Assembly: GCA_024704765.1 (NCBI GenBank)
Contig: JAKMXF010000321.1
Location: 310,001 to 374,000 of the forward strand
Source: Oopsacas minuta
Lineage: Eukaryota; Animalia; Porifera
DNA: 64,000 nucleotides
Direction of reading: 5' to 3'
Shown: positions 1-64,000 of the stretch, piece by piece
Position numbering within the stretch: position 1 is the stretch's first letter
How the letters are laid out: each line of letters starts with the position of its first letter
Position numbers and translations under genes: made by a program
The notes under the pieces: generated by a model
The model's database searches: none
What the model saw: only the letters and a program-made list of their open reading frames with translations
What the model was told of the DNA's origin: nothing

Positions 1-2101
1 ATTGCAATTAAGAATAAGGAGATTGAGCGTAGGATGGCAGATCTGAACCGGGAAAAGGATAAACTTAAAAAGCAGTTAGAACGGAATGAAGAGAGGGAAA
101 GAGAAAAGGAAATTAAATCACAAGAGAGAGACGCCAAACTTAAAAGGAAGGAAGAAATGCTAGATTTGAAAAATAAGGAAAGGGAATTGAAACTGAAATT
201 GAAAGAAGCTCAATTACAAGATAAGGAAAATGAAAGAAATAGAATTGAAGAAGAAAAGAATCGGAAAAAGGACAAAGTTCAAGCTGAACAAGAAAGATTC
301 AAAAACTTTTTTGTTTCAAAACCAACTCCCTCAAAACAACAGAATACTATTTCAACGACTGATTCTCGTTTTGTTCCCTTTCAAGTTAAAGACAATATGA
401 AGCTAGCTTGTTTACCTAGTAAACACATTGATCAAGAGGAATTTGACACATATTTGTCCTTAGAGACACAGGAATTCGATTCTAACACTTTACTAGCTGA
501 AATGAAATACAGACGACAACACAATATACATAAACAGAATCAACCAATGAAATTACAGAGTCAAAATGAGAATGATATTATAATAGTGACAGAGGGCGGA
601 GGTGACAGATTGTGTCGCAGTACTCAGCTACTTACGGTTAGATTCAAATTATTGCAATTTGTGGAGAATCAGAGACCAGCGTATTTTGGTACATTCTTCA
701 AACGGGGCATTCTAGTTACCGGGAGACGACCTTTTGGAATTGATTCTACAATCATGGATTATGAGGTGAGTATTTGTATTTCTATATATCCGTGTTAGAT
801 ATAATGGGAGTTCACCGTACATACTAGTTTAGACCCGCTTAAGTTACACGATATAGTATTGACTGAATAGAATTTAGGTAGACAGCGACCTTGAATGGGA
901 ACCAGATGATCCAGATGCTGAGAGTATAAAATCAAATGATTCAGATGAAGATGTATCAGGTAGTCAAAATGATTCGAATTCAGAGGACGGGTTCTTCGTA
1001 CCTCATGGGTATCTGTCCGAAGACGAGGGACACGGGTCTGAGGAGAATGATGAAGATTTCATCGAGGAGGAAATGATGGATCCTCACGCAAGCTACGAGG
1101 AGAAAAGGAAACAGAAACTTAAAGAAAAGCAAGATGCATGGTTAAGTGAGATTAGCAAAAAGTGTCAGTTATTGAAACCGTTTATAATATCTCGTATTTC
1201 AACTTCTCAACTTTCTTACGAAAATTTGGATAAAATAAACAAATGCACCGCTGTACTTCTAGTAGACGATCCGTTACAGGCAGCTCCACCTGCCATCACT
1301 GCGGCCTTCCCGTCTCGACCCAAGGGTGTACCGGATATGATTAACGCTACTTCACTTCCCTATTTCACTCAATACATACACGAGGAGAATATCGGAGTAG
1401 ATCGAGCTGTAATGCAATTCTGTATATTCTGGAATGAACACTATTTACCGATGAAGTATTCCGAAGCAAAACCCGATGACTTAACAAATTTGAAAGTTAA
1501 CAAAAGTAGATTAACAAAAACTATGCATAAAATCGCCAAAAAGATAGAAAACAAGCAATGGATCGTTAATGAAGAATTCTCATGCACAAACGTATTAGAC
1601 ATAAATGTAAAAAATGAGATTAGAAAACTCTTCCCCTCAAAAACTTTTAAAGTAATTGAAGAGACGGACAAAGGAATTTGCTCTTCCCCGAATATAGGGA
1701 ATAATAATACAGCTAAAACAGCTGATAAGAAAGATAACACAAAATTTGTGGGTCAAATACAATTGACAAAACTAGTACCACAACCTCAAAAACAACTGAA
1801 TTTTTATCAAACACAAAACGATACGAAAATCGACACAAAATCAATCACATCGATAAAACGGAAATCTCTCTCAGAATTGAAATCAGTCGTACGAATCGTC
1901 CAAGAGATTCCTATTTCCCCGCCTGACGTAGAAATGTCTGAAGTGAAAAGAGTAAAACTATCCACAAGTAACACGAGTATAGAATCGGACATAATTATAC
2001 TGGATACCCCGGTCAAAGAGAAGGGGAGAGTGGCGAGGAGGCTAGCGCTAGGTATGCAAGGAACAGACTCTAAAGGCACCTGTATACACGTATGGAAATA
2101 G
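1..2101 (+). CDS. CHAF1A: Chromatin assembly factor 1 subunit A (p150), 5'-partial; exons <1..765 and 878..2101
   Basis: Frame is open from base 1. K/E/R coiled coil, PIP-like QERFKNFF. Splicing GAG|gtgag (765/766) to tttag|GTA (877/878) gives the CAF-1 p150 signature DYEVDSDLEWE...DGFFVPHGYLSEDEG in frame with ORF 1073..2101. Confidence 0.92.
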
Positions 2102-2420
2102 TATTGATTTACCTTACAATTTTTATGAGTTTTTGTGTGATAATTATCACTTTAGAATGTTGGAATTGTGAATTGTCTTTTATTCGCTCTCAGGCGATAT
2201 ATGAATTATCTAATTTACTTAATCTGTGTTTGTTATGTCAAAACAAATTTCCAATAGCTCAATTTGATTCCATCTTTTCACCCACGTACCCTCTATACCA
2301 ATTTTGACACATTCTGTGGACCACCAAGAGTCCATGGATCCAAGGTTCGGGGATCGATGAATGGTTATGTTAATATTTTCACAGCTTTCCAATTAACTTC
2401 TAAACTACTAGAATTATATT

Positions 2421-3014
2421 ATGGAAATGTTACTAAGACTTTCGAAATTCCGATTTATTTTCCCAAAAATACAGATCTTACCAACATCCAATAGTTTATT
2501 TTCTCCAAGGAGTTACTCATATGATGAATTATCACACCTTAACAAGAAGGGTGAGATTAACATGGTGGATGTGGGCGCCAAAAGGGTGTCAAAACGTTAT
2601 ACTAAAGCCGTAGCTACAATTAATTTTGGTGATTCTGTTTTCAAAAGTTTAACGAATAATTTCAATTTCACTAAAAAGGGAAATATCTTTGAAGTGGCTA
2701 AGTTGTCTGGAATAATGGCAGCAAAGAGAACATCTGAACTTATCCCATTGTGCCACTCCGTGCCACTTGACCACGTGTCAATTGAAGTAACACCTTTACC
2801 AGATAGTTTCAGTTTGCGGTTAACTTGTGAGGTGACATGTGAATCTAAAACTGGGTGTGAAATGGAGGCTTTATTAGGAGTGAATGTGGCATGTCTTGCT
2901 GTATATGATATGTGTAAATCATTATCTCATAATATTTGTATTGAGAGAGTACAGCTGGTGGAGAAAAGTGGTGGAAAATCAGGACACTTTATTAACAACT
3001 TTGGAAACAGTTGA
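2421..3014 (+). CDS. MOCS1: Cyclic pyranopterin monophosphate synthase (MoaC/MOCS1B), single exon, with a basic N-terminal presequence-like extension
   Basis: MoaC motifs LSHL..KGEINMVDV, GIMAAKRTSELIPLCH, TGCEMEAL, YDMCKS, LVEKSGGKSG. Only the MoaC half is present. Confidence 0.9.
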   Translation: MEMLLRLSKFRFIFPKIQILPTSNSLFSPRSYSYDELSHLNKKGEINMVDVGAKRVSKRYTKAVATINFGDSVFKSLTNNFNFTKKGNIFEVAKLSGIMAAKRTSELIPLCHSVPLDHVSIEVTPLPDSFSLRLTCEVTCESKTGCEMEALLGVNVACLAVYDMCKSLSHNICIERVQLVEKSGGKSGHFINNFGNS

Positions 3015-3327
3015 TCTTATGAATTATGTTTTTTACTCAATTTATTTATGTCACAATTGCTTGTGGCATAAACCACTTCGCATAGACATATCTCGAAAAG
3101 TATAAGTGTGTTTTATATGCTCAAAATTGCGATATATGTAAGTCAGAGTTCCCTCTTCACGAAAAGTTGCGTCTCGGGACAATTCGTCTAAAGGGCCTGG
3201 AGAATTTCTCTCAGATATAATTACAATTTTCTCCTGTTAGTTGGATATATTGGTCAGTTTGACTCCATTAAGATAACGACTAATCCAAATACATTTAGAT
3301 ATTTCTGGTCTGGGTTTCAACATATAA

Positions 3328-3406
3328 TACATTCTGAGATCCTGTGGACCCCTGCTGTCGCCCTTGGATCACCGAGGGATCCATGGACCTCAGTTTAGGA
3401 ACCGCT
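3328..3406. mobile_element. Fragment of hAT-like short element (family D)
   Basis: Shares agatcctgtggacccctgctgtcg with 62196-62222 and ends aggaaccgct, like the gggaaccgctg TIR at 48490-48500. Confidence 0.5.
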
Positions 3407-3460
3407 TTCATCCTATCCTTAAAATAGTCCCCAATAACTGGAGTACTGTTTAATCTAGTT

Positions 3461-6400
3461 ATGGCTGAAGGTAAATCTTCTAAAGAAGTTAGATCTCTCC
3501 TGAAGAGAGCTAAGTCCTGCGTGGATAAATCAGATTATATTACAGCTATACAGCACCTGAATAATGTACTAAATTTAGAACAAGATAATTGTAATGGATT
3601 ACTGATGAAGGGGTTTGTGCTGATTAAGCAGGGAGGTACTGATGAGGCTGAGAGTGTCCTCTGGAGGGTTGTGGAGTTACAGGAAGGGGGAATGTCTGGA
3701 TGGCAGGGACTCAAGGAGCTTTATGAAAGGGAGGGAGGAACTGAAACTAGAAAGGATAAGGTAAAAGTTGTTTGTTTGTTCGTTTGTTGATTGATTGATT
3801 GATTGATTTGTTTGTTTGTTTATTTGTTTGTTTGTTTATTTGTTTGTTTGTTTGATTGTTTGATTGTTTGTTTATTTGTTTGTTTAGGAATCTCTGTGTA
3901 GAGTGTATACAAATCTTCTCAAACTATATTCAGAAGAAAACAAGAAATTTACAATTCTAGAAAAACTATCAAATATTCTAATCAGACTAGACCGTAAGCT
4001 AGAAGCTCTGGATTATTATATTTCATATTTCTCCATATGTGTTGAGCAAAATAAACAACAACAAATATACAAATACTGGGAGCAGACATTAAATATTTGT
4101 GTCAACAAAACTTCAAAACAAAAATTTGATGAATTATTTCCAAAAATCAGAGAATTTTATTTGAATCTTTCAGAAAATGGATTTATAAATGACGTCATTA
4201 TTCCATACATAACTCTATTGTATAACAAAATATTTTTGTCATATGAAAATTATGATATTTTCACACTTCACATCATTGAGGTTATTTGCCAGTTAGAAAC
4301 AGAAATTCCAGAAAATGTTTGTTTTATGGCTAAAGAAATGTTGTTTGTATTTACTCTCACTTTTTATGATAAAATTGATATTCAAGGGTGTGAATTTATG
4401 ATTAATACTGTTCTTGATGATTTGTTGAAGTTAATTTGTCAAGAAAAGTTCATTCAATCTTTTGAGAAATTACACCTGTTATCAGATTTTGAGAATTCTA
4501 TTTTTCCAGGAAAATGGGCAAAATTGAAATGTTTTTTCGGAACTTATCAGTTTCGAAAGGTTACAGATATATGTTATGAAGAGCTAGGTGTTATAAACAG
4601 GAACCAAACACCTCATTGGTTCCATTTATGGTACAAAAATGAGTTATTACTCATGCTAGCTGAAACATATTTTGAGATGGAAGATATTAAACATTCAAAA
4701 AATATTCTCACAGAGCTCAAAAACTTAGATTCTAAACAGGAACTGAAACTAAAATATATGAAAATTTGTTTATTAATTTCTGATAAACATTTTGAGGAAG
4801 CTCTAACTTTATTTGAAACTGTCAGCTATAAAAATGACGTCATAAAATGGCTATGTTTGAAAAGTGAAATTCTCTCACAGAACGGATCAAACGATAAATC
4901 GATTGAGCTAATTAAACAGCTGATAAATGAGAATGACACCTCATCTCTCTGCCACTTCACTTTAGGAATGTGTTATTGGAGAAGTGGTTTAGTGGCACGA
5001 GAAGATAAAGAAAAGTGTCTTAAATGTTTCTTGATATCTTTCAGTTTAGACCAACTCAATTATAAACCAATGCAATACATTGGTAATTACTATAATACTG
5101 TAAGTTCATTGTCACATATTGAAAACTGTAGTACATAAGCTAATGACCGGAAATTTCACACTTTTTCGTGCGTTTGTCCGTACAAAAACTGCTCGCGTTT
5201 TGTGTTATAAACAAATCAAGATATCCTAGAACAACATCCAAGCAGATAAACTAAATGCACAATCCATGGTTAAATAAGTAATTTTTGACGATACACCCGA
5301 TATCCAGTTATTTTCTGTATAGATTTCAATCAATCTCACCAAATCCCGTAAATGCTTTGAGAAAGCTTGTCAGCTGGCTCCATGGAGTAACAAGCTAGGA
5401 CAGGTATACGGAGACTTACTGATAGATCTCGGACAAGAAGAATATGCTTTGGAATTCTACAGAAGTTTGTCTCTTAAAATATCTCCAAACACAGGGAAAT
5501 GGATTTGGATAAGATTAGGATTAAGTGAGAGAAAAGCTAAGAACTTCCCAGAAACTATTCGATGTTTTCAGAATGCTCTTAACTGTGATGAATCAGATCC
5601 TAGGGTCCTAGAATGTCTGGGGGAAGTATACTTGGTCAGAGGGAGCTTGCTGGGAGCTCTAGCTAGCTTTGAGGCTGTACTGAAGATAGAGGAGGATAAT
5701 TTGTTCTGTTTATATGAGACAGGATGTATTAGGAAAGAAGCAGGAGAAACGATTGAGGCTGTAGATATTTTTCAGAAGGTTCTGCAGTTAAACTCCACGT
5801 AAGTCAGTAGATATTATTATAGCGACTCCTGCGGATTGATTGACATCCCCATACTGCCATAAATTCTCATAGCTCCTGTAATGCCATGTAAGTGTCCAAT
5901 AGCCATCAGGCCCCATACTTAACAACCCTAAAATTATCCAGGAATATAGCAAAAAATAGACAAATTTCCAGAATTTTTTGTATAATGTTCCTCTGGGGTC
6001 TGGATATGAATTGAAATTCAGGGTTCCTGGGAGAATTGGCTTGTATGAAAGTCAGTTCATATTACTTCTTTCCATTCTATTTCCTTAGATACATACCAGC
6101 TCTTCTCTCAGCAGCAGAATGTCACTACAATATATCAGTAGAATCTATTCATACAGGTTTATTACCTGTAGCTGTTATACACATAGAGAAAGGATTAGAG
6201 TTTGTAGCTAAATGTTGTGAACTGAAATCTGACTACATATCTGTATGGTTATGTATCGGGGAGATTGGAATGTTAGGGAGACATTTTGATGCTCATACAA
6301 AGATTAATACAAACTCTACTACACTGTTTCCTCAACTAAAAGACAATATGGTATAATTAACTGCTACTAATAGCTGCCTAACTGCCATCTCTGTATAACT

Positions 6401-9400
6401 GTCACCTTCATAGCGGCCACTTATGGCCAGTCCTTCGTGGCTGTTATAGGCAAGTTTGACTATATATTCTTTCTAGGTTAGCCCTGCTGACCTCCTCCAG
6501 TTGTCTATAAAGAGTTTCCACATGTGTGTATCCCTCTCTCCTCATCACTCTAATCTCCTCTATTTGCTATCTCTATCTTACTATTATTCTATGACAGATG
6601 GAAGTATTGAATTAGCTTACAAGTATTGTATGAATGCTATTATACTTAATGATGGAGATTATAGGTACTGGAATCTGTTAGGTAAATATTATTAGGCTAC
6701 TATTAGTTGGAAACTTGCTTCAGCTCCACCGCCCGCATCAAGTTTACCTTCCGTATTAATAGTGCCATTATTTCACCATTTTACCTGTGATATTCAACTA
6801 AACAATATATTTACTAACTAACCGGTGAATGGTAGTGATTTTATCTTATGTTGAGCTGAAACAAGTTTCTCATTAACAGAGGTCTTATGAGTATCTTATA
6901 GCCACGAATTCTTTAGGGCTAATCCTGCTGTCAAGAGAAGTGAGACAATCCTCCTTAATAAGACACTCATTTGTAAAATCTCTGAGTTTGCAATCAGATC
7001 ACATAACTTGGACTAACCTCGGTTATTTCTATATGACAGAAGGAGAGTACGAATTAGCTCTGAAGTGTTTTGAGAATGCTAAATCTACAGATCCTCTATC
7101 TATCTATCCTTGGATAGGATTAGCATTCATGGCTCAGTTGTTTAACAGACATAAACAAAGTTTAGGTTTATTTCGTCATCAGAATGGTATGGGATATCAG
7201 CAGGAATCTGCTCTGTTGTTTGGATGGAAAGTTTGTGAGGTTATTGTGCAGAGTGATAAGAAGGAAATATATGGATGCAATGGGGAAGTTAAGGTTAGTT
7301 ATAAGCGCCATAGACAGATTAGTACTTAAACGGTCTGGGAAATAATCCGAAGCCAATTAAGCTCATCAACTCATCATTTCACCGACCCACTGCGCATTTG
7401 CCCGGCGTTCCTGCGACCGGCAGCCCAATCCGCCCTTGTAAGCAACGGTTAGCTGCACGCAAGGTTATATTTTGCGAGTAATTGGGCTAAGGCGGGTGTA
7501 GCATTTGTATTGGTATAATCTACCGAGAGGGGAAAATTCTGATTTTTGCCGCGTTTCGGCGGGACTTATACTCAATTTGTTGGTATGTATATGCGAACTT
7601 CAAAGTTGCATAAACTTAAAATCCAAAATATAGAAACCAAAACAGAGAATAGAAATGATAGGAACAAACTTCGTTACCCTCGGAGTGTATCATATATTTA
7701 TATCTCTAATATTTGTAGCCTGAATTCCTGGACTATCTATTACTAGCCAGAGACAGACTGTATCATTACTCATTACACCATAGTAATGCTACGGCTAGTA
7801 ACATGTTAGCTGTATTGTATGAGATGGAAGGAGTATACACATTAGCTGTAGATACATATATGATAGCTATACACATGCTGGATACCGAATCTAAGGTGAA
7901 TTGTATACATTTATTTACCGTCACTTCCTTTATTTGGAAACTTGTTCCAGCTCCACTGCCCGCTTCAAGTTTACCTGCCGTATGAATTTTGTAATTATTT
8001 TACTATATTATCAGTGAAACCAACTACACAATATATTTACTAACTAACGGGTGAATAGTAGTGATTATATCTTCACAGACATTACTTCCAATTATCGAAA
8101 ATTATTTTCGCAGGAATACACCAAAGTATTAACAAACTTAATCCGAGCTAGCAACAAAGCGAAGAGAAAGGAATTCAACAAAGAATTATTACACAAACTA
8201 CCGAAATCTCCTACAAATATTCTACAGAATTCCATCTCTCTATTTTATGCAAGAAATTACACAGAAAGTTTGAATCTACTCAACGAGTTAATTCCTCTAA
8301 TTGAGCATGAAGATGATATAAATGATGTAAACTATATGATTGGATTAGTTGCTAATCAGGCCAGAGACCAGAGACTAGCTAATGGTACCCTCGCAAAGGT
8401 GTGAAAATATACATAGAGCTGGGTTATTGCTTATTAGGGTGTTAAGCTCGATAAAAATCAGGGCTTTTAGTAACACTAACGTCGGAAAATTCTCATTATT
8501 TGTCTGTTAAATACGGTAAAATGAACTAAATATAGCAGTCAACTCCCGTCATATCTAACACAGACATATCCAAATACCCGTTTATATGAAGTCTTCATTG
8601 TACAAATATGGCCCCAAAGTGTCGAAGTAACATATATTCCGTCGGTTATCTCGAACTATTTATTGCAGTCTCTTAAGCTTCGATATAACGAGAATTGATT
8701 GTATTTCTTTTGCACCAATTTACCTATTTATTCATTTAGTTATCTAAAGGGAAGTTGCCTCTAGAGGCTTGTACAGCTCTATGCTGTATAGGATTTGTGT
8801 ATGGAAATCTTAAACTGGTGGAAGGATCTGTGACACGAATGCATGAGGTGTCATGTGGAGATTGGGGTGCTCCTCCCTGCCATAACCTCTCCCAAGTTGT
8901 TCTAATTTTAGAATCTCTTCTCTTACATTATTCTTCTGATAGTAAGGGAATAAGTATAGAGATTGTAAAGGTAAGGCCCTTATTAATTGGTACTATCATT
9001 ATTTGATGCGGGAAGTGGAGCTGAAACAAGCTTCCAACTAGTCAAATAATTCAGAATTATCTATAGAAATTGGATGATTTGGTGACACAACTCTCTCCTA
9101 AAGTATCCGACACTTCAACCCAGAAAATAAAATTACTCTCTGATCTACAAAATGGTGTTAAACTGCCACTTTGTCAACCAACACCTCCAAAAATCGTAAC
9201 AGCATTTATACAACCGGATATACTCAACCAATCAGATTTAGAGTTAGAAATACAACCAACTGATAGACTGGAACTAAAGGAAGAATTAGTTCCAGTTATG
9301 ACAACAAAACAGTGTATGAAAACAGCACAGAAATTAATATATGTTAATCCTAGTGACGTCACCTGTTGGACTAATCTAATTATTTCTATTTCTTATCAGA

Positions 9401-10466
9401 TATGGTTATCAGCTGATAGAACAGCTGAGACTCAGTTAATGGTGGTGCTAGTTGTGTTGCTGAGGAGACTGATTGAGAGTTCAAAGGTAAGAGGGTGTCA
9501 TATTTTAATAGCCCGTAAGATAAGTAAATTTGCTGGTTTATTCCAAATTAGCATGAATTGTTGTAAAATACGGTCTAACCCTCAGAAACAGGGTGTAAGG
9601 GATACATAAATTGCTATCCCATTTCTCTGTTTCTGCCAATTTCCCCGATTGTAGGGTTCATTTGTATGGGACTAGGAATTCGCTCTATTGTCTTCACTCC
9701 TTTTCCATAAGTTTCCCGTTTGTGGAGGTGACACTTTATCTTGCAACCGAGTACGAAATAGTTAAAATTAATATTTAACTCGGTTTAATGTATTATTCAG
9801 GAAATATCATCCCTCAACAATTGGTGTATACAGACATATATTTCATTAGTGTTCTATTTCAAACCGTTTGGAATTTATTTTGAAGATTTCTCAGTTGTCA
9901 CTGAGCACCCCTTAGCACTTGTATACCGTACCATTCAGACTCTCAAACAATCTCCAGACACAGAGCTGATTGACTTATGCAAGGATACACTACAGACACA
10001 AATAGCTCTGTGTAGATATCTCGTGAAGATAGATAGCTATATTCCAGCACTGAATTCCTATAAGACAGCTCTGATGTTAGGGAAATCTATTTCTAATCAG
10101 TGTATGGTAAGTCTAGGGACAGTAGAACCTCGGGGACCCGAACGAAATTATGATGCAATTGTCACCTTTTGGATATCGAAAAAAGCGCATTCTCGAATAC
10201 TGTCCAAATCTTGGAGATTCTCTGTAATATTAATTATTCCTTCTTAGGTATTTGTTTTGATAGAAATGGCTTTGCAATCTATTTGTTGGTTTAAACGTTG
10301 TGTGAGAGAGAAAGTTAAATTCCCACAAGAAGTAAATCTACACAAAATAGCTAAAGATAATCTCATCAAAAGCAAACAGCTGATACCTCAAATCTCAGAT
10401 TTAACTGAAGTGTTAAAGAAAGCTAATGAAGATTTGCATAATGAATTTTATTTTATACAAAAATGA
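3461..10466 (+). CDS. SKIC3: Superkiller complex protein 3 (TTC37/SKI3), TPR-rich, about 1489 aa, 12 exons
   Basis: N-terminus SSKEVRSLLKRAK...WQGLKELYER resembles TTC37; TPR repeats throughout. Phase-consistent GT-AG exons: 3461-3760, 3888-5099, 5323-5798, 6089-6350, 6477-6681, 6917-7293, 7719-7895, 8114-8398, 8740-8970, 9067-9486, 9801-10106, 10248-10466 (4470 nt). Confidence 0.88.
3768..3885 (+). repeat. (TGTT)n/(TGAT)n microsatellite filling SKI3 intron 1
   Basis: Directly visible tetranucleotide tract running up to the 3' splice AG at 3886-3887. Confidence 0.95.
6704..6875. mobile_element. MITE family E in SKI3 intron 5
   Basis: Ends gttggaaacttgcttcagctc / gagctgaaacaagtttctca are inverted repeats; interior is homologous to 7934-8072. 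Confidence 0.7.
7934..8072. mobile_element. MITE family E, truncated copy in SKI3 intron 7
   Basis: ttggaaacttgttccagctccactgcccgcttcaagtttacc and aatatatttactaactaac.ggtgaat.gtagtgatt match the 6704 copy. A right-end fragment also lies at 9008-9040. Confidence 0.65.
8534..8703. mobile_element. MITE family A (CAGT-ended, pogo/Tigger-like) in SKI3 intron 8
   Basis: Left cagtcaactcccgtcatatct, right ttcgatataacgagaattgattgta; interior is the reverse complement of the family core. Confidence 0.75.
9570..9740. mobile_element. MITE family B copy in SKI3 intron 10
   Basis: ggttcatttgtatgggactaggaattcgctc is the exact 31-nt reverse complement of sequence at about 29735-29765. Confidence 0.65.
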
Positions 10467-10976
10467 CGGTAGAGAATGGAATAGAAAATATTTTTCTAAT
10501 ATTTTTGCAATATTTACGAATTCGGTAAGATCCATTGTGTATAGAGTTGACTGTATGGAAGCAGTATAATGTACTCTAGGCCATAAATGTATAGCTTTGC
10601 TGATTGATTATACAATTATTATCAGTCTAGACCCGGAAACCTACATACTGCCGTTTCCGCTTATTCTCATTATTTCATCACAGGTGCGTAATTACAGTAT
10701 TTCCCGCTTAATTATCCTATAAATATTCGAATAATTGGTTGGGTGAATGGGATAATTGATCGAAAATACTGCAGCAACGTATAAGAGTGTTTGCTTCCTC
10801 GCCTTTCCACCCTTTGCCCTCATTTGGCTATTGTAATAGCTGTTTTACGAGTAAATATTCATCTTCGCTGTGAGATTTCTAGTTACCCCTGGCATGAGCT
10901 AGTCAGCTAATAAATAGAATCTATTCCATTACATCATTTTATACAATCATACGTAGGATTAAATATTTCTTTAGAA

Positions 10977-12749
10977 ATGGCAGATAAGATCTTCCCAACC
11001 AAAAAGCTAATAAACTCTCCATCAACATCAGTAGAAGATAGTCTTAACGGTTTAACACTAGTATACCCGTCCTTACAGCTGCTACGGAGTAGACATAAGA
11101 TCGTAATCAGGTCTGATATTGATGACGTCATATCAAGTGGGCAAGTTACCCTGGTATGTGGAGGAGGGAGTGGTCATGAACCTGCACATGTTGGGTTCGT
11201 CGGGAAAGGAATGCTGACCGCCGCGGTGCCAGGGGCCGTCTTTGCATCCCCTCCTTCAGAAGCGATCCTCGCGTCCTTCCGAGCGGTCACAACACCCGCC
11301 GGTACGTTAGCTATCGTAACTAACTACACAGGAGATAGACTTAACTTTGGTATAGCAGTAGAGAAGGCTAGAGCTGAAGGGATTAAAGTAGAAATGATTG
11401 TCATTGGGGACGATTGTGCTCTCCCTTCTGTGTCTAAGACAGCTGGACGCCGAGGGCTTTGTGGCACTATTCTAATTTACAAAATAGCAGGTGCAATGGC
11501 TGAGCAAGGGTGTGACCTCGACACTATTTACAAAAAGGTGTTAAAAGTGGCAGAATGTGTCGGTACGATTGGTGTTAGTTTGAATCCATGTAGTGTACCA
11601 GGTAGATCACCAAATTTCATCCTGGGCCCAGATGAAATTGAGCTAGGTCTGGGTATCCATGGTGAAGCTGGTTATAAACGGTGTAAACTAGAATCGTGTG
11701 AAAAAATGGTTGAAATAATATTAAATCAACTGTCAAGTATTGAGCCAGGTTATAAATATTTTCAATTACAGCCGAATAGCCACGTGGTCCTTGTAGTTAA
11801 CAATCTTGGCGGTTTGTCTAATCTTGAAATGGGGATTGTTGCGAAAGAGGCTATTCGGTTTCTGACCAATAAGAGAGGTGTTTGTGTAGAAATGGCTTAT
11901 ATGGGCACATTTATGACTTCACTAGAAATGCAGGGGGTATCTCTAACACTTCTGGAGTACACAGAAGAACTCGGTCAATACCTGGACTGTCCGACAGAAG
12001 CACCAGCTTGGCCCAATGGGTGCACAGGCAGGAGACTAGCTAAGGGCGGACAGTTTGCTATAAATGCTAGTCAAAGAGCTGAAGACAGAGATATTGCTTC
12101 TAAGACTTTGCTAGGTGTCGGGATTGGGAAGGAGTCGCTATTTATAGAATGTTTAGAATCAGTTTGTTTAGCTCTATCCGAGAATAAAGATAGACTAGAC
12201 AAACTAGACTCTATAGGGGGAGATGGAGACTGCGGATCTACACTGTATGCAGGATCACAGGCTATTCTAACTGAGATTGACAGTTTAGCTGAAATGAATC
12301 ATTCACAGTCTCTGCTTAAGATTGCTAGCATTGTAGAAAGGGTGATGGGTGGAGCGTCCGGAGCATTGTACTCTCTATTCTTAACAGCTGCTGCGGGACA
12401 ACTAGACACCCCTTGTGTACCCAGGAGCTGGGTAGAGGCCTTATCAAGGGGTGTAGAGTCTGTCGCGAAGTACGGGGGAGCATCCCCGGGAGATCGCACT
12501 ATGCTAGATGCGTTACATCCTACAGTACATTATCTATACAATTCTAGTACTATAAATTCTAATGCAATTCAATCAGCTGTTCAGCTGTGTAATGAAGGGG
12601 CTAATGCGACCAAAGGGATGTGTGCTAGAGCTGGGAGAGCTAGCTATGTGAGTCAGGATCTGTTGAGAGATGAAGATCCAGGAGCTGTTGCTGTTAGTAT
12701 TTGGTTTAATGCTATTGGTAGGGTTTTAGCGAAGAAATGGAAATGTTAG
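10977..12749 (+). CDS. TKFC: Triokinase/FMN cyclase (dihydroxyacetone kinase), intronless
   Basis: Dak1 motifs GGGSGHEP, VFASPP, NYTGDRLNFG, GRRGLCG, GIHGEAG; Dak2 motifs GDGDCG, GDRTMLDAL, GRASY, DPGA. Confidence 0.96.
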   Translation: MADKIFPTKKLINSPSTSVEDSLNGLTLVYPSLQLLRSRHKIVIRSDIDDVISSGQVTLVCGGGSGHEPAHVGFVGKGMLTAAVPGAVFASPPSEAILASFRAVTTPAGTLAIVTNYTGDRLNFGIAVEKARAEGIKVEMIVIGDDCALPSVSKTAGRRGLCGTILIYKIAGAMAEQGCDLDTIYKKVLKVAECVGTIGVSLNPCSVPGRSPNFILGPDEIELGLGIHGEAGYKRCKLESCEKMVEIILNQLSSIEPGYKYFQLQPNSHVVLVVNNLGGLSNLEMGIVAKEAIRFLTNKRGVCVEMAYMGTFMTSLEMQGVSLTLLEYTEELGQYLDCPTEAPAWPNGCTGRRLAKGGQFAINASQRAEDRDIASKTLLGVGIGKESLFIECLESVCLALSENKDRLDKLDSIGGDGDCGSTLYAGSQAILTEIDSLAEMNHSQSLLKIASIVERVMGGASGALYSLFLTAAAGQLDTPCVPRSWVEALSRGVESVAKYGGASPGDRTMLDALHPTVHYLYNSSTINSNAIQSAVQLCNEGANATKGMCARAGRASYVSQDLLRDEDPGAVAVSIWFNAIGRVLAKKWKC

Positions 12750-12893
12750 TGTTTATATTTATTTATTTCCTAATCTATTGTATTCCCAATACTATACTAC
12801 AGATAGAATACTTCATAATTCAAGCAAATTCCACTTTGTTCACAAAGATTTCCATTCACAAACTAAACAGCTTATTTAAAGAAATAATATTAA

Positions 12894-15800
12894 TTATTGA
12901 AGTGTGCATTCTTGTGTCATATTTGATAAATATTTTGTTTCTAAATATTCGTGACATTCCTTCATTCTTGAGTGTATCTTTGATAATTGCTTTATCCTAT
13001 CCTCTGGATTTACATGTCCTAGCGTTAGAGAATAGTCCTGACTGATATTCATGAAAGAATCCGACTCGTTTGTTCCTATCGACTGGAGATAACAGAAAAT
13101 AGTTTGGAACTCTGTTACACATTCTCGGATTTTATCGTATAGGGTGTCGAAGAGATGAGGCTGTTCGCCAGTTGCTTTTAAAGCCTTTGTCCGTTCTAGC
13201 TCGTTTTCAAGTTTGCCGAATGCAATCTGCGTTCTTTTGCTTTCTTTTTCTAACAATTTTTGTTGTGCTTTCAGTTTCATATTTTCGTCGTTTATAAATT
13301 TCAATTGTTGATTGTATTTTTCTTTGTGTCTTATTCGCATATTTGTGAGTTCCCGTTCTGTCCTATCGTTCGCGGTTTTCACTTCATTTTCGCTGTCTCT
13401 TAACTTCACTTCCAACTCTTTATGTCTAATTCTTAACGATTCGTTATCATCTAATACTTGCTTCATTTCGGTTACTACTCTCGTTAACTTCAAATCATCT
13501 ATCTTAACTTGCTCTTGGTGGCTAGCAATACTAGCGTTTTGTTTTTCAATATGGTTAATCCATTTAGATTCGATTTGCAATTTATCATTAGAAATTGTTT
13601 GTGATTGTTTTAAGAAAGTTGCGTGTAAACTCTTAATTTGTTTTCTTAGAATAATATTCTCATCTTCCTTGTCAGAAAGATTATGTTTCAATTCAGATTC
13701 AGCATCCTGTAAACTGAGTATATGTTTCGTTTTTTCTTCACTTTCCTTCCCGATACCAATTAGTGCTCGTTCGTATTTACCTTGCATTTCTGAGAAGTTA
13801 GACTTCATTATGTCAGCTTCTCTATCTTTCGACATAGACATCTCAGCTAGTTTAACTTTAAGCGCTGTGTTTTCTAGTTCGATTTGCTGTTGTGATATGT
13901 TTTGAGAGTTTAATTCAGTTTCTGAACCCAATAATCGTAAAATTTGTAATTTACTCTTTTGTACTTGTTCTCTTAATTCATTTATTTCCTTCTTCTGTAC
14001 GGTTATAAGAGCCAGCTGTTCGTCATAAACTCGCTCGCTAATATCGTAGGGAGCATTCAGTTCAGAAGATTCCATATCCCAGTTTAGAGAGTGCTGAGAG
14101 CTGTGACGGAAATCTATAAAAGGAAGATTTTGAATTTAACAAATATTTTATTTTCTCTGAATTTTTATGTATTATGTCTAATACAATATTTGATTCTTCC
14201 AGAAACACCCAATTAAGAGGAGCTGGCAGTATTTAAGAGTGTCCCACTTGAAACTGAATACCTCTTGTCCTGTCCAGTGATTAAAACATTTCACTACCCA
14301 CGCTAGGAATAACTCTGACTCAACTTGCAAAGTATTTCCATATGAGATAAGTATATAGAAATACGATTCAGTTGTTATGCGCCTGTTTTCTGGGGATTAA
14401 TTATTGATAATAATGTTACGTAGCTTTTCGTTTCAGCCTTTGATCTCAAAATTTTCAGTTTATTAAGTTTATCAGACGAACCCTGAGTTTTAATTATCTA
14501 CAGATGCAAGATTCATGTATTTTAATGCGGTCTTTCCCTAGAAACAACATTGCCTCAATGTTATGCACTTGGTAAGATGATTGGCCAGATATAATAGCAA
14601 ATAAATTACCACAAATGTGTGAAAAGTAATCCAAACCAATCACTATGTAATCATATCTAATCAGCTGTATACCTAATTATTAGCAAATATTCATTCACCA
14701 ATACGTTCAGATAACTGCATGGTAGTCACCTATGATAGCAATCTGTTTACAAGATAATATAGTTCCATAGACAAACACCTGCAAGCTGTTATTAATTGTG
14801 ACTACTGAAATATACAGTCGCTAATTACTTAATAGAATGATGGAGGTGATTGGGGGTTAATCTAAACTTGAAATATCTAATTTTTGTAATCTGTCTAATC
14901 ATCTGATTTTACTGTAAGATATATGATTACAATAAAATTAGTATTGAATTCTATTGTTAGCTGCTTTTAGTTTCACAGATTTTCTACTCAGCAAATATTT
15001 TAAAAATTCATTCTACGTTTTAGAATAAAAGCAAAATAATGAAATTCTTAACTCTGCAAATTTCAAAATATTTACCGTAAATTTTAATAATATTTTGATT
15101 TTGTTTCAGAGATTATGTTTCAATATTTGAACCCTCTTCGTATCAAATTTCTCGATACCACTTCACAATAGATTTACACATACACACACACGCGGGTATT
15201 AAACCTCCCCTTAAAATTACTTATGGATTTATTGTCCCAGGCACATTACAACCTCCTCGTTAAAATAAGGCGTTATTATTAGTCATGTATATAAATGCTA
15301 GCACGTAGTAGAGGTCTGATAAGAAGTATCTCTTCGGAAACAAGAATTAGTACGTCTTATCCGATTAGGAATTGTAATTAAATGAGAACTATTTTGGCGT
15401 TGTAAGAAGTAGTATATGTTAACCGAGTAAGTCTTATCCGTATTGTATTGCTCTGTTCATTGTTTTACATGGACAAGCATACCTTTTGCGAATGTCAACG
15501 TTATTTTATCGAAAAAGCATTCGGAATATACAAAAACATCCTAAAATACAAATACAGTAAACTCCAGTTATATCGAACTCTTCTTATTTCGAAGTAATTA
15601 TCACGGCCCCTTGAGCTTCGATGTAACGGGAGTTGACTATAGTTGCCCTCATGCAAGTTCGCTTATTAGCAAGAAAATTCATGCTTCTGGAGTTATTTAT
15701 TTAACGAAATAATATACATACAATCCCTCACCTTTCAATAAGTTCACTGGCTTCATTTTCATGATAGAGCTGCTTCCACTAGACCCTGAGGATTCCACAG

Positions 15801-15990
15801 AACTAGAACTATTGCTACTTGCTGTAGTAATAGCACTAGCCGGTCTGCACGGCGTATCGGCACTAGCATACCCGTAGCTATTCGTAGAGGAGGTTAGATG
15901 CGACCATCTGTTACCTGTCTGTTTTAAGCTAGAGAATATATGACTACCTTCCTCGCTAGAATATATCGTATTGTCTGATGTTGAATACAT
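12894..15990 (-). CDS. CEP85/CEP85L-like centrosomal coiled-coil protein; exons 15732..15990 and 12894..14113 (about 492 aa)
   Basis: Long coiled coil ending YLETKYLSNMTQECTLQ, resembling the CEP85 C-terminus (recalled as ...RYAQDMGENCVTQ). Phase-1 donor AAAG|gtgagg and acceptor ttttatag|AT join the two ORFs in frame. Orthology not tested. Confidence 0.65.
15553..15641. mobile_element. MITE family A, short copy in CEP85-like intron
   Basis: tacagtaaactccagttatatcgaa ... ttcgatgtaacgggagttgactata terminal inverted repeats. Confidence 0.75.
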
Positions 15991-16265
15991 TTGTGTGTGT
16001 TAAGATGGCTGTAGGTTAGAGCTATTTATACAAAATGTAATGGTATATAGTGGATATGCACAGTTGATTTTAAAACAGCTAATTAAAGAACAAAATTACT
16101 GAGTATTCTGCCTCATTTGTTAGATCATTACCTGTTCTGAAAAGCAAATATGTTTTGGGTACTTTTGTCCAATTTTAAGGGCCCACCTCTCTCTAATGGG
16201 TCACTTGTTAATTTTATGATGGACCAGAGATACAACTGTTCATAGCATTCCTTCCGATTTGTATG

Positions 16266-16355
16266 TACTGTGCTGTTCGCATATTAACAGTATTCGCTTA
16301 ATAGCAAGGGAAATGCGTGCGAAATACGACTTGCTAATAGGCGAACTCCGGTGTA
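16266..16355. mobile_element. Small degenerate TIR element
   Basis: tactgtgctgttcgcatattaacag ... cttgctaataggcgaactccggtgta are imperfect inverted ends. Confidence 0.4.
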
Positions 16356-16514
16356 TTTACAGAATTTAGATATCTCTCAAGTGTTCTTCTATTAAGAATA
16401 GAATTTGTAGTATATTGTACTTTTTTCTGTAATTTTGTCTGTGAATTCTTAGATTAAGAGGGCTAACTCGAGGAACCATCCTACACAGCTGTCCTAATTA
16501 TCCCTCTCTGTTAC

Positions 16515-16703
16515 TACAGTGGAGTCTCCGAATAACGGACATGTTGGGGATATGGTATCTGTCCGTTGTAGGGAATTGTCCGCTCCTCAGAGACTGCGCA
16601 AGTAGTAATTACATGCTTGGAAAATCAATTCGTGCCACGAGGTTTGTCCGTTGTAGGGGGTTGTCCGCTTCTCGGAGTGTCCGTTTTGGGAGACTCCACT
16701 GTA
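16515..16703. mobile_element. MITE family C
   Basis: Perfect 15-bp inverted ends tacagtggagtctcc / ggagactccactgta (including the TA target site); internal duplicated gtccgttgtaggg..ttgtccgct.ctc. A related fragment lies at about 47459-47527. Confidence 0.8.
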
Positions 16704-17646
16704 TTATGTGTAGTCAAACTAGACACACTAAAATATCACACAGCTAGTCTGCCCTATTATAAATGATAGCATGATAATTCTAATACACATGTTGTAGCTG
16801 ATAGCTGATAGCTGTTGTAGTAATTGCGTGAACTACTGAATCAAATATTATCGAAACCGCAATTCAATACCTCCTACAGTATATATTGTAAGAATCCTGG
16901 CTGTAGATCTCATATTCATTTATTTATTTATCCACAAAATTTATACATCGGAACTTACTTGCTTAAGAGTGTTATGATATAGGATGAAACTTCCAAATTT
17001 CCACCACCTGAGTTCTCAATTCATTAAATACTATTTATTGCCTTTACTATAGTAAATGCAGAATATTGCACTCTTGGATCTGACCACGTATGTCTAAGTA
17101 AGACTCCTCGTATAAACCAGAAAAATTCAATCAAACTTCTTTGCAAAATTCATTAACCTGTAGCCCAGCTGCTGTATAATATACAACTGAGTTTATATTA
17201 AAATTCCTATCTGTGAATATATTTATTCGTTTCTGCGTATACCAAATGGCTTCTATACGCCGATAGAGATTACAAAGTTATTCTATTTCTATGAGATTAA
17301 TTAATACAAAGGTCTCTGTCCAATTTCTAAGAAGAACGAGGAGATTATATCAGAGTATATCGTATAGTCTTGTTCTGTGAATTACTGTATTCTTTAGATT
17401 TTTGTGAGAGAATTATACGCGGTTATTTGCAACTACTTGCAATAGTATTATAAGTGCAGCCCCTATAGGGTAATGCTCTCGCAGTCTGTACATCCGTCCG
17501 CGCCGCCGTGCGAAATCTAGCAGTCCTATTAACATAAAATCCTGTCACGAAATATTTGGATCATGTTGTCTTTTCCGCCGGACCAAATATGGAGTTATTA
17601 CTGATATACTGATTTCCTATTACAGTAAATTGTAGATTAGTTTCTT

Positions 17647-20600
17647 ATGACTAGTAACAGAAATTTCCCTTCAAATGACTCTCCTCTCCCTCTTCATAAC
17701 CAACTATACCCTAGCGTCAATACACCTGGACATTACATACCTTATCCTCCTAACCCACACCCACAGGTGTCATACACTCCCCAGCAACCAATGATGCCCG
17801 CTTACCCCATTAACAATGTGTATCAACAACAGTATAATCAATCTCCGGGATACTCCTGGTCACAGGGACAAATGGCAACTCCTACTCTACCTTCATATGA
17901 ACAAGTATATTCCCCAAACCAGCAGCATTGTATGTACCCAATACGTAACGAGTATGATCACACTAATGTACCTGGTAACCTCATGCATTGGAAAGCCCCT
18001 AGGGAACGAATCCAGCAGCCAGTCAATTTCCCTAACAGTGGGCAAATACGCGATCTGACAGGTGTCAAGAGTGTGGACAGTAATTTCCCTGAATTCGACC
18101 TGAATAGTCCAAATTTTGAGGATTTCCAAAATATTAATGAACCGGTTGGAGATATTGAAGAGAAGATGGAATGTGATACATTTCCACTTTTGAAAGAACT
18201 GGAAATGGGAGATAAACAGAAAACGAATTTACTTGAATTAGTAGATGACAAATCCATGGTCCAAAACACATCACAACCAATTGAACCTCTCACTAAGAAG
18301 CAAGATAATGACGTCACGAAATCAGACACAGAACAACCAGAGGAGGAAGACCTTTCTAAGGCATTTTGTCCTGAAAAAGAGTTCAAAGAAGATTCAGACG
18401 AGGAGCTAATTATTCGGCGGAAGAGACCTGCCCAAAAGGAGAATGAACAGAAACGTAAAGACAGTGATAGTGAGTTCAAAGCTAGCTCAAGTGAGCTAGA
18501 AAAATCCTCCGTTCCAACTAGCTCTCCTCCATCTTCTGGGTCTGAGTACGGGGCAGAAGAAGAGTTCGCTAAGTCTAAAAAGCTTCCTCCAAAAAAACGA
18601 TTACCTCCTGTTAGATCGACCTGGGTTGCAGATGAGTACAGGAGATCAGCTCGTGAAAAGAAGCCAACCAATAAGAAGGGAATTTATAAGAGAGGAGACA
18701 ACAGTTCAGATGATGAGACATATTCCTCTGACCCCCTCACTGACCTAGAGGAGAGATCATCCGGCTCAGAGTATTCTTACTGTTCTATGAGTGAAAGCGA
18801 TTATTCGACAGTTCAGGATTCCTCGACAGAAAGTGACCTAAGCTTCCTTCCCAAACGTCGGAAAGCCTCTGGTAGGAAGAAGAAATACGAATCAGATAGT
18901 TCGGATGTCCGTGTCAGGAAGAAACCCAAGAAAGATTATAGTTCTTCAAGCAGCAACGAATCGGCCACGCTAAAAAGGTTCAGACGATTAGATTCTAGAA
19001 AACGCCCCAAAAAATACAAAAAGAACAATTCTGATTGGTCAGAATTGAGTGATGATTTAATCGCTGCCTGTTTCAGTCCAGTTCGTAGTACCAGACGTGT
19101 CGCGAAAGGTGTTACTTATAAAGAGGCATCTGATTCCGACAAGGAAGGTTTATTAGGTGACAATGACTCGCCTCTTTCTCAAGCAGGTGAGGAACAATAC
19201 ATAGCTGAATCAGAACAAGTTGACACTATTGAGAGAATTCTGTTAAAGCGAACTGGAATTAAAGAAACTGAATATTTAATAAAATGGGCTAATATGTCTT
19301 ATCTACATAACACCTGGGAAACGGAGAGTAATCTGATTGGTTACGGAGTAAAGGGGATTAAGAAAGTATCTGTTTATGAACAGAAGTGTGAAGAGGAAAG
19401 GGTTTGGGCAGGAAATGCTACCCCCGAGGATCTGGAGGAATTCCAGCTACAACAGGAAATGCAAATGGAGATAATAGAATCACATACTCTTGTAGAACGT
19501 GTTATCTCCGTTAGGAACAAGGATAGCGATTCACCTGTTAGAGAGCATCTCTGTAAATGGGAGGGATTGCCATATACTGAGTGTACATGGGAGGAACAGG
19601 GAGTTATCAGTGATAAATTCCAGAATCATATAGATGATTATTACAGCAGACAAAATATGCTTAATATCCCACATAGGAGTGCTAGAGTTTCTAAAAATAG
19701 ACCTAACTTCAAAGCGATACCTTCTCAGCCTAAATGGCTCGGAAAACCACTTGACGGAGATGTGAACTCACAACAAACAGACCCTTCAGAGCCCCCATCT
19801 TCCCCTTTGGTACTCCGTGACTACCAGTTAGAGGGATTAAACTGGTTAGTATATTCCTGGTGTAAGCACAACTCAGTTATTCTAGCAGACGAAATGGGTT
19901 TGGGTAAAACTATACAAACTATAGCATTCTTACACTACTTGTATAAAGTGTATCAGCTGTACGGTCCATTCTTGATTGTTGTTAGGCTAAGCACGCTAGC
20001 TGTTTGGCAACGAGAATTCGCCAAATGGGCGCCAGAATTGAACATAGTTGTGTACATAGGGGATGCCCAGTCACGTGGCATGATAAAGCAATATGAATGG
20101 GAGAACGAATCTGGTAAAATCCAGTTTAACGTTCTTATTACTACTTATGAGATTCTATTAAGAGATAAGGAAGCGCTAGGGGAACTCAATTGGGCTGTTC
20201 TAGCTGTAGACGAGGGTCACAGGCTTAAGAACGATGATTCGATGGTGTATCAGGCTCTTATGGAGTTCAGTACACAGTTTAGAATGTGTATAACCGGTAC
20301 ACCGTTACAGAACTCGTTACGGGAATTATGGTGTTTGCTACACTTCACTCAGAGCGAACGATTCCCAAAATGGGAAGAATTTGAGAAACATCACAGATTG
20401 TATGACGAGGGTGATGCCTCGGGACTTGACCAGCTCCACGCGGAGCTACAACCATACCTCTTGCGACGTGTAAAGAGAGATGTGGAAAAATCCCTCCCGT
20501 CTAAAGTCGAACGCATTCTAACCGTTGAAATGTCCGCACTACAACGTGAATATTACAGACACATACTAACTAGGAATTTCAAAGCCTTAATGAAAACAGG

Positions 20601-22959
20601 CAAGGCTAAAGCACATAGATCAAGTTTCATAAACGTCCTTATGGAATTACAAAAGTGTTGCAACCACGCGCATCTCACCGTATCCCCAGATGAAGACGAT
20701 AAAGAGGACAGACAGGAGAGATTACAGCATATACTACGGGGTAGTGGGAAGATGGTATTGCTAGATAAGTTACTAACAAGAATGAAGGAGAGAGGACATA
20801 GAGTATTAATATTCTCACAGATGGTTAGAATGTTAGATATTATATCGGATTATTTGCAGTTGAAAAGATGGCAACATCAACGCTTGGATGGTTCTATCAA
20901 GAGAGAAGATAGACAGATTGCTTTGGACCATTTTAACGCAGATAATTCAACTGATTTCTGTTTCCTACTCAGCACGAAGGCAGGAGGTCTTGGTATAAAT
21001 TTAGCAACAGCTGATACAGTTGTCATATACGATTCAGACTGGAATCCGCAAAATGACCTACAAGCTCAGGCACGTGCACATCGTATAGGACAAAAGAAGC
21101 AAGTAAACATTTACAGAATTGTTACTAAAAATAGTATCGAGGTTGATATTATTGAGAGAGCAAAACGTAAAATGGTTTTGGACCATTTGGTGATTCAGCG
21201 GATGGATACAACGGGTCGTACTGTCCTCTCTAACTCAGAGGGGGGACAAAGCACTCAAGTACCGTTTAGTAAGGACGAGTTGGACGCTGTGTTAAAGTTC
21301 GGAGCTGCGGAGATATTTCGGGAAGATGGCGAGCAAGACAAGCGATTACAAGAGATGGATATAGATGCTCTGATTAACCAGGCAGAAACAGCTACAATGG
21401 AGCCAAGGATTAATAGCAAAGCTGAAGAACTGCTCTCTCAATTCAAAATAGCTAACATCGCTTCTCTAGGTTTGGAGGGTGACGATACTCCGGCAGAGGT
21501 AAAGACCCCCAAGCGGTCTGTATCTAAGTCTTTCTCAGAATACCCTCTTGAGGAAAGACAGAATTTGAAAAGTTGGGAAGACATAATTCCTCAAAAATTC
21601 CTAGACGACTTGTCTGACGAAGAATTGTATAAAGAACAGCTGCTATTCTTAGATCACAGAACACGTAGTGCTCGTAAGAATATTAAGTATAATGAAGTAC
21701 AGTCTCCGTTAAAACAGGCTATGACTAAGACACAGGGGAAGAAAGCATCAAGCTCTAAATCTAGGAGAGACCGGCCCAAGTCGGATTATGTGCAATCAGA
21801 TGAGGAAGTATTTGAGATAGAAGTTGAAGCGTTTGATGATAGTGAGATACGGCGGTTCATAAAGAGTTATAACAAGTTCCCACGGCCTGAGTCCCGTATT
21901 GAAGATATAGCTCAGGACTCTGATCTTGTTGACCGGTCAAGAGTTGAGCTGACCTCATTAATAACTGCATTACAGGAGGGTTGTGATCAAACTGAAAGTA
22001 AGAATGGTTTATTTCAGTTAGGGGGAGTGTTGGTTAGTGCTAAGTCTGTTATAAAACGAATGGGGGAACTTGAGAACCTCGCGAAGGCCTTGCCAGAGGA
22101 TAATCCGTTCTCTTACAATGTTGGTAAGATTACACGCCCCCCTGATTGGGGATCAATACGGTGGTCAAGTGTCCAGGATTCTATGTTGTTAGTTGGTATT
22201 AGTCTCCATGGATTTGGTAATTGGCAAGCTCTAAAGGCTGATAAGCGGTTAAACTTGTCAGGAATTCTTCCGAAAAATCCGAGTCTCAGACCACAAACTA
22301 GCCATTTGAAAACCCGAGCCGAGACTTTGTTGAAAAAACTCGAAAGAGTTAAATTTGTGAGAGAAAAGAGTAAAGAGAAATCTTCCAGAAATAAAAGTAA
22401 GAAAGATAGGCCAGAAATGGGAGATTTTAAACGGAGATATCCAATTAAAATTCCTATTAAGGATCTGGAAAAAGTGCCGGAACCACACGCTGCAAAAGGT
22501 TCCGGTTCTGAAAGTGATCACTCAGAATCTGGTGCTTCTAATAAAATGGAAATGGAGACATTTGAAGAATGCAAAAAGATTTTAAAACCGGTCAAAAAAG
22601 CTCTTAACAAACTTGAACGTTCTTACAGCGACTCATCTAAAATGTCAAAATCTTCCGTCCCCTCTACATCAAGTTTGTTAGAAATTGGTGGAGAAATTGA
22701 CAAATACATAAAAACACACAAACACGACGATGATGTAGAATTCATGTTAGAGAATTTATGGAAATTTGTTTCTCTGTTTACCCCAGTTATGTCTGAAGTT
22801 CTTTTAACACATTACAAACGGATTTCACGCGCCAAGACACCAAAAAGGGACAAATCATCACGTTCACACATGGTTAAAAAGAGCTCAAAGAGTAGCTCTA
22901 AAAAAGGAAAATACAAAACAGAACTTTCAAAGACTGGTCAGAAACGAAGGAGAAAATAA
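17647..22959 (+). CDS. CHD1: Chromodomain-helicase-DNA-binding protein 1/2, intronless CDS, 1770 aa
   Basis: Tandem chromodomains (YLIKW...HNTWE; LCKWEGLPYTECTWE), SNF2 ATPase (ILADEMGLGKTIQT, DEGH, TGTPLQN), HelicC (LLSTKAGGLGINL, DSDWNPQNDLQAQARAHRIGQ), DNA-binding domain (DSMLLVGISLHGFGNW), C-terminal CHCT-like helices. Confidence 0.95.
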   Translation: MTSNRNFPSNDSPLPLHNQLYPSVNTPGHYIPYPPNPHPQVSYTPQQPMMPAYPINNVYQQQYNQSPGYSWSQGQMATPTLPSYEQVYSPNQQHCMYPIRNEYDHTNVPGNLMHWKAPRERIQQPVNFPNSGQIRDLTGVKSVDSNFPEFDLNSPNFEDFQNINEPVGDIEEKMECDTFPLLKELEMGDKQKTNLLELVDDKSMVQNTSQPIEPLTKKQDNDVTKSDTEQPEEEDLSKAFCPEKEFKEDSDEELIIRRKRPAQKENEQKRKDSDSEFKASSSELEKSSVPTSSPPSSGSEYGAEEEFAKSKKLPPKKRLPPVRSTWVADEYRRSAREKKPTNKKGIYKRGDNSSDDETYSSDPLTDLEERSSGSEYSYCSMSESDYSTVQDSSTESDLSFLPKRRKASGRKKKYESDSSDVRVRKKPKKDYSSSSSNESATLKRFRRLDSRKRPKKYKKNNSDWSELSDDLIAACFSPVRSTRRVAKGVTYKEASDSDKEGLLGDNDSPLSQAGEEQYIAESEQVDTIERILLKRTGIKETEYLIKWANMSYLHNTWETESNLIGYGVKGIKKVSVYEQKCEEERVWAGNATPEDLEEFQLQQEMQMEIIESHTLVERVISVRNKDSDSPVREHLCKWEGLPYTECTWEEQGVISDKFQNHIDDYYSRQNMLNIPHRSARVSKNRPNFKAIPSQPKWLGKPLDGDVNSQQTDPSEPPSSPLVLRDYQLEGLNWLVYSWCKHNSVILADEMGLGKTIQTIAFLHYLYKVYQLYGPFLIVVRLSTLAVWQREFAKWAPELNIVVYIGDAQSRGMIKQYEWENESGKIQFNVLITTYEILLRDKEALGELNWAVLAVDEGHRLKNDDSMVYQALMEFSTQFRMCITGTPLQNSLRELWCLLHFTQSERFPKWEEFEKHHRLYDEGDASGLDQLHAELQPYLLRRVKRDVEKSLPSKVERILTVEMSALQREYYRHILTRNFKALMKTGKAKAHRSSFINVLMELQKCCNHAHLTVSPDEDDKEDRQERLQHILRGSGKMVLLDKLLTRMKERGHRVLIFSQMVRMLDIISDYLQLKRWQHQRLDGSIKREDRQIALDHFNADNSTDFCFLLSTKAGGLGINLATADTVVIYDSDWNPQNDLQAQARAHRIGQKKQVNIYRIVTKNSIEVDIIERAKRKMVLDHLVIQRMDTTGRTVLSNSEGGQSTQVPFSKDELDAVLKFGAAEIFREDGEQDKRLQEMDIDALINQAETATMEPRINSKAEELLSQFKIANIASLGLEGDDTPAEVKTPKRSVSKSFSEYPLEERQNLKSWEDIIPQKFLDDLSDEELYKEQLLFLDHRTRSARKNIKYNEVQSPLKQAMTKTQGKKASSSKSRRDRPKSDYVQSDEEVFEIEVEAFDDSEIRRFIKSYNKFPRPESRIEDIAQDSDLVDRSRVELTSLITALQEGCDQTESKNGLFQLGGVLVSAKSVIKRMGELENLAKALPEDNPFSYNVGKITRPPDWGSIRWSSVQDSMLLVGISLHGFGNWQALKADKRLNLSGILPKNPSLRPQTSHLKTRAETLLKKLERVKFVREKSKEKSSRNKSKKDRPEMGDFKRRYPIKIPIKDLEKVPEPHAAKGSGSESDHSESGASNKMEMETFEECKKILKPVKKALNKLERSYSDSSKMSKSSVPSTSSLLEIGGEIDKYIKTHKHDDDVEFMLENLWKFVSLFTPVMSEVLLTHYKRISRAKTPKRDKSSRSHMVKKSSKSSSKKGKYKTELSKTGQKRRRK

Positions 22960-23728
22960 ATCAATAATAGTTCAGATATTTTATGGATTGACTTTAGTGA
23001 ACATAGCAAGCAGTTAACAAATTTAATATTTCTATGTTGTTTGATGGTGACTACTATTATGTGTCTTATACGCTACTATTTAGTGATGTACGAAGTACGT
23101 CCGTATGCGGTGTCCTGAGAAAACTAGTCCAATTTACATGAAAATGGGTAGATGGATACATTTTGGGGTGTGAGTTGCACCTAGGGTATGTAATTCTTCT
23201 AGTGTGAATATTTTAACACTTTTTTGGCATTGAAGGCTTTTAGCATTATTGAATACTCCCATTCTATTGGTTCTATTGCCTCCATGTAATTACACTGGCA
23301 CTGCATTTGCCGACGATTGAATTTTTTGTGAGATCCTTCGAGATAACAATCTATATTGTTATTCTTTCTTTCTCACTACATAATACATACCATTGTATAT
23401 AGTGAGTACTGATAAAGCTCAGTACTTGTTACAACATGTTATATTGCAGTATATTTATACGTAAATAACATTACCTCATATTAGATGGCTAATATTACTA
23501 GGATAGTATACCATTGTATTTAGCTGTGTTGTGTTAACGAAAATCCACACTGATATCAGATTTACTTCCATGTTTGTTAGTTGTTCGTAAATACAGTAAT
23601 TTATAAGACAAACTACACAGTAACCATGGTAACCGCCATATGTACAAAGTACAGTAACAGTCTCATGGCCCGGCATTATACAGTTGAACTATAATTATAT
23701 ATTACAATTTTAACAATGAACAGTCTTT

Positions 23729-24807
23729 ATGTCACGTAGCTTGTTAGAGCTAGATAAATATGTACAAACAGTGTTACCAAATGATCTCTCACGTCTAGAG
23801 GATCACACAGATAAACTGTCACGTTACTTAAGTCAGGGACAGAGGATCTTATTCCAGGAGGAGGAGAGAGATGCTAAATCTACTCTAAGACATTTGAAAT
23901 CTAATCTTAAAATTCTGGGTAATATTACAGCTGGTTTGTCACAGAGAGACCTGAGAGAAGCTAATAAGACAATCGATCCTATGAGGATACGAATTGAGAA
24001 AGTTGTGCATAAATTCCAGGTACAAACTAGAAATAATTACACTTATACCAAGTTTGTAAAATCCTGAATATTCCTGCGAAATATGAGTACAGTCAATTCC
24101 AGTTATATCGAAGCTCAAGGGTAGGCGATAACCGAAGGAAATTATGTTACTTTGATGGTTTGGGACCATATTTATACAATTTCAGGCTTGGTTATAAGCG
24201 GATATCTCGATATATCCGTGTTCGATATAATGGGAAATGACTGTAGCTTTTAGACGTTTAATATTTGTAGGAAGTTTGTCCAGGTCCTACCCTCCTAAAT
24301 GTAGAATCCTTATCCCACTCCACTTCAGAACAAGACCTCATGATGGCACAAGAAGAGATAGGAGACTCCAGATGGCAGAACGTGACAATGTCACCTCTAG
24401 AGGTTCAGGAAGTTATAACTCCAGAACAAAACGTAGCTCTCCAATCAGCTGAGACTCTACAGAAAGATTTAGAAGAAATACAGATGTTATTCATTGAGCT
24501 AGCAGAGCTCGCAGCCAATCAAAACGCACCTATTATACGTCTAGAACAGCATACAGAACAGACCGCACAGCATATAGGCACAGCAAGGAATTCTTTGTAT
24601 TATGCTTCTAAGCTAAAGGCAGCTGCTTTTCCAGTCGCCGGGGCGATAATCGGAGGGATGATAGGAGGACCGATCGGCGCTGTGGCCGGACTGAAGGGGG
24701 CTGCTATAGTTGGTATGGGAGGTGTGTCCATAGGAGCAGCTGCTGGGTGGGGAATTAAGAAATTCCATGTTTGGACTTCTGATCGATTGCATGAGAAAGA
24801 TGATTAA
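23729..24807 (+). CDS. STX17: Syntaxin-17; exons 23729..24019 and 24271..24807
   Basis: N-terminal VLPNDLSRLEDH...LKSNLK..IDP, SNARE helix, and the STX17-type Gly-rich hairpin FPVAGAIIGGMIGGPIGAVAGLKGAA. Phase-0 GT-AG intron. Confidence 0.88.
24088..24245. mobile_element. MITE family A, full-length reference copy in the STX17 intron
   Basis: TA + cagtcaattccagttatatcgaa ... ttcgatataatgggaaatgactg + TA; core ttga.ggtttgggaccatattt...caatttcag.cttgg.tataagcgg. Confidence 0.85.
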
Positions 24808-25258
24808 ATATACATATATGTAATTGAATAATTAAATGTTACAATTCCCGATTTATTCTATAAATACTGGTTGTAATATTGTTACTCAATAAACGTTTCT
24901 CAAACTCTCATAGGCTAGAGCCATACGTATAATATTATGTATCCTGACGACACATAAGTCCACTTGTGGATCAAGTTTGGTAAAATGGCCATATAATATA
25001 ATAGGACTTGACCAAAAATGACGTAAAATATCTCTGTGGCTAAAGGGTTGCCAAGTTTGGTCATACAACGACAGGTTGAGAAACCTTGCTGTAGCGGAAT
25101 GTCCACTCAATTCTTCGTGTGCTAAAACTAGGTAATTTATTGAACCAGTAAACTTATCGCTACATACAAATCCACAGCAACCTCATGACGTCACTAAACA
25201 GTTTGCTGGTTAGGAACCACCTTTAATAATACATTAGTTATTTAGCAGCAGACTTAGA

Positions 25259-28200
25259 ATGATAGGTAGCGATGAGATTTCTTTGAAGATTCTTATGATC
25301 GGAGATAGTGGAGTTGGGAAATCTAGGTTCGTTATCTGCCACTGAATGTATTTACATATGTTTGTATGTTTGTTTATTGTTTGTAGTTTATTGTTGAGAT
25401 TTACAGATAACCATTATGACACAGATCAACCATCTACAATAGGTAATACTATACCGTCACCTCCCGTTATATCGAAGCTCAAAGGACCGCGTTAATTCCT
25501 TCGATATTACCGACTGAATTAATGTTACTTTGACGGTTTGGGACTATATTTGTGCAATTTCAGACTTGGATATAAGCGGGAGTTTGCTTTACTGTATATT
25601 CTATTTACAGCTCATTTAGTTGGAAAAAGCATTCCCAAATATCCAAATATCCACTTTTAGCACTACAAACTTTTCATAAATATATCTTCTAATTAATAAT
25701 AATATCCAAGATTCTAACTTTTCCTTGCTTGTGTAACTTTTTTCCAAATTCTAAAGCAAGTTAATTAGTTATGAATCATAGTAGCTGCCATAAAATATTA
25801 TATTAATCATATGTAATTCTCTAAGTAATACAAATATGATAAATTCTCCCTGATTATTTTATTATTTATTTCAATATAGGAGTTGATTACAAAGTTAGAT
25901 TGTGTGTCACTGACGGTCAGAAGGTTAAACTGAATATCTGGGTTAGTAGAATATTGTATTGCTGATTTCTGTAATCGTAATCTAAGCTATATGAAAGATG
26001 TTTTAGAGTAAAAGTACCTTTTACTTAAGAATACATAATCTCGTTTTCTTATTTGTTATTTCGACTAATACATGACTCTACCAATATTCGTACGTATAAA
26101 TATGAAGTATAAGAATTATAGACAATGATCTTATAATGGAGTTTATTGATGTATTATTTGATGGAGTTCTTGTGCTTATGAATCTAAGCTCATCTACACT
26201 ACTTTTCTTCTCGCTTTTTTGGCTATTGTTTCTCATATCTGAGTTGAAGCGTGTTTACCCTCTCTGGCAGTATCAAAGACGGCTATCCACACATGAGGGG
26301 AATCTTAAGGCAGTCGATTATAGGAATAATTTAGTAAAGAATTCGCTTGGGTTAATTTTCGTTGTTATTGAACTGATTACGTTCTCAATAGAGACATTAG
26401 AAGGAATTGCCCGTCGATTAATCATTGAAATCACAAACAAGGATATTTCTAATCCGTGTGTTCTGGTTGAGCAGAGTTATTTATGGTGGAATGTACAATA
26501 CTCAGTTATTAGAATCCTAGAAACGATAAGGCAGTCAGGAATGCTCTTATTACCAGCTGTATTAACTGTAATGGTTATGCATTTGCAGTCTATATACTCT
26601 GGATTTGATCGTAGAGTTAGTATTAAGAAATTTATAATACTAACTGTTGCCAGCTTGTTTGCATTACTAATTACTAAGAGTATGTTATCAACACTGCTTA
26701 TAGCTGAAACAATATATATGATAGCTCTTCCTATACTCTTCTATTTGTTAGTTAAAAATACTCATAGTTTGTATTCTAGCATGCAAAGACGTGTAGTTGA
26801 TATATCGCATGAAGGAAATAGTCATCGTATGTTGTATTTGAGAGAAAAACGATTAGTTAGAACTTTTAGATGGAAAATTATACCGATGTATACATCAGCT
26901 GGTATTGGTATATTCGGGCAAGTTTTATACGTGATGATATATGCAGGTGTTGGTTCTGTATTCATGAACAGCTGTTGGTTCGGTACACAATACAATATAC
27001 ACGTTAATGTGTCATATAATAATACTTTTACAGAAGCAACGGAATATTTTGTGTTCTTGTCACGGTTCTTGTATTTCTTGACTGGAAATTTGTTTCTATG
27101 GACTGTTATAATTGTGAATGTATGCATTCTTGTGGGTGTTCTCATTGAGAAGATGAGAGGTTGTTATCCAAGGCATTCTGTGAGTTTACAGGCTTGTCTT
27201 ATTGAAAATATCTAATGATTATTTGTATATTCAATTGATATTAATATCTCGAGTATAGTGTATACTTGTTCTATATAATGAGGGTTGTTTGGAATATTTT
27301 CAGTTTTTGCTTATTTGTTAAAAACCGATTCTATCAATACCAATACCAATATATACGTAATAGTCTCTTCTTCAAATAATCGATGAACTGATTAGAGACC
27401 GTTGAAACGTTACGTAACTACAAGGGGAGGGGTGGTATACGAAGTGACAGCCTCATTCTTTTTGTATTAGAAATGGTGAAAAAGCGTGACACAGGGATGG
27501 GGAGTAAAAATATATGTAATTTTGCGTACATAATGTTTAAACGGCCCTTACCGCTATATATTTCGAAAATACATTATGGCCTTACTCTAATAGTGAAATG
27601 CTTGCTGATAAAATCAGCTGCTAGAATACGTAATCTAAATTCACGCATTAGATGTATCCCTACTTTATAAGTGTAAGGTAATTGCTCAATCATGAAACGA
27701 GGTAGAAACATACAAAATATGCCAAGCACAGACATTAATTATTTCATCATACACAGTAATGTATCTTGCTCTTATTTAAATATCCCTACGGGGCTCTCTA
27801 TTATACAAGATCTAATGTTACACAACACATATATACGTCCTATATATATTGTAATATTATTGAGTAAAGGAAATGCCTGTAATAGACGATTCATTCGTTA
27901 TTCTAGGAAGAAAAATTTTCTCGTTTGTTTTCGAATTTAGTATACTTATATTGTTACTACTGTCTGTACAGTGGGTGTGTTACTTATATAGAGATTCAAA
28001 ATACGCATACCATACATGGAAGTACAAAATATCATGCTATACATTTGAGGAATGGATTGAGGGAAGGAATTTCAAACACCGCTATTATAAAAACATTTAT
28101 TTGATAATTTTCCTGTGTTCAGATATGATAATGTGTGTATCTCTTCTCCCACAAGCTGTTCTCCGTCTATTCGATATCACTCCGTTCCATTCTATCGGTA

Positions 28201-31200
28201 ATTGTACTTTTAAGAACTATTCTTGGTTACAGGAGTATTATAACGGGGGTCGTACTCTGTGGGTCCTGGAGAGTATCCGTCTGTCCAGTCTGGTATTGGA
28301 AACTGGTTTCTTCCAGCTAATCCTGTTGTATTTGATCGAAGTTTACACAACTGTTAATCAAAAGCCGATAAAATACCATCCAATATTCAAAAGATTGTCT
28401 CTCAACATTGTACTATCATTGCTGATATTTGTACTAAATTTAGACGATCATACATTCATGTTTGGCCAGATATTGTACGCGGTGGTTTTGCCAATTTATG
28501 CTGTAGTAACTATCAAATATGCTCGTAGACTTAGCATGGTATTAGGCTGGAGACATCAAGATGCTGAGTATATCTACTCGCAGAATAACGCGATATTGCT
28601 GAACGAAGAGAGAGTTATACTTAGATACAGGCGGACAATAGTACCGTTATATTTAACCTTATTAATAGTGTCTCTAGGTCAGGTCGTGTATATTATCGTG
28701 TATGTCCTAATAGATACGATATTACAAAATCCCTGCTGGTTTACTGAAATATACAGATTCAGTTATACGAATGCGAACACGCTTCTACCGAATGATTTAC
28801 AGTTTTATTGGACGTCAGCTGGCTTAGGAGCAAATGTAGTCTGGTTATCCACTGGTATGATATTTTTCTGGACAATTATTGTGGTGAATATTTACCATTT
28901 TGTGAGTGAGTTTTATCAAGAGTATAAAAGGAGGAAATTATTTAAAGACAGGGAATTAGTGAGGAGACTTATACCAAGCCAATAACAGATAAATAATAAT
29001 AATAGCATTGTGTTTTGTATTATTAAATAGTTTATGGATAAAATCGGATATTATTTTCGGACAGTGTTGGCTACCCAGCGCCTTTTATGTATGTATAGAC
29101 ATGACACACTCTAAATTTCATGAGGTATACCCTCTAGATTCCTGGAGGATGCATTTACAATATTAAATTTCCCTGAAGTTAGTTCTATAATGGATAAATA
29201 CGAGTATATCAGATACGAATACCCCCCCCTATTCTTTAGAGGAACACTGTCTTCTGATGTCATATCCCTCTTTGGGACAGGTATATAGATTCTGTGGGTT
29301 AAGATAATACGCCCGTTCTTGTAAAGTACGAGACATGCTCCATACTCATTAGAATTCTCCCCCCAGACTCTCTGCGAATTCCAAACACCCTTGTATTTAC
29401 TACGACTATTATAGATTTTTGGTCGTTTGTATTCCGACCTGTACACACATATGCGTGTATGTAATAAGTAATAATTAGCTATTTATTAGTTGCTGTATAA
29501 CTTTTGCTTATTAATATTATATTTACCTCTTCTTATGGTATTATGTCATTGGTTATATTAATTGTAGAAACACATTAACACAGACTAATGCTATCTTTAA
29601 TTAACCCTCGTGCCAGATACATTATGCTCATTTAAAATAATCTTATTATCCCTCCCCGTCCCTATTTTATTTCACTGTTTTAAACTCTGTAACTTCTACA
29701 AACAGGGCCTGTGGGAACGGATTGAAAAATAAAGAGCGAATTCCTAGTCCCATACAAATGAACCTTAATAATCGGAGAATTCGCAGAAACTGGAAATAAA
29801 TAATATTTTTCGGCGTCCCTGACACCTGTAATTGTGGAGGTTTTATTCCTATTTTTGTATTACAGATTGTTATAACGAGCTTTATTTAATAATACTAACA
29901 AATACTGCACAAATATATAACAAATGAATACTAATTAATTCCTTTTCCATTATTCAAGAGAGGTGCAATTATGTCATCACTCTCCTGCATAACACATCCA
30001 TCAGGATCTCTCTTCTTCGCTGCCTTTTCTTTCCTCCATTCTCTGAAGCTATAGACACACTGTACAATCAGTAAATACATCATGACTAGAAACCCGAGAA
30101 TCTGCCTAGATATATTCAGGAACTGTATCCAGTAACTACTATAATGCTCGAACTGGATATTAACCTGTTCTGCGATCTCGTAATTCCACGGGTAGGTCAC
30201 ATCCACCCAGCAATAGTTTACCACTGCTGTCTCTGCTATGATTGAAATTGCGAATATTATCTCGATTAGAATCATAATATGTACGAGACAAACCATCGGT
30301 ATGATGAATAGTTCATAGTGTAGTTTGTAACTAAGGCTAGCGTAATATTCACGAGATTTAAGATGGGCTAGATCTGCAATCTGTTTCCTCATTAAACAAT
30401 AAAACTGTATTAGACAAATGTCTATGATAAGTAAGTGAATAAGGATCAGGAATACGTATAGGGAGTGTCCAAAGAATATAGTTTCCAGCCAACAGTTGAG
30501 TAGAAAAACAGCAATAAATTCTAGGATCGCGATTATTGCAGTTACCTTCACCTGCCAGGTTAAAACACGCTTGTTGTTAGCATATTGTGCGGTTATCAAT
30601 TGTAAAAGGATTAATTCGAAGCTCGCCATGGCAAGTACTGCGAAAGGTTGCCATTGACTATGCAGAGCCCATCCGTACTCTATAGGTTCATTTATTTTGT
30701 TCCATAACCAGCTGTCATAGTGGATGCTACAATTTCCTACAGTCCTATCTGCTCTATCTGTATTATCAAATACATACACTACTCCACCGTTATGTATTGC
30801 CATGATAGGTATTAGCAGTAATAGAGTGCTAATGAATACCACACATAGGATATGTTTCGCGAATTCTTGCCTCAGTGCGTAGCCTGTATCCTCCTCACGG
30901 TATCCCCCTGTATGTGCCCTCCATGCTTTGTAGGATTTAGTTATCATACGTAAGAACTTCATCAACCAGCTGATCATTACGATAAATATTATAATTGCAC
31001 TTATCCATATAAGTCCAATGCTTATTATCGCTACAATATGTTGCCATGAGTGTACCATTTTGATTTGAATTACCAGTCAGAATACAGCCACTATTTATAT
31101 GTGCCTACTCATTAATAGAGAGGGAATAAGCCCAGTAGAATTTTACAAAATAATATATCAAGAAAAAGATTCATAAGCGAAATATACCTTTCAATAATTC

Positions 31201-34200
31201 TGTGAGCAAATGCTTACATTCAATAAATATTTGTGTTCTTTTCAAGAATTGAATGTTATTATTACAAAACCTTATTTTGTTTTTGAGGTATAAATTATTA
31301 AAATACATTACATAATGCTTTAGAATATTACTAAATGATTTTATGGAGGCTTTCACTTTTCTGGAAAGAGCTCTGCAAAATTTGAAAGTAAGCATGTATG
31401 TGGAATGTGATAAATTTAGAGACAACTCCACAACCTCTGAGATAGGTGTTATAATATCTTGACCTAGCAAATTTGAGGGTATCGATTAGAATAACATTGC
31501 ACTATCAGAGTTTTCGCGAGCCGCGCAGCTCAAGCATACGAAGTGTGCTTGTAATAATGATCCACACAGTACCTCGTTAATAACACGGTAAAGTAAATTT
31601 TCTGATAATGTGAACAAACCACTGTATTAATTATTTCTGTGTATGAGATGTTGGATACAGTGAAACCTCGAATTTCGGTTAAGAAGAACATAATTTTACA
31701 CAATTTCAGTCCATAAAATGGCTATTCAAATGTTTTTACTCCGAATAAGGAGTACAAATCTCGACGGTCCCTTGGTGTATGTATTAACGAGATTCTATTG
31801 TATGTGTTTTAACATAAGCCATGTTATGGGTGATACCGATAATCGCTGTATAAGTATACCCTAGCAATCTCTATTTATTCTTGCCCCTTGAGATTATATC
31901 CAAATTAGCTGAAACACAGAGTTAACTGAATTATATTACAAACATGGCAATCTTCCCAATAAAATAATATACACTATTATGAATGGATAATTACTTAATT
32001 AATTCATTGCCAGCCTCCATTTCTGTGACTGAGTGGAGTATTAATCTGTACGAACCCTGATGTCTTAGTACGTCTACACCTCATAACAACATGTATTAAC
32101 AGGATAACTACCTGGACAACCAAAATATACAATAGGTGTGCAGATATTGCCCAATCACGTACACATATTATTAAATACGTGACTAGCCTAAAAACGTGTG
32201 CGTTGATGTCAAATCTGTGAATTTTACATCCGTATACTTCTTCCAGCCAGCATGGGTTCAATAGGATAGTTTCACCGAAGACATTAACGACAGTAAACGC
32301 GATCAGTGTCAGCACGATGAACTGTAGTAAACACACATTCCAAATAGTCAACCATTTGTATCTGATTGTTACTTTGTCGAAAACGGTGAATTCTCTGCTC
32401 TCCTGGCTCATAAAATATGTCATGTCAATTTTATACCTTTTCAACCGTTGCCATAGTAACCACGAATAGTATATATTCAGAATCATATGGAATTGTAAAA
32501 AAATCGTGAATGCCAATCTCCCCAACAGCACAGTACATTTGAATATATTCAAGATGAAAATAGTCGCCATTTCTATTGGGATATAACTAGAGAATAGCTT
32601 TATGAGATTATTGTTATGTTGAGGTTCATGGCTGTATGTCTGTATAAGTACGAGGTATATCATATTGAAGATGGTCATTTCGGTAACTGCTAAGACTTGC
32701 CATAGAGATTCAATGATAGAAACTTCAGGGTGATTATGGTTTAACTTAAAGCTAAGCCAGGTAGATTCTTGGATTCGACATTTCTGCGATAACGTATCGT
32801 TCGGATGCAGATAGGACTTTTCGGTTTCAGCTATGATTCCGTCAATAAAGACAAACAACAACATCAACACGTCAACAATTAAAAACAAGAAAATAAGTAC
32901 ATTCTTGAAGTATGTGTTTCTATGAGACATTATCACATCAAAATACTCACTGTTATACTTGTAGTAATCTTTGTAGAATATCCATGAACGATATGACATT
33001 TTAACCTTCCCAGACATATAAATGAGCCATCCTAAACTAACCGCGAAGACCAGAAATGCAGTTACTCCCAGCGGAAACCCAGTTCCATAAAGGAGTACGT
33101 CATGAAAGACATGACTTTGATTCATACTCTATTCCTGTAGTTATTAACACAAATGTTTTTTATACATTTGATAGTTATATTTATGCATATTGTTACCAAA
33201 AGAGACAATATTTCTGTTAGCAGAATAATCTTTCTTAGTAATCGTAAGCTGAAACCAACTATTTTGTATTCCACATTACCTAATAGTACATTGAACTGCA
33301 AAGTAATACTTTTGGGAATTATAGTTTTGTATATGATAGATTAGGGAATGCTTATTGTTTACACAGCCCTCTATATTGGTACATGTACCTAGCACCAAAT
33401 AGGCTTAAAGGTATTGGTTCTAGTTAATGGATGCGATAAGTACTAAAAGTACAACGAAGGGAAGTTAATATTCGTTCGAGTTTTAACGGATGTTGATTGT
33501 ATGTACTATATACCTGGAAAATAGCCTTCTAAACGAAATTTAGACCCAATATGTAAGTAATCTTTGCTACAAATCATGAGTGTGGCTGTCCTTATGGTAG
33601 GTTGAAGTAGTCCACCTATTTACCTTACTGCATATGAATTGCCTTGTTGCCATAGTTACTATTATGTTACCCCAATGGTACCACTGATAAGCCATAAACA
33701 ACACAATTTAATAATGATCATCAATAACAACAAAATTTTCACAAAATGTACTACTCAAGCTAGGAGCGGTTTTTTCAAATTTTCAGTACACAGTCTCATC
33801 CGTATGAATTTATCTAACCTCCTTCTCCTGACATGTTCTGTTACTACAAAATAGGCATTCAGAACTAGAACTGAAATCAAGAATACTATCGCTGTCATAT
33901 CCCTTAATATAATACAAGTAAACGTTACGTATCTGTAGTAATTCTCTGCTTCATGGCTGATTGATATCTTTGTCTCTATCGGGAAATGGCGAATGAACCA
34001 ACAATTATTGAGGACTATAGTGCCAATCCATACATTACAAACTATGTAAGCAAATTCTGCGAAAATAAACAGAAAACTAACGAGCAATAGAATAATTATG
34101 GCTGATTTGTATAATTTGAAGTTGTATACGTCATTATTTTTCTGTATAGTGTCGAGTTCATCTTTCATGTCTGCTTGATACCATTTTAGTTTTTTGTAGA

Positions 34201-37200
34201 GTTCCATAGCATATTTTAAAGTTAGCCACCAATAAATGAGAGCTAGTATCCCAAATATTAACTGGCCAGTCATAATCATGTCAGGAGAGGTGTCAAAACA
34301 TAATAACAATAAAGTTTGTGGCACCATAATTACAAGGAATGTCATCTTTTCTTTCTTGAGCGAATAGTCACGTTTTTTCTTGTAACTAGCTAGCGACTGT
34401 GTGTAGATACATGTAAAGTATCTTAGAATTGAAATGAAAATACAAAATTCTGCCAAGACAGCGCTCTGCCAAATTCCCTCAAAATATGAAGACGAATGCT
34501 CTCTTTCGAATACGATTGAAGCGAGCCAAGTTTCGTTTCTAATTTTGCAATTTTCAGTTTTCAAGTCAATTGTTAGGTTACTGGAACTGATTAAATAAGT
34601 TGCAGACTCTGCGAAAGAGGCGACACACATAATCATATCAGCTATTAGTAGGGTAGAAATCAACGCACTTTTGTGAAAAAATACTTTTCGTTTCAGACCT
34701 TCGTGTCCCTCGTAAATATTCACTCTCCATTGTTTGTAATTATTCTTCGCTTGTTTTATAAAGTATGACAACCAAATTAGCGAAATTAGAATTACCATCG
34801 GTCCTGCAATCATTTGCATTCCAATTTCTATAACATAACTGTAATGCAGTATATGCGCTAATACACCCATTGTAATTCAAAATACAGAAATTGCAAATTT
34901 ATGTATTTATAACCTTTCTCTTTGTAATTCTTTGCGACGTCGTCAATGAATTATCTACCTACTTACAATCTTTAAACCAGCAATTAATTTGCTAGCTATT
35001 GATTACCTCCTAATATCTAATATTAGCTAAGATAACTTTACATTCTCAAAGGTTTTCAATACGACTAATCCTATGAGAATAATGAGATCAAAAGTTTAAC
35101 TATATACCATGGACAATACTTGAATGTTCCTTCGGTAATACGAAGTGTTTGCAAGCAGCACACCGCAAAATGTGATTCTATCCTTGAAATCAACAAATAA
35201 ACTTACATATGGATTGTATTTCATTGATTACATATCCTTACTAATTTTGAATTCCGAATTCAAACAAGCATACCATAACCTTTCCTCGACACAGACAAAG
35301 ACAAAATTGAGAATTACAACTATTAATTCAGAAAAGATAATTTATACAATTCCTCTATAATTCCCGAGCAGAGGTGTTGAGGATTTGAAATGTGTTCTAT
35401 ACACTCTCCTCTTAGAATTAATCTTATTACAGATTAATAACATATTCATAATTATCAGTGTAATCATTAACAGGCAAATTGCTACTGTCAAGTTTGTGGT
35501 AACAACTAGTTGAAGTATTGAGTATATATCCTCAGCTTTTGAGCTTATATTCAATGGGAATTGTATTCTGAACGTCTTCTCGACCCAGCAGTTATTTAGA
35601 AGAATAGTACCGACAAATTCTTTAACAAGCTCATCGATTATTTTCGATATTAACAGATATTGGCCTATTATGAAAATCGGCTTTATGAATAATCTGTATT
35701 GTCGTATTTGCTGTGAATGTGTCCTCAAATCGACAACGTCTATTCCATCCGCATGCTCTAGATCCTGTTGCCTCATTTTTAATTGTACGTTCAATTTCTT
35801 AGCGTAATGCACGCCTGCAAAAAACGCTACAATTAACACAATCGAGTTCAAGATCCAATCGATTAGAATTGTCCAGGGTAAGAATGTTGTTATGGCAACG
35901 AGAAGAGCAGGTAGGAATGTTACAAACAACCATAACACCTGTTTTGCGCTGTAAGCAAACCTTTCTTTGAACTTGTAAACATTATTGAAATACAATAATA
36001 TCAATAAAAACAGCAAAGTCACGTATACCACCAACCCCTTTCTAACTGCCATAGCTGATGCGAATACCTTCTCATATCTCAAATGTAGATAACTGCCCCC
36101 GTATAAACTGCAGTTATTAACGTAGATTGTGTTATTTTTAGAATGAGCGAGGTTAAACGAGAGTTCCGTAATCATGCTCACTACACATAGGCTTTCTATT
36201 AGGAGGTAAAAGGAAAATAATATACTTTTGAAAAATCGGTTTTTGTAGTTCAAAAGTCTCACTTCGCTCTCAGCATCACTTGGCCTTTGCTTTATATTAT
36301 TGATATCAGTTAATGTTGTCTTTAATTTAAGGAAGAAATGTATGATCCAAGAAACGGAAATCAACAAAAACAAGCAAAATATGCTTATAGTTACGTAACT
36401 AAATGCTTTGTAAACAACAAGAAGAATCATTTTTATTTCCAATGAATAGTTTTGAATATTTTTATACTATTCTTTAGATTACCTGTCATCTGTGTAATGC
36501 AATTTATCGGGGAAAAGAATTTGATAATTTTTCTGATTTTGTGAAGCTCATTTCTACTTTTATGGTAGTGTGATTACCTAAATCTACCTGCTATTCATCT
36601 TTGATAAGAATTCTTAAATACCTTTCCTTACAATATGATTATTTGTGATATTATATCCCTTCGTAAGTAGAATAATCTAATATTTTGATTATTTCTGAGT
36701 CATTCACAGCAATAATTGTCTAACATAGTTTCTTTCAATGATTGTTAAGCAAACTGAGTTAACTGTAAATTCCTATATTATAATTCTGTGTGTTGAAATC
36801 TTACGGCCTTGATTGTGCACTTTGTCGCCAATTTATTCCAAATTGTAATTCTATTATTTACCGAATACTTCTGGGAAATTGTGTGATTTTAGGACGTCGA
36901 AAAGGTGCTAAAATCTCGTTTTTGGTGCGGGAATTGGTTAAAACGAAGTGGTGCTCCTTTTCATTACAAATGTAACACTTCTCCCGTAATCGGTTAATAG
37001 AATTATTTAATTAAGATCCTAAGGAGCGCATTATCTCCAAAGCTCTAACAATTATCCTCATTTAACAATTTAATATATTTTTACTAAGCACATTTCGCAT
37101 TTTTGAGCTTTGCGGCTTGCGAACACTTGTACATTCAATTTACCCAAAACATTTGTCACCTTTCTCAGAAAGATTGAGAGAAATCGCTTAGTATTGCGAG

Positions 37201-40200
37201 TTATTCTTAGCCTTATCATTCCGCGTACATACATGCTGAATTTCAAGTTTACCAGTCTTTCAATTAATTCAGTATGCGCCTCGACTTCAATCAGGTTTTC
37301 TAAACCTGATTGAAGTTCAGTGACATGTGTATACTTTCAGAATTTGCATTATGTCTCAAAACTCAAATATCACATTTTGATTCTAATACAGCCAATGGAC
37401 CATTTTACCTATTTTCTAATTAGATATACGCGCTCATTTCTATATCCGTGTTTGTTATACAGGTAATTGATATGTAAACTAATAAGTAATATATCCACAA
37501 TTAACGTGATAGCATCTTAAGACTTATTCAATTGGGAAATATACTATTGCCTTACAGGTATATTCTATGATTACAGATTATGTGTAATCTATATTACATA
37601 ATTATGAAAATTTATACAAAACATTATCAAATATATTATTTATACAATTCAGATATTAACAAAGGTGTGAAGTTATGTATTACAATTGTTATTTGCAATT
37701 TGTATGAACTATTCCAGCATTTTAACCTCATACTTTTCCTATTTATAAGGTTAGAAAGATTTTCTAGGGAAATTTAAATGTGATTTGTCCCTTTGATTTA
37801 TACTTTAGGCTTACAACCTTGAAACTTATTTAAATAGATGTATGTAACACAATCTGTTATATAAGAAATTTGATCAACAATGGATTCTAATTCTACACAC
37901 CATTTCCCTGTAATCTCTAACTATCATTTCACAAGTGTCTTGCTACGTATTTTATTGACAATTAACATTTTCGTTATTTTCATATGGATCACGTATTTAT
38001 TCAAATTGCTGGTGATTCAAATCGTTCGCTATTTCAAGATTGCAAAGTCGAATTTTCCAGGTTCTAATGATTATGAGGAACAGTATAGAGTAAAGGTAGA
38101 TATTTTAAAATACAGTTTTGTAATAGGATGTTTTACTTGCGAGCTATTTAGCGAAATGTTCGGGTTTTCGGCAGGAGAAGTTGTGAGAGCCTATCCCATA
38201 ACAGGCTTCACACCCTTTCGTCTCTCTAACTCATGTGAATTGCTGCCAGTCGGCTGGCTATATAGACTCTACCAATTTCCAATCGCTTACCGGATATTTC
38301 ATGCCCTTTGGTGCTGCTTCACGATTCTAGCAATTTCCCTCTTTTTGTGGTTGTTTCATATTTTGACGAAAGTATATCGGAAATCTCTGAACCAAATCAG
38401 ATACGTTTTTCCAATAATCATCCTGACGTTGTCTGTCCTTATAAATTTCATTCTGTCAGTTGTGCTTCAAACTGTTGTGTTTGGTAACATTCTATACTGC
38501 CTTTTCGTTGTCATGCTGTATATAGCTGTTATAATAGAAGTGAGACGTTTTGGTCGAGTTTTGGAAGAAATCCGAAATGGATCAATCTTAAATGTTGAGA
38601 ACAGTTTTGAAAAGGAATATTATATGATTAAACTCTCTCACGACAAGCGGACAATCAGAAAATACGGAACAGTAGTTAGTCTAATCCTATTCTTACTGGG
38701 TCTTGATTTATTCTCTCAATCCATATACATCATTTTCAATGTATTCATATATTCAATACTGATTAATCCGTGTTGGTTCAAGCATGTGTATGGAATACCT
38801 CTCAATTTCCAACTCACCTCGCATACGATAGATAACTTAGAGCTATCAGCTGATTACCTAATACTCTTCCGGGATATCATGTCAGGGTGCTACTTCTTCG
38901 GATTTATTTGTTTTAATACCGGAATGTTAATAATACCAATTATGCATTCTGTGTTCAAAAAACTAAGCAAAACAAGAGAAATTGAAGTAAATGATTTGAA
39001 GGAAAAGTTGTTACAATAATTTCAATGCTATGCTGTTCGTTATTAATATTACTTACATTATAATATGCTAATTTTCCTTTAAGAATATATACAAATATTT
39101 TATTCATAAATATCCATTGAGAGCAAGTCTATTATGATAATTCTAAGATTTTAATTATTTGTTTACTTTATATTCATAAAAACAACATTAAACTTACATA
39201 TGATGAAGTTTAAGATGTGAAGTTTGGGTACAAACATACATACAAGCAACAATTGAATTTAATAATTCGTATAGTAATAATAATTATACAAGTAAAGGTT
39301 GTTTGAGTTGAGGTTTGTACAGACATCTACACACTTTAGAAGTTCTAATTTCTATCAAAATTCTGTCATAAACGATCGAACAGAAATACAAAACACTCAA
39401 CACACTCAAATACCCAATCACCAGTAATCCAGTAACTGTTCTAATCATCCACACTATATAGCAAGCTTTGTAGAAGATCTCTTTATCAAATTCAAGATTA
39501 GAGATTTGTAAATTGAAATTATAGTTTATCCAACAGCTGTTTAGTAAAAATGTTTGTAATACTAGAACTATAGTGAAGTATAGGAAACAACTTAGTATGT
39601 ATGCTTGGAAGAAAACGGATAACACTAACTGTGCTTTTCTCATTTGGATGCACTTTTTATGGTATTTTAGAGGGAAATCGTGTTCATTTGAGTATTCAAA
39701 ATCTTTAATTTGCCATGTAATCAGCATGAAGAGTCTCTTAAAATCTCTCAAACAGTGTACTATTAAGAATTGTATGATGAAAAGCGAGAATCCAAATCCT
39801 ATTGCAAATGATTGACTGAAGGAGCAAAGTATTAATACGATGGGTAACGTAATGCATAGAAATAGTTTAGAAAATATTTGTTTTTGACGTAATTTCTCTT
39901 TCATAAATGCAGCTTTTAGGTGTAGAACAGTCAATCGTATCAAAATGAGCTCAAATATGTATAATGTCTGTCTTAAACCTTCTAAAAGCCAATTCACATA
40001 GCTCACCTTTTCAAAATCATACAACCAACTATTTTTATCCAATTCACAGTTCGGGGCAATCGTCAAATTAGCCTTATTAGACTTCCAAACAGTTGCGAAC
40101 AGGTTCTGTATTGTGAACACGGTAAGGCTATTCCCTACCTCAACTAATACGATTGATAGCAGCAATATATTCCTTATTAGAGCAGTCTTGCTATTAATGT

Positions 40201-41318
40201 ATCCTATTGTATTACTGCTGTGTAGTTGATATCTCCATGTATGGTATGACTTCTTTATTTGTGAAACACAATAAACGACCCAACCCAATAATACAACAAT
40301 AAAGAGAGGAGTGTAGCCCCACATAGCGAAGTCTGTAATAAACCCGGATAATCTCACGTGACTACTCGACATTGTAATATTTATTAAATCAATACTGCAC
40401 CAGTTTTTATAGTCACAACCAGGAGAAAAATGACGTATATTTATTTGTTTTGTTTACATCAACAATACAACTATTAAATATTACTTATGATCCAAAAGAC
40501 ATGAACCACAACTCTGTGCAATCGTGATTACTGGTCTTTTATGGTTACTTTCAGCTCAATCCCTTTAAATGTTTTGTAATATAGTTTAGTAGAAATATTT
40601 TGTCAACTATATTGCTTACAACACAGTTTATGAAAGCATAGATGTAATACAAGAAATTAAGTATAATTTTGTAATAGGACACTGCTGGTCAGGAAAGGTT
40701 CAGAACTTTAACGCCCTCATACTACAGGGGAGCACATGGTGTTATAATTGGTGAGTAATTACTCATATATTCACACCTTTTCGGTATATCTTATGATTGT
40801 TTACTTGTTGTTCTATTCAAGTTTACGACACAACTTGCGTAGAGTCATTTAACAGTCTACAGACGTGGTACAACGAGATGGGAACGTATTGTACTAATCC
40901 AGATGGTGTAACGATGTTGGTTGGCAACAAGACTGACAGAAAGGTATGCAACTGTTTATTGAAACAAAAAGCAGTTATATTGGTATACTCTATAGGCGGA
41001 GAAGGCTATTACGAGAGAACAGGGCCTGCAATTTGCTAGAAGACACTCTATGCTGTTTATTGAGACAAGGTTAGTATGCTAGCCAAAAATATTATATGTT
41101 CTTCGAGGGAAATTTGAAAAAGTGTTTTGTGAGTATATTGTATGTAATTTAGTGCGAAACTGAATGAACATGTTCAAGTAGCCTTTGAAGAGCTTGTACG
41201 TAAAATCCTACAAACACCTACTCTAATCACAGCTGTTAAAGATAAATATGCTCCCCTCACTATGCCAGACTTAGAGGATTCCAGCGGACAACAGGCCAGT
41301 TGTTCCTACATATGTTAA
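25259..41318 (+). CDS. RAB18: Rab18 small GTPase, 7 exons
   Basis: Exons 25259-25326, 25387-25442, 25880-25941, 40678-40750, 40822-40943, 40996-41069, 41153-41318 are all GT-AG and phase-consistent. They give [98 protein letters not shown]. Confidence 0.95.
25452..25596. mobile_element. MITE family A in RAB18 intron 2
   Basis: taccgtcacctcccgttatatcgaagctc, family core ttgacggtttgggactatattt, right end ...tttactgta. Confidence 0.75.
26095..26102 (+). promoter_or_regulatory. TATA box of nested 7TM gene 1
   Basis: TATAAATA, first T 41 nt before the ATG at 26136; the same spacing recurs in paralogues. Confidence 0.45.
26136..27215 (+). CDS. Orphan 7TM receptor-like protein 1 (nested in RAB18 intron 3), 359 aa
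   Basis: Seven hydrophobic segments; ECL1 NPCVLVEQSYLW, ECL3 MNSCWF; basic ICL1 and ICL3. Confidence 0.85.
   Translation: MEFIDVLFDGVLVLMNLSSSTLLFFSLFWLLFLISELKRVYPLWQYQRRLSTHEGNLKAVDYRNNLVKNSLGLIFVVIELITFSIETLEGIARRLIIEITNKDISNPCVLVEQSYLWWNVQYSVIRILETIRQSGMLLLPAVLTVMVMHLQSIYSGFDRRVSIKKFIILTVASLFALLITKSMLSTLLIAETIYMIALPILFYLLVKNTHSLYSSMQRRVVDISHEGNSHRMLYLREKRLVRTFRWKIIPMYTSAGIGIFGQVLYVMIYAGVGSVFMNSCWFGTQYNIHVNVSYNNTFTEATEYFVFLSRFLYFLTGNLFLWTVIIVNVCILVGVLIEKMRGCYPRHSVSLQACLIENI
27873..28985 (+). CDS. Orphan 7TM receptor-like protein 2 (nested), 370 aa
   Basis: Seven TM segments; GNCTFKNYSWL, QNPCWF. Confidence 0.85.
   Translation: MPVIDDSFVILGRKIFSFVFEFSILILLLLSVQWVCYLYRDSKYAYHTWKYKISCYTFEEWIEGRNFKHRYYKNIYLIIFLCSDMIMCVSLLPQAVLRLFDITPFHSIGNCTFKNYSWLQEYYNGGRTLWVLESIRLSSLVLETGFFQLILLYLIEVYTTVNQKPIKYHPIFKRLSLNIVLSLLIFVLNLDDHTFMFGQILYAVVLPIYAVVTIKYARRLSMVLGWRHQDAEYIYSQNNAILLNEERVILRYRRTIVPLYLTLLIVSLGQVVYIIVYVLIDTILQNPCWFTEIYRFSYTNANTLLPNDLQFYWTSAGLGANVVWLSTGMIFFWTIIVVNIYHFVSEFYQEYKRRKLFKDRELVRRLIPSQ
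29697..29860. mobile_element. MITE family B, degenerate copy between 7TM genes
   Basis: gggcctgtgggaacggattgaaaaataaagagcgaattcctagtccc resembles the 49685 and 63349 copies. Confidence 0.6.
29931..31058 (-). CDS. Orphan 7TM receptor-like protein 3 (nested), 375 aa
   Basis: Seven TM segments; GNCSIHYDSWL, VNYCWV; C-terminal APLL. Confidence 0.85.
   Translation of the reverse strand: MVHSWQHIVAIISIGLIWISAIIIFIVMISWLMKFLRMITKSYKAWRAHTGGYREEDTGYALRQEFAKHILCVVFISTLLLLIPIMAIHNGGVVYVFDNTDRADRTVGNCSIHYDSWLWNKINEPIEYGWALHSQWQPFAVLAMASFELILLQLITAQYANNKRVLTWQVKVTAIIAILEFIAVFLLNCWLETIFFGHSLYVFLILIHLLIIDICLIQFYCLMRKQIADLAHLKSREYYASLSYKLHYELFIIPMVCLVHIMILIEIIFAISIIAETAVVNYCWVDVTYPWNYEIAEQVNIQFEHYSSYWIQFLNISRQILGFLVMMYLLIVQCVYSFREWRKEKAAKKRDPDGCVMQESDDIIAPLLNNGKGIN
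31092..31099 (-). promoter_or_regulatory. TATA box of 7TM gene 3
   Basis: TATAAATA on the minus strand, first T 41 nt before the ATG. Confidence 0.45.
31657..31802. mobile_element. Degenerate CAGT-ended TIR element
   Basis: tacagtgaaacctcg ... cgagattctattgta imperfect inverted ends with TA flanks. Confidence 0.5.
32004..33125 (-). CDS. Orphan 7TM receptor-like protein 4 (nested), 373 aa
   Basis: Seven TM segments; QKCRIQESTWL, LNPCWL. Confidence 0.85.
   Translation of the reverse strand: MNQSHVFHDVLLYGTGFPLGVTAFLVFAVSLGWLIYMSGKVKMSYRSWIFYKDYYKYNSEYFDVIMSHRNTYFKNVLIFLFLIVDVLMLLFVFIDGIIAETEKSYLHPNDTLSQKCRIQESTWLSFKLNHNHPEVSIIESLWQVLAVTEMTIFNMIYLVLIQTYSHEPQHNNNLIKLFSSYIPIEMATIFILNIFKCTVLLGRLAFTIFLQFHMILNIYYSWLLWQRLKRYKIDMTYFMSQESREFTVFDKVTIRYKWLTIWNVCLLQFIVLTLIAFTVVNVFGETILLNPCWLEEVYGCKIHRFDINAHVFRLVTYLIICVRDWAISAHLLYILVVQVVILLIHVVMRCRRTKTSGFVQINTPLSHRNGGWQ
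33755..34870 (-). CDS. Orphan 7TM receptor-like protein 5 (nested), 371 aa
   Basis: Seven TM segments; ENCKIRNETWL, LNNCWF; C-terminal KPLLA. Confidence 0.85.
   Translation of the reverse strand: MGVLAHILHYSYVIEIGMQMIAGPMVILISLIWLSYFIKQAKNNYKQWRVNIYEGHEGLKRKVFFHKSALISTLLIADMIMCVASFAESATYLISSSNLTIDLKTENCKIRNETWLASIVFEREHSSSYFEGIWQSAVLAEFCIFISILRYFTCIYTQSLASYKKKRDYSLKKEKMTFLVIMVPQTLLLLCFDTSPDMIMTGQLIFGILALIYWWLTLKYAMELYKKLKWYQADMKDELDTIQKNNDVYNFKLYKSAIIILLLVSFLFIFAEFAYIVCNVWIGTIVLNNCWFIRHFPIETKISISHEAENYYRYVTFTCIILRDMTAIVFLISVLVLNAYFVVTEHVRRRRLDKFIRMRLCTENLKKPLLA
34904..34911 (-). promoter_or_regulatory. TATA box of 7TM gene 5
   Basis: TATAAATA on the minus strand, first T 41 nt before the ATG. 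Confidence 0.45.
35342..36430 (-). CDS. Orphan 7TM receptor-like protein 6 (nested); first ATG at 36430 (the ORF track starts at a TTG, 36442)
   Basis: Seven TM segments; NNCSLYGGSYL, LNNCWV; C-terminal TPLL. Confidence 0.85.
   Translation of the reverse strand: MILLVVYKAFSYVTISIFCLFLLISVSWIIHFFLKLKTTLTDINNIKQRPSDAESEVRLLNYKNRFFKSILFSFYLLIESLCVVSMITELSFNLAHSKNNTIYVNNCSLYGGSYLHLRYEKVFASAMAVRKGLVVYVTLLFLLILLYFNNVYKFKERFAYSAKQVLWLFVTFLPALLVAITTFLPWTILIDWILNSIVLIVAFFAGVHYAKKLNVQLKMRQQDLEHADGIDVVDLRTHSQQIRQYRLFIKPIFIIGQYLLISKIIDELVKEFVGTILLNNCWVEKTFRIQFPLNISSKAEDIYSILQLVVTTNLTVAICLLMITLIIMNMLLICNKINSKRRVYRTHFKSSTPLLGNYRGIV
37880..39019 (+). CDS. Orphan 7TM receptor-like protein 7 (nested), 379 aa
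   Basis: Seven TM segments; NSCELLPVGWL, INPCWF; ends EKLLQ. Confidence 0.85.
   Translation: MDSNSTHHFPVISNYHFTSVLLRILLTINIFVIFIWITYLFKLLVIQIVRYFKIAKSNFPGSNDYEEQYRVKVDILKYSFVIGCFTCELFSEMFGFSAGEVVRAYPITGFTPFRLSNSCELLPVGWLYRLYQFPIAYRIFHALWCCFTILAISLFLWLFHILTKVYRKSLNQIRYVFPIIILTLSVLINFILSVVLQTVVFGNILYCLFVVMLYIAVIIEVRRFGRVLEEIRNGSILNVENSFEKEYYMIKLSHDKRTIRKYGTVVSLILFLLGLDLFSQSIYIIFNVFIYSILINPCWFKHVYGIPLNFQLTSHTIDNLELSADYLILFRDIMSGCYFFGFICFNTGMLIIPIMHSVFKKLSKTREIEVNDLKEKLLQ
39284..40372 (-). CDS. Orphan 7TM receptor-like protein 8 (nested), 362 aa
   Basis: Seven TM segments; PNCELDKNSWL, LNSCWI; ends QPLLV. Confidence 0.85.
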   Translation of the reverse strand: MSSSHVRLSGFITDFAMWGYTPLFIVVLLGWVVYCVSQIKKSYHTWRYQLHSSNTIGYINSKTALIRNILLLSIVLVEVGNSLTVFTIQNLFATVWKSNKANLTIAPNCELDKNSWLYDFEKVSYVNWLLEGLRQTLYIFELILIRLTVLHLKAAFMKEKLRQKQIFSKLFLCITLPIVLILCSFSQSFAIGFGFSLFIIQFLIVHCLRDFKRLFMLITWQIKDFEYSNEHDFPLKYHKKCIQMRKAQLVLSVFFQAYILSCFLYFTIVLVLQTFLLNSCWINYNFNLQISNLEFDKEIFYKACYIVWMIRTVTGLLVIGYLSVLSVLYFCSIVYDRILIEIRTSKVCRCLYKPQLKQPLLV

Positions 41319-41527
41319 CCACCCTACTCACTTACTGTGGTTTTAAGATGTACATTTATAACTTTCTGTCAGAGTTTGTATTGATTTTACACAATTCGAT
41401 TCTATAATCGATTCTGTAGTTACCTAGCTTGTGTATTGTAATGTGAGATTACAGATATTTTCCTTTTGTAAGGGTAAATTTCAAAAATATTAAATTTATA
41501 ATTACAGATAACTCTCGTTTATATATT

Positions 41528-41820
41528 GAAGCTCTAGAGACCGCGAAATTCTTTGATATAACCAATGTCACTTATGTACAGTCAACTTCTGTTATATCGA
41601 AAAGCCCGCTTATATCAAAGTCTGAAATTGTATACATATTGTACAAAAACCGTCAAGATAACACCAAAATCATAGGCTATATCGAAGTAATTATCGTGGT
41701 CCCTTGAGCATCGAAAGAATGAGGGTTGCTGTATGGTACGCATTAACGGTTTGGGACAATATTAAAACAATTTTAGACTTGGATATAAGCGGATATTCGA
41801 TTTATCGGGAGTTTACTATC
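41528..41820. mobile_element. Cluster of MITE family A copies (full copy 41577..41733 plus flanking fragments)
   Basis: tacagtcaacttctgttatatcgaa ... gggttgctgta, followed by a second core acggtttgggacaatatt...ttagacttggatataagcgg. Confidence 0.7.
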
Positions 41821-41936
41821 TCCAATTCAAGTAAGCTACCATTGACTAAATTTGGGAAATATTCCATCTAGTAAATTACAAAATACTAATCATTGCAAAT
41901 GTAATCAGTGGTTTGTTATCGTAGACAGATTGCGTA

Positions 41937-43658
41937 ATGCAATTTATGAGAATATATTCGCTTAAACTTGTTTACTTACCAAAACTTTTCCATAACCACT
42001 CGTACGCAATAAACTTACCAAACCGATTAACATTCCAATATACCAGAATGGCTTCTAAGGTATCAGACCCCTCCCAGATGGATACAACAGTTATTGACCA
42101 AGAGGTACTTAATCTCACTGATCTGCCCCCTGGGGTCATGAAACAAGTGGAGCTGCAGGACGGTTATAAAGTTCTGCTCGTGAACAATGAAGGGATAATC
42201 TCTGCATTGGCAAATGCATGTACTCATTACGGAGCCCCGCTTATAAACGGTGATAAGATTGGTAATACTATTCGGTGTCCTTGGCATGGGGCATGTTTCA
42301 ATACAATCACAGGAGATATTGAAGATTTCCCCGGCCTGGACAGTCTTAAGAAGTATGATGCTACTGTCGCTAATGGTAAAATAAGAGTACGAGCTAAAGT
42401 ATCAGATTTAACTCAGAAAAAACGCACGAAAGGAATGGTAAAATATTCAGAGAAAAATAATAATGTCGTCCTTCTGGTCGGAGGCGGGCCTGCTTCTACT
42501 GTTTGTGCTGAGACACTACGTCAAGAGGGATATGACGGGAAGATTGTCATGGCATGTAAGGAAAAGTTTCTACCGTACGATCGTCCTAAAGGTTCAAAAG
42601 CTATGGAGACGAAACCTGAAAGTATTTCTCTAAGAAAGGAAGAGTTTTATATAGATAACGGGATCCAAGTTATGCTGGGTAAAGAAGCTACAAGTATTGA
42701 TATTGACAAGAAAGAAGCCGGGTTCAAAGATGGATCCAGACAGAAATACGATCAGCTGCTTCTAGCAACTGGAACTGAATGTCGGACACTTCCAATCCCT
42801 GGCAAAGACCTCAAAGGTTTGTACACGCTGCGAACCATGGATGAGGGAAATGCTATATTCTCTGCCGCTAAAGACAAGACCGTAGCGATCATTGGTGCTT
42901 CTTTCATTGGTATGGAGGTAGGATCTTGTCTTGTTAAAATAGCTAAATCAGTCACTTGCATTGAATACGCACCTTTTCCATTCCCTGTACTGGGAAAGGA
43001 AGTAGGAATGGGACTTAAGGAATTCTCTGCACAGCAAGGTGTTAAGTTCGAGTTAGGTGTGAGAGTAGAAGAATACATAGGAGAGGGGGGAGAGATCAAA
43101 GGTGTGAAACTCTCTGAGGGTAGAGTGATCCCCTGTGACATGGCAGTGGTAGCAGTAGGCGTCAGACCGAGTACTGATTTCCTGATTGGTTCTGGTATAA
43201 ATCTTAATAAAGATGGATCTATATCTACAAATGAATTCCTCGCGGTTAAGCCAGACATATTTGCTGCTGGAGATATTGCTATGTTTCCTAGTCCATTTGG
43301 TTACGGGGAATCTGTACGTATTGAACATTGGCAGATTGCACTTAATCACGGACGTGTAGCCGCTATGAATATCCTCAAAAGACAAACACCAGTTGATACA
43401 GTCCCCTTTTTCTGGACTGTCCTGTTTGGGAAAAGTGTACGCTACTGTGGATACTCGAGGGGATATGATAAATTCGTTTTTGAAGGTTCAATCGCTGACC
43501 TAAAGTTTGTGGGATATTATTTGAGAGAGGGGAAGCTTGTTGCGGTTGTTGGACTAAATTCTGATCCAAAAGTATCCCATTATGCGAACAAAATGAAAAT
43601 TGGACAATTCTCTACACTAGAAGAGCTGAGACAGACTACTACGCTTCACGAGCCCTGA
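41937..43658 (+). CDS. AIFM3: Apoptosis-inducing factor 3-like Rieske/FAD oxidoreductase, intronless (start may be 41937 or 42048)
   Basis: Rieske CTHYGAPL...RCPWHGACFN; FAD/NAD motifs VGGGPAS, YDRPK, IGASFIGMEV, AAGDIA, RIEHWQIA, VPFFWT. Confidence 0.92.
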   Translation: MQFMRIYSLKLVYLPKLFHNHSYAINLPNRLTFQYTRMASKVSDPSQMDTTVIDQEVLNLTDLPPGVMKQVELQDGYKVLLVNNEGIISALANACTHYGAPLINGDKIGNTIRCPWHGACFNTITGDIEDFPGLDSLKKYDATVANGKIRVRAKVSDLTQKKRTKGMVKYSEKNNNVVLLVGGGPASTVCAETLRQEGYDGKIVMACKEKFLPYDRPKGSKAMETKPESISLRKEEFYIDNGIQVMLGKEATSIDIDKKEAGFKDGSRQKYDQLLLATGTECRTLPIPGKDLKGLYTLRTMDEGNAIFSAAKDKTVAIIGASFIGMEVGSCLVKIAKSVTCIEYAPFPFPVLGKEVGMGLKEFSAQQGVKFELGVRVEEYIGEGGEIKGVKLSEGRVIPCDMAVVAVGVRPSTDFLIGSGINLNKDGSISTNEFLAVKPDIFAAGDIAMFPSPFGYGESVRIEHWQIALNHGRVAAMNILKRQTPVDTVPFFWTVLFGKSVRYCGYSRGYDKFVFEGSIADLKFVGYYLREGKLVAVVGLNSDPKVSHYANKMKIGQFSTLEELRQTTTLHEP

Positions 43659-44084
43659 TAACCTATAGGTCTGAATTTAGAGTGTTGAGTAATTTCGTAT
43701 TTTTGCTGTGTCGACAGTATTGAACTTGGTGCTTGGATAATTTTAGTATTTTTCTCTGTGTTATGTTTATTGTGCGTCTTAGAAATATTCAATTAATATA
43801 TATTATGCAGAAATGCTGTCGGCACTGTTTGTAATTTTGTAATTTTGTTTTCCAAAATTGGATACAAATAACAGGAATAATAGCAAAGTAATCATATAAA
43901 CCGCATTGCGATTACAACTTCACTTTTGTGGTGCAAATAATGAGCAATTATACTGAAAAGAAAATTTCCAATGCATCTGCCGGACAGCTCTTTATGGCTG
44001 CTGCATACACGAATACAGCATTTGTATATACTCATAAGAATTATATTTATTTATTCTAATGCTATTTCAAGATTTGATTTTCAA

Positions 44085-47000
44085 ATGGATTTAGCTCAGA
44101 GTTTAACTTTTGTAAATTTTGTTGGAACTCTTGCTATAGTATTCACAGTAGCTGTGTTTTTATCAGGAATGTGAGTAACTGTTAATCACATTTTGACACC
44201 TATTATTATTATTATTGTTATTGTTTATTGTTTAGTGAAGTGTGTCAAGAGATAAGACAGAAATATGGTGTAGATAATATTAGTTTTTTTCCCTTTTTAG
44301 CAATATTTTTAAAGTGAGTTATTTGTTTGTTTGTTTGTTTGTTGTTACTTGTTTACTCTCATCTAGTTGTTCGTTATGGCTGTTATACGGTAGACTAGTA
44401 GGAGATAACTTCATCATTGGCGTCAATATAATTGGAGCAGTATTATCAGGCTCATATCTTATATTCTATTTTCAATATGCACTCGGAACACAAAAGGTTA
44501 GTACAGTAATTTACAATTAATATTAATATAAGAATCATGTAGAATTGTGTGATCAGAAACTAGCTATTTTGAATAATTATAGTCCTTACCTGTTGTCACA
44601 TCGTTTCCTAATCACATCAAACTTCTCCTATAGACATGGTTCATATTAGTGGTTGGTTTTGGACTGATAATGTTAATAGCTAAGATTTGGTTTGCTCTGT
44701 ACTACATACAAGATGCTGATCACAGGAAGCAGGTATCTTCTCTATACTGCTTTGCTTCTACTGTTATGATGTTTGGATCTCCATTAGTTTCTGCAGTAAG
44801 TTGTATTGCATTGCTGGGATATGGAATGTTTGTATCTAACCTACCGAAAATCGTGGCAATTCCGTTTGTTGGCACGTTGGTACCACTAAATGATCCCGGA
44901 AGGTTATTTTCGTCAATTATCACAATATTTTGCTGGTTTGGCAAATGGTCCCTATATGCTTATTAGTTATTAACCATGGACAATGGGTTTAATTTATATG
45001 CTTGGATGTTCTTCCTAGCTATCTTGAGGCACTCCTCGCTTTATTGGAGGGGATTTGTATATAATATAAAATAAATAAATCCGCTATCCATGGTTATGTA
45101 ATAAAATATAGAAACTATTTTGTCAAAACTACATTCGGCAGTTTGATACTTAATATTCCCGAAAAATCTGAATTTCAGATTATTGTTTGTTATATCTGAC
45201 TTTAACAGTACAGAGTAATACAGAATAAGACCACAGAAGGAATGTCATTCACCTTAACAGTTACCAGTCTAGGTTGTTCATCTCTATGGACAGTTTATGG
45301 AATGATGTTAGGAGACAGCACTGTTGAGGTATTTATTTAATATATTTTCTACTCCTGACTAGCTGTTGAGAGATTTTGTATACTTTCGACAGAGATTTGG
45401 TTACATAAATAATTCCTGTCTCTGATAGATCAAATTAATCTCATTAAAAACCGGTTTTATCGAATACCCGAAGTTTGAAATTGCCCAATTATGCTCCCCA
45501 CACCGTCAAAGTAACAAAAATTCAATCGGTCATATCGAAATAATTATCGCGGTCCCTTGAGCTTCGATAGAACAGTTGTCTGTATTATAAATTAGTTAAA
45601 GAAGGGAACTAAGTAATATTTACAACAACAAACTATAAATCTAATCTGACATACTCGATTTGAATGTCTTATTTACCAAACTAAGTTCTCTCGCTATTAA
45701 TTCATTAATTCCAAATACCCATCAACTTGTAAATCTCTTCAATCAGTTCTGAGTACTTCTCATTCTGAACATTGGAGGCTGTAGCGTGTTCACATGGATT
45801 GTCAAAATAATGTTTATCCCTTGGTATTTCTAATTCTACAAGACTTGTTACGTTATGGTGAATGCTCGAGCTAGATGCGAGTGTAGAGAAATCCTTAAGT
45901 CCTTGCTTTTCACTACCATTCCAGACTATATTCATTATTGTATTGGGTGTCGGTTGTCCAATTAGTCCTTGACAAATGCTATTACTTCCAGGTTTCGGTT
46001 CTACCCCTGGTTCTGGATATATGGTGAATAACCTTTTGAGTACTTTTGAAGTTGGTAGAATTTGTCCTGCAGGAACACTTGAACAATTTCCTAATTGTCC
46101 ATGCACTTTCTGTAATCTGTACTGCTTGCCGTACTTTGTTAAACTCCAGAACCAACCCTCCAATACCTCTTCCCCAGTTAAACCTTTATTAACTCTGATT
46201 GTAGAATTAACAAATTTCATGCTTGATTGGGGATTATCAGATATGTAGTCTGTTGCTTCGGTCATAATACCGATTAATGAGTAATATTCATTTGCTTCTT
46301 GCTTATTAAAGGAAGATCCAAAGAAAGTGGTATTCAGAACAAAGCTGTCTAAACCAGTTGCTTTACAAGATAGATCTTGTCCTGAAATGCTTACAATTAA
46401 TGCGAAGAGAATTACTAAATATTTCATTCTGTAGATTTTGAGTTAACTTCTTAATCGTTCGTATAAATATCATCTAGCTATACCTAGTCTACAAATCACG
46501 TGTGATATATGATACTATTAATTATCAATAATTCCCTGAAGCTAACTTAAGTTGGGTCGAATCTCTAGACAGATAGTTTGGACTCAAAATAGTGGCTAGC
46601 TACTTGCTAGGTAAATTTCAATTCACAAACATAGTTACACGTTTAATCAATTGGCATTTTAATAATTTGGGGAGATAAGGAACCATTTTTTTGCATTCTA
46701 ATTAACCTATGTTAGTTAGAGCCTAAAATATGATTGGGCGTACATACACTCGGACTTGAAGCTCAATTATGGTCCAAGACCAGATATGTCAGAGACATTC
46801 ATGGCTACAATAACCATACAAACTACTGATCCATTTCTCCCAACTATCCGCGCTTGGTCCACACAGGACCATGTCAATCAAATATAAAACACAGTCGTTG
46901 AAATACCATCAGGGCATCATCAATATCCAACCGGAGGGTATTTCAAGCAAATCAGAACGACAGGTAAGTTCTACGAGGTTCTTCCAGGTCTTAACGGTGA

Positions 47001-47931
47001 TCCATTTTGCATCTGCTATCTCTTTCCGTATGTCCCGTATTGGTCGTGGGTAGCGTCCGCTGTAAATGTCACATCACCTACAGGCACCACGGGTCTATCT
47101 TGCTTTTTAGATGTTGAATTCGGAGAGGAAATGTGTATCCCAACTGCATCACCGAATATCGCGGCTATTGAGATGAAATACTTTTACCGTATATCAATGC
47201 GGGCTATGTTGTACACTGCTTATGTACCTAATTTGGTTAACAGTACTCTAAAAGGAATACCCTCTGAGTGTGCCAATACTGACTGTTTTCCTTTATAATT
47301 ATTCAGCTGATTAGTTTGATTAGTTTGATTAGTTTGATTAGGAATAGGATATCTGTAATTATATATTCGTGTGCTATTATGGATAATTATATTTCGGATG
47401 TAATATTTAAACAAAAATTAGATACCGTTGAAAATAATTACGTAACAGAGCATTGGAATACAGTGGAATAAGGGGGTAAGGACGAAGGATGTTGTCCACT
47501 TCTCAGAGGTTGCTTATCTATAACAGGGGTTTAGCTAGCATTGAGGCAGGGAAGGCAATTGCCTCCTCACTCTGAGATTTCTAGTTACTCAATATTATAT
47601 CTATTGTAATTGTATATTTAAAAATCTGTGATGAGGATTATATGGGCTACAGAGGTGTTTGAGGAAGTTCTACCATGATCACTTACCATAATAACTCGAA
47701 CTGTAGAACGTTTACATTCATTCAGTTATCCCAAACGTATCTCTAAATTAATAGACGGATATGTTTAGATATTGAGTGTGTAATCCTAACAGCCTTCAGT
47801 ATGTATATTAGTTATCGATTTTTCTATTATAGATACCCAATGGACTGGGCGCTATACTAGCACTCCTCCAGCTGTGTTTATTCATACTCTACTATCCGAA
47901 GAAGACCAACAGTTCTCTCCTAACAATCTGA
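44085..47931 (+). CDS. SLC50A1: SWEET sugar transporter (SLC50A1), 6 exons, about 224 aa
   Basis: Exons 44085-44170, 44236-44313, 44367-44496, 44634-44795, 45209-45328, 47833-47931 are phase-consistent. MtN3 motifs FPF..NCSLWLLYG..D..IIGVNIIG, MFGSPL, VIQNKTTEGMSF..LWTVYG..D, IPNGLGAILALLQLCLF..YP. Confidence 0.92.
45446..45584. mobile_element. MITE family A copy in SWEET intron 5
   Basis: accgtcaaagtaac ... taattatcgcggtcccttgagcttcgata matches the reverse-complemented family A core. Confidence 0.6.
45705..46427 (-). CDS. Secreted protein of unknown function, possibly ependymin-related; nested in SWEET intron 5, 240 aa
   Basis: Signal peptide MKYLVILFALIVSISG, several N-glycosylation sequons, four Cys, GKQYRL...C and YFDNPC patterns. 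Family assignment is inference. Confidence 0.7.
   Translation of the reverse strand: MKYLVILFALIVSISGQDLSCKATGLDSFVLNTTFFGSSFNKQEANEYYSLIGIMTEATDYISDNPQSSMKFVNSTIRVNKGLTGEEVLEGWFWSLTKYGKQYRLQKVHGQLGNCSSVPAGQILPTSKVLKRLFTIYPEPGVEPKPGSNSICQGLIGQPTPNTIMNIVWNGSEKQGLKDFSTLASSSSIHHNVTSLVELEIPRDKHYFDNPCEHATASNVQNEKYSELIEEIYKLMGIWN
46720..47298 (+). pseudogene. Disabled secreted-protein gene (ependymin-like pattern), nested in SWEET intron 5
   Basis: A 193-codon frame is open except for one TAA at 46885-46887 (..HVNQI*NTVVEIP..GKFYEVLPGLNGDPFCICY..WSWVASA..IPSECANTDCFPL*). Upstream hydrophobic codons (FFCILINLC, LVRA) lie in shifted frames, like a frameshifted signal peptide. Confidence 0.6.
47308..47341 (+). 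repeat. 9-bp tandem repeat (TGATTAGTT) x3.8
   Basis: Directly visible. Confidence 0.9.
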
Positions 47932-48437
47932 ATATTTTATAATTATAGTTATTGCTTCAATGTTTTAATCAAACTTATTCTGACAGGTGTATAATAAATT
48001 AAGGAATTGGAACTTACTATAAGCTTTGTCATGCACGGGACAAAACAATGGATAATAATTTCAATCAAAGACTCATTCGTACATTTATACTGACACTTCA
48101 GCCCGTCCGGAATACGGACACTATAATTAACGCTCTGAGCATGGGGTGCTCCGGTTAATACGAACTCTGGATACGGCTAACAAATTTTGACCGTCCGTTG
48201 GTGCTCGTATTTATGATGTTCCACTGTAAACACATATAACTATTACTCCAGACACTCTCAAGTTTAACCGCTCTCCCTTTGCTCAATCCTGGATGGATCT
48301 GGCCTGATGGTGCATTAGCGAAACACCTGTTCAGAGCATTCTCTGTGCCTGGGTGGTTTAATATGGCTATATTTAGCCATCACTATTCTTACAAATTCCT
48401 GGTTTGTATTAAATCCTGATCAACCCATTATAGAGAC

Positions 48438-48500
48438 CAACGGTTCCCTTTTCACCCGTGGACCCCAAGGGGTCCATGTATCTCAGGATGGGAACCGCTG
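48438..48500. mobile_element. 63-bp hAT-like miniature element (family D)
   Basis: Inverted ends caacggttccc / gggaaccgctg, internal palindrome tggaccccaaggggtcca. No clear 8-bp TSD. Confidence 0.55.
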
Positions 48501-48630
48501 ATACAAGACACAAATTCTATAAATTTCTCATTTGACAGATTGGTATAAATATAACAAACAAGCTGAATAACTAAATATGAAATTGTATGAAAGCAGTAAT
48601 AAAGTATTTCCATTCTCTCAAATATGAAAA

Positions 48631-49407
48631 TTAATTCTTTTTCTTCAGAGCATTGAAGCGATCTAACAGATCGTCTAACTCATCATCATCCTCTTTCCCA
48701 CCTGTCCCTATATCTTTGTGCTCCGTAGTGGGAGGAGCAGGGGCCGCAGGAGTTTGAAATGACGCACCCCCTGATTGAACAGTCTGAGTGCTAATCTCAC
48801 TCTGAAGGGTGTGAGCTAGTTTATCAGTAATTGGTTCTGGAATATTCTCAGCTAAAATGACTTTAGAGTCTGCTTGATAACTTAACCCGTAGTTCTTAGC
48901 AATCTCTTCCAAGTACCGCTCAATCAAGACAGGAGAGGGGGGTGTTACTCCGAGACGGTGTGATACTTTCTCATTCACGATATTAGTCCTATTCGCATGA
49001 GCCTGTTCCAAAAACGCCTTTCCAAATTTCTTACCCAGCTGTTTTTCTACTTCCACTGATTCTTGGATATCATGCTGTACTCTTGGTGTAGCCCATATGA
49101 TTGTATTAACACATTCAAGTAGACCTTCTTCACAATATCCCATAGTTTCTATAAGCCCAGCTCTGGCTAACAGAAGATCGCAATATTGCTGGAGAATTTC
49201 CATAGCTTCTGTGACGTAATCTTCTCGTATAACATGTTCCACTTTAATTCTAGCTCTCTCAAACCTCCCTGCCCTCAGGAGATCGGAGATATCTTTTCTA
49301 GCTCGCTGGGACTGTTCTGTCTTTTTCTTTATTAATAACTCATAGCGACTGACACAAAGTTTTAAGTTTGTTTGTAATTTCAAACTATTGAATCCTCCTA
49401 TGTTCAT
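48631..49407 (-). CDS. IST1: IST1 homolog (ESCRT-III associated), intronless
   Basis: KLQTNLKLCVSRYELL.KKKTE...RARIKVEHVIRED...CDLLLARAGLI; C-terminal MIM1-like LDDLLDRFNALKK. Confidence 0.95.
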   Translation of the reverse strand: MNIGGFNSLKLQTNLKLCVSRYELLIKKKTEQSQRARKDISDLLRAGRFERARIKVEHVIREDYVTEAMEILQQYCDLLLARAGLIETMGYCEEGLLECVNTIIWATPRVQHDIQESVEVEKQLGKKFGKAFLEQAHANRTNIVNEKVSHRLGVTPPSPVLIERYLEEIAKNYGLSYQADSKVILAENIPEPITDKLAHTLQSEISTQTVQSGGASFQTPAAPAPPTTEHKDIGTGGKEDDDELDDLLDRFNALKKKN

Positions 49408-49684
49408 TGTTACTATTTATAGAAACTAAAGGCAAAAATTTAACTTATAAACTCTGTAACAGTGCTCGTCTATCGTCAACGGAAACATATTTGTATGTAT
49501 CTTAAAGATTAGATCCCAACCTGGGGTCTACAGACTCCTCGGTGGTCACGCGCACCAAGGAGTTGATAACATCCATAAACTAATGATAGCTCTTTTCTAA
49601 TATGATTAAGTACGATAAATACGCTTACATTGTATAACGTGATTAAATAAATTTATAGGATAGGGCCGTCAACAACTGAATTAA

Positions 49685-49825
49685 TATAGTGTAACCTCCG
49701 CAAACTGGGCCTCTGGAAACGGAGTGAAAATAAATAGAGCAAATTCCTAGTCCAATTCAAATGAACAACCATAAACGGGAAAGGGGTTAGCATTTATCGG
49801 TATTCCTGACAGAAGTTACACTGTA
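49685..49825. mobile_element. MITE family B
   Basis: tatagtgtaacct ... aagttacactgta inverted ends; partial duplicate at about 50218-50265. Confidence 0.75.
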
Positions 49826-50472
49826 TATCATATTGGAGGGCAATAGTAGCGTATTCGCCTGTGTTTCCGTGTCAATTAACGAGAGCCCATTGCATCTGTA
49901 CCATATTAATTTCTGAACATTTCTCCTTTTATAATCGACATTCTGAAATAAGTTCCTGTCATAAGATTAACTTAATATACGCTATAGCTATTAATAGTAA
50001 CAATTATACGTCAATAATAATAGCATAATATAATGATATCAGCTAGTTTCATAGTAGTTGTTGTATAGCTTCGAATAGTTTGAGGTCTTGTTTGTATTAA
50101 TTGTGTTAATATGGACCATGGATTCGTGTAAACTGGAACCAGGCTAGTATACAATCGACTCTCAATAATAAGGACATAAGGATCGTTGATTGAACTTCTA
50201 ATCAGTATGTATTATAACTTCTGGAAACGGAGTGAAAATAAATCGAGCGAATTCCCAGTCTCGTTTCATTTACGTACAACTTACAATATGGACAAGGGCC
50301 TTCCATTTTCAATTCGATAAGACCCTACATTAACCCATGCATTTATTTAATAACAGACAAAAATACCAACAATAGAATACTAATAATAATATTAATAATA
50401 ATATACATACAAGTACCAAACACACACCTACTTCAGTTTAGAATCTGCCTTTGAGAAGCGACGGCCAATTCT

Positions 50473-50886
50473 TTAGAACTCGTTCTGTTCCATCCAGTCA
50501 CAGAGCTTCCCCGCGGCCTGATTACAAGTCCCGGGCTGTTTTCCTTCCGGATAGTGTGCGACTATAACTGTACGCTTTGTACGTTGGATGTATAGTCCGC
50601 CATGTTCTTTCTTCTTTGCCATCATCATTTTATCATCACCTCGTAAGAAATTGAATTTCATTTCACCTACGTGCAGACCCGATGTATAGAAATCATTCAT
50701 GTTACCACTCTTCAGAGCGTTTACTATGGTTTTAATCTCAGAAGGTGTCAATTTTAGACAGTGGCCCTGTCTATCAGTTGTCCATCGTATACTGTCTTCC
50801 ACACCAATGACAGCAGCCATATCCACGTGTCCTTCGCTCAAATTGACGAGATTATTTTTAATGTAAATATCCCAAGCCTCTGACAT
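50473..50886 (-). CDS. Profilin
   Basis: 137 aa; AWDIYIKNNLV, AAVIG, FYTSGLHVGEMKF, TVIVAHYPEGKQPGTCNQAAGKLCDWM follow the profilin fold pattern. Confidence 0.92.
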   Translation of the reverse strand: MSEAWDIYIKNNLVNLSEGHVDMAAVIGVEDSIRWTTDRQGHCLKLTPSEIKTIVNALKSGNMNDFYTSGLHVGEMKFNFLRGDDKMMMAKKKEHGGLYIQRTKRTVIVAHYPEGKQPGTCNQAAGKLCDWMEQNEF

Positions 50887-51330
50887 GTCAATTTCAAATT
50901 TTAGCTAATTTACTTAGAATTCTGTATTAAATAAGTACGCTAGGACTAATTAGAATTTCCATATAATGGATTTGAAATTGAATACAGTTGATAGTATAAA
51001 GGCATATGATCAAGTATCCACAAATCAACCATCTGACAAGAATCTAAGCCTACACAAAAGTAATGTATACTTTACAAATCGGGGATGAGGTTATTTCAAT
51101 ATGATATTGGTGACTGCTAAACTAGTTATTGGAAAGTTTAGATTCCAAACTGCCTATTTTGTCGTCCAAACGAAGCCAAATGGAGAGAACCCACCAAATA
51201 AATACGACTAATACAAAGCCTATTTATATAACTAAACTATTCGTGACTTTGTAGGTCAATTGAAATAAAATTATTGTTATACAAACTACGTAAATTCTAA
51301 AGTAATTATTGAAAGAAGTTTGCATGTACG

Positions 51331-51478
51331 TATTACCTCGGATATTAGCTAGGCCTGCATGGCTATTACCCCGAATAATAGCTGGGCCTGCATGGCTATT
51401 ACCCCGAATAATAGATGGGCCTGCAGGGCTATTACCCCGAATATTAGCTAGGCTTGCAGGGCTATTATCCCCCTCTCG
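51331..51478 (+). repeat. 33-bp minisatellite, 4 units plus a partial unit
   Basis: Units start at 51331, 51364, 51397 and 51430; consensus tattaccccgaatawtagctrggcctgcakggc. Confidence 0.92.
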
Positions 51479-52026
51479 GGTAATTCGAAGTAAAATAAAT
51501 TCCACCAGTCCATTGTTCGAATCTATCTAACACGATATCTGTCTAGCGTATTTAGCATGTGATATGGAGAAAAAGGGTAGAAATTACTCATACGGGACAG
51601 TTTTCTTCGAAGTTACCCCGGGGCTCTAATTGGCCTCTCTGTGCACCCCTGGTACCAGGGTTTCATCCAGCATTCTGAACCATACGCCTAAAATTTACCC
51701 CCTCGAATTAACGCATGCCTAAAGTATATGTATATAATTACAGTATGGTGGTCTTGCTCCAATTTTGACGCACCTAGATCTATATTCGCTGAAATTCAGG
51801 GGGCTGTAAGCTCGTCGCATACGCTCGGATGAACCCTGCCTGGGACTGAATAACAGTTTCAGACAAGAGCCTAGAACCTCAAAAACATGAGTCTTATATA
51901 AATGAATAATTGATAACACTAATAACATATACAAGAGATGATGTATCAATATGTGAGGCAATATGTATATAGAAATCCATTAATGAAGTTTACACACCAA
52001 TAAATAATAATACTAAATGTGGTTAG

Positions 52027-53547
52027 CTAGGTTTTGTTTGGGTTAGCATCAATTTTGAACTTAGAAATTGTATTCTTATAAGCTCCAGGTACTATTTTGA
52101 CAACAGTGTGTAGGTCACATCTCATATGTGGCATGTCATCAAGTGCCGCGTGGCTCAGATAAGCCATAATACATCGCATGACGGCCTGATGGCAGATAAT
52201 AAGAATGTCATTTTCTCTTCTCTCCAGCTCCATTATGAGAGGTTCTAATCGCATCACTACATCTTCGTAAGACTCTCCCATTGGGTATCTATACTTTAAT
52301 TTATTCTTCTTGCGTAGCTCGAAATCTTTTGGGTATAGTCCTTGGAATTCCTCGTAGGTCATACCGTCTCCAATCCCAGCATCTATTTCATTCAATGCTG
52401 TCCATGATACAACACAGTATTTATCCTCAAGGTGTATAGCTGTTTGTTTAGTCCGCACCATATGACTAGTCCAAACTTCAAAATCATCTTTAAGGTCGAT
52501 ATTGTCAAAGAACTCTTTGAGTTTGACAGAATACTCCACCCCGCGTTCAGATAACGGCGCATTGCCTCCTAGCTTTTGGCTTTCGTTATATTCGGACTCC
52601 CCATGGCGTGTGATATAAATAGCTCGTTGTGTACGAATATTCAGATTCATAAGAAAATAGACTATCCTACTATGGACAGTGCCCCGTATACGATTCGTCT
52701 GTACCCTCTCCCCCATGTTTATGAACTTGATAAACGCGAGATGTTTGTCTAGAACCTCAGACATACCCTCGTAAGCACGTTTATAGTTCTCTAATCGTTT
52801 CATAAAGTCCCTCCATGCCTCGTCCGGGTCTGTGTCCTTATAGTCTACTGAGTTAACTTTAACATTCTTGATATTTTCCTTTACGATATCTTCGTCATCA
52901 GAGATTAGTTCTATGAATAGTTTATCTACTCCGTGTTTGTCTAAACATTCTGAAATGATTGTTCTCCTTTCTCGAGTAGAGTTGGTCGCGTCGAGTATTA
53001 CAATCTCTCCTGATTCATTATGGATATAACTCATTGCATCGTCTAGTGCTTTTCTCACAAAATCCATACGTAAGCTTTTCGCAACTTCGTTGTCTGGATC
53101 GAAAAACTCGGCGGTTTGCCTGCCGACATGTTTTCTACGATACTCCCCGAAATTAAAGACTTTAGTCTTACAGCCAATCCAGTGTAAATACCCGCAGAGA
53201 CGTGTAGCGAGGTAGGTCTTACCGTGTGCGGGCAGACCGACTAAAATAATCGCAAGAGGTGATTTCAACATTTCAGGACAAGTTGGACAAGGCGTTAACC
53301 TACTGGGTGTAGGACTAAGCGATACATTTAGGCCTATTGTGCTATTCTCAGATTGAGATATGAGAGCGTCAGACATTTCAAAGGAGTCAATACTAGCACT
53401 TGTCGTTAAGTTTGTATCAAAGTATTGTTCGGAGTCTGTTATTCTAATGTTTGGGCAAGAATGGTTCCTTGAGAGTTCTTCATTTTCTGCAGAATCCCTA
53501 CTTATATTGAGCATGATTGCGTGCGTATGTAGTAGGCTAATAGACAC
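52027..53547 (-). CDS. PFKFB: 6-phosphofructo-2-kinase/fructose-2,6-bisphosphatase, intronless
   Basis: Kinase LVGLPAHGKTY, FNFGEYRR, DATNSTRERR; phosphatase TRHGES, LNEIDAG, YPMGESYEDV..RLEP..MELER, ICHQAVMRC. Confidence 0.95.
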   Translation of the reverse strand: MSISLLHTHAIMLNISRDSAENEELSRNHSCPNIRITDSEQYFDTNLTTSASIDSFEMSDALISQSENSTIGLNVSLSPTPSRLTPCPTCPEMLKSPLAIILVGLPAHGKTYLATRLCGYLHWIGCKTKVFNFGEYRRKHVGRQTAEFFDPDNEVAKSLRMDFVRKALDDAMSYIHNESGEIVILDATNSTRERRTIISECLDKHGVDKLFIELISDDEDIVKENIKNVKVNSVDYKDTDPDEAWRDFMKRLENYKRAYEGMSEVLDKHLAFIKFINMGERVQTNRIRGTVHSRIVYFLMNLNIRTQRAIYITRHGESEYNESQKLGGNAPLSERGVEYSVKLKEFFDNIDLKDDFEVWTSHMVRTKQTAIHLEDKYCVVSWTALNEIDAGIGDGMTYEEFQGLYPKDFELRKKNKLKYRYPMGESYEDVVMRLEPLIMELERRENDILIICHQAVMRCIMAYLSHAALDDMPHMRCDLHTVVKIVPGAYKNTISKFKIDANPNKT

Positions 53548-53725
53548 AATTTGTTTTGATAATTGAAAATAAAACTGTCTATGAAATATTCAATAGGACA
53601 ATGTAATATACCGCAAAGATCATTGGAAAAAGTAATTACATAGACACTGCAAAACAATATTTGTGTCTGATAAGTAACAGGAAGGAAGTTGAATCATATT
53701 TACAAGAAAATTTGAATTAATCTGC

Positions 53726-54193
53726 TTAGAAATCACTTTCAGAACTAATTGATTGGAGTTTTTGACGTTTCTTTAATTTTTTATTTCTTTTGATTTTAGT
53801 TTTTTTAGTCTTTTTCAACTTTTCTTTATGTTTCGAATCTTTATTTAATTTTTCAGAAGAGTCACTGCTCGAATTTTTTCTAACTTTATCTTTTTGTAAT
53901 TCTGGATACAATTCCCAATATCCCCCATGACCCCATTTATCTACCCCCACAGGTTGTTCACATGGTTCAAAAATTTCATTTTGCTTTTCTGTCCTCACAT
54001 TTTCAACTTTTGGTATTTTCTTCGAGTATCTTGGATAATCATTTTCAATCGAATCTTCAGAAAATCGTCTCTTATTTTTGGATTCTAATTTCTTCTTCTG
54101 TATCCACATAATCTGTTCCTCTATTGCTTTGTTATGTGATTCTGTATGCTTTAGGATTCTTGAGAAGTGGGCCTTATCTACTCTTCGTTTCAT
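53726..54193 (-). CDS. NKAPD1: NKAP domain-containing protein 1 (C11orf57-like)
   Basis: RILKHTESHNKAIEEQIMW and DKWGHGGYWELYPE resemble the two conserved NKAPD1 blocks; Lys-rich tail. Confidence 0.8.
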   Translation of the reverse strand: MKRRVDKAHFSRILKHTESHNKAIEEQIMWIQKKKLESKNKRRFSEDSIENDYPRYSKKIPKVENVRTEKQNEIFEPCEQPVGVDKWGHGGYWELYPELQKDKVRKNSSSDSSEKLNKDSKHKEKLKKTKKTKIKRNKKLKKRQKLQSISSESDF

Positions 54194-54771
54194 ATTAAAA
54201 TTAGCTACAAATAATTAAATACAGAAAATATGTATTACAATGATATTCAGCTTATCACCATGCTATAATGGAAATGGTAAAACTACTAATCAACTTTTTC
54301 AATTTATCTTTCTGGATTATTACAATATCTCCGATTTCTATGAATTAATATTTTGTCAAAAGGGCTCCCGCAAATTCTCCGCACGGTATGTGATAATTAT
54401 CCAAATTAACTCGTGGTAAACAAGCCCTTTGCCCCGTCCAGAAGCAGTGAATTTGCAATGCCATATTCAGGAGTAATTACTAATAAGGCTAAAGTGGCCA
54501 TAATACGTACTATAAGTATTGTAATCATCTGATATTGATGTCACAATAGTCTATATGTACAATATTTAAGTAAAGCATAGATACAATTCTTAACATGAGG
54601 TCTCCATAATGTAACTATATCATAAAAGATAATCATTTGATGAATTGGATAATATTGATTTTCCCAATTATACGCTTTATTCTAATTTTAGTCGTCTAGA
54701 AATTGCCAATGTGATAAATAGAAATTAAGCATAAATACCAAGAAATATAATGCAGAGATAGTTAATACAAA

Positions 54772-55890
54772 ATGGAAGATCAAAGACCAGCTATCTATGA
54801 AAAATTCTACCAATCCGCTTCACGAGTATTAACTTGGATAGAATTCGCTCCTTTACCATTCACAATCACATGCTCTATCATTTGGATAATAACCTCCATC
54901 CATCTCTTATGCAAGAGGGACTATAACGGAACGCCGAGTCAGCATAGGAAATCATTGAGACTGCATTACGTCACAGCTCTACATAGACAACGTATTGTTC
55001 AATACGCATTGTTACTGATCGCAGTATCAAGCATATGTACTGATTTAACATTAACAGCCATAACTGCATACAAAGCGCAGTCACTGCTTAAGCCAACTAA
55101 CAATAGCAATAACAATAGCAATACTACCAGATGTCACATAGAAACAGGTCAGTGGGGTCATTTAGATGGCTATAAATGGTTGTACATCTCTTGGCTCGTT
55201 CCAATGACAATATTTGCACAAGCATACTACTGGAGCATTGCTTTAATCCCGATAACAACTAAATCATACTTCAACACTAAGCCAAGCCAAAAGCATTTCA
55301 TCTTCGTTGCTGTCTACATACTCATACGCGATATTTTCATGGCCATTTTGTGGATAAATCCTTTTACTATTCCATTGGGAATAATAACCAGCATTATAAC
55401 TACTGTATTAGACTGGGTACTGATAATGTACTATTTCTATACAGGCTATCGTGTAGCTAAAAATAGCATAGAGGCTATTCTAAAAGGGGCAGATGATAGG
55501 GAAGGAATTGATAGCAATTTCATACCCAAATTGAGAACTCTATTCACCGCTTTTTGCATTGTATTCTCTATCATAATGGTATCTGTGTTGCAGGCGTTTC
55601 TAATAGGGTTCGTATTACCAATGATTGTCTATCCAAATTGCTGGTTAAAACTGCTCTATTCGAGTTCTGTTGATGATAGTTGGACCTTCGGAAAGGATCA
55701 TGTAACAGCCTTTACTATTATTCAAATGATTTCAATGCTGGAAATTCGCGTGGTGATTTGTATATGGAGAGTAGTGTTTATAGCACTTAGTGTATTCGCG
55801 TTTATTTTAATAATCAAATTTAAAATGAAACAGAAAGAAGGAAGGAAATTGAAGAGAAAAGCTGTGAAAGAAACCACTCGACTTCTCTGA
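54772..55890 (+). CDS. Orphan 7TM receptor-like protein 9 (solo, divergent), 372 aa
   Basis: Seven TM segments; ECL1 TRCHIETGQW with N-glycan sequons, ECL3 YPNCWL, ends ETTRLL. Confidence 0.82.
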   Translation: MEDQRPAIYEKFYQSASRVLTWIEFAPLPFTITCSIIWIITSIHLLCKRDYNGTPSQHRKSLRLHYVTALHRQRIVQYALLLIAVSSICTDLTLTAITAYKAQSLLKPTNNSNNNSNTTRCHIETGQWGHLDGYKWLYISWLVPMTIFAQAYYWSIALIPITTKSYFNTKPSQKHFIFVAVYILIRDIFMAILWINPFTIPLGIITSIITTVLDWVLIMYYFYTGYRVAKNSIEAILKGADDREGIDSNFIPKLRTLFTAFCIVFSIIMVSVLQAFLIGFVLPMIVYPNCWLKLLYSSSVDDSWTFGKDHVTAFTIIQMISMLEIRVVICIWRVVFIALSVFAFILIIKFKMKQKEGRKLKRKAVKETTRLL

Positions 55891-56441
55891 GATAGACATC
55901 AACAACAACAAACATAAACAAACACGTGTATTGTAATGTGTTAATATTTTATATAATAAACTATATTGCTCAATATTTACATATAATTATGACACAATAC
56001 AACTGTGACAAAACATGATTGCATAATGGAGTTTAAGTCATATTTATTGCACAATACGAGTCCATATAGAAAATCATATAAAAGTACAATAAATGTATAT
56101 TCTCAAATTATTATTATCGTATCTTAAGATAATCAGGACATTATAATACAGGTTTGTGAGGTGTGACAATCCTCCCGTGTTTTTAAGCAGTAGAGTTCAG
56201 AAATTTTGTATTTTCAATAGTCATGCAACACACCGCGATGTTGGATAAGCCCTGTCATTGTTTCGTTTGAGAATCGAATGCTAATTAATTCTTTCATCTA
56301 TGTATAGCATTGAAATAGATAGTGTGACAGACTACTGAAAGTTCACTTCATAGGTTCTTGTCACCATTCCTTTAGGGTCTCCACCGGGCTGGCAATATCT
56401 CAAACATGTATTACAAACAATGTGCAACTGGAATTTTGAAA

Positions 56442-56593
56442 TGCAGTTAACTTTCCGATATATCGAAGCTTATTGGACCACGAAAATTACTTCGATATAC
56501 GCTATGAAGTTACTTTGACGGTTTGGGACCATATTTGTACATTTTCAGACTTCAATATAAGCTGGTATTTCGGTATAAGGGAAGTTGACTGTA
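56442..56593. mobile_element. MITE family A
   Basis: tgcagttaactttccgatatatcgaagct, core gttactttgacggtttgggaccatatttgtac, right end gggaagttgactgta. Confidence 0.8.
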
Positions 56594-56820
56594 AATCTTA
56601 AACTTCATTGCTATAAAGACATGACCTGAAAATATGTATCTACCATTTAAGGCTAAATTATGCGGGTAACATATATGCGATACAATCTCTATCACCGCCA
56701 CTGATAACCAGGCCATATACCTATAGATTACTGATTGCATCACGTTTCTATAAAAAGATGAAAATGGCTTAATATATCAAATTGCAGTAATTGTTCAATA
56801 GGACTGAGTGTGTAGTAAAT

Positions 56821-57720
56821 ATGTCCTGTGTTATTTGCTATACAAACGAAGCAATGGGCTTACCTTGCTGTTCTGGAAAAGTTTGTGACTACTGTCTCAC
56901 GCTACACATCAACACTCAACTCCGTGATGGTAATCATATGATAAAATGTCCTTGTCATCGTTGTGATAACAGACTAAGCGATGAAACGATGCGTCGTGTG
57001 ATGACAGAGAGCATGGGAGAGAGACAATACCTCCTGGAGGTTAACGCTAATAAAGACCCGACAGTAAAATTATGTCCCAAATGTAACCTCGTAACGACTA
57101 AAACAAAGATGGAACTTTTCAAGATGAAACGATCGAAAGGTAACAAAAATAATTCAGAGATATATTGTATGACAGTTTGTATACGATGTAACCACGAATG
57201 GTGTTTCTTGTGTTACGCACCATGGCATCATGGAATGTCGTGTAAGGAAGCAAAAAGTGAAGCACAAGACTTCGTAAGATTCTGGAGCAAGAAACAAACT
57301 ACAAATCGTGGACAGCGTAACGCTTATCCCTGTCCCTATTGTGGAATATATATTGAGAGGAACGGTGGATGTCCTAGCATGGAGTGCACTAGGTGTCGCA
57401 CCAAATGGTGCTATCTATGCGGACAGCAAAAATACTTATTCATTCCATTATTCGGACATCATGATGATCCTTTCAGCGTGCTAGGCTGCACACAGGGAGT
57501 ACATTTATTTGATGGGGATTATGAAGTTACGAGGCGAGTGAGGAGAGGGATATTCGTTACACAAGTTGTTCTAATAGTCCTAATAACTGTTCCCTTCTTG
57601 TTACTGACGTTACCTATACTCCCCATTATACTATTAATAGGGAGCACTGTACTGGTGTCTGTTTGTGTACATAAATTGCTGAATAAGATGAAGACTAGCT
57701 GGAATATGGAAGAGTATTGA
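56821..57720 (+). CDS. RNF217: RBR E3 ubiquitin ligase, RNF217-like (first ATG at 56821; the ORF track starts at a TTG)
   Basis: RING1 CVICY..CCSGKVCDYC..CPCHRC, IBR CPKC..CIRCNHEWCFLCYAPWHHGMSC, RING2 CPYC..GGCPSMECTRCRTKWCYLC, then FGHHDDPFSVLGC and a C-terminal TM helix. Confidence 0.8.
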   Translation: MSCVICYTNEAMGLPCCSGKVCDYCLTLHINTQLRDGNHMIKCPCHRCDNRLSDETMRRVMTESMGERQYLLEVNANKDPTVKLCPKCNLVTTKTKMELFKMKRSKGNKNNSEIYCMTVCIRCNHEWCFLCYAPWHHGMSCKEAKSEAQDFVRFWSKKQTTNRGQRNAYPCPYCGIYIERNGGCPSMECTRCRTKWCYLCGQQKYLFIPLFGHHDDPFSVLGCTQGVHLFDGDYEVTRRVRRGIFVTQVVLIVLITVPFLLLTLPILPIILLIGSTVLVSVCVHKLLNKMKTSWNMEEY

Positions 57721-58191
57721 GTAGCTGAGATTTCTAGTACTTTAGAATGATAAGTAATGACTGTTGATTTCAATGATAGATATTTATAAATAGCTCTTGT
57801 TGTCTGTTTGTTTTTGTGTTTACTGTAGGCTTTCACGCAAAATGCTTCAGCAGCGGTCTTAAGGGACAAAGAGGGCATGCCACAGGTTAACATTTATGTC
57901 CTACACCTCGGCCTCGCGTCTGTTAGCTCCTCTAACCACCACTGCCTTCTACAGATTTTGTCCGGGGTTTAAAATCCTGACCAGGGTATGCCAGATCCTG
58001 AGACCACCCTACAGGGCTTAATCAGGGAAATATGGTATGTATAAAGTTTGACCGAATTATGTCATATACATTGAAAAATCATTAAAGGCTGTATCTAGTT
58101 ATTTTAGCTCCATATACCAAATAATATGTTTTAAATAATTACTGTATTCCAGGAAATAAATGAGCAATTAATAAATACAATGAATAACATT

Positions 58192-61100
58192 TCACAGCTG
58201 TACATTATGCTCTGGATGAAATGAAAACACAAGATTCTTAAGCAGTAGACAGATAGAATTTATCACGCCTGGGTTATTCTCTATGACCTCCTCCGTCACG
58301 ATGCTTGTACCAACTTTTTCTTTAACACTACCATCTTCTCCAGTTTCTACAGATATCTCATCTTTGTTATCTATAACTGGTTCAATGGTATCTCTTGTTT
58401 TTACTTCAGTATTTTCAGTATTCTTATTCTTAACAATCTCATTTTGTGGATTATTTCTTTCAGTAATACCGTTATTCTCTCTATCTCTGATTGCATTATC
58501 AACCTGCTGGAATCTTGGTATATTAACCCTATTAATTCTGAACACTCCCAATTGGTATAGAAAAGTCAGAGCACTGAATGCAATAACCAAATAGAATTTA
58601 TACTGAGGAGCAAACTGATAAGTTATGTAGAGTAGTAAGGATAGACGGACTATGAGATTAATAGCTGTTACGATAGCGTTCTGCTCCTGAGCTTCTTCTA
58701 GTCCAACTCCTGCAGGTCTACCCCCGAGGAAGTCAAACTCCTCTCTGTCATCTGCTGGCAAAGGGTTAGGTGGGGGTTCTTGGTTCTCATCGGGAGTTGG
58801 GGCATTTTGAGCATTTTGAGTGTGTGTATGTTCTATGAAAGAGAATATTATCATAAACAGTACTAATGAAACTCAGGAAAAAAATTAACGAATTTCGCCA
58901 TTTTTCGTAACGGTTTGACTAGTTTTTTAAGATTTAGAGAGTGTCAGTATTTAGAATCATTACTGGCAATTTTTCATAAATAAACTTAGGTCAGAACTCA
59001 AAAAAAACTATTCTGCTCCCGCGATGCCTGGATTATCTCGGGAAATATGAACATTCTCTTATTAAGAACTCAGTTGGTGGTCTCAATAAAATCATTCCAA
59101 TCGGATTTGTATTAAATCAAGTTCGTTAATATGAAGTCTCATTATTATGAACAAGATTTTTGATCCCGTGGGATGTCAATAAGCAACCCTGACTGTACAG
59201 GGAACTATCGAAATTTCGAGAATTATTAAAGCTTTAAAGGGTGGTAAGTATTCAAGTGTCAGTAAGAAAATCTTAAACGCGTACTATCATTTTGTAGTGT
59301 ATTAATGTAGTTGTAGTATTGTAGAGCTGAATAGTAAGGGTTAAGATTAGGGCTAGGAGTTTCGTTTGGTGGTAAAGTTTCTTTTGAGAGAGATAAGAAT
59401 TCCTGTATTGTAGAGTTATCTGAAGCAACAGCTAGCCATAAGGTGTAGCTGGCTGTAGAGAAATTAGTTGTATCAGAATTGAGTTTAAATATGTTTGAGA
59501 GACTGACTGTATCCTCCAAGCGATTTCCTTTAAAGTAGATGACCTATTTAAGTGAAATATATTAAAATTACTTGAGAGCACGTTGCTCTAGTCTGTTCGT
59601 CCTAATTAACCGACATATACTACAACTCGGTTAGTACTTACTCGTAATAGGCTTAAGACGCATACTCCGTGTTACGTACTTTTCTCCAAAATCGATTATC
59701 AATTCTTGTATTAATTGCATAAGAAGGATACACGGATAAGAAGTACTTCGGTTAGTATGTACTAATTTTTGTTTTCCAAGGGGATATGTCTTATACTAGT
59801 TCTAATGTATTTTTGTGTTTTATCAATTCTCCCTGAATTCTGTAATAATTAAGCAGAATGTAAGTAGCATAAAGTTACGGTACCCAAATGTGTGTATTAA
59901 CAAAAGCCTACCTTATACATGTAGTATTCACAATTTTGCATATCTACTTCACAAACATTACGGATATAAATATTGTGAAGTATTTAAAAGACTGTAGTGG
60001 CGAGACATAAACACATAATGAACACCATATCCGCATATTCCCACCTAATATACAAAATAGCCTTCAATTTTGAAGATGTAAATCCCATTATAAATGACAT
60101 ACAGTATAATCTCTATGCAAACCATAGAATACTATGAAAGAATGAATATTCTTATAAAACCATTTCACTAAGCAATAGTAAATGTATTAAGTAACAGTAC
60201 AATTATTATTATTTTTAGAAGTGATAATTGTTTATTAATAAGTCATTTGTTTATATATTTGTTGTCATAAAAGTGTGAAAGTTGTATACAAGTCAAACCA
60301 GTGAAAATTGGTAAGTTGGGGGTAGTTAGGAGGAAATTAGGAGATTTTATTGAAATATTTAGCTGAAATATTCCACGTTTTAGCTCTGAAATCTCTATTT
60401 ATACTTTTCCCAATTCTTTGCAACCCTAAAATGGCCGCGGATATAAGTATAATGGCAAACCAATATTTAGTGAGTACTACAATTGTTAGATGAGATTACA
60501 TGAGCACAGTTTTTGGAGATATCTCCTGGATTACAAGCCAATTTATATTTGATTTACAATACTGCCAATATATGCGAGAATTGTAAAATGGATTATTAAA
60601 TTATAAGGATGAAGCCAAATGTGTCAATTTGCTACAATCACCTTCCTATATATCAAAGCTCAAGGGACCGCGATATTTACTTCAACGTAACTGGTTTAAT
60701 ATATGTTACTTTGACGGTTTGGGACCATATTTGTACAATTTAAGACTTCGATGTACCCGGGTATTTGATATATCCGTGCTCGATATAACAAGAGTTGACT
60801 GCACTTATATCGATGCTTAAGTTGTTCAAATATGGTCCCAAACCGTCAAATCAATATATATATATTCCATCAGTTATATAGAAGTTCTTATCGAGGTCCC
60901 TTAAGCTTCGATATAACGGGAGGTGACTGTTGTTCTATATGTTTATGCAACAATACATTCTAATATCCAGTGTAATCTCACTGTATTGTAATGAGTGCAG
61001 GTCTTCTAGCTTCCTACAGTTTTGACTGTATGAATATCTCGCAGTGAAACTAAATGTCTATCAGTGGCAGTCTCGACACAAATATGGTTCTTCTAAAAAA

Positions 61101-63228
61101 TTCAGTAAACTTCAAAACGGGGCATATTTCAAACTACAAAGTCTTTATTCAGGTATTAGAGTATTTAGAATCTTACAAAATGACGCAAGAGGATTTACGG
61201 AAAACTGAAATTGGAAATCATTTTAACACAATCAGGAAATTGATCAATGACACCGTTTTAGCAAAACGACTCAAAGATTTGGTTCGATTATGGTATCGAC
61301 AGGAGGAACAGAGAAAGGAGGCGGTACGTAAGCCTCCTGTTTTTGCCAACGGGGACACTAAGGGAGCAACCTCACATTCCAATCCAGTACCAATCCATCC
61401 AACATCCATCCAAAAACACAAAAATAAAATGTACACCAGTTTTAACAATAAAATACCATCTCCACAACCTCCAAACACAGCGTTTAAAATATCAATTCCA
61501 CTCTCAAAAATCCTGCTTCATATCAACAACACACAAACATCTTTTAACGTTTCCAATAATAATTCATATAAACATACTGTACATAAAATACCTCAACAAA
61601 CACAACCATCTAGTGAAATACAACAAATTCCTCACACAACAGCTCCAATACAAACTGAGCATATAACTGAAATTGTTGAGGAGACTGATTTAGACCTGTC
61701 TAATCCCCTAGGGGCGACCCCACCTCATAAACCTGAGAAGTTTCCATACAGGACAGAGGATGGGGTAACCATGGGTGATGGTAGGACATATCTATGGACT
61801 GATCCTGTTGTCATAGAAGAGACTTGTTTAGTGATACGACCATACGCTTCACTGTGTGAATGGGAAGATCAGCTGACTCTACGGCTAACACATTAGAAAG
61901 TTTGCAATAAGTTGAACTAAGAGATTGGTTTGATTCTTTTATTAATCCTATTAAATATTTGATATACAAACATTATTGATTTAATTCTAGAAGTCATTAG
62001 TTTTTTCAATTATATTAGTTACAAATATTTTCCTGAATGCGAACTGCGAATGATGGGACACAGAAATTCTAAGGACCTTGTCTTAAATGGACAAGGTTTA
62101 TAATCGTAATGAAGGAAGGGACGCACATATTACGCCGCAGCGGTTCCAAACCATTTTCACCTATAGACCCCCTCCCATTGACTACAATCCAAATTTCAAG
62201 ATCCTATGGACCCCTGCTGTCGTCCATGGACACCAGGTTGGGGACTAGTGGATTAGTTGTACTGCTCAATATATTAAACACAATTACTGTTAGCATTATA
62301 TCTTGAGAAATTCCCAGCTCTACTCGTTCTTTAATGCGCCAATTTGAAAATATTTTTGTTTAGGGAATCTTATTAGAAATATGTGTGTATGTAATTGAAT
62401 TAGATTTTGACTTAACAAATGACGTCATATCTTAAGAAAGGTACAAAAGTGAAAGGACCCAAACAGTTGTCTCGTACAGTCATGGCCATGAAGTTCATGA
62501 AACGGCGAATTGTTAACGAAGAGCAATCAGATGAGAACAAAATAGCTCCAGTTGATGCTTGGTACGCTCTGGCCCCCCCGGATACCAAGAAGCCGAGAAA
62601 ACCTCCGGAGACTCTAAGTTACGCCGGTTGTATGGATTTGTTAGAAAACGGACATTTGTCGTTTGGGAATTTTAACGTAAACGTGGAGAAGGAGATGGAA
62701 GCGATGAAACGGGGAGACACAGGGGAACTATCAGAGAGTGATAAATCTGTCTCTGACAACGAAATGGCAGATAGGTATGTACTAAAACTATCATATGAAA
62801 ATCATATTAATGATATAAATTGCTGTAAATAATTTCTATTCATCAAGGTATGACAATCTGATCGGAACAATTGGTAAGAAGGTAAAGAGGAAGCAAGGCT
62901 ACCACATCGACTTTATAGACACAGAATCTAATATCCCAAAGAAAAAACGAAAAATAAAGAAGAAATTCAACAACCAGCAAAAGTAGTAATTATTGAAATA
63001 GCATAGAATTCAATTAAAATACACATAATAGTATGTTGGTATATTAGAGCAGTGGTTCACAACCCTTTTCACCTGATTTTCTGTAGAATAGTGCCTTGGA
63101 TGAATATTTTGAATTTGTGATTTGACTCTAGAAATATTCCAATATACCTCACATTCAATAGAGACATCTGAGTACTCTTCATCATTAGTACGAATAGAAA
63201 CTTGTATTAAGTCATTAGCTGTTGCCAT
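58192..63228 (-). CDS. HERPUD1: HERPUD1/2-like ER membrane ubiquitin-like protein; exons 63073..63228, 59285..59543, 58192..58832
   Basis: The UBL domain is split across exons 1 and 2 (DVSIECEVYWNISRVKSQIQNIHP..ENQ|VIYFKGNRLED). Phase-0 and phase-1 GT-AG junctions are consistent. C-terminal hydrophobic hairpin (LIVRLSLLLYITY..FLYQLGVF) and terminal LVFSFHPE are HERP-like. Confidence 0.8.
60633..60930. mobile_element. Two adjacent, oppositely oriented MITE family A copies
   Basis: 60633-60803 carries the core ttgacggtttgggaccatatttgtacaattt; 60804-60930 carries its reverse complement (aaatatggtcccaaaccgtcaa) and ends gggaggtgactgt. Confidence 0.8.
61054..61896 (+). CDS. MED26: Mediator subunit 26, compact (about 280 aa), nested in HERPUD intron 1; 5' end uncertain
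   Basis: TFIIS-N domain VLEYLESYKMTQEDLRKTEIG..IRKL..LAKRLKDLVRLW plus C-terminal EDGVTMGDGRTYLWTD..LVIRPY, like the MED26 C-terminal motif. Confidence 0.8.
   Translation: MSISGSLDTNMVLLKNSVNFKTGHISNYKVFIQVLEYLESYKMTQEDLRKTEIGNHFNTIRKLINDTVLAKRLKDLVRLWYRQEEQRKEAVRKPPVFANGDTKGATSHSNPVPIHPTSIQKHKNKMYTSFNNKIPSPQPPNTAFKISIPLSKILLHINNTQTSFNVSNNNSYKHTVHKIPQQTQPSSEIQQIPHTTAPIQTEHITEIVEETDLDLSNPLGATPPHKPEKFPYRTEDGVTMGDGRTYLWTDPVVIEETCLVIRPYASLCEWEDQLTLRLTH
62138..62250. mobile_element. hAT-like short element (family D)
   Basis: cagcggttccaaacc left end; interior shared with 3328-3406. Confidence 0.55.
62419..62986 (+). CDS. MPHOSPH6: M-phase phosphoprotein 6 (exosome cofactor); exons 62419..62774 and 62848..62986, nested in HERPUD intron 1
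   Basis: LSRTVMAMKFMKRR, GHLSFGNFNVNVEKEM, VSDNEMADR|YDNLIGTIGKK after a phase-2 GT-AG splice. Confidence 0.88.
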
Positions 63229-63348
63229 ATTTACTGGAGCTAATATTTTGTTATTGTAAGAAACGAACAGATTTTCATTATACATAATACATACATGCAA
63301 AATAGTTATAAGTAATGTAGAACCTTAGCTTAACACAGGGAAATATGG

Positions 63349-63506
63349 TACAGTGTAACCTCCACAGACGGAGCTTGTGGAAACGAACTTCTTGGAGACG
63401 CAGCGAAAATAAAGTGAATTCCTAGTCCAACCATATAATTGAGCCTCCACAAAAGGGGTAGCATTTTTTGGCGTCCCTTGCACCTATTAGTGTAGGTTAC
63501 ACTGTA
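63349..63506. mobile_element. MITE family B, full-length
   Basis: Perfect 13-bp inverted ends tacagtgtaacct / aggttacactgta including the TA site; lies in the divergent promoter gap. Confidence 0.82.
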
Positions 63507-63789
63507 ATACCTCGCACTACCTGAATATATGATAATACATGAATCAACTATTAAGATGAACTCTTATACGTACATCCATGGACAGCATGAATAAGAGATT
63601 TATAGCTAGACAACATTGTAAATACATTAAAGTGGTTCTCAACAAGGAATCCACTGTATGTTATATAAGAATACGCTGCACAAGTATAAGTATGTAATAT
63701 ATTATTAGGAAATTGGGGAATTGCTTTCAGTCATATATATATTTTAACCAAATTAAATCTTCCAAGTAAAGATTAATTAGCTCAGATTG

Positions 63790-64000
63790 ATGGAGGAAGA
63801 TGGATTTACTTTGGTCACAAATAAAAAACGAAAACTTAAGAAAGCAAAATTCATCCCGCATAAAGGCTATTCGCCTCATGATCTTGCAGCGGGATTTAGT
63901 AAAGAAGAACTAAAAGCCAGTGTTGAAAAATGCTATCAAGAACTAATGAACAGTCCGTTTATACAAGAAATAGACTTGATCGTGGATAAATTAAAAGAAC
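63790..64000 (+). CDS. 5' part of a gene running off the window, possibly SRR1-domain protein
   Basis: MEEDGFTLVTNKKRKLKK..ELKASVEKCYQELMNSPFIQEI is open to the window edge. The F-T-x-V-x-x-K-K-R start is typical of SRRD homologues; weak call. Confidence 0.45.
   Translation, partial: MEEDGFTLVTNKKRKLKKAKFIPHKGYSPHDLAAGFSKEELKASVEKCYQELMNSPFIQEIDLIVDKLKE

Follow-up and report, generated by a model that had tools for sequence, protein, structure and literature searches.

The locus that we consider here raises the question of whether the interval between positions 25942 and 40677 of a stretch of Oopsacas minuta DNA is a genuine intron of a RAB18 gene, and, if it is, how this intron came to hold eight further genes and what those genes encode. 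Throughout, the window denotes the whole stretch of 64,000 nt (64 kb) that was analyzed. The reading that we prefer, and to which we give a probability of roughly 85 %, is that of a glass-sponge RAB18 gene in which the ancestral phase-0 intron within WDTAGQ became a 14.7-kb nest of eight independent single-exon genes with a GPCR fold, which would have duplicated locally and would have been kept in place by synteny and by a tolerance of nesting.

Structure and Identity of the Host Gene

Seven exons on the forward strand (25259-41318) splice into an ORF of 621 nt, that is, 206 codons encoding 206 aa, and the six introns between them measure, in order, 60, 437, 14,736, 71, 52, and 83 nt, with GT-AG borders in 6/6. 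Exon 1 (25259..25326) runs from M1 to GVGKS in the P-loop and is followed by a GT donor at 25327, while exon 2 (25387..25442) encodes SLLLRF...STIG, with the positions of the flanking introns identical in the calcareous sponge Sycon ciliatum and the demosponge Geodia barretti. Exon 3 (25880..25941) ends with KLNIW, exon 4 (40678..40750) starts with DTAGQERF, exons 5 (40822..40943) and 6 (40996..41069) are placed by the gene model, and exon 7 (41153..41318) holds the stop codon, the C-terminus being ...SCSYIC. All seven are on the + strand, as is intron 3 (25942..40677), which is in phase 0 and splits WDTAGQ at W62|D63. The end of exon 3 reads AAACTGAATATCTGG at 25941 (also given as CTGAATATCTGG) and is followed by GTTAGT, and exon 4 begins with GACACTGCTGGTCAG at 40678, with TAATAG directly 5′ of it. 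The seven-exon model thus reproduces the junction coordinates, the GT..AG borders, and the split motif of the preliminary description of this DNA, as well as its range of 52-437 nt for the remaining introns.

The product carries GDSGVGKS (P-loop), WDTAGQE, GNKTD, and ETSAK within one open spliced ORF. A phmmer search against the PDB returns human RAB18 (1x3s) with 230 bits (E 1.6e-67), followed by YPT1/Rab1 with 170 bits, and the top named matches of the model in a 5.8-G protein collection are Rab-18, Rab-18-B, and Rab-18a. Compared with the RAB18 proteins of other animals (human 1x3s, G. barretti, and S. ciliatum), the model shares 58-66 % identity, the P-loop and G3 motifs, and the intron positions, including that of the phase-0 IW/DTAGQ intron. 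At the level of sequence, these matches and motifs identify the host as a RAB18 orthologue. It differs from the other two sponge genes at two points. Intron 3 of the window exceeds its counterparts in Geodia and Sycon 25- to 280-fold in length and is filled with genes, and the C-terminus SCSYIC, a candidate site of prenylation, has the C-x-x-x-C layout of related glass sponges (CSYMC, CSSMC), in contrast to the C-x-x-x box found in Geodia (CTVT) and Sycon (CSTL). Scans of the whole window for tRNA genes and Rfam families found nothing.

Splicing and Assembly of the Split Gene

The two parts of the host gene are exactly complementary, comprising residues 1-62 and 63-206, and since there is no further Rab-like piece in the whole 64-kb window, these halves complement rather than duplicate each other. 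This bears on the possibility that the nest is an artefact, with the halves derived from different genes or from pseudogene fragments, or with the 14.7-kb interval misassembled. Such an error would be in keeping with the fact that the 25941^40678 join is not among the loose ends listed for the Logan contigs across 36000-41500, and with the fact that the protein collection holds no product identical to the 206-aa model, the best match being 91 %. It is, however, difficult to reconcile with the identical split, with the array between the halves, in four other assemblies, or with the transcript-derived RAB18 sequences of relatives, which are continuous over the junction. In addition, the Logan contigs of four runs match 36000-41500 save for two short repeats, although these runs may share the sample from which the assembly was made. 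Taking both sides into account, we consider an artefact very improbable, which applies equally to the misassembly and to the mixture of two Rab genes that the preliminary description had raised against itself.

The transcript-derived evidence comes from related glass sponges. A Trinity ORF (P0162) contains KLNIWDTAGQ unbroken, and it matches exons 3, 5, and 6 from one related taxon at 100 % identity. KLNIW-DTAGQ is likewise unbroken in P0163, which is among the two closest RAB18 proteins (86 % identical). P0163 is encoded by a contig of 922 nt from the run SRR29297749, in which the metatranscriptome of Aphrocallistes beatrix, itself a glass sponge, was sequenced (PMC11525543). This match independently supports a glass-sponge origin of the window, and with 86 % identity the source is a glass sponge different from Aphrocallistes. 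Judged by these transcript-derived sequences, in which the RAB18 exons on either side of the array are joined, the genes within intron 3 are nested genes by definition.

For the species of the window itself, four runs of one sample contain its genomic sequence, and one of these, X4, looks RNA-enriched. The word depth of X4 amounts to 35 toward the end of intron 3 and to 1300-9000 over exons 4-7; within the bin containing exon 4 it climbs from 35 to 4676. At 41069, the last position of exon 6, a loose end of X4 continues with TGCGAAACTGAAT, the start of exon 7, and hence gives the exon 6/7 junction, and an X4 unitig ends at 40706, the position at which a spliced path with a preceding G would merge in the 31-mer graph. 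This pattern indirectly supports the RAB18 host model in the window's species.

Eight Nested Genes of One Family

Intron 3 houses, as the preliminary description had it, eight intact intronless ORFs in the orientation + + - - - - + -. They encode 359-379 aa, make up 60 % of its length, and lie, in 8/8 cases, wholly between 25942 and 40677. At 33 % GC, an open frame of 360 codons would arise by chance with a probability of approximately 1e-12. We refer to these 7TM paralogues as g1-g8 in the order of their positions. The first two are on the host strand: g1 (26136-27215, +, 359 aa) begins 194 nt past the donor, and g2 (27873-28985, +, 370 aa) is the one that was modelled by AlphaFold2. Antisense to RAB18 are the next four, namely g3 (29931-31058, -, 375 aa), g4 (32004-33125, -, 373 aa), whose sister lineage is g3, g5 (33755-34870, -, 371 aa), and g6 (35342-36442, -), the frame of which has a TTG start at 36442 and a first ATG at 36430 that gives 362 aa. 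The host strand is used again by g7 (37880-39019, +, 379 aa), which is divergent from g6 over a 1.4-kb spacer, while g8 (39284-40372, -, 362 aa) is antisense and has its start codon 305 nt from the acceptor. Overall, the spacers in the nest measure 194-1449 nt. The existing database record for g2 holds a truncated product only.

Identity between any two of the eight proteins is 16-22 %. In all of them, TM1 holds an invariant Trp, the first outer loop an invariant Cys, and the stretch after TM6 the invariant motif N-x-C-W. This combination of low identity and shared landmarks marks g1-g8 as very old paralogues of one family. When the intron was searched for repeats, no long ones were shared by these paralogues at the DNA level, so that there is no sign of gene conversion among them; a MITE-like element was detected by repeat search outside the nest.

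Conservation in Related Glass Sponges

Orthologues of g2 and g8 that are 48-66 % identical to the window proteins are found on long ENA contigs. The neighbourhood on these contigs is the same and runs from CHD1 through an STX17-like gene and a small ORF to exons 1-3 of RAB18, the array, exons 4-7, and finally a Rieske/Pyr_redox_2 gene. The preliminary description had proposed that the synteny of intron 3 be examined in relatives, and the nest is indeed present between exons 3 and 4 in four other related assemblies, with order and orientation alike, two of the taxa being covered partly. In species B (ctg17052), intron 3 has a length of 15,135 nt and contains eight genes in the orientation + + - - - - + -, and in species D (ctg28050) it has a length of ∼14,084 nt. 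An exon 3 that ends in KLNIW, 86-100 % identical, stands just 5′ of the array in L001, L002, and L008. The ends of the nest are similarly compact across the five taxa, with g1 starting ∼150-230 nt past the donor and g8 starting 205-516 nt from the acceptor.

A maximum-likelihood tree divides these genes into eight orthogroups, all of them supported at 100 % and made up of one window gene and one gene per taxon. The stems of the orthogroups measure 1.1-2.5 changes per site and by far exceed the branches within them, which implies that all eight duplications predate the ancestor of the five taxa. An expansion that is recent or still ongoing does not agree with this timing, nor with the low identity of the paralogues. 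When the two most closely related species are compared, dN/dS falls within 0.14-0.25 and dS within 0.48-0.87 in 8/8 genes; comparisons of the window with the other taxa show saturation at synonymous sites. These values indicate that the nested genes are under purifying selection and are thus functional genes, and that the nest is old.

Origin of the Nest

The orthologous intron measures 53 nt in G. barretti and 595 nt in S. ciliatum, and in both it is empty and at the identical phase-0 position. Since a small and empty intron occupies the same position in two outgroups, the intron is ancestral and acquired its genes within the glass-sponge lineage. An intron of 53-595 nt in other sponges has here held an eight-gene array for long enough to saturate synonymous sites.

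How the array grew can be read in part from a FastTree analysis of 137 family sequences, in which g1 and g2 pair as sisters, as do g3 and g4, with SH-like support of 88 and 96, respectively. The members of each pair are direct neighbours with a common orientation, as expected from local tandem duplication. The backbone of this tree is a polytomy that other clades of the family share with g1-g8, and no exclusive clade of the eight is resolved in it. The preliminary description had envisaged a founder gene that inserted into the intron and expanded in place. Its premise of a pre-existing intron holds and the two sister pairs are in line with local expansion, but the tree does not give the eight genes the exclusive clade that descent from one founder would leave, and we regard a single founder expanded in place as plausible. 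In the reading that we prefer, one or a few genes of the family would have entered intron 3, or would have arisen in it by duplication, early in the lineage of the five taxa, and local duplication inside the intron would have followed.

Probable Independence from the Host Gene

In the same reading, transcription of RAB18 would run through the nest and be followed by normal splicing, each nested gene would be driven by its own promoter, and the nest would have been retained by the strong microsynteny and the tolerance of nesting that are typical of glass-sponge genomes. A different account is that the nest was kept because of a functional coupling to the host, in which case the 7TM genes would need the open chromatin or the promoter of RAB18, or the same-strand genes g1, g2, and g7 would be processed from the pre-mRNA of RAB18, perhaps through trans-splicing of a spliced leader, and host and guests would be co-regulated. 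This corresponds to the idea of the preliminary description that the genes are sheltered by a constitutively open locus and possibly regulated together with the host. One difficulty for this account is the strand, since 5/8 nested genes are antisense to RAB18 and so could not be produced from its pre-mRNA. The best argument in its favour is the shortness of the end spacers, above all that of g1, which, with 194 nt, has almost no room for a promoter of its own, and the order, the orientation, and the very short end spacers have moreover been conserved in five taxa despite saturated synonymous sites. A frozen order is, however, expected anyway, given that two glass sponges share synteny for about half of all genes (PMC10282587). 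Likewise, one glass sponge is reported to have a trans-spliced leader, but it is found on only 4 % of long reads (PMC10282587). We therefore judge coupling to be improbable, while noting that, were it true, a lineage-specific receptor repertoire would be tied to a trafficking GTPase, which would explain the frozen order, the orientation, and the end spacers. The locus offers a convenient place to test the regulatory cost or use of host transcription that passes through both same-strand and antisense guests.

Comparison with Known Nested Genes

Genes within introns are familiar from other animals. Intron 27b of human NF1 holds EVI2A, EVI2B, and OMG, and both C. elegans and Drosophila have intronic chemoreceptor genes; nests of this kind contain one to three guests, often on the opposite strand, and genes of receptor families are frequent among the guests. 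The RAB18 nest resembles these in that intact genes lie within the intron of a conserved host, often on its opposite strand, and it differs from them in having eight paralogues within a 14.7-kb intron of a host in which the remaining five introns add up to 703 nt.

Closer parallels exist in glass sponges. In Aphrocallistes vastus, 2432 genes (12.4 %) are nested, “many of which are conserved”, and there is extensive microsynteny between two glass sponges, with glassin itself being a nested gene (Francis et al. 2023, PMC10282587). Against this background, the description of the RAB18 nest as unusual for such a genome does not stand: because nesting has already been published as common in glass sponges, the locus is a good example rather than a new phenomenon, and we regard it as a confirmed and well-conserved instance of a known genome feature, with nesting itself not being new. 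It has in common with the nested genes described for A. vastus and O. minuta (PMC10282587) a compact genome, single-exon guests in conserved hosts, nests shared across species, and microsynteny. What distinguishes it is that all eight guests come from one family, as a tandem array of paralogues and not an unrelated mix. A text search of that paper gave no match for “Rab” or “GPCR”, and neither the RAB18 locus nor the 7TM family is described there. For annotation, the consequence is that gene finders which forbid nesting would break hosts such as RAB18.

Predicted Fold and Possible Function of the Nested Proteins

Seven hydrophobic segments occur at matching positions in 8/8 nested proteins, with 20-29 Lys and Arg residues on the side predicted to be cytoplasmic and 3-9 on the outside. 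The predicted topology has the N-terminus outside and places N-glycosylation sequons in ECL1. The outer loops are of characteristic length: ECL2 has 7 residues in 8/8 proteins, and ECL1 and ECL3 have 42-48 and 36-41 aa, respectively. An AlphaFold2 model of g2, built with 22 family sequences, reaches a pLDDT of 86.4 and a pTM of 0.82 and consists of seven long helices with a C-terminal extension. Foldseek searches with this model give weak E-values (3e-3 and worse in the PDB, 1.7e-4 in the AFDB), and 50/50 of the best solved structural matches in two independent structural scans are GPCRs, drawn from classes A, B, F, T, and adhesion, to which the nested proteins are 7-13 % identical. The nested proteins are accordingly predicted to adopt the seven-helix fold of GPCRs with the N-terminus outside.

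In sequence, the family stands apart from the receptors that share this fold. No Pfam family, including class A (PF00001), reaches the threshold in a scan of g1-g8 at E ≤ 1, and a scan of 30 distant family members gave no match at E ≤ 0.01. The E/DRY, CWxP, and NPxxY motifs and the TM3-ECL2 cysteine pair are absent from the family consensus. Since there is neither an HMM match, nor a TM3-ECL2 cysteine pair, nor an E/DRY, CWxP, or NPxxY consensus, the family, as far as its sequences tell, fits no described GPCR class. Set beside class A receptors (Pfam 7tm_1; NTSR1, P2Y14, and EP3), the difference lies in the low identity and the missing HMM match already mentioned, and also in an ECL2 that is very short and carries no conserved cysteine, with the cysteines of the family being instead in ECL1 and ECL3. 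One of these invariant cysteines is in ECL1 and one in the N-x-C-W that opens ECL3 (C111 and C288 in g2), and the two probably form a disulfide that links ECL1 and ECL3. Of the preliminary label “7TM receptor”, the seven helices are hence borne out by hydropathy, by the positive-inside rule, and by the predicted fold, whereas Pfam offers no match.

As to the function, the nested proteins most likely act as surface receptors, a view suggested by the structural comparison. They could instead combine a GPCR-like seven-helix fold with a role in trafficking or transport, in the manner of GPR107/108, TMEM87, Wntless, GPR137, or the THH1/TOM1-like proteins. The neighbours of the family in a language-model comparison include THH1/TOM1/TOM3, GPR137, and PRRT3-like clusters (scores of 0.88-0.91), and a Wntless-like TM domain is among the structural neighbours (TM 0.51), but the 50 best solved matches of the two structural scans are without exception bona fide GPCRs. 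The nearly invariant C-terminal Leu (L366), which is part of a PLL-like motif, could be a sorting signal, and the family consensus does not give prominence to E/DRY or NPxxY; against a trafficking role stand the N-out topology and the sequons predicted in ECL1. The organization of the family points in the same direction as these sequons, as it is large, single-exon, and arranged in tandem arrays. Large tandem-arrayed families of single-exon genes are typical of chemoreceptor-type expansions in animals. On balance, we find a trafficking or transport role unlikely, albeit less so than the coupling to the host discussed above, and retain that of surface receptors.

We also examined whether the loops on the extracellular side are hypervariable. 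Within orthogroups, identity differs little from region to region, with values of 0.50 for ECL3, 0.55 for ECL1, 0.63 for ICL1, and 0.69 for TM3, and this evenness between loops and helices means that there is no signal of a diversifying face.

The Wider Family

With a cut-off of E ≤ 0.001, a profile search of 1.84 billion representatives shows that the family comprises at least 235 clusters, defined at 50 % identity, whose members almost all have lengths of 350-395 aa. None of the ten family clusters that we looked up (0/10) is named, their sources being ENA assemblies or Logan contigs only, and every relative that can be placed stems from glass-sponge material. The nested family is a candidate for a receptor repertoire that is specific to this lineage, in animals that have no nerves, and is perhaps of more interest than the nest.

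The window itself contains a ninth, distant member of this 7TM family at 54772-55890 on the + strand, which an hmmsearch with the g1-g8 profile detects with an E-value of 1.3e-9 over profile positions 23-360. As this gene lies outside RAB18, the family is not confined to intron 3, and the cluster in the intron is not complete in the sense in which the preliminary description had called it so. The ninth member has orthologues of its own.

Genomic Neighborhood of RAB18 and Its Nested 7TM Genes

The genes flanking RAB18 (17647-24807 and 41937-43658) lie in the same order in all of the contigs fetched from related assemblies (L001-L009), namely CHD1, an STX17-like gene, a 155-aa ORF, RAB18 together with its nest of 7TM genes (g1-g8), and a Rieske/Pyr_redox_2 gene. 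Of these neighbors, CHD1 is a single 1770-aa ORF, and the Rieske/Pyr_redox_2 gene is AIF-like and single-exon. The 7TM family also has a highly divergent ninth member (54772-55890, + strand), which is not nested in any RAB18 intron but lies 13.5 kb downstream of that gene; in the family tree it has orthologues of its own (the database proteins P0037 and P0041).

Just 3' of RAB18, two 43-nt terminal inverted repeats (41606-41648 and 41750-41792, 84% complementary) bound a MITE-like element, and a related 62-nt copy (81%) is located inside RAB18 intron 2 (25530-25591), which may explain the 437-nt length of this intron. Within the nest itself, assembled Logan contigs pile up at 36900-37100 and 39157-39204 in all four sequencing runs, with a summed word depth of up to ~60,000, compared to ~100 close by, and with unitigs interrupted at both positions. 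The two positions fall in the spacers between g6 and g7 and between g7 and g8, respectively, and consist of short sequence that is either high-copy or of low complexity.

C-Terminal Motifs and Database Gene Models

Glass-sponge RAB18 proteins end in C-S-[YS]-[IM]-C (CSYIC, CSYMC and CSSMC; 41301-41318 in the window, and P0162 and P0163 from related species), whereas those of Geodia (CTVT) and Sycon (CSTL) carry a terminal C-x-x-x box; the prenylation motif may have changed specifically in the glass-sponge lineage.

No product identical to our 206-aa RAB18 model (25259-41318) was found in a collection of 5.8 billion proteins (top match 91%), and g2 (27873-28985) is represented there only by a truncated 286-aa protein, P0001. 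The public gene models for this locus look incomplete.

Finally, a P-L-L-like motif is conserved close to the C-terminus, within the last few residues, in most 7TM family members (among g1-g8, e.g., at 28950-28985 in g2). Its Leu at g2 position 366 is nearly invariant, and the motif may be a sorting signal.

Follow-up and report, generated by a model that had tools for sequence, protein, structure and literature searches.

Do nine intronless genes in a glass-sponge contig encode an unrecognised family of seven-transmembrane (7TM) chemoreceptors? I analysed a stretch of 64,000 nucleotides of Oopsacas minuta DNA (assembly GCA_024704765.1, contig JAKMXF010000321.1, positions 310,001 to 374,000; hereafter the window). 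The list of open reading frames (ORFs) and their translations shows nine paralogues in the window, neither more nor fewer, all of them intact, intronless, and 359-379 aa long. A search of the whole six-frame translation with the family HMM matched the nine and nothing else, so that the 64 kb showed no pseudogene or fragment of the 7TM family. Pairwise identity between the paralogues is 15-22%. Thus, as an earlier reading made from the letters alone (the sequence-only reading) had reported, the frames are intact despite the divergence. The nine genes are as follows.

26136..27215, plus strand: gene 1, intact ORF of 359 aa (family HMM E = 4e-75)
27873..28985, plus strand: gene 2, intact ORF of 370 aa (family HMM E = 2e-76)
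29931..31058, minus strand: gene 3, intact ORF of 375 aa; the best-supported transcript
32004..33125, minus strand: gene 4, intact ORF of 373 aa with a family HMM match
33755..34870, minus strand: gene 5, intact ORF of 371 aa with a family HMM match; the paralogue used for the AlphaFold model
35342..36430, minus strand: gene 6, intact ORF of 362 aa counted from the first ATG, with a family HMM match
37880..39019, plus strand: gene 7, intact ORF of 379 aa with a family HMM match
39284..40372, minus strand: gene 8, intact ORF of 362 aa with a family HMM match
54772..55890, plus strand: gene 9, intact ORF of 372 aa (family HMM E = 2e-42); outside the array

For gene 6, the most likely start is the ATG at 36430 and not the TTG at 36442 given in the ORF list. 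Gene 9 is the most divergent of the nine. Orthologues were found in other assemblies for gene 1 (46-52% identity) and for gene 5 (46-61% identity, on at least 7 contigs), while genes 2, 4, and 6 are 62%, 52%, and 57% identical to their respective orthologues in the assembly L003. The orthogroups of genes 7, 8, and 9 include the protein models P0019 and P0024, P0014 and P0022, and P0007, P0026, and P0032, respectively. P0009, a public protein model of 286 aa, represents a shortened version of gene 2.

Is this family known by sequence? In Pfam, there was no match to 7tm_1, PF06454, or PF27607 for the nine genes at E ≤ 10 or for 110 relatives at E ≤ 0.1, and these runs returned scattered noise only. 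A family profile HMM searched against all PDB sequences retrieved no GPCR at E ≤ 10. The matches that it did give, a designed helical protein (E = 0.003) and a channel (E = 6), are both compositional and were rejected. Thus, the family is indeed unrecognised by sequence, without a match to Pfam or to the sequences of solved structures. An exhaustive profile search collected 193 sequence clusters at E ≤ 1e-3, and all the sources that could be traced are O. minuta or assemblies sharing the microsynteny of the window. The contigs named "BUSC20-1" may come from Vazella pourtalesii, as a shared BioProject (PRJNA613976) suggests. A word-indexed homologue search recovered at least 8-9 close orthologues in each of two runs. 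The residue counts for the wider family given below refer to a 137-member alignment. The family is not described in the glass-sponge genome papers PMC10280926 and PMC10282587. The current annotation of its members reads only "hypothetical protein".

The fold is a different matter. The AlphaFold model of the gene 5 product (pLDDT 91, pTM 0.90) has seven helices, the number predicted by the sequence-only reading. In a VIA-align comparison with 48,161 PDB representatives, the best 50 matches are all GPCRs, with class A foremost. CX3CR1 scored Z = 19.5 and both GPR55 and P2Y1 scored 18.4, with 264-278 residues aligned at 3.5-4 Å, while Frizzled and adhesion receptors scored about 15.8-15.9. In Foldseek, the PDB matches listed are GPCRs, as are 29 of the 30 listed from AFDB Swiss-Prot and most of the named AFDB-cluster matches; an Atlas shape search gave GPCR families in 8 of the 10 rows listed. 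Since all of the best structural matches are GPCRs, this is a new sequence family within the known GPCR fold and not a new fold. The earlier idea that the fold itself is unknown was therefore given up in favour of a canonical GPCR fold that is closest to class A.

The predicted topology is also GPCR-like. Lys and Arg average about 18 per sequence in the cytoplasmic loops and tail versus about 5 outside, and the N-glycosylation sequons concentrate in ECL1 (1.2 per sequence), with further ones in the N-terminus and ECL3. The N-out orientation deduced earlier from charges and sequons is supported by both distributions. Might the proteins be ion channels with seven helices, like the insect OR/GR channels (7TMICs), or 7TM proteins of another non-GPCR fold? 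The helix count and the lack of G-protein motifs would fit, but the positive-inside rule and the sequons place the N-terminus outside, opposite to 7TMICs, and the top structural matches are all GPCRs and include no 7TMIC. I regard this explanation as extremely improbable. Topology and the structural matches also led me to drop the PAQR and transporter folds. Ahead of TM1 there are about 10-25 residues without a Pfam domain, and the N-terminal domains of class B/adhesion (HRM/GAIN), class C (Venus-flytrap), and class F (Frizzled CRD) receptors are missing. My main reading, to which I give a probability of roughly 0.6, is that the nine genes belong to a family traced only in Hexactinellida that has the GPCR seven-helix fold in the N-out/C-in orientation and lies outside the described GPCR sequence families.

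Which residues define the family? Four are invariant in all nine paralogues (gene 1 numbering): W29, C108, C280, and W281. W29 is the Trp of TM1 noted in the sequence-only reading, and it is kept in 121 of 137 sequences in the wider alignment. The Lys or Arg before TM2 is present in 118 of 137 family members. An acidic residue in TM2, which had been placed late in the helix, was confirmed as a feature (7 of the nine paralogues; Glu or Asp in 131 of 137), but in the AlphaFold model it lies in the middle of TM2. The C-x6-[WY]-L motif of ECL1 was found in 8 of 9 paralogues, as was the N-x-C-W motif after TM6, whose C-W part alone occurs in all nine. The E/H-x-x-[WR]-Q motif at the top of TM3 proved looser than proposed, since its exact form is present in 5 of 9. 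A Tyr closes TM3 in 7 of 9 paralogues; in the 137-member alignment this position is Tyr in 88 and Phe in 18. The Asp in the cytoplasmic stretch between TM5 and TM6 also held (8 of 9), although in the model this stretch is not the long basic loop that it had been taken for: there, TM5 and TM6 run on as helices into the cytoplasm and meet in a turn of 2 residues. The TM4-TM5 loop is very short, as expected, with 4 residues in the model and an ECL2 of 2-4 residues in the family. A P-L-[LI] motif is conserved at the C-terminus.

The sequence-only reading further proposed that two conserved Cys residues pair across ECL1 and ECL3. Each of them is indeed conserved in 125 of 137 members (~91%). Both are present in 124 members, neither in 9, and just one in 4. 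The co-occurrence gives a Fisher p of 6e-11 over the 137 members, a value not to be counted as independent evidence. A phylogeny-aware test of joint loss, resting on about 5-6 tree events and six contrasts, gave p = 0.125-0.6 with a non-significant sign test and is underpowered. In the AlphaFold model, ECL1 forms a beta-hairpin. In GPCR classes A, B, C, and F, ECL2 serves as the lid and the disulfide partner. In the sponge family, the glycosylated ECL1 hairpin may cover the bundle in place of the reduced 2-4-residue ECL2, and a disulfide between the conserved Cys of ECL1 and the Cys just after TM6 (ECL3) would staple this hairpin.

Could the family be a very divergent class A (rhodopsin-like) offshoot with an eroded sequence signal, like many orphan rhodopsin groups that are confined to one lineage, and not a separate class? 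The closest structures come from the class A delta group of chemokine, P2Y, and lipid receptors (CX3CR1, GPR55, P2Y1, and GPR34; Z 17-19.5 over ~270 residues). This group shares with the sponge proteins the seven-helix N-out bundle, a similar size of ~360 aa, a short N-terminus, and a buried acidic residue in TM2, whose near-invariance in the family recalls D2.50. However, for a helical bundle, class A leads the others by only a small margin in Z, and there is neither a 7tm_1 signal nor any other detectable sequence similarity, even when the profile HMM is set against the PDB sequences. As the sequence-only reading had stated, DRY, NPxxY, and the TM3-ECL2 disulfide are absent from the AlphaFold model and the 137-member alignment. 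In this alignment, the class A CWxP is absent too, TM6 has no conserved Pro or Trp, and no TM7 position is conserved above 45%. With DRY, CWxP, and NPxxY missing and TM7 so variable, any activation mechanism must differ from that of class A. Further differences from class A are that the ECL1-hairpin Cys is conserved jointly with the Cys at the start of ECL3 and that the TM5 and TM6 helices of the model reach far into the cytoplasm. On balance, a class A origin is possible but somewhat unlikely.

Do the genes act at the cell surface at all? GPR137, TOM1-THH1, and TPRA1 sit in lysosome or vacuole membranes and have the shape of GPCRs, and a family of this endomembrane kind, with a role in trafficking or nutrient signalling, would also have 7TM proteins of similar length and layout. 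Two sponge paralogues (~23% identical) share their nearest language-model neighbours, namely an oomycete cluster of 371-aa proteins, THH1/TOM1/TOM3, GPR137_N, and PRRT3, with scores of 0.88-0.92, those of the THH1/TOM1/TOM3 and GPR137 kinds lying at 0.91-0.92, and up to 177 common features. In addition, the P-L-[LI] motif at the C-terminus looks like a sorting signal of the dileucine type. The neighbours and the dileucine-like motif together make an intracellular, non-receptor role possible. However, by the search tool's own note, feature scores of 0.9 or more arise for 4-10% of shuffled proteins, and the classical [DE]xxxL[LI] signal has an acidic residue at -4 that is missing from the sponge motif. 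PF06454 and PF27607 were not matched at any threshold tried, and the endomembrane families are missing from the Atlas shape search, the top 30 AFDB matches, and the top 50 PDB matches. The GPR137, THH1-TOM1-TOM3, and TPRA1 families usually have one to a few copies per genome and no multi-gene arrays, unlike the sponge family, whose paralogues number dozens, are divergent, and evolve faster on their outer faces, which suits ligand recognition better. I consider an endomembrane family quite improbable.

How did the array arise, and how stable is it? Genes 1-8 were found to lie within one intron of a Rab18-like host gene, between its exons 3 and 4.

25259-25323, 25384-25445, 25876-25942, plus strand: exons 1-3 of the Rab18-like host gene (translations; RNA run X4)
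about 40678-40750, 40821-40940, plus strand: exons 4-5 of the Rab18-like host gene (translations)

Exons 4 and 5 encode the GTPase motifs G3 (DTAGQE) and G4 (NKxD). In the RNA run X4, a 60-nt GT..AG intron (25324-25383) is removed and exon ends are seen at 25876 and 25942. The array, which stands beside CHD1, an STX17-like gene, and Rab18, is intact and collinear in L003, L007/L008, L009, L010, and L011. Thus, neither the set of paralogues nor their order and orientation differs between the window and five other assemblies, and the array is free of pseudogenes across the six. The gene 3 orthologue of L009, called as two pieces of 287 and 72 aa, was considered as a pseudogene and rejected, as its frame is open for 372 aa.

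The sequence-only reading took intronless, clustered, divergent genes for the genomic pattern of chemoreceptor expansion. Two parts of this argument were weakened. Single-exon genes are the majority in O. minuta, 9,872 of 16,340 according to the A. vastus genome paper (PMC10282587), and intronlessness is therefore not diagnostic. The clustered array is old, stable, and intact in the five other assemblies. On these grounds, the genomic pattern lends no support to a chemoreceptor reading. A repertoire in rapid birth and death, comparable to the odorant receptor arrays of nematodes or vertebrates, would agree with the tandem arrangement, the strong divergence, and the faster evolution of the outer faces. 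Along the helices, conservation is higher in the inner halves than in the outer ones (entropy 3.02 versus 3.30, p = 7e-4), and orthologues differ at 51.5% of the outer-loop sites versus 41% of the cytoplasmic-loop sites. At other loci, species-specific tandem copies do occur in other assemblies; L005 contains a run of four, and within some clusters near-identical copies share a single contig. Against rapid turnover, the array of the window is kept 1:1 in every assembly examined. Since synonymous sites are saturated between the window and L003 (pS 0.78-0.93), dN/dS was taken from a closer species pair. It was 0.15-0.23 for family genes versus 0.04 for CHD1 and 0.08 for the STX17-like gene. This is a clear constraint, and the family genes are under purifying selection. 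The birth-and-death explanation appears unlikely. The nematode serpentine Sr families and the orphan rhodopsins of platyhelminths are likewise confined to one lineage, arranged in tandem, highly divergent, and mostly recognised by fold or by family-specific HMMs. However, these have Pfam models or residual 7tm_1 similarity, while the sponge family has neither, and its array is conserved 1:1 across species without turnover. Under the main reading, the eight clustered genes would not be a repertoire in fast turnover but receptor subtypes that are old and distinct.

Is the family transcribed? Bulk RNA contigs over a 6-kb stretch provide the evidence. In the RNA run X4, gene 3 is covered by a contig at 30007-31106 with a depth of 270 versus about 26 on neighbouring sequence. 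At least this gene is thus transcribed, as the sequence-only reading requires. The RNA over genes 1 and 2 is indistinguishable from read-through of the host gene.

31059..31106, minus strand: 5' UTR of gene 3, up to a splice acceptor (AG at 31106-31105)

Beyond 31106, the gene 3 contig continues for 23 nt that are absent from the window, and the genomic sequence at this boundary has a pyrimidine-rich tract followed by AG. An upstream exon of gene 3 was rejected as the source, because a search of the window failed to find the 23-mer even when 2 mismatches were allowed. The 5' extension is probably a spliced leader.

How might such receptors work? With the GPCR fold as the preferred reading, I infer that the family resides at the cell surface, binds ligands, and couples to G proteins. 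The ligand site would be formed by the outer helix halves and the outer loops, the most variable parts of the protein. The signal may be relayed by the Glu in the middle of TM2, the Tyr that closes TM3, an Arg/Asp pair in the TM5 extension, and a Tyr-Lys where TM6 begins. These conserved positions would pass it on to a single cytoplasmic partner common to the family, for which a heterotrimeric G protein is the most plausible candidate. For O. minuta, eight G-alpha genes have been reported (PMC10280926). The C-terminal P-L-[LI] motif may direct trafficking. A bolder view, which I hold tentatively and find doubtful, is that the family is a separate GPCR class of glass-sponge origin. In this class, an ECL1 lid disulfide-stapled to ECL3 would replace the universal ECL2 lid, the TM2 Glu and a TM5/TM6 cytoplasmic stalk would replace DRY and NPxxY, and dozens of members would constitute the main chemical or mechanical inputs.

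What does this mean for the sponge? The sequence-only reading had called the pattern notable in a host that lacks neurons, and O. minuta is such a host: it is a glass sponge. Glass sponges have no neurons, and their whole-body responses are coordinated through syncytia that conduct action potentials. Few conventional signalling receptors are listed in published glass-sponge genome analyses, and the genome paper on O. minuta reports neither monoamine receptors nor iGluRs (PMC10280926). What is new here is a GPCR-fold sequence family that matches no known receptor family, while the fold itself was already known. For GPCR structural biology, the family would be a natural case in which the fold is kept without the ECL2 lid and the class A micro-switches, and it is thus useful for asking which features the fold requires. 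For glass sponges, this conserved multi-gene family is a concrete candidate for the means by which they sense their surroundings, with the eight G-alpha genes as possible partners.

All nine open frames that had been claimed as intact paralogues were found in the ORF list of the window, at the same positions and with lengths of 359-379 aa (gene 6 starts at TTG 36442 in this list, and its first ATG at 36430 gives 362 aa). They can be aligned from end to end, with identities of 15-22%. The first-helix Trp, two Cys residues, and the Trp directly after the second Cys are invariant in all nine. The other claimed motifs are also widely shared: C-x6-[WY]-L, N-x-C-W, and the TM5-TM6 cytoplasmic stretch with its Asp are each present in 8/9 genes, the helix-2 acidic residue and the Tyr closing helix 3 in 7/9, and E/H-x-x-[WR]-Q in 5/9. 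When the family HMM was compared with the window (64 kb) translated in six frames, it matched genes 1-9 only, and no family fragment or pseudogene was found. Three of the public protein models are N-terminally short:

27873-28985: gene 2, public model 286 aa, open frame 370 aa
33755-34870: gene 5, public model 354 aa, open frame 371 aa
35342-36430: gene 6, public model 277 aa, open frame 362 aa

The models of 286 and 277 aa are not long enough for all seven helices.

An AlphaFold model of gene 5, built with an alignment of 137 family sequences, has a pLDDT of 91 and a pTM of 0.90. It shows seven long helices, the number by which the sequence-only reading was to be judged. The TM2-TM3 loop forms a beta-hairpin, the TM4-TM5 loop has 4 residues, and the extensions of TM5 and TM6 form a cytoplasmic helical hairpin. 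In a Foldseek-independent comparison of this model with 48,161 PDB representatives, the best 50 are all GPCRs. The top matches are CX3CR1 (Z 19.5), GPR55, and P2Y1 (both Z 18.4), with 264-278 residues superposed at 3.5-4 Å across all seven helices, while other classes score lower (Frizzled, Z about 15.9; an adhesion receptor, about 15.8). Foldseek returned the same kind of protein with weak scores (TM 0.4-0.5): GPCRs account for the PDB matches listed, 29 of the 30 best AFDB Swiss-Prot matches, and most named AFDB-cluster matches. An Atlas shape search gave 7tm_1, 7tm_2, and 7tm_3 clusters at TM 0.52-0.62. On the other hand, Pfam has no family for the nine window genes or 110 relatives, and the family profile found no GPCR among PDB sequences even at E<=10. 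The genes represent a family that is new in sequence but has the known GPCR fold; it had been called unrecognised, which is true of its sequences but not of its fold. Could it be an eroded offshoot of class A GPCRs? This is a tentative possibility, since class A provides the best structural match and an acidic residue in TM2 fits. However, the sequence signal in Pfam and the PDB is nil, and every class A motif is missing: DRY, CWxP, and NPxxY are all absent from the 137-member alignment, as had been noticed in the window genes for DRY and NPxxY.

The topology was assessed over the same 137 members. The mean number of K+R per sequence is 6.2, 1.9, 5.0, and 5.2 in ICL1, ICL2, ICL3, and the C-tail, and 0.7, 2.6, 0.07, and 1.8 in the N-terminus, ECL1, ECL2, and ECL3, respectively. 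N-glycosylation sequons lie mostly in ECL1 (1.2 per sequence). Thus, loop charge and sequon placing indicate an N-out, C-in topology, in agreement with the GPCR-like orientation first proposed. That the proteins are 7TM ion channels is hardly credible, being contradicted by both topology and fold. The most conserved positions are as follows.

Conserved positions of the family (gene 5 numbering)
W33: TM1
K/R67: TM2 start
E78: mid TM2, acidic in 131/137
C108: ECL1 hairpin
Y151, L152, Y156: cytoplasmic end of TM3
R231, D234: TM5 extension
Y254, K255: TM6 start
N288-x-C290: directly after TM6
P-L-[LI]: C-terminal

No TM7 position has a consensus above 45% in the 137 members. The conserved residues are concentrated on the cytoplasmic face, where GPCR transducers dock. 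Variability is lower in the inner than in the outer halves of the helices (entropy 3.02 vs 3.30, p = 7e-4), and 51.5% of outer-loop sites differ between orthologues, compared with 41% of cytoplasmic-loop sites. A C-terminal dileucine-like motif would fit an endomembrane GPR137/TOM1-like protein, and a language-model search gave the same neighbours for two paralogues, but the HMM and structural results lend this identity no support and it is decidedly unlikely.

In 109/137 members, ECL1 and ECL3 each contain a single Cys. Both loops have one Cys or more in 124 members, neither has any in 9, and only one of the two does in 4. On the family tree, the Cys changed 6 times in ECL1 and 5 times in ECL3; in six independent contrasts, the ECL3 Cys followed the ECL1 Cys in 3-4 and went against it in 0-1, events too few for significance. 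The tree is thus suggestive of joint gain and loss of the two Cys residues. Since ECL2 has too few residues to form a lid or hold a Cys, the ECL1 hairpin may be the lid over the receptor. In other GPCR classes this role is held by ECL2, whereas in this family the ECL1 hairpin, putatively tied to ECL3, would take it over.

How widespread is the family? A profile search run exhaustively over 1.84 billion representative proteins identified 193 clusters at E<=1e-3, of which 65 reach E<=1e-10; almost all are 340-415 aa in length. The sources of 20 matches were looked up, and no functional name is attached to any of them: a single one is an O. minuta protein, annotated 'hypothetical protein LOD99_9462 [Oopsacas minuta]', and the remainder belong to unannotated ENA or Logan assemblies. 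A sibling gene was traced to NCBI assembly GCA_024704765.1. Eleven loci were fetched from six assemblies (O. minuta, ERZ25766962, three 'BUSC20-1' samples, ERZ25071281, ERZ20067936, ERZ25072740); the 'BUSC20-1' samples are putatively Vazella pourtalesii, judging from a shared BioProject. According to these look-ups and loci, all traceable members belong to glass sponges or to assemblies with glass-sponge microsynteny, and no other taxon occurs among the matches with a source name. O. minuta itself has more members than the nine of the window:

JAKMXF010000033.1, 10001-11131 and 16762-17922: two members, scattered among kinase and FERM genes
KAI6646111.1: a public protein entry, outside the window

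In all five non-O. minuta assemblies, CHD1, an STX17-like gene, and Rab18 exons 1-3 are followed by the same array, in the gene order and orientation of the window. By BLASTP, window genes 1-6 match those of one such locus (L003) one-to-one and collinearly at 46-62% identity, and in another (L010) eight of eight array members are intact. On the family tree, each window gene falls in a well-supported orthogroup of 2-5 sequences. Clustering had been taken as the pattern of a chemoreceptor expansion, a reading that this stable, collinear array does not support. Tandem, species-specific copies at other loci would suit a fast-turnover chemoreceptor repertoire, but given the stability of the window array such a repertoire is unlikely. 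Synonymous sites are saturated in the comparison of the window with L003 (pS 0.78-0.93; pN 0.22-0.35), and CHD1 is 75% identical between the two species. dN/dS was calculated by the Nei-Gojobori method for a closer assembly pair.

dN/dS, L007 vs L009
Gene 1: 0.23
Gene 2: 0.19
Gene 4: 0.19
Gene 5: 0.15
CHD1: 0.04
STX17-like: 0.08

Genes 1, 2, 4, and 5 are constrained, yet evolve several times faster than their neighbours.

The window neighbours are ordinary animal housekeeping genes (CHD1, DAK kinase, AIF-like, IST1, PFKFB, RBR ligase). Genes 1-8 are nested in a single 14.7-kb intron of one host gene:

25259-40940, + strand: Rab18-like GTPase gene, genes 1-8 between exons 3 and 4

The first three exons extend to 25942, and the fourth opens at 40678 with the DTAGQE motif (...NIW / DTAGQE...). 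The nesting is old, since Rab18 exons 1-3 also lie directly upstream of the gene 1 orthologue in the other five assemblies (L003, L007, L009, L010, L011). Intronlessness had also been read as a sign of chemoreceptor expansion. It is a poor indicator here: according to the A. vastus genome paper, 9,872 of 16,340 O. minuta genes are single-exon, and glass sponges have many nested genes and extensive microsynteny (PMC10282587), so that intronless, nested genes are normal in this genome.

Transcription had been set as a further test. Of four sequencing runs from one sample, three are flat in depth (DNA-like) and the fourth, X4, is RNA; in X4, a 60-nt GT..AG Rab18 intron is removed, exon ends are visible at 25876 and 25942, and depth falls to zero in part of the next intron. 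Gene 3 is transcribed, with a depth of 270 in X4. At the 5' side, its contig reaches a splice acceptor 47 nt ahead of the start codon (31059-31106, - strand) and continues with 23 nt absent from the window, which is best explained by a spliced leader. The extension is thus probably trans-spliced, as is known in glass sponges (PMC10282587). Over genes 1 and 2, contigs continuous from Rab18 exon 3 give a coverage of ~26x (25913-29762, + strand). This coverage could be their own mRNA or host-gene read-through, and the unbroken stretch may be a read-through or polycistronic precursor yielding the same-strand nested genes.

Two short interspersed repeats and two transposase ORFs were also found:

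25452-25580: ~130-bp repeat, copies 74-86% identical
8571-8704, 15586-15643, 24088-24201, 41605-41792, 45471-45573, 56455-56565, 60638-60767, 60804-60930: further copies
29701-29800: second repeat, copies at 9621-9707 and 49703-49766
L010, 8031-8927: Tc1/mariner-type (DDE_3) transposase ORF, inside the orthologous array
L005 (another family locus), 11857-12951: Tc1/mariner-type (DDE_3) transposase ORF, next to four family genes in tandem

In the DNA runs, the k-mer depth of the ~130-bp repeat is ~75 times that of single-copy sequence, which suggests a SINE- or MITE-like element. The second repeat has 8-20 times the single-copy depth, and at 29733 and 29765 within it numerous contigs branch.

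The family is not described in the glass-sponge genome papers (PMC10282587, PMC10280926) or covered by a 2025 GPCR-family survey that searched the O. minuta proteome with choanoflagellate-derived families, and broader literature searches yielded no description. The protein family is new, while the kind of protein, a GPCR fold, is known. With a probability of roughly 60%, it is a glass-sponge family of GPCR-fold receptors with an ECL1-hairpin lid. The outer pocket would be the variable part, putatively sensing ligands, and the conserved cytoplasmic face would engage a shared transducer, for which the eight G-alpha proteins that O. minuta is reported to have (PMC10280926) are plausible candidates.
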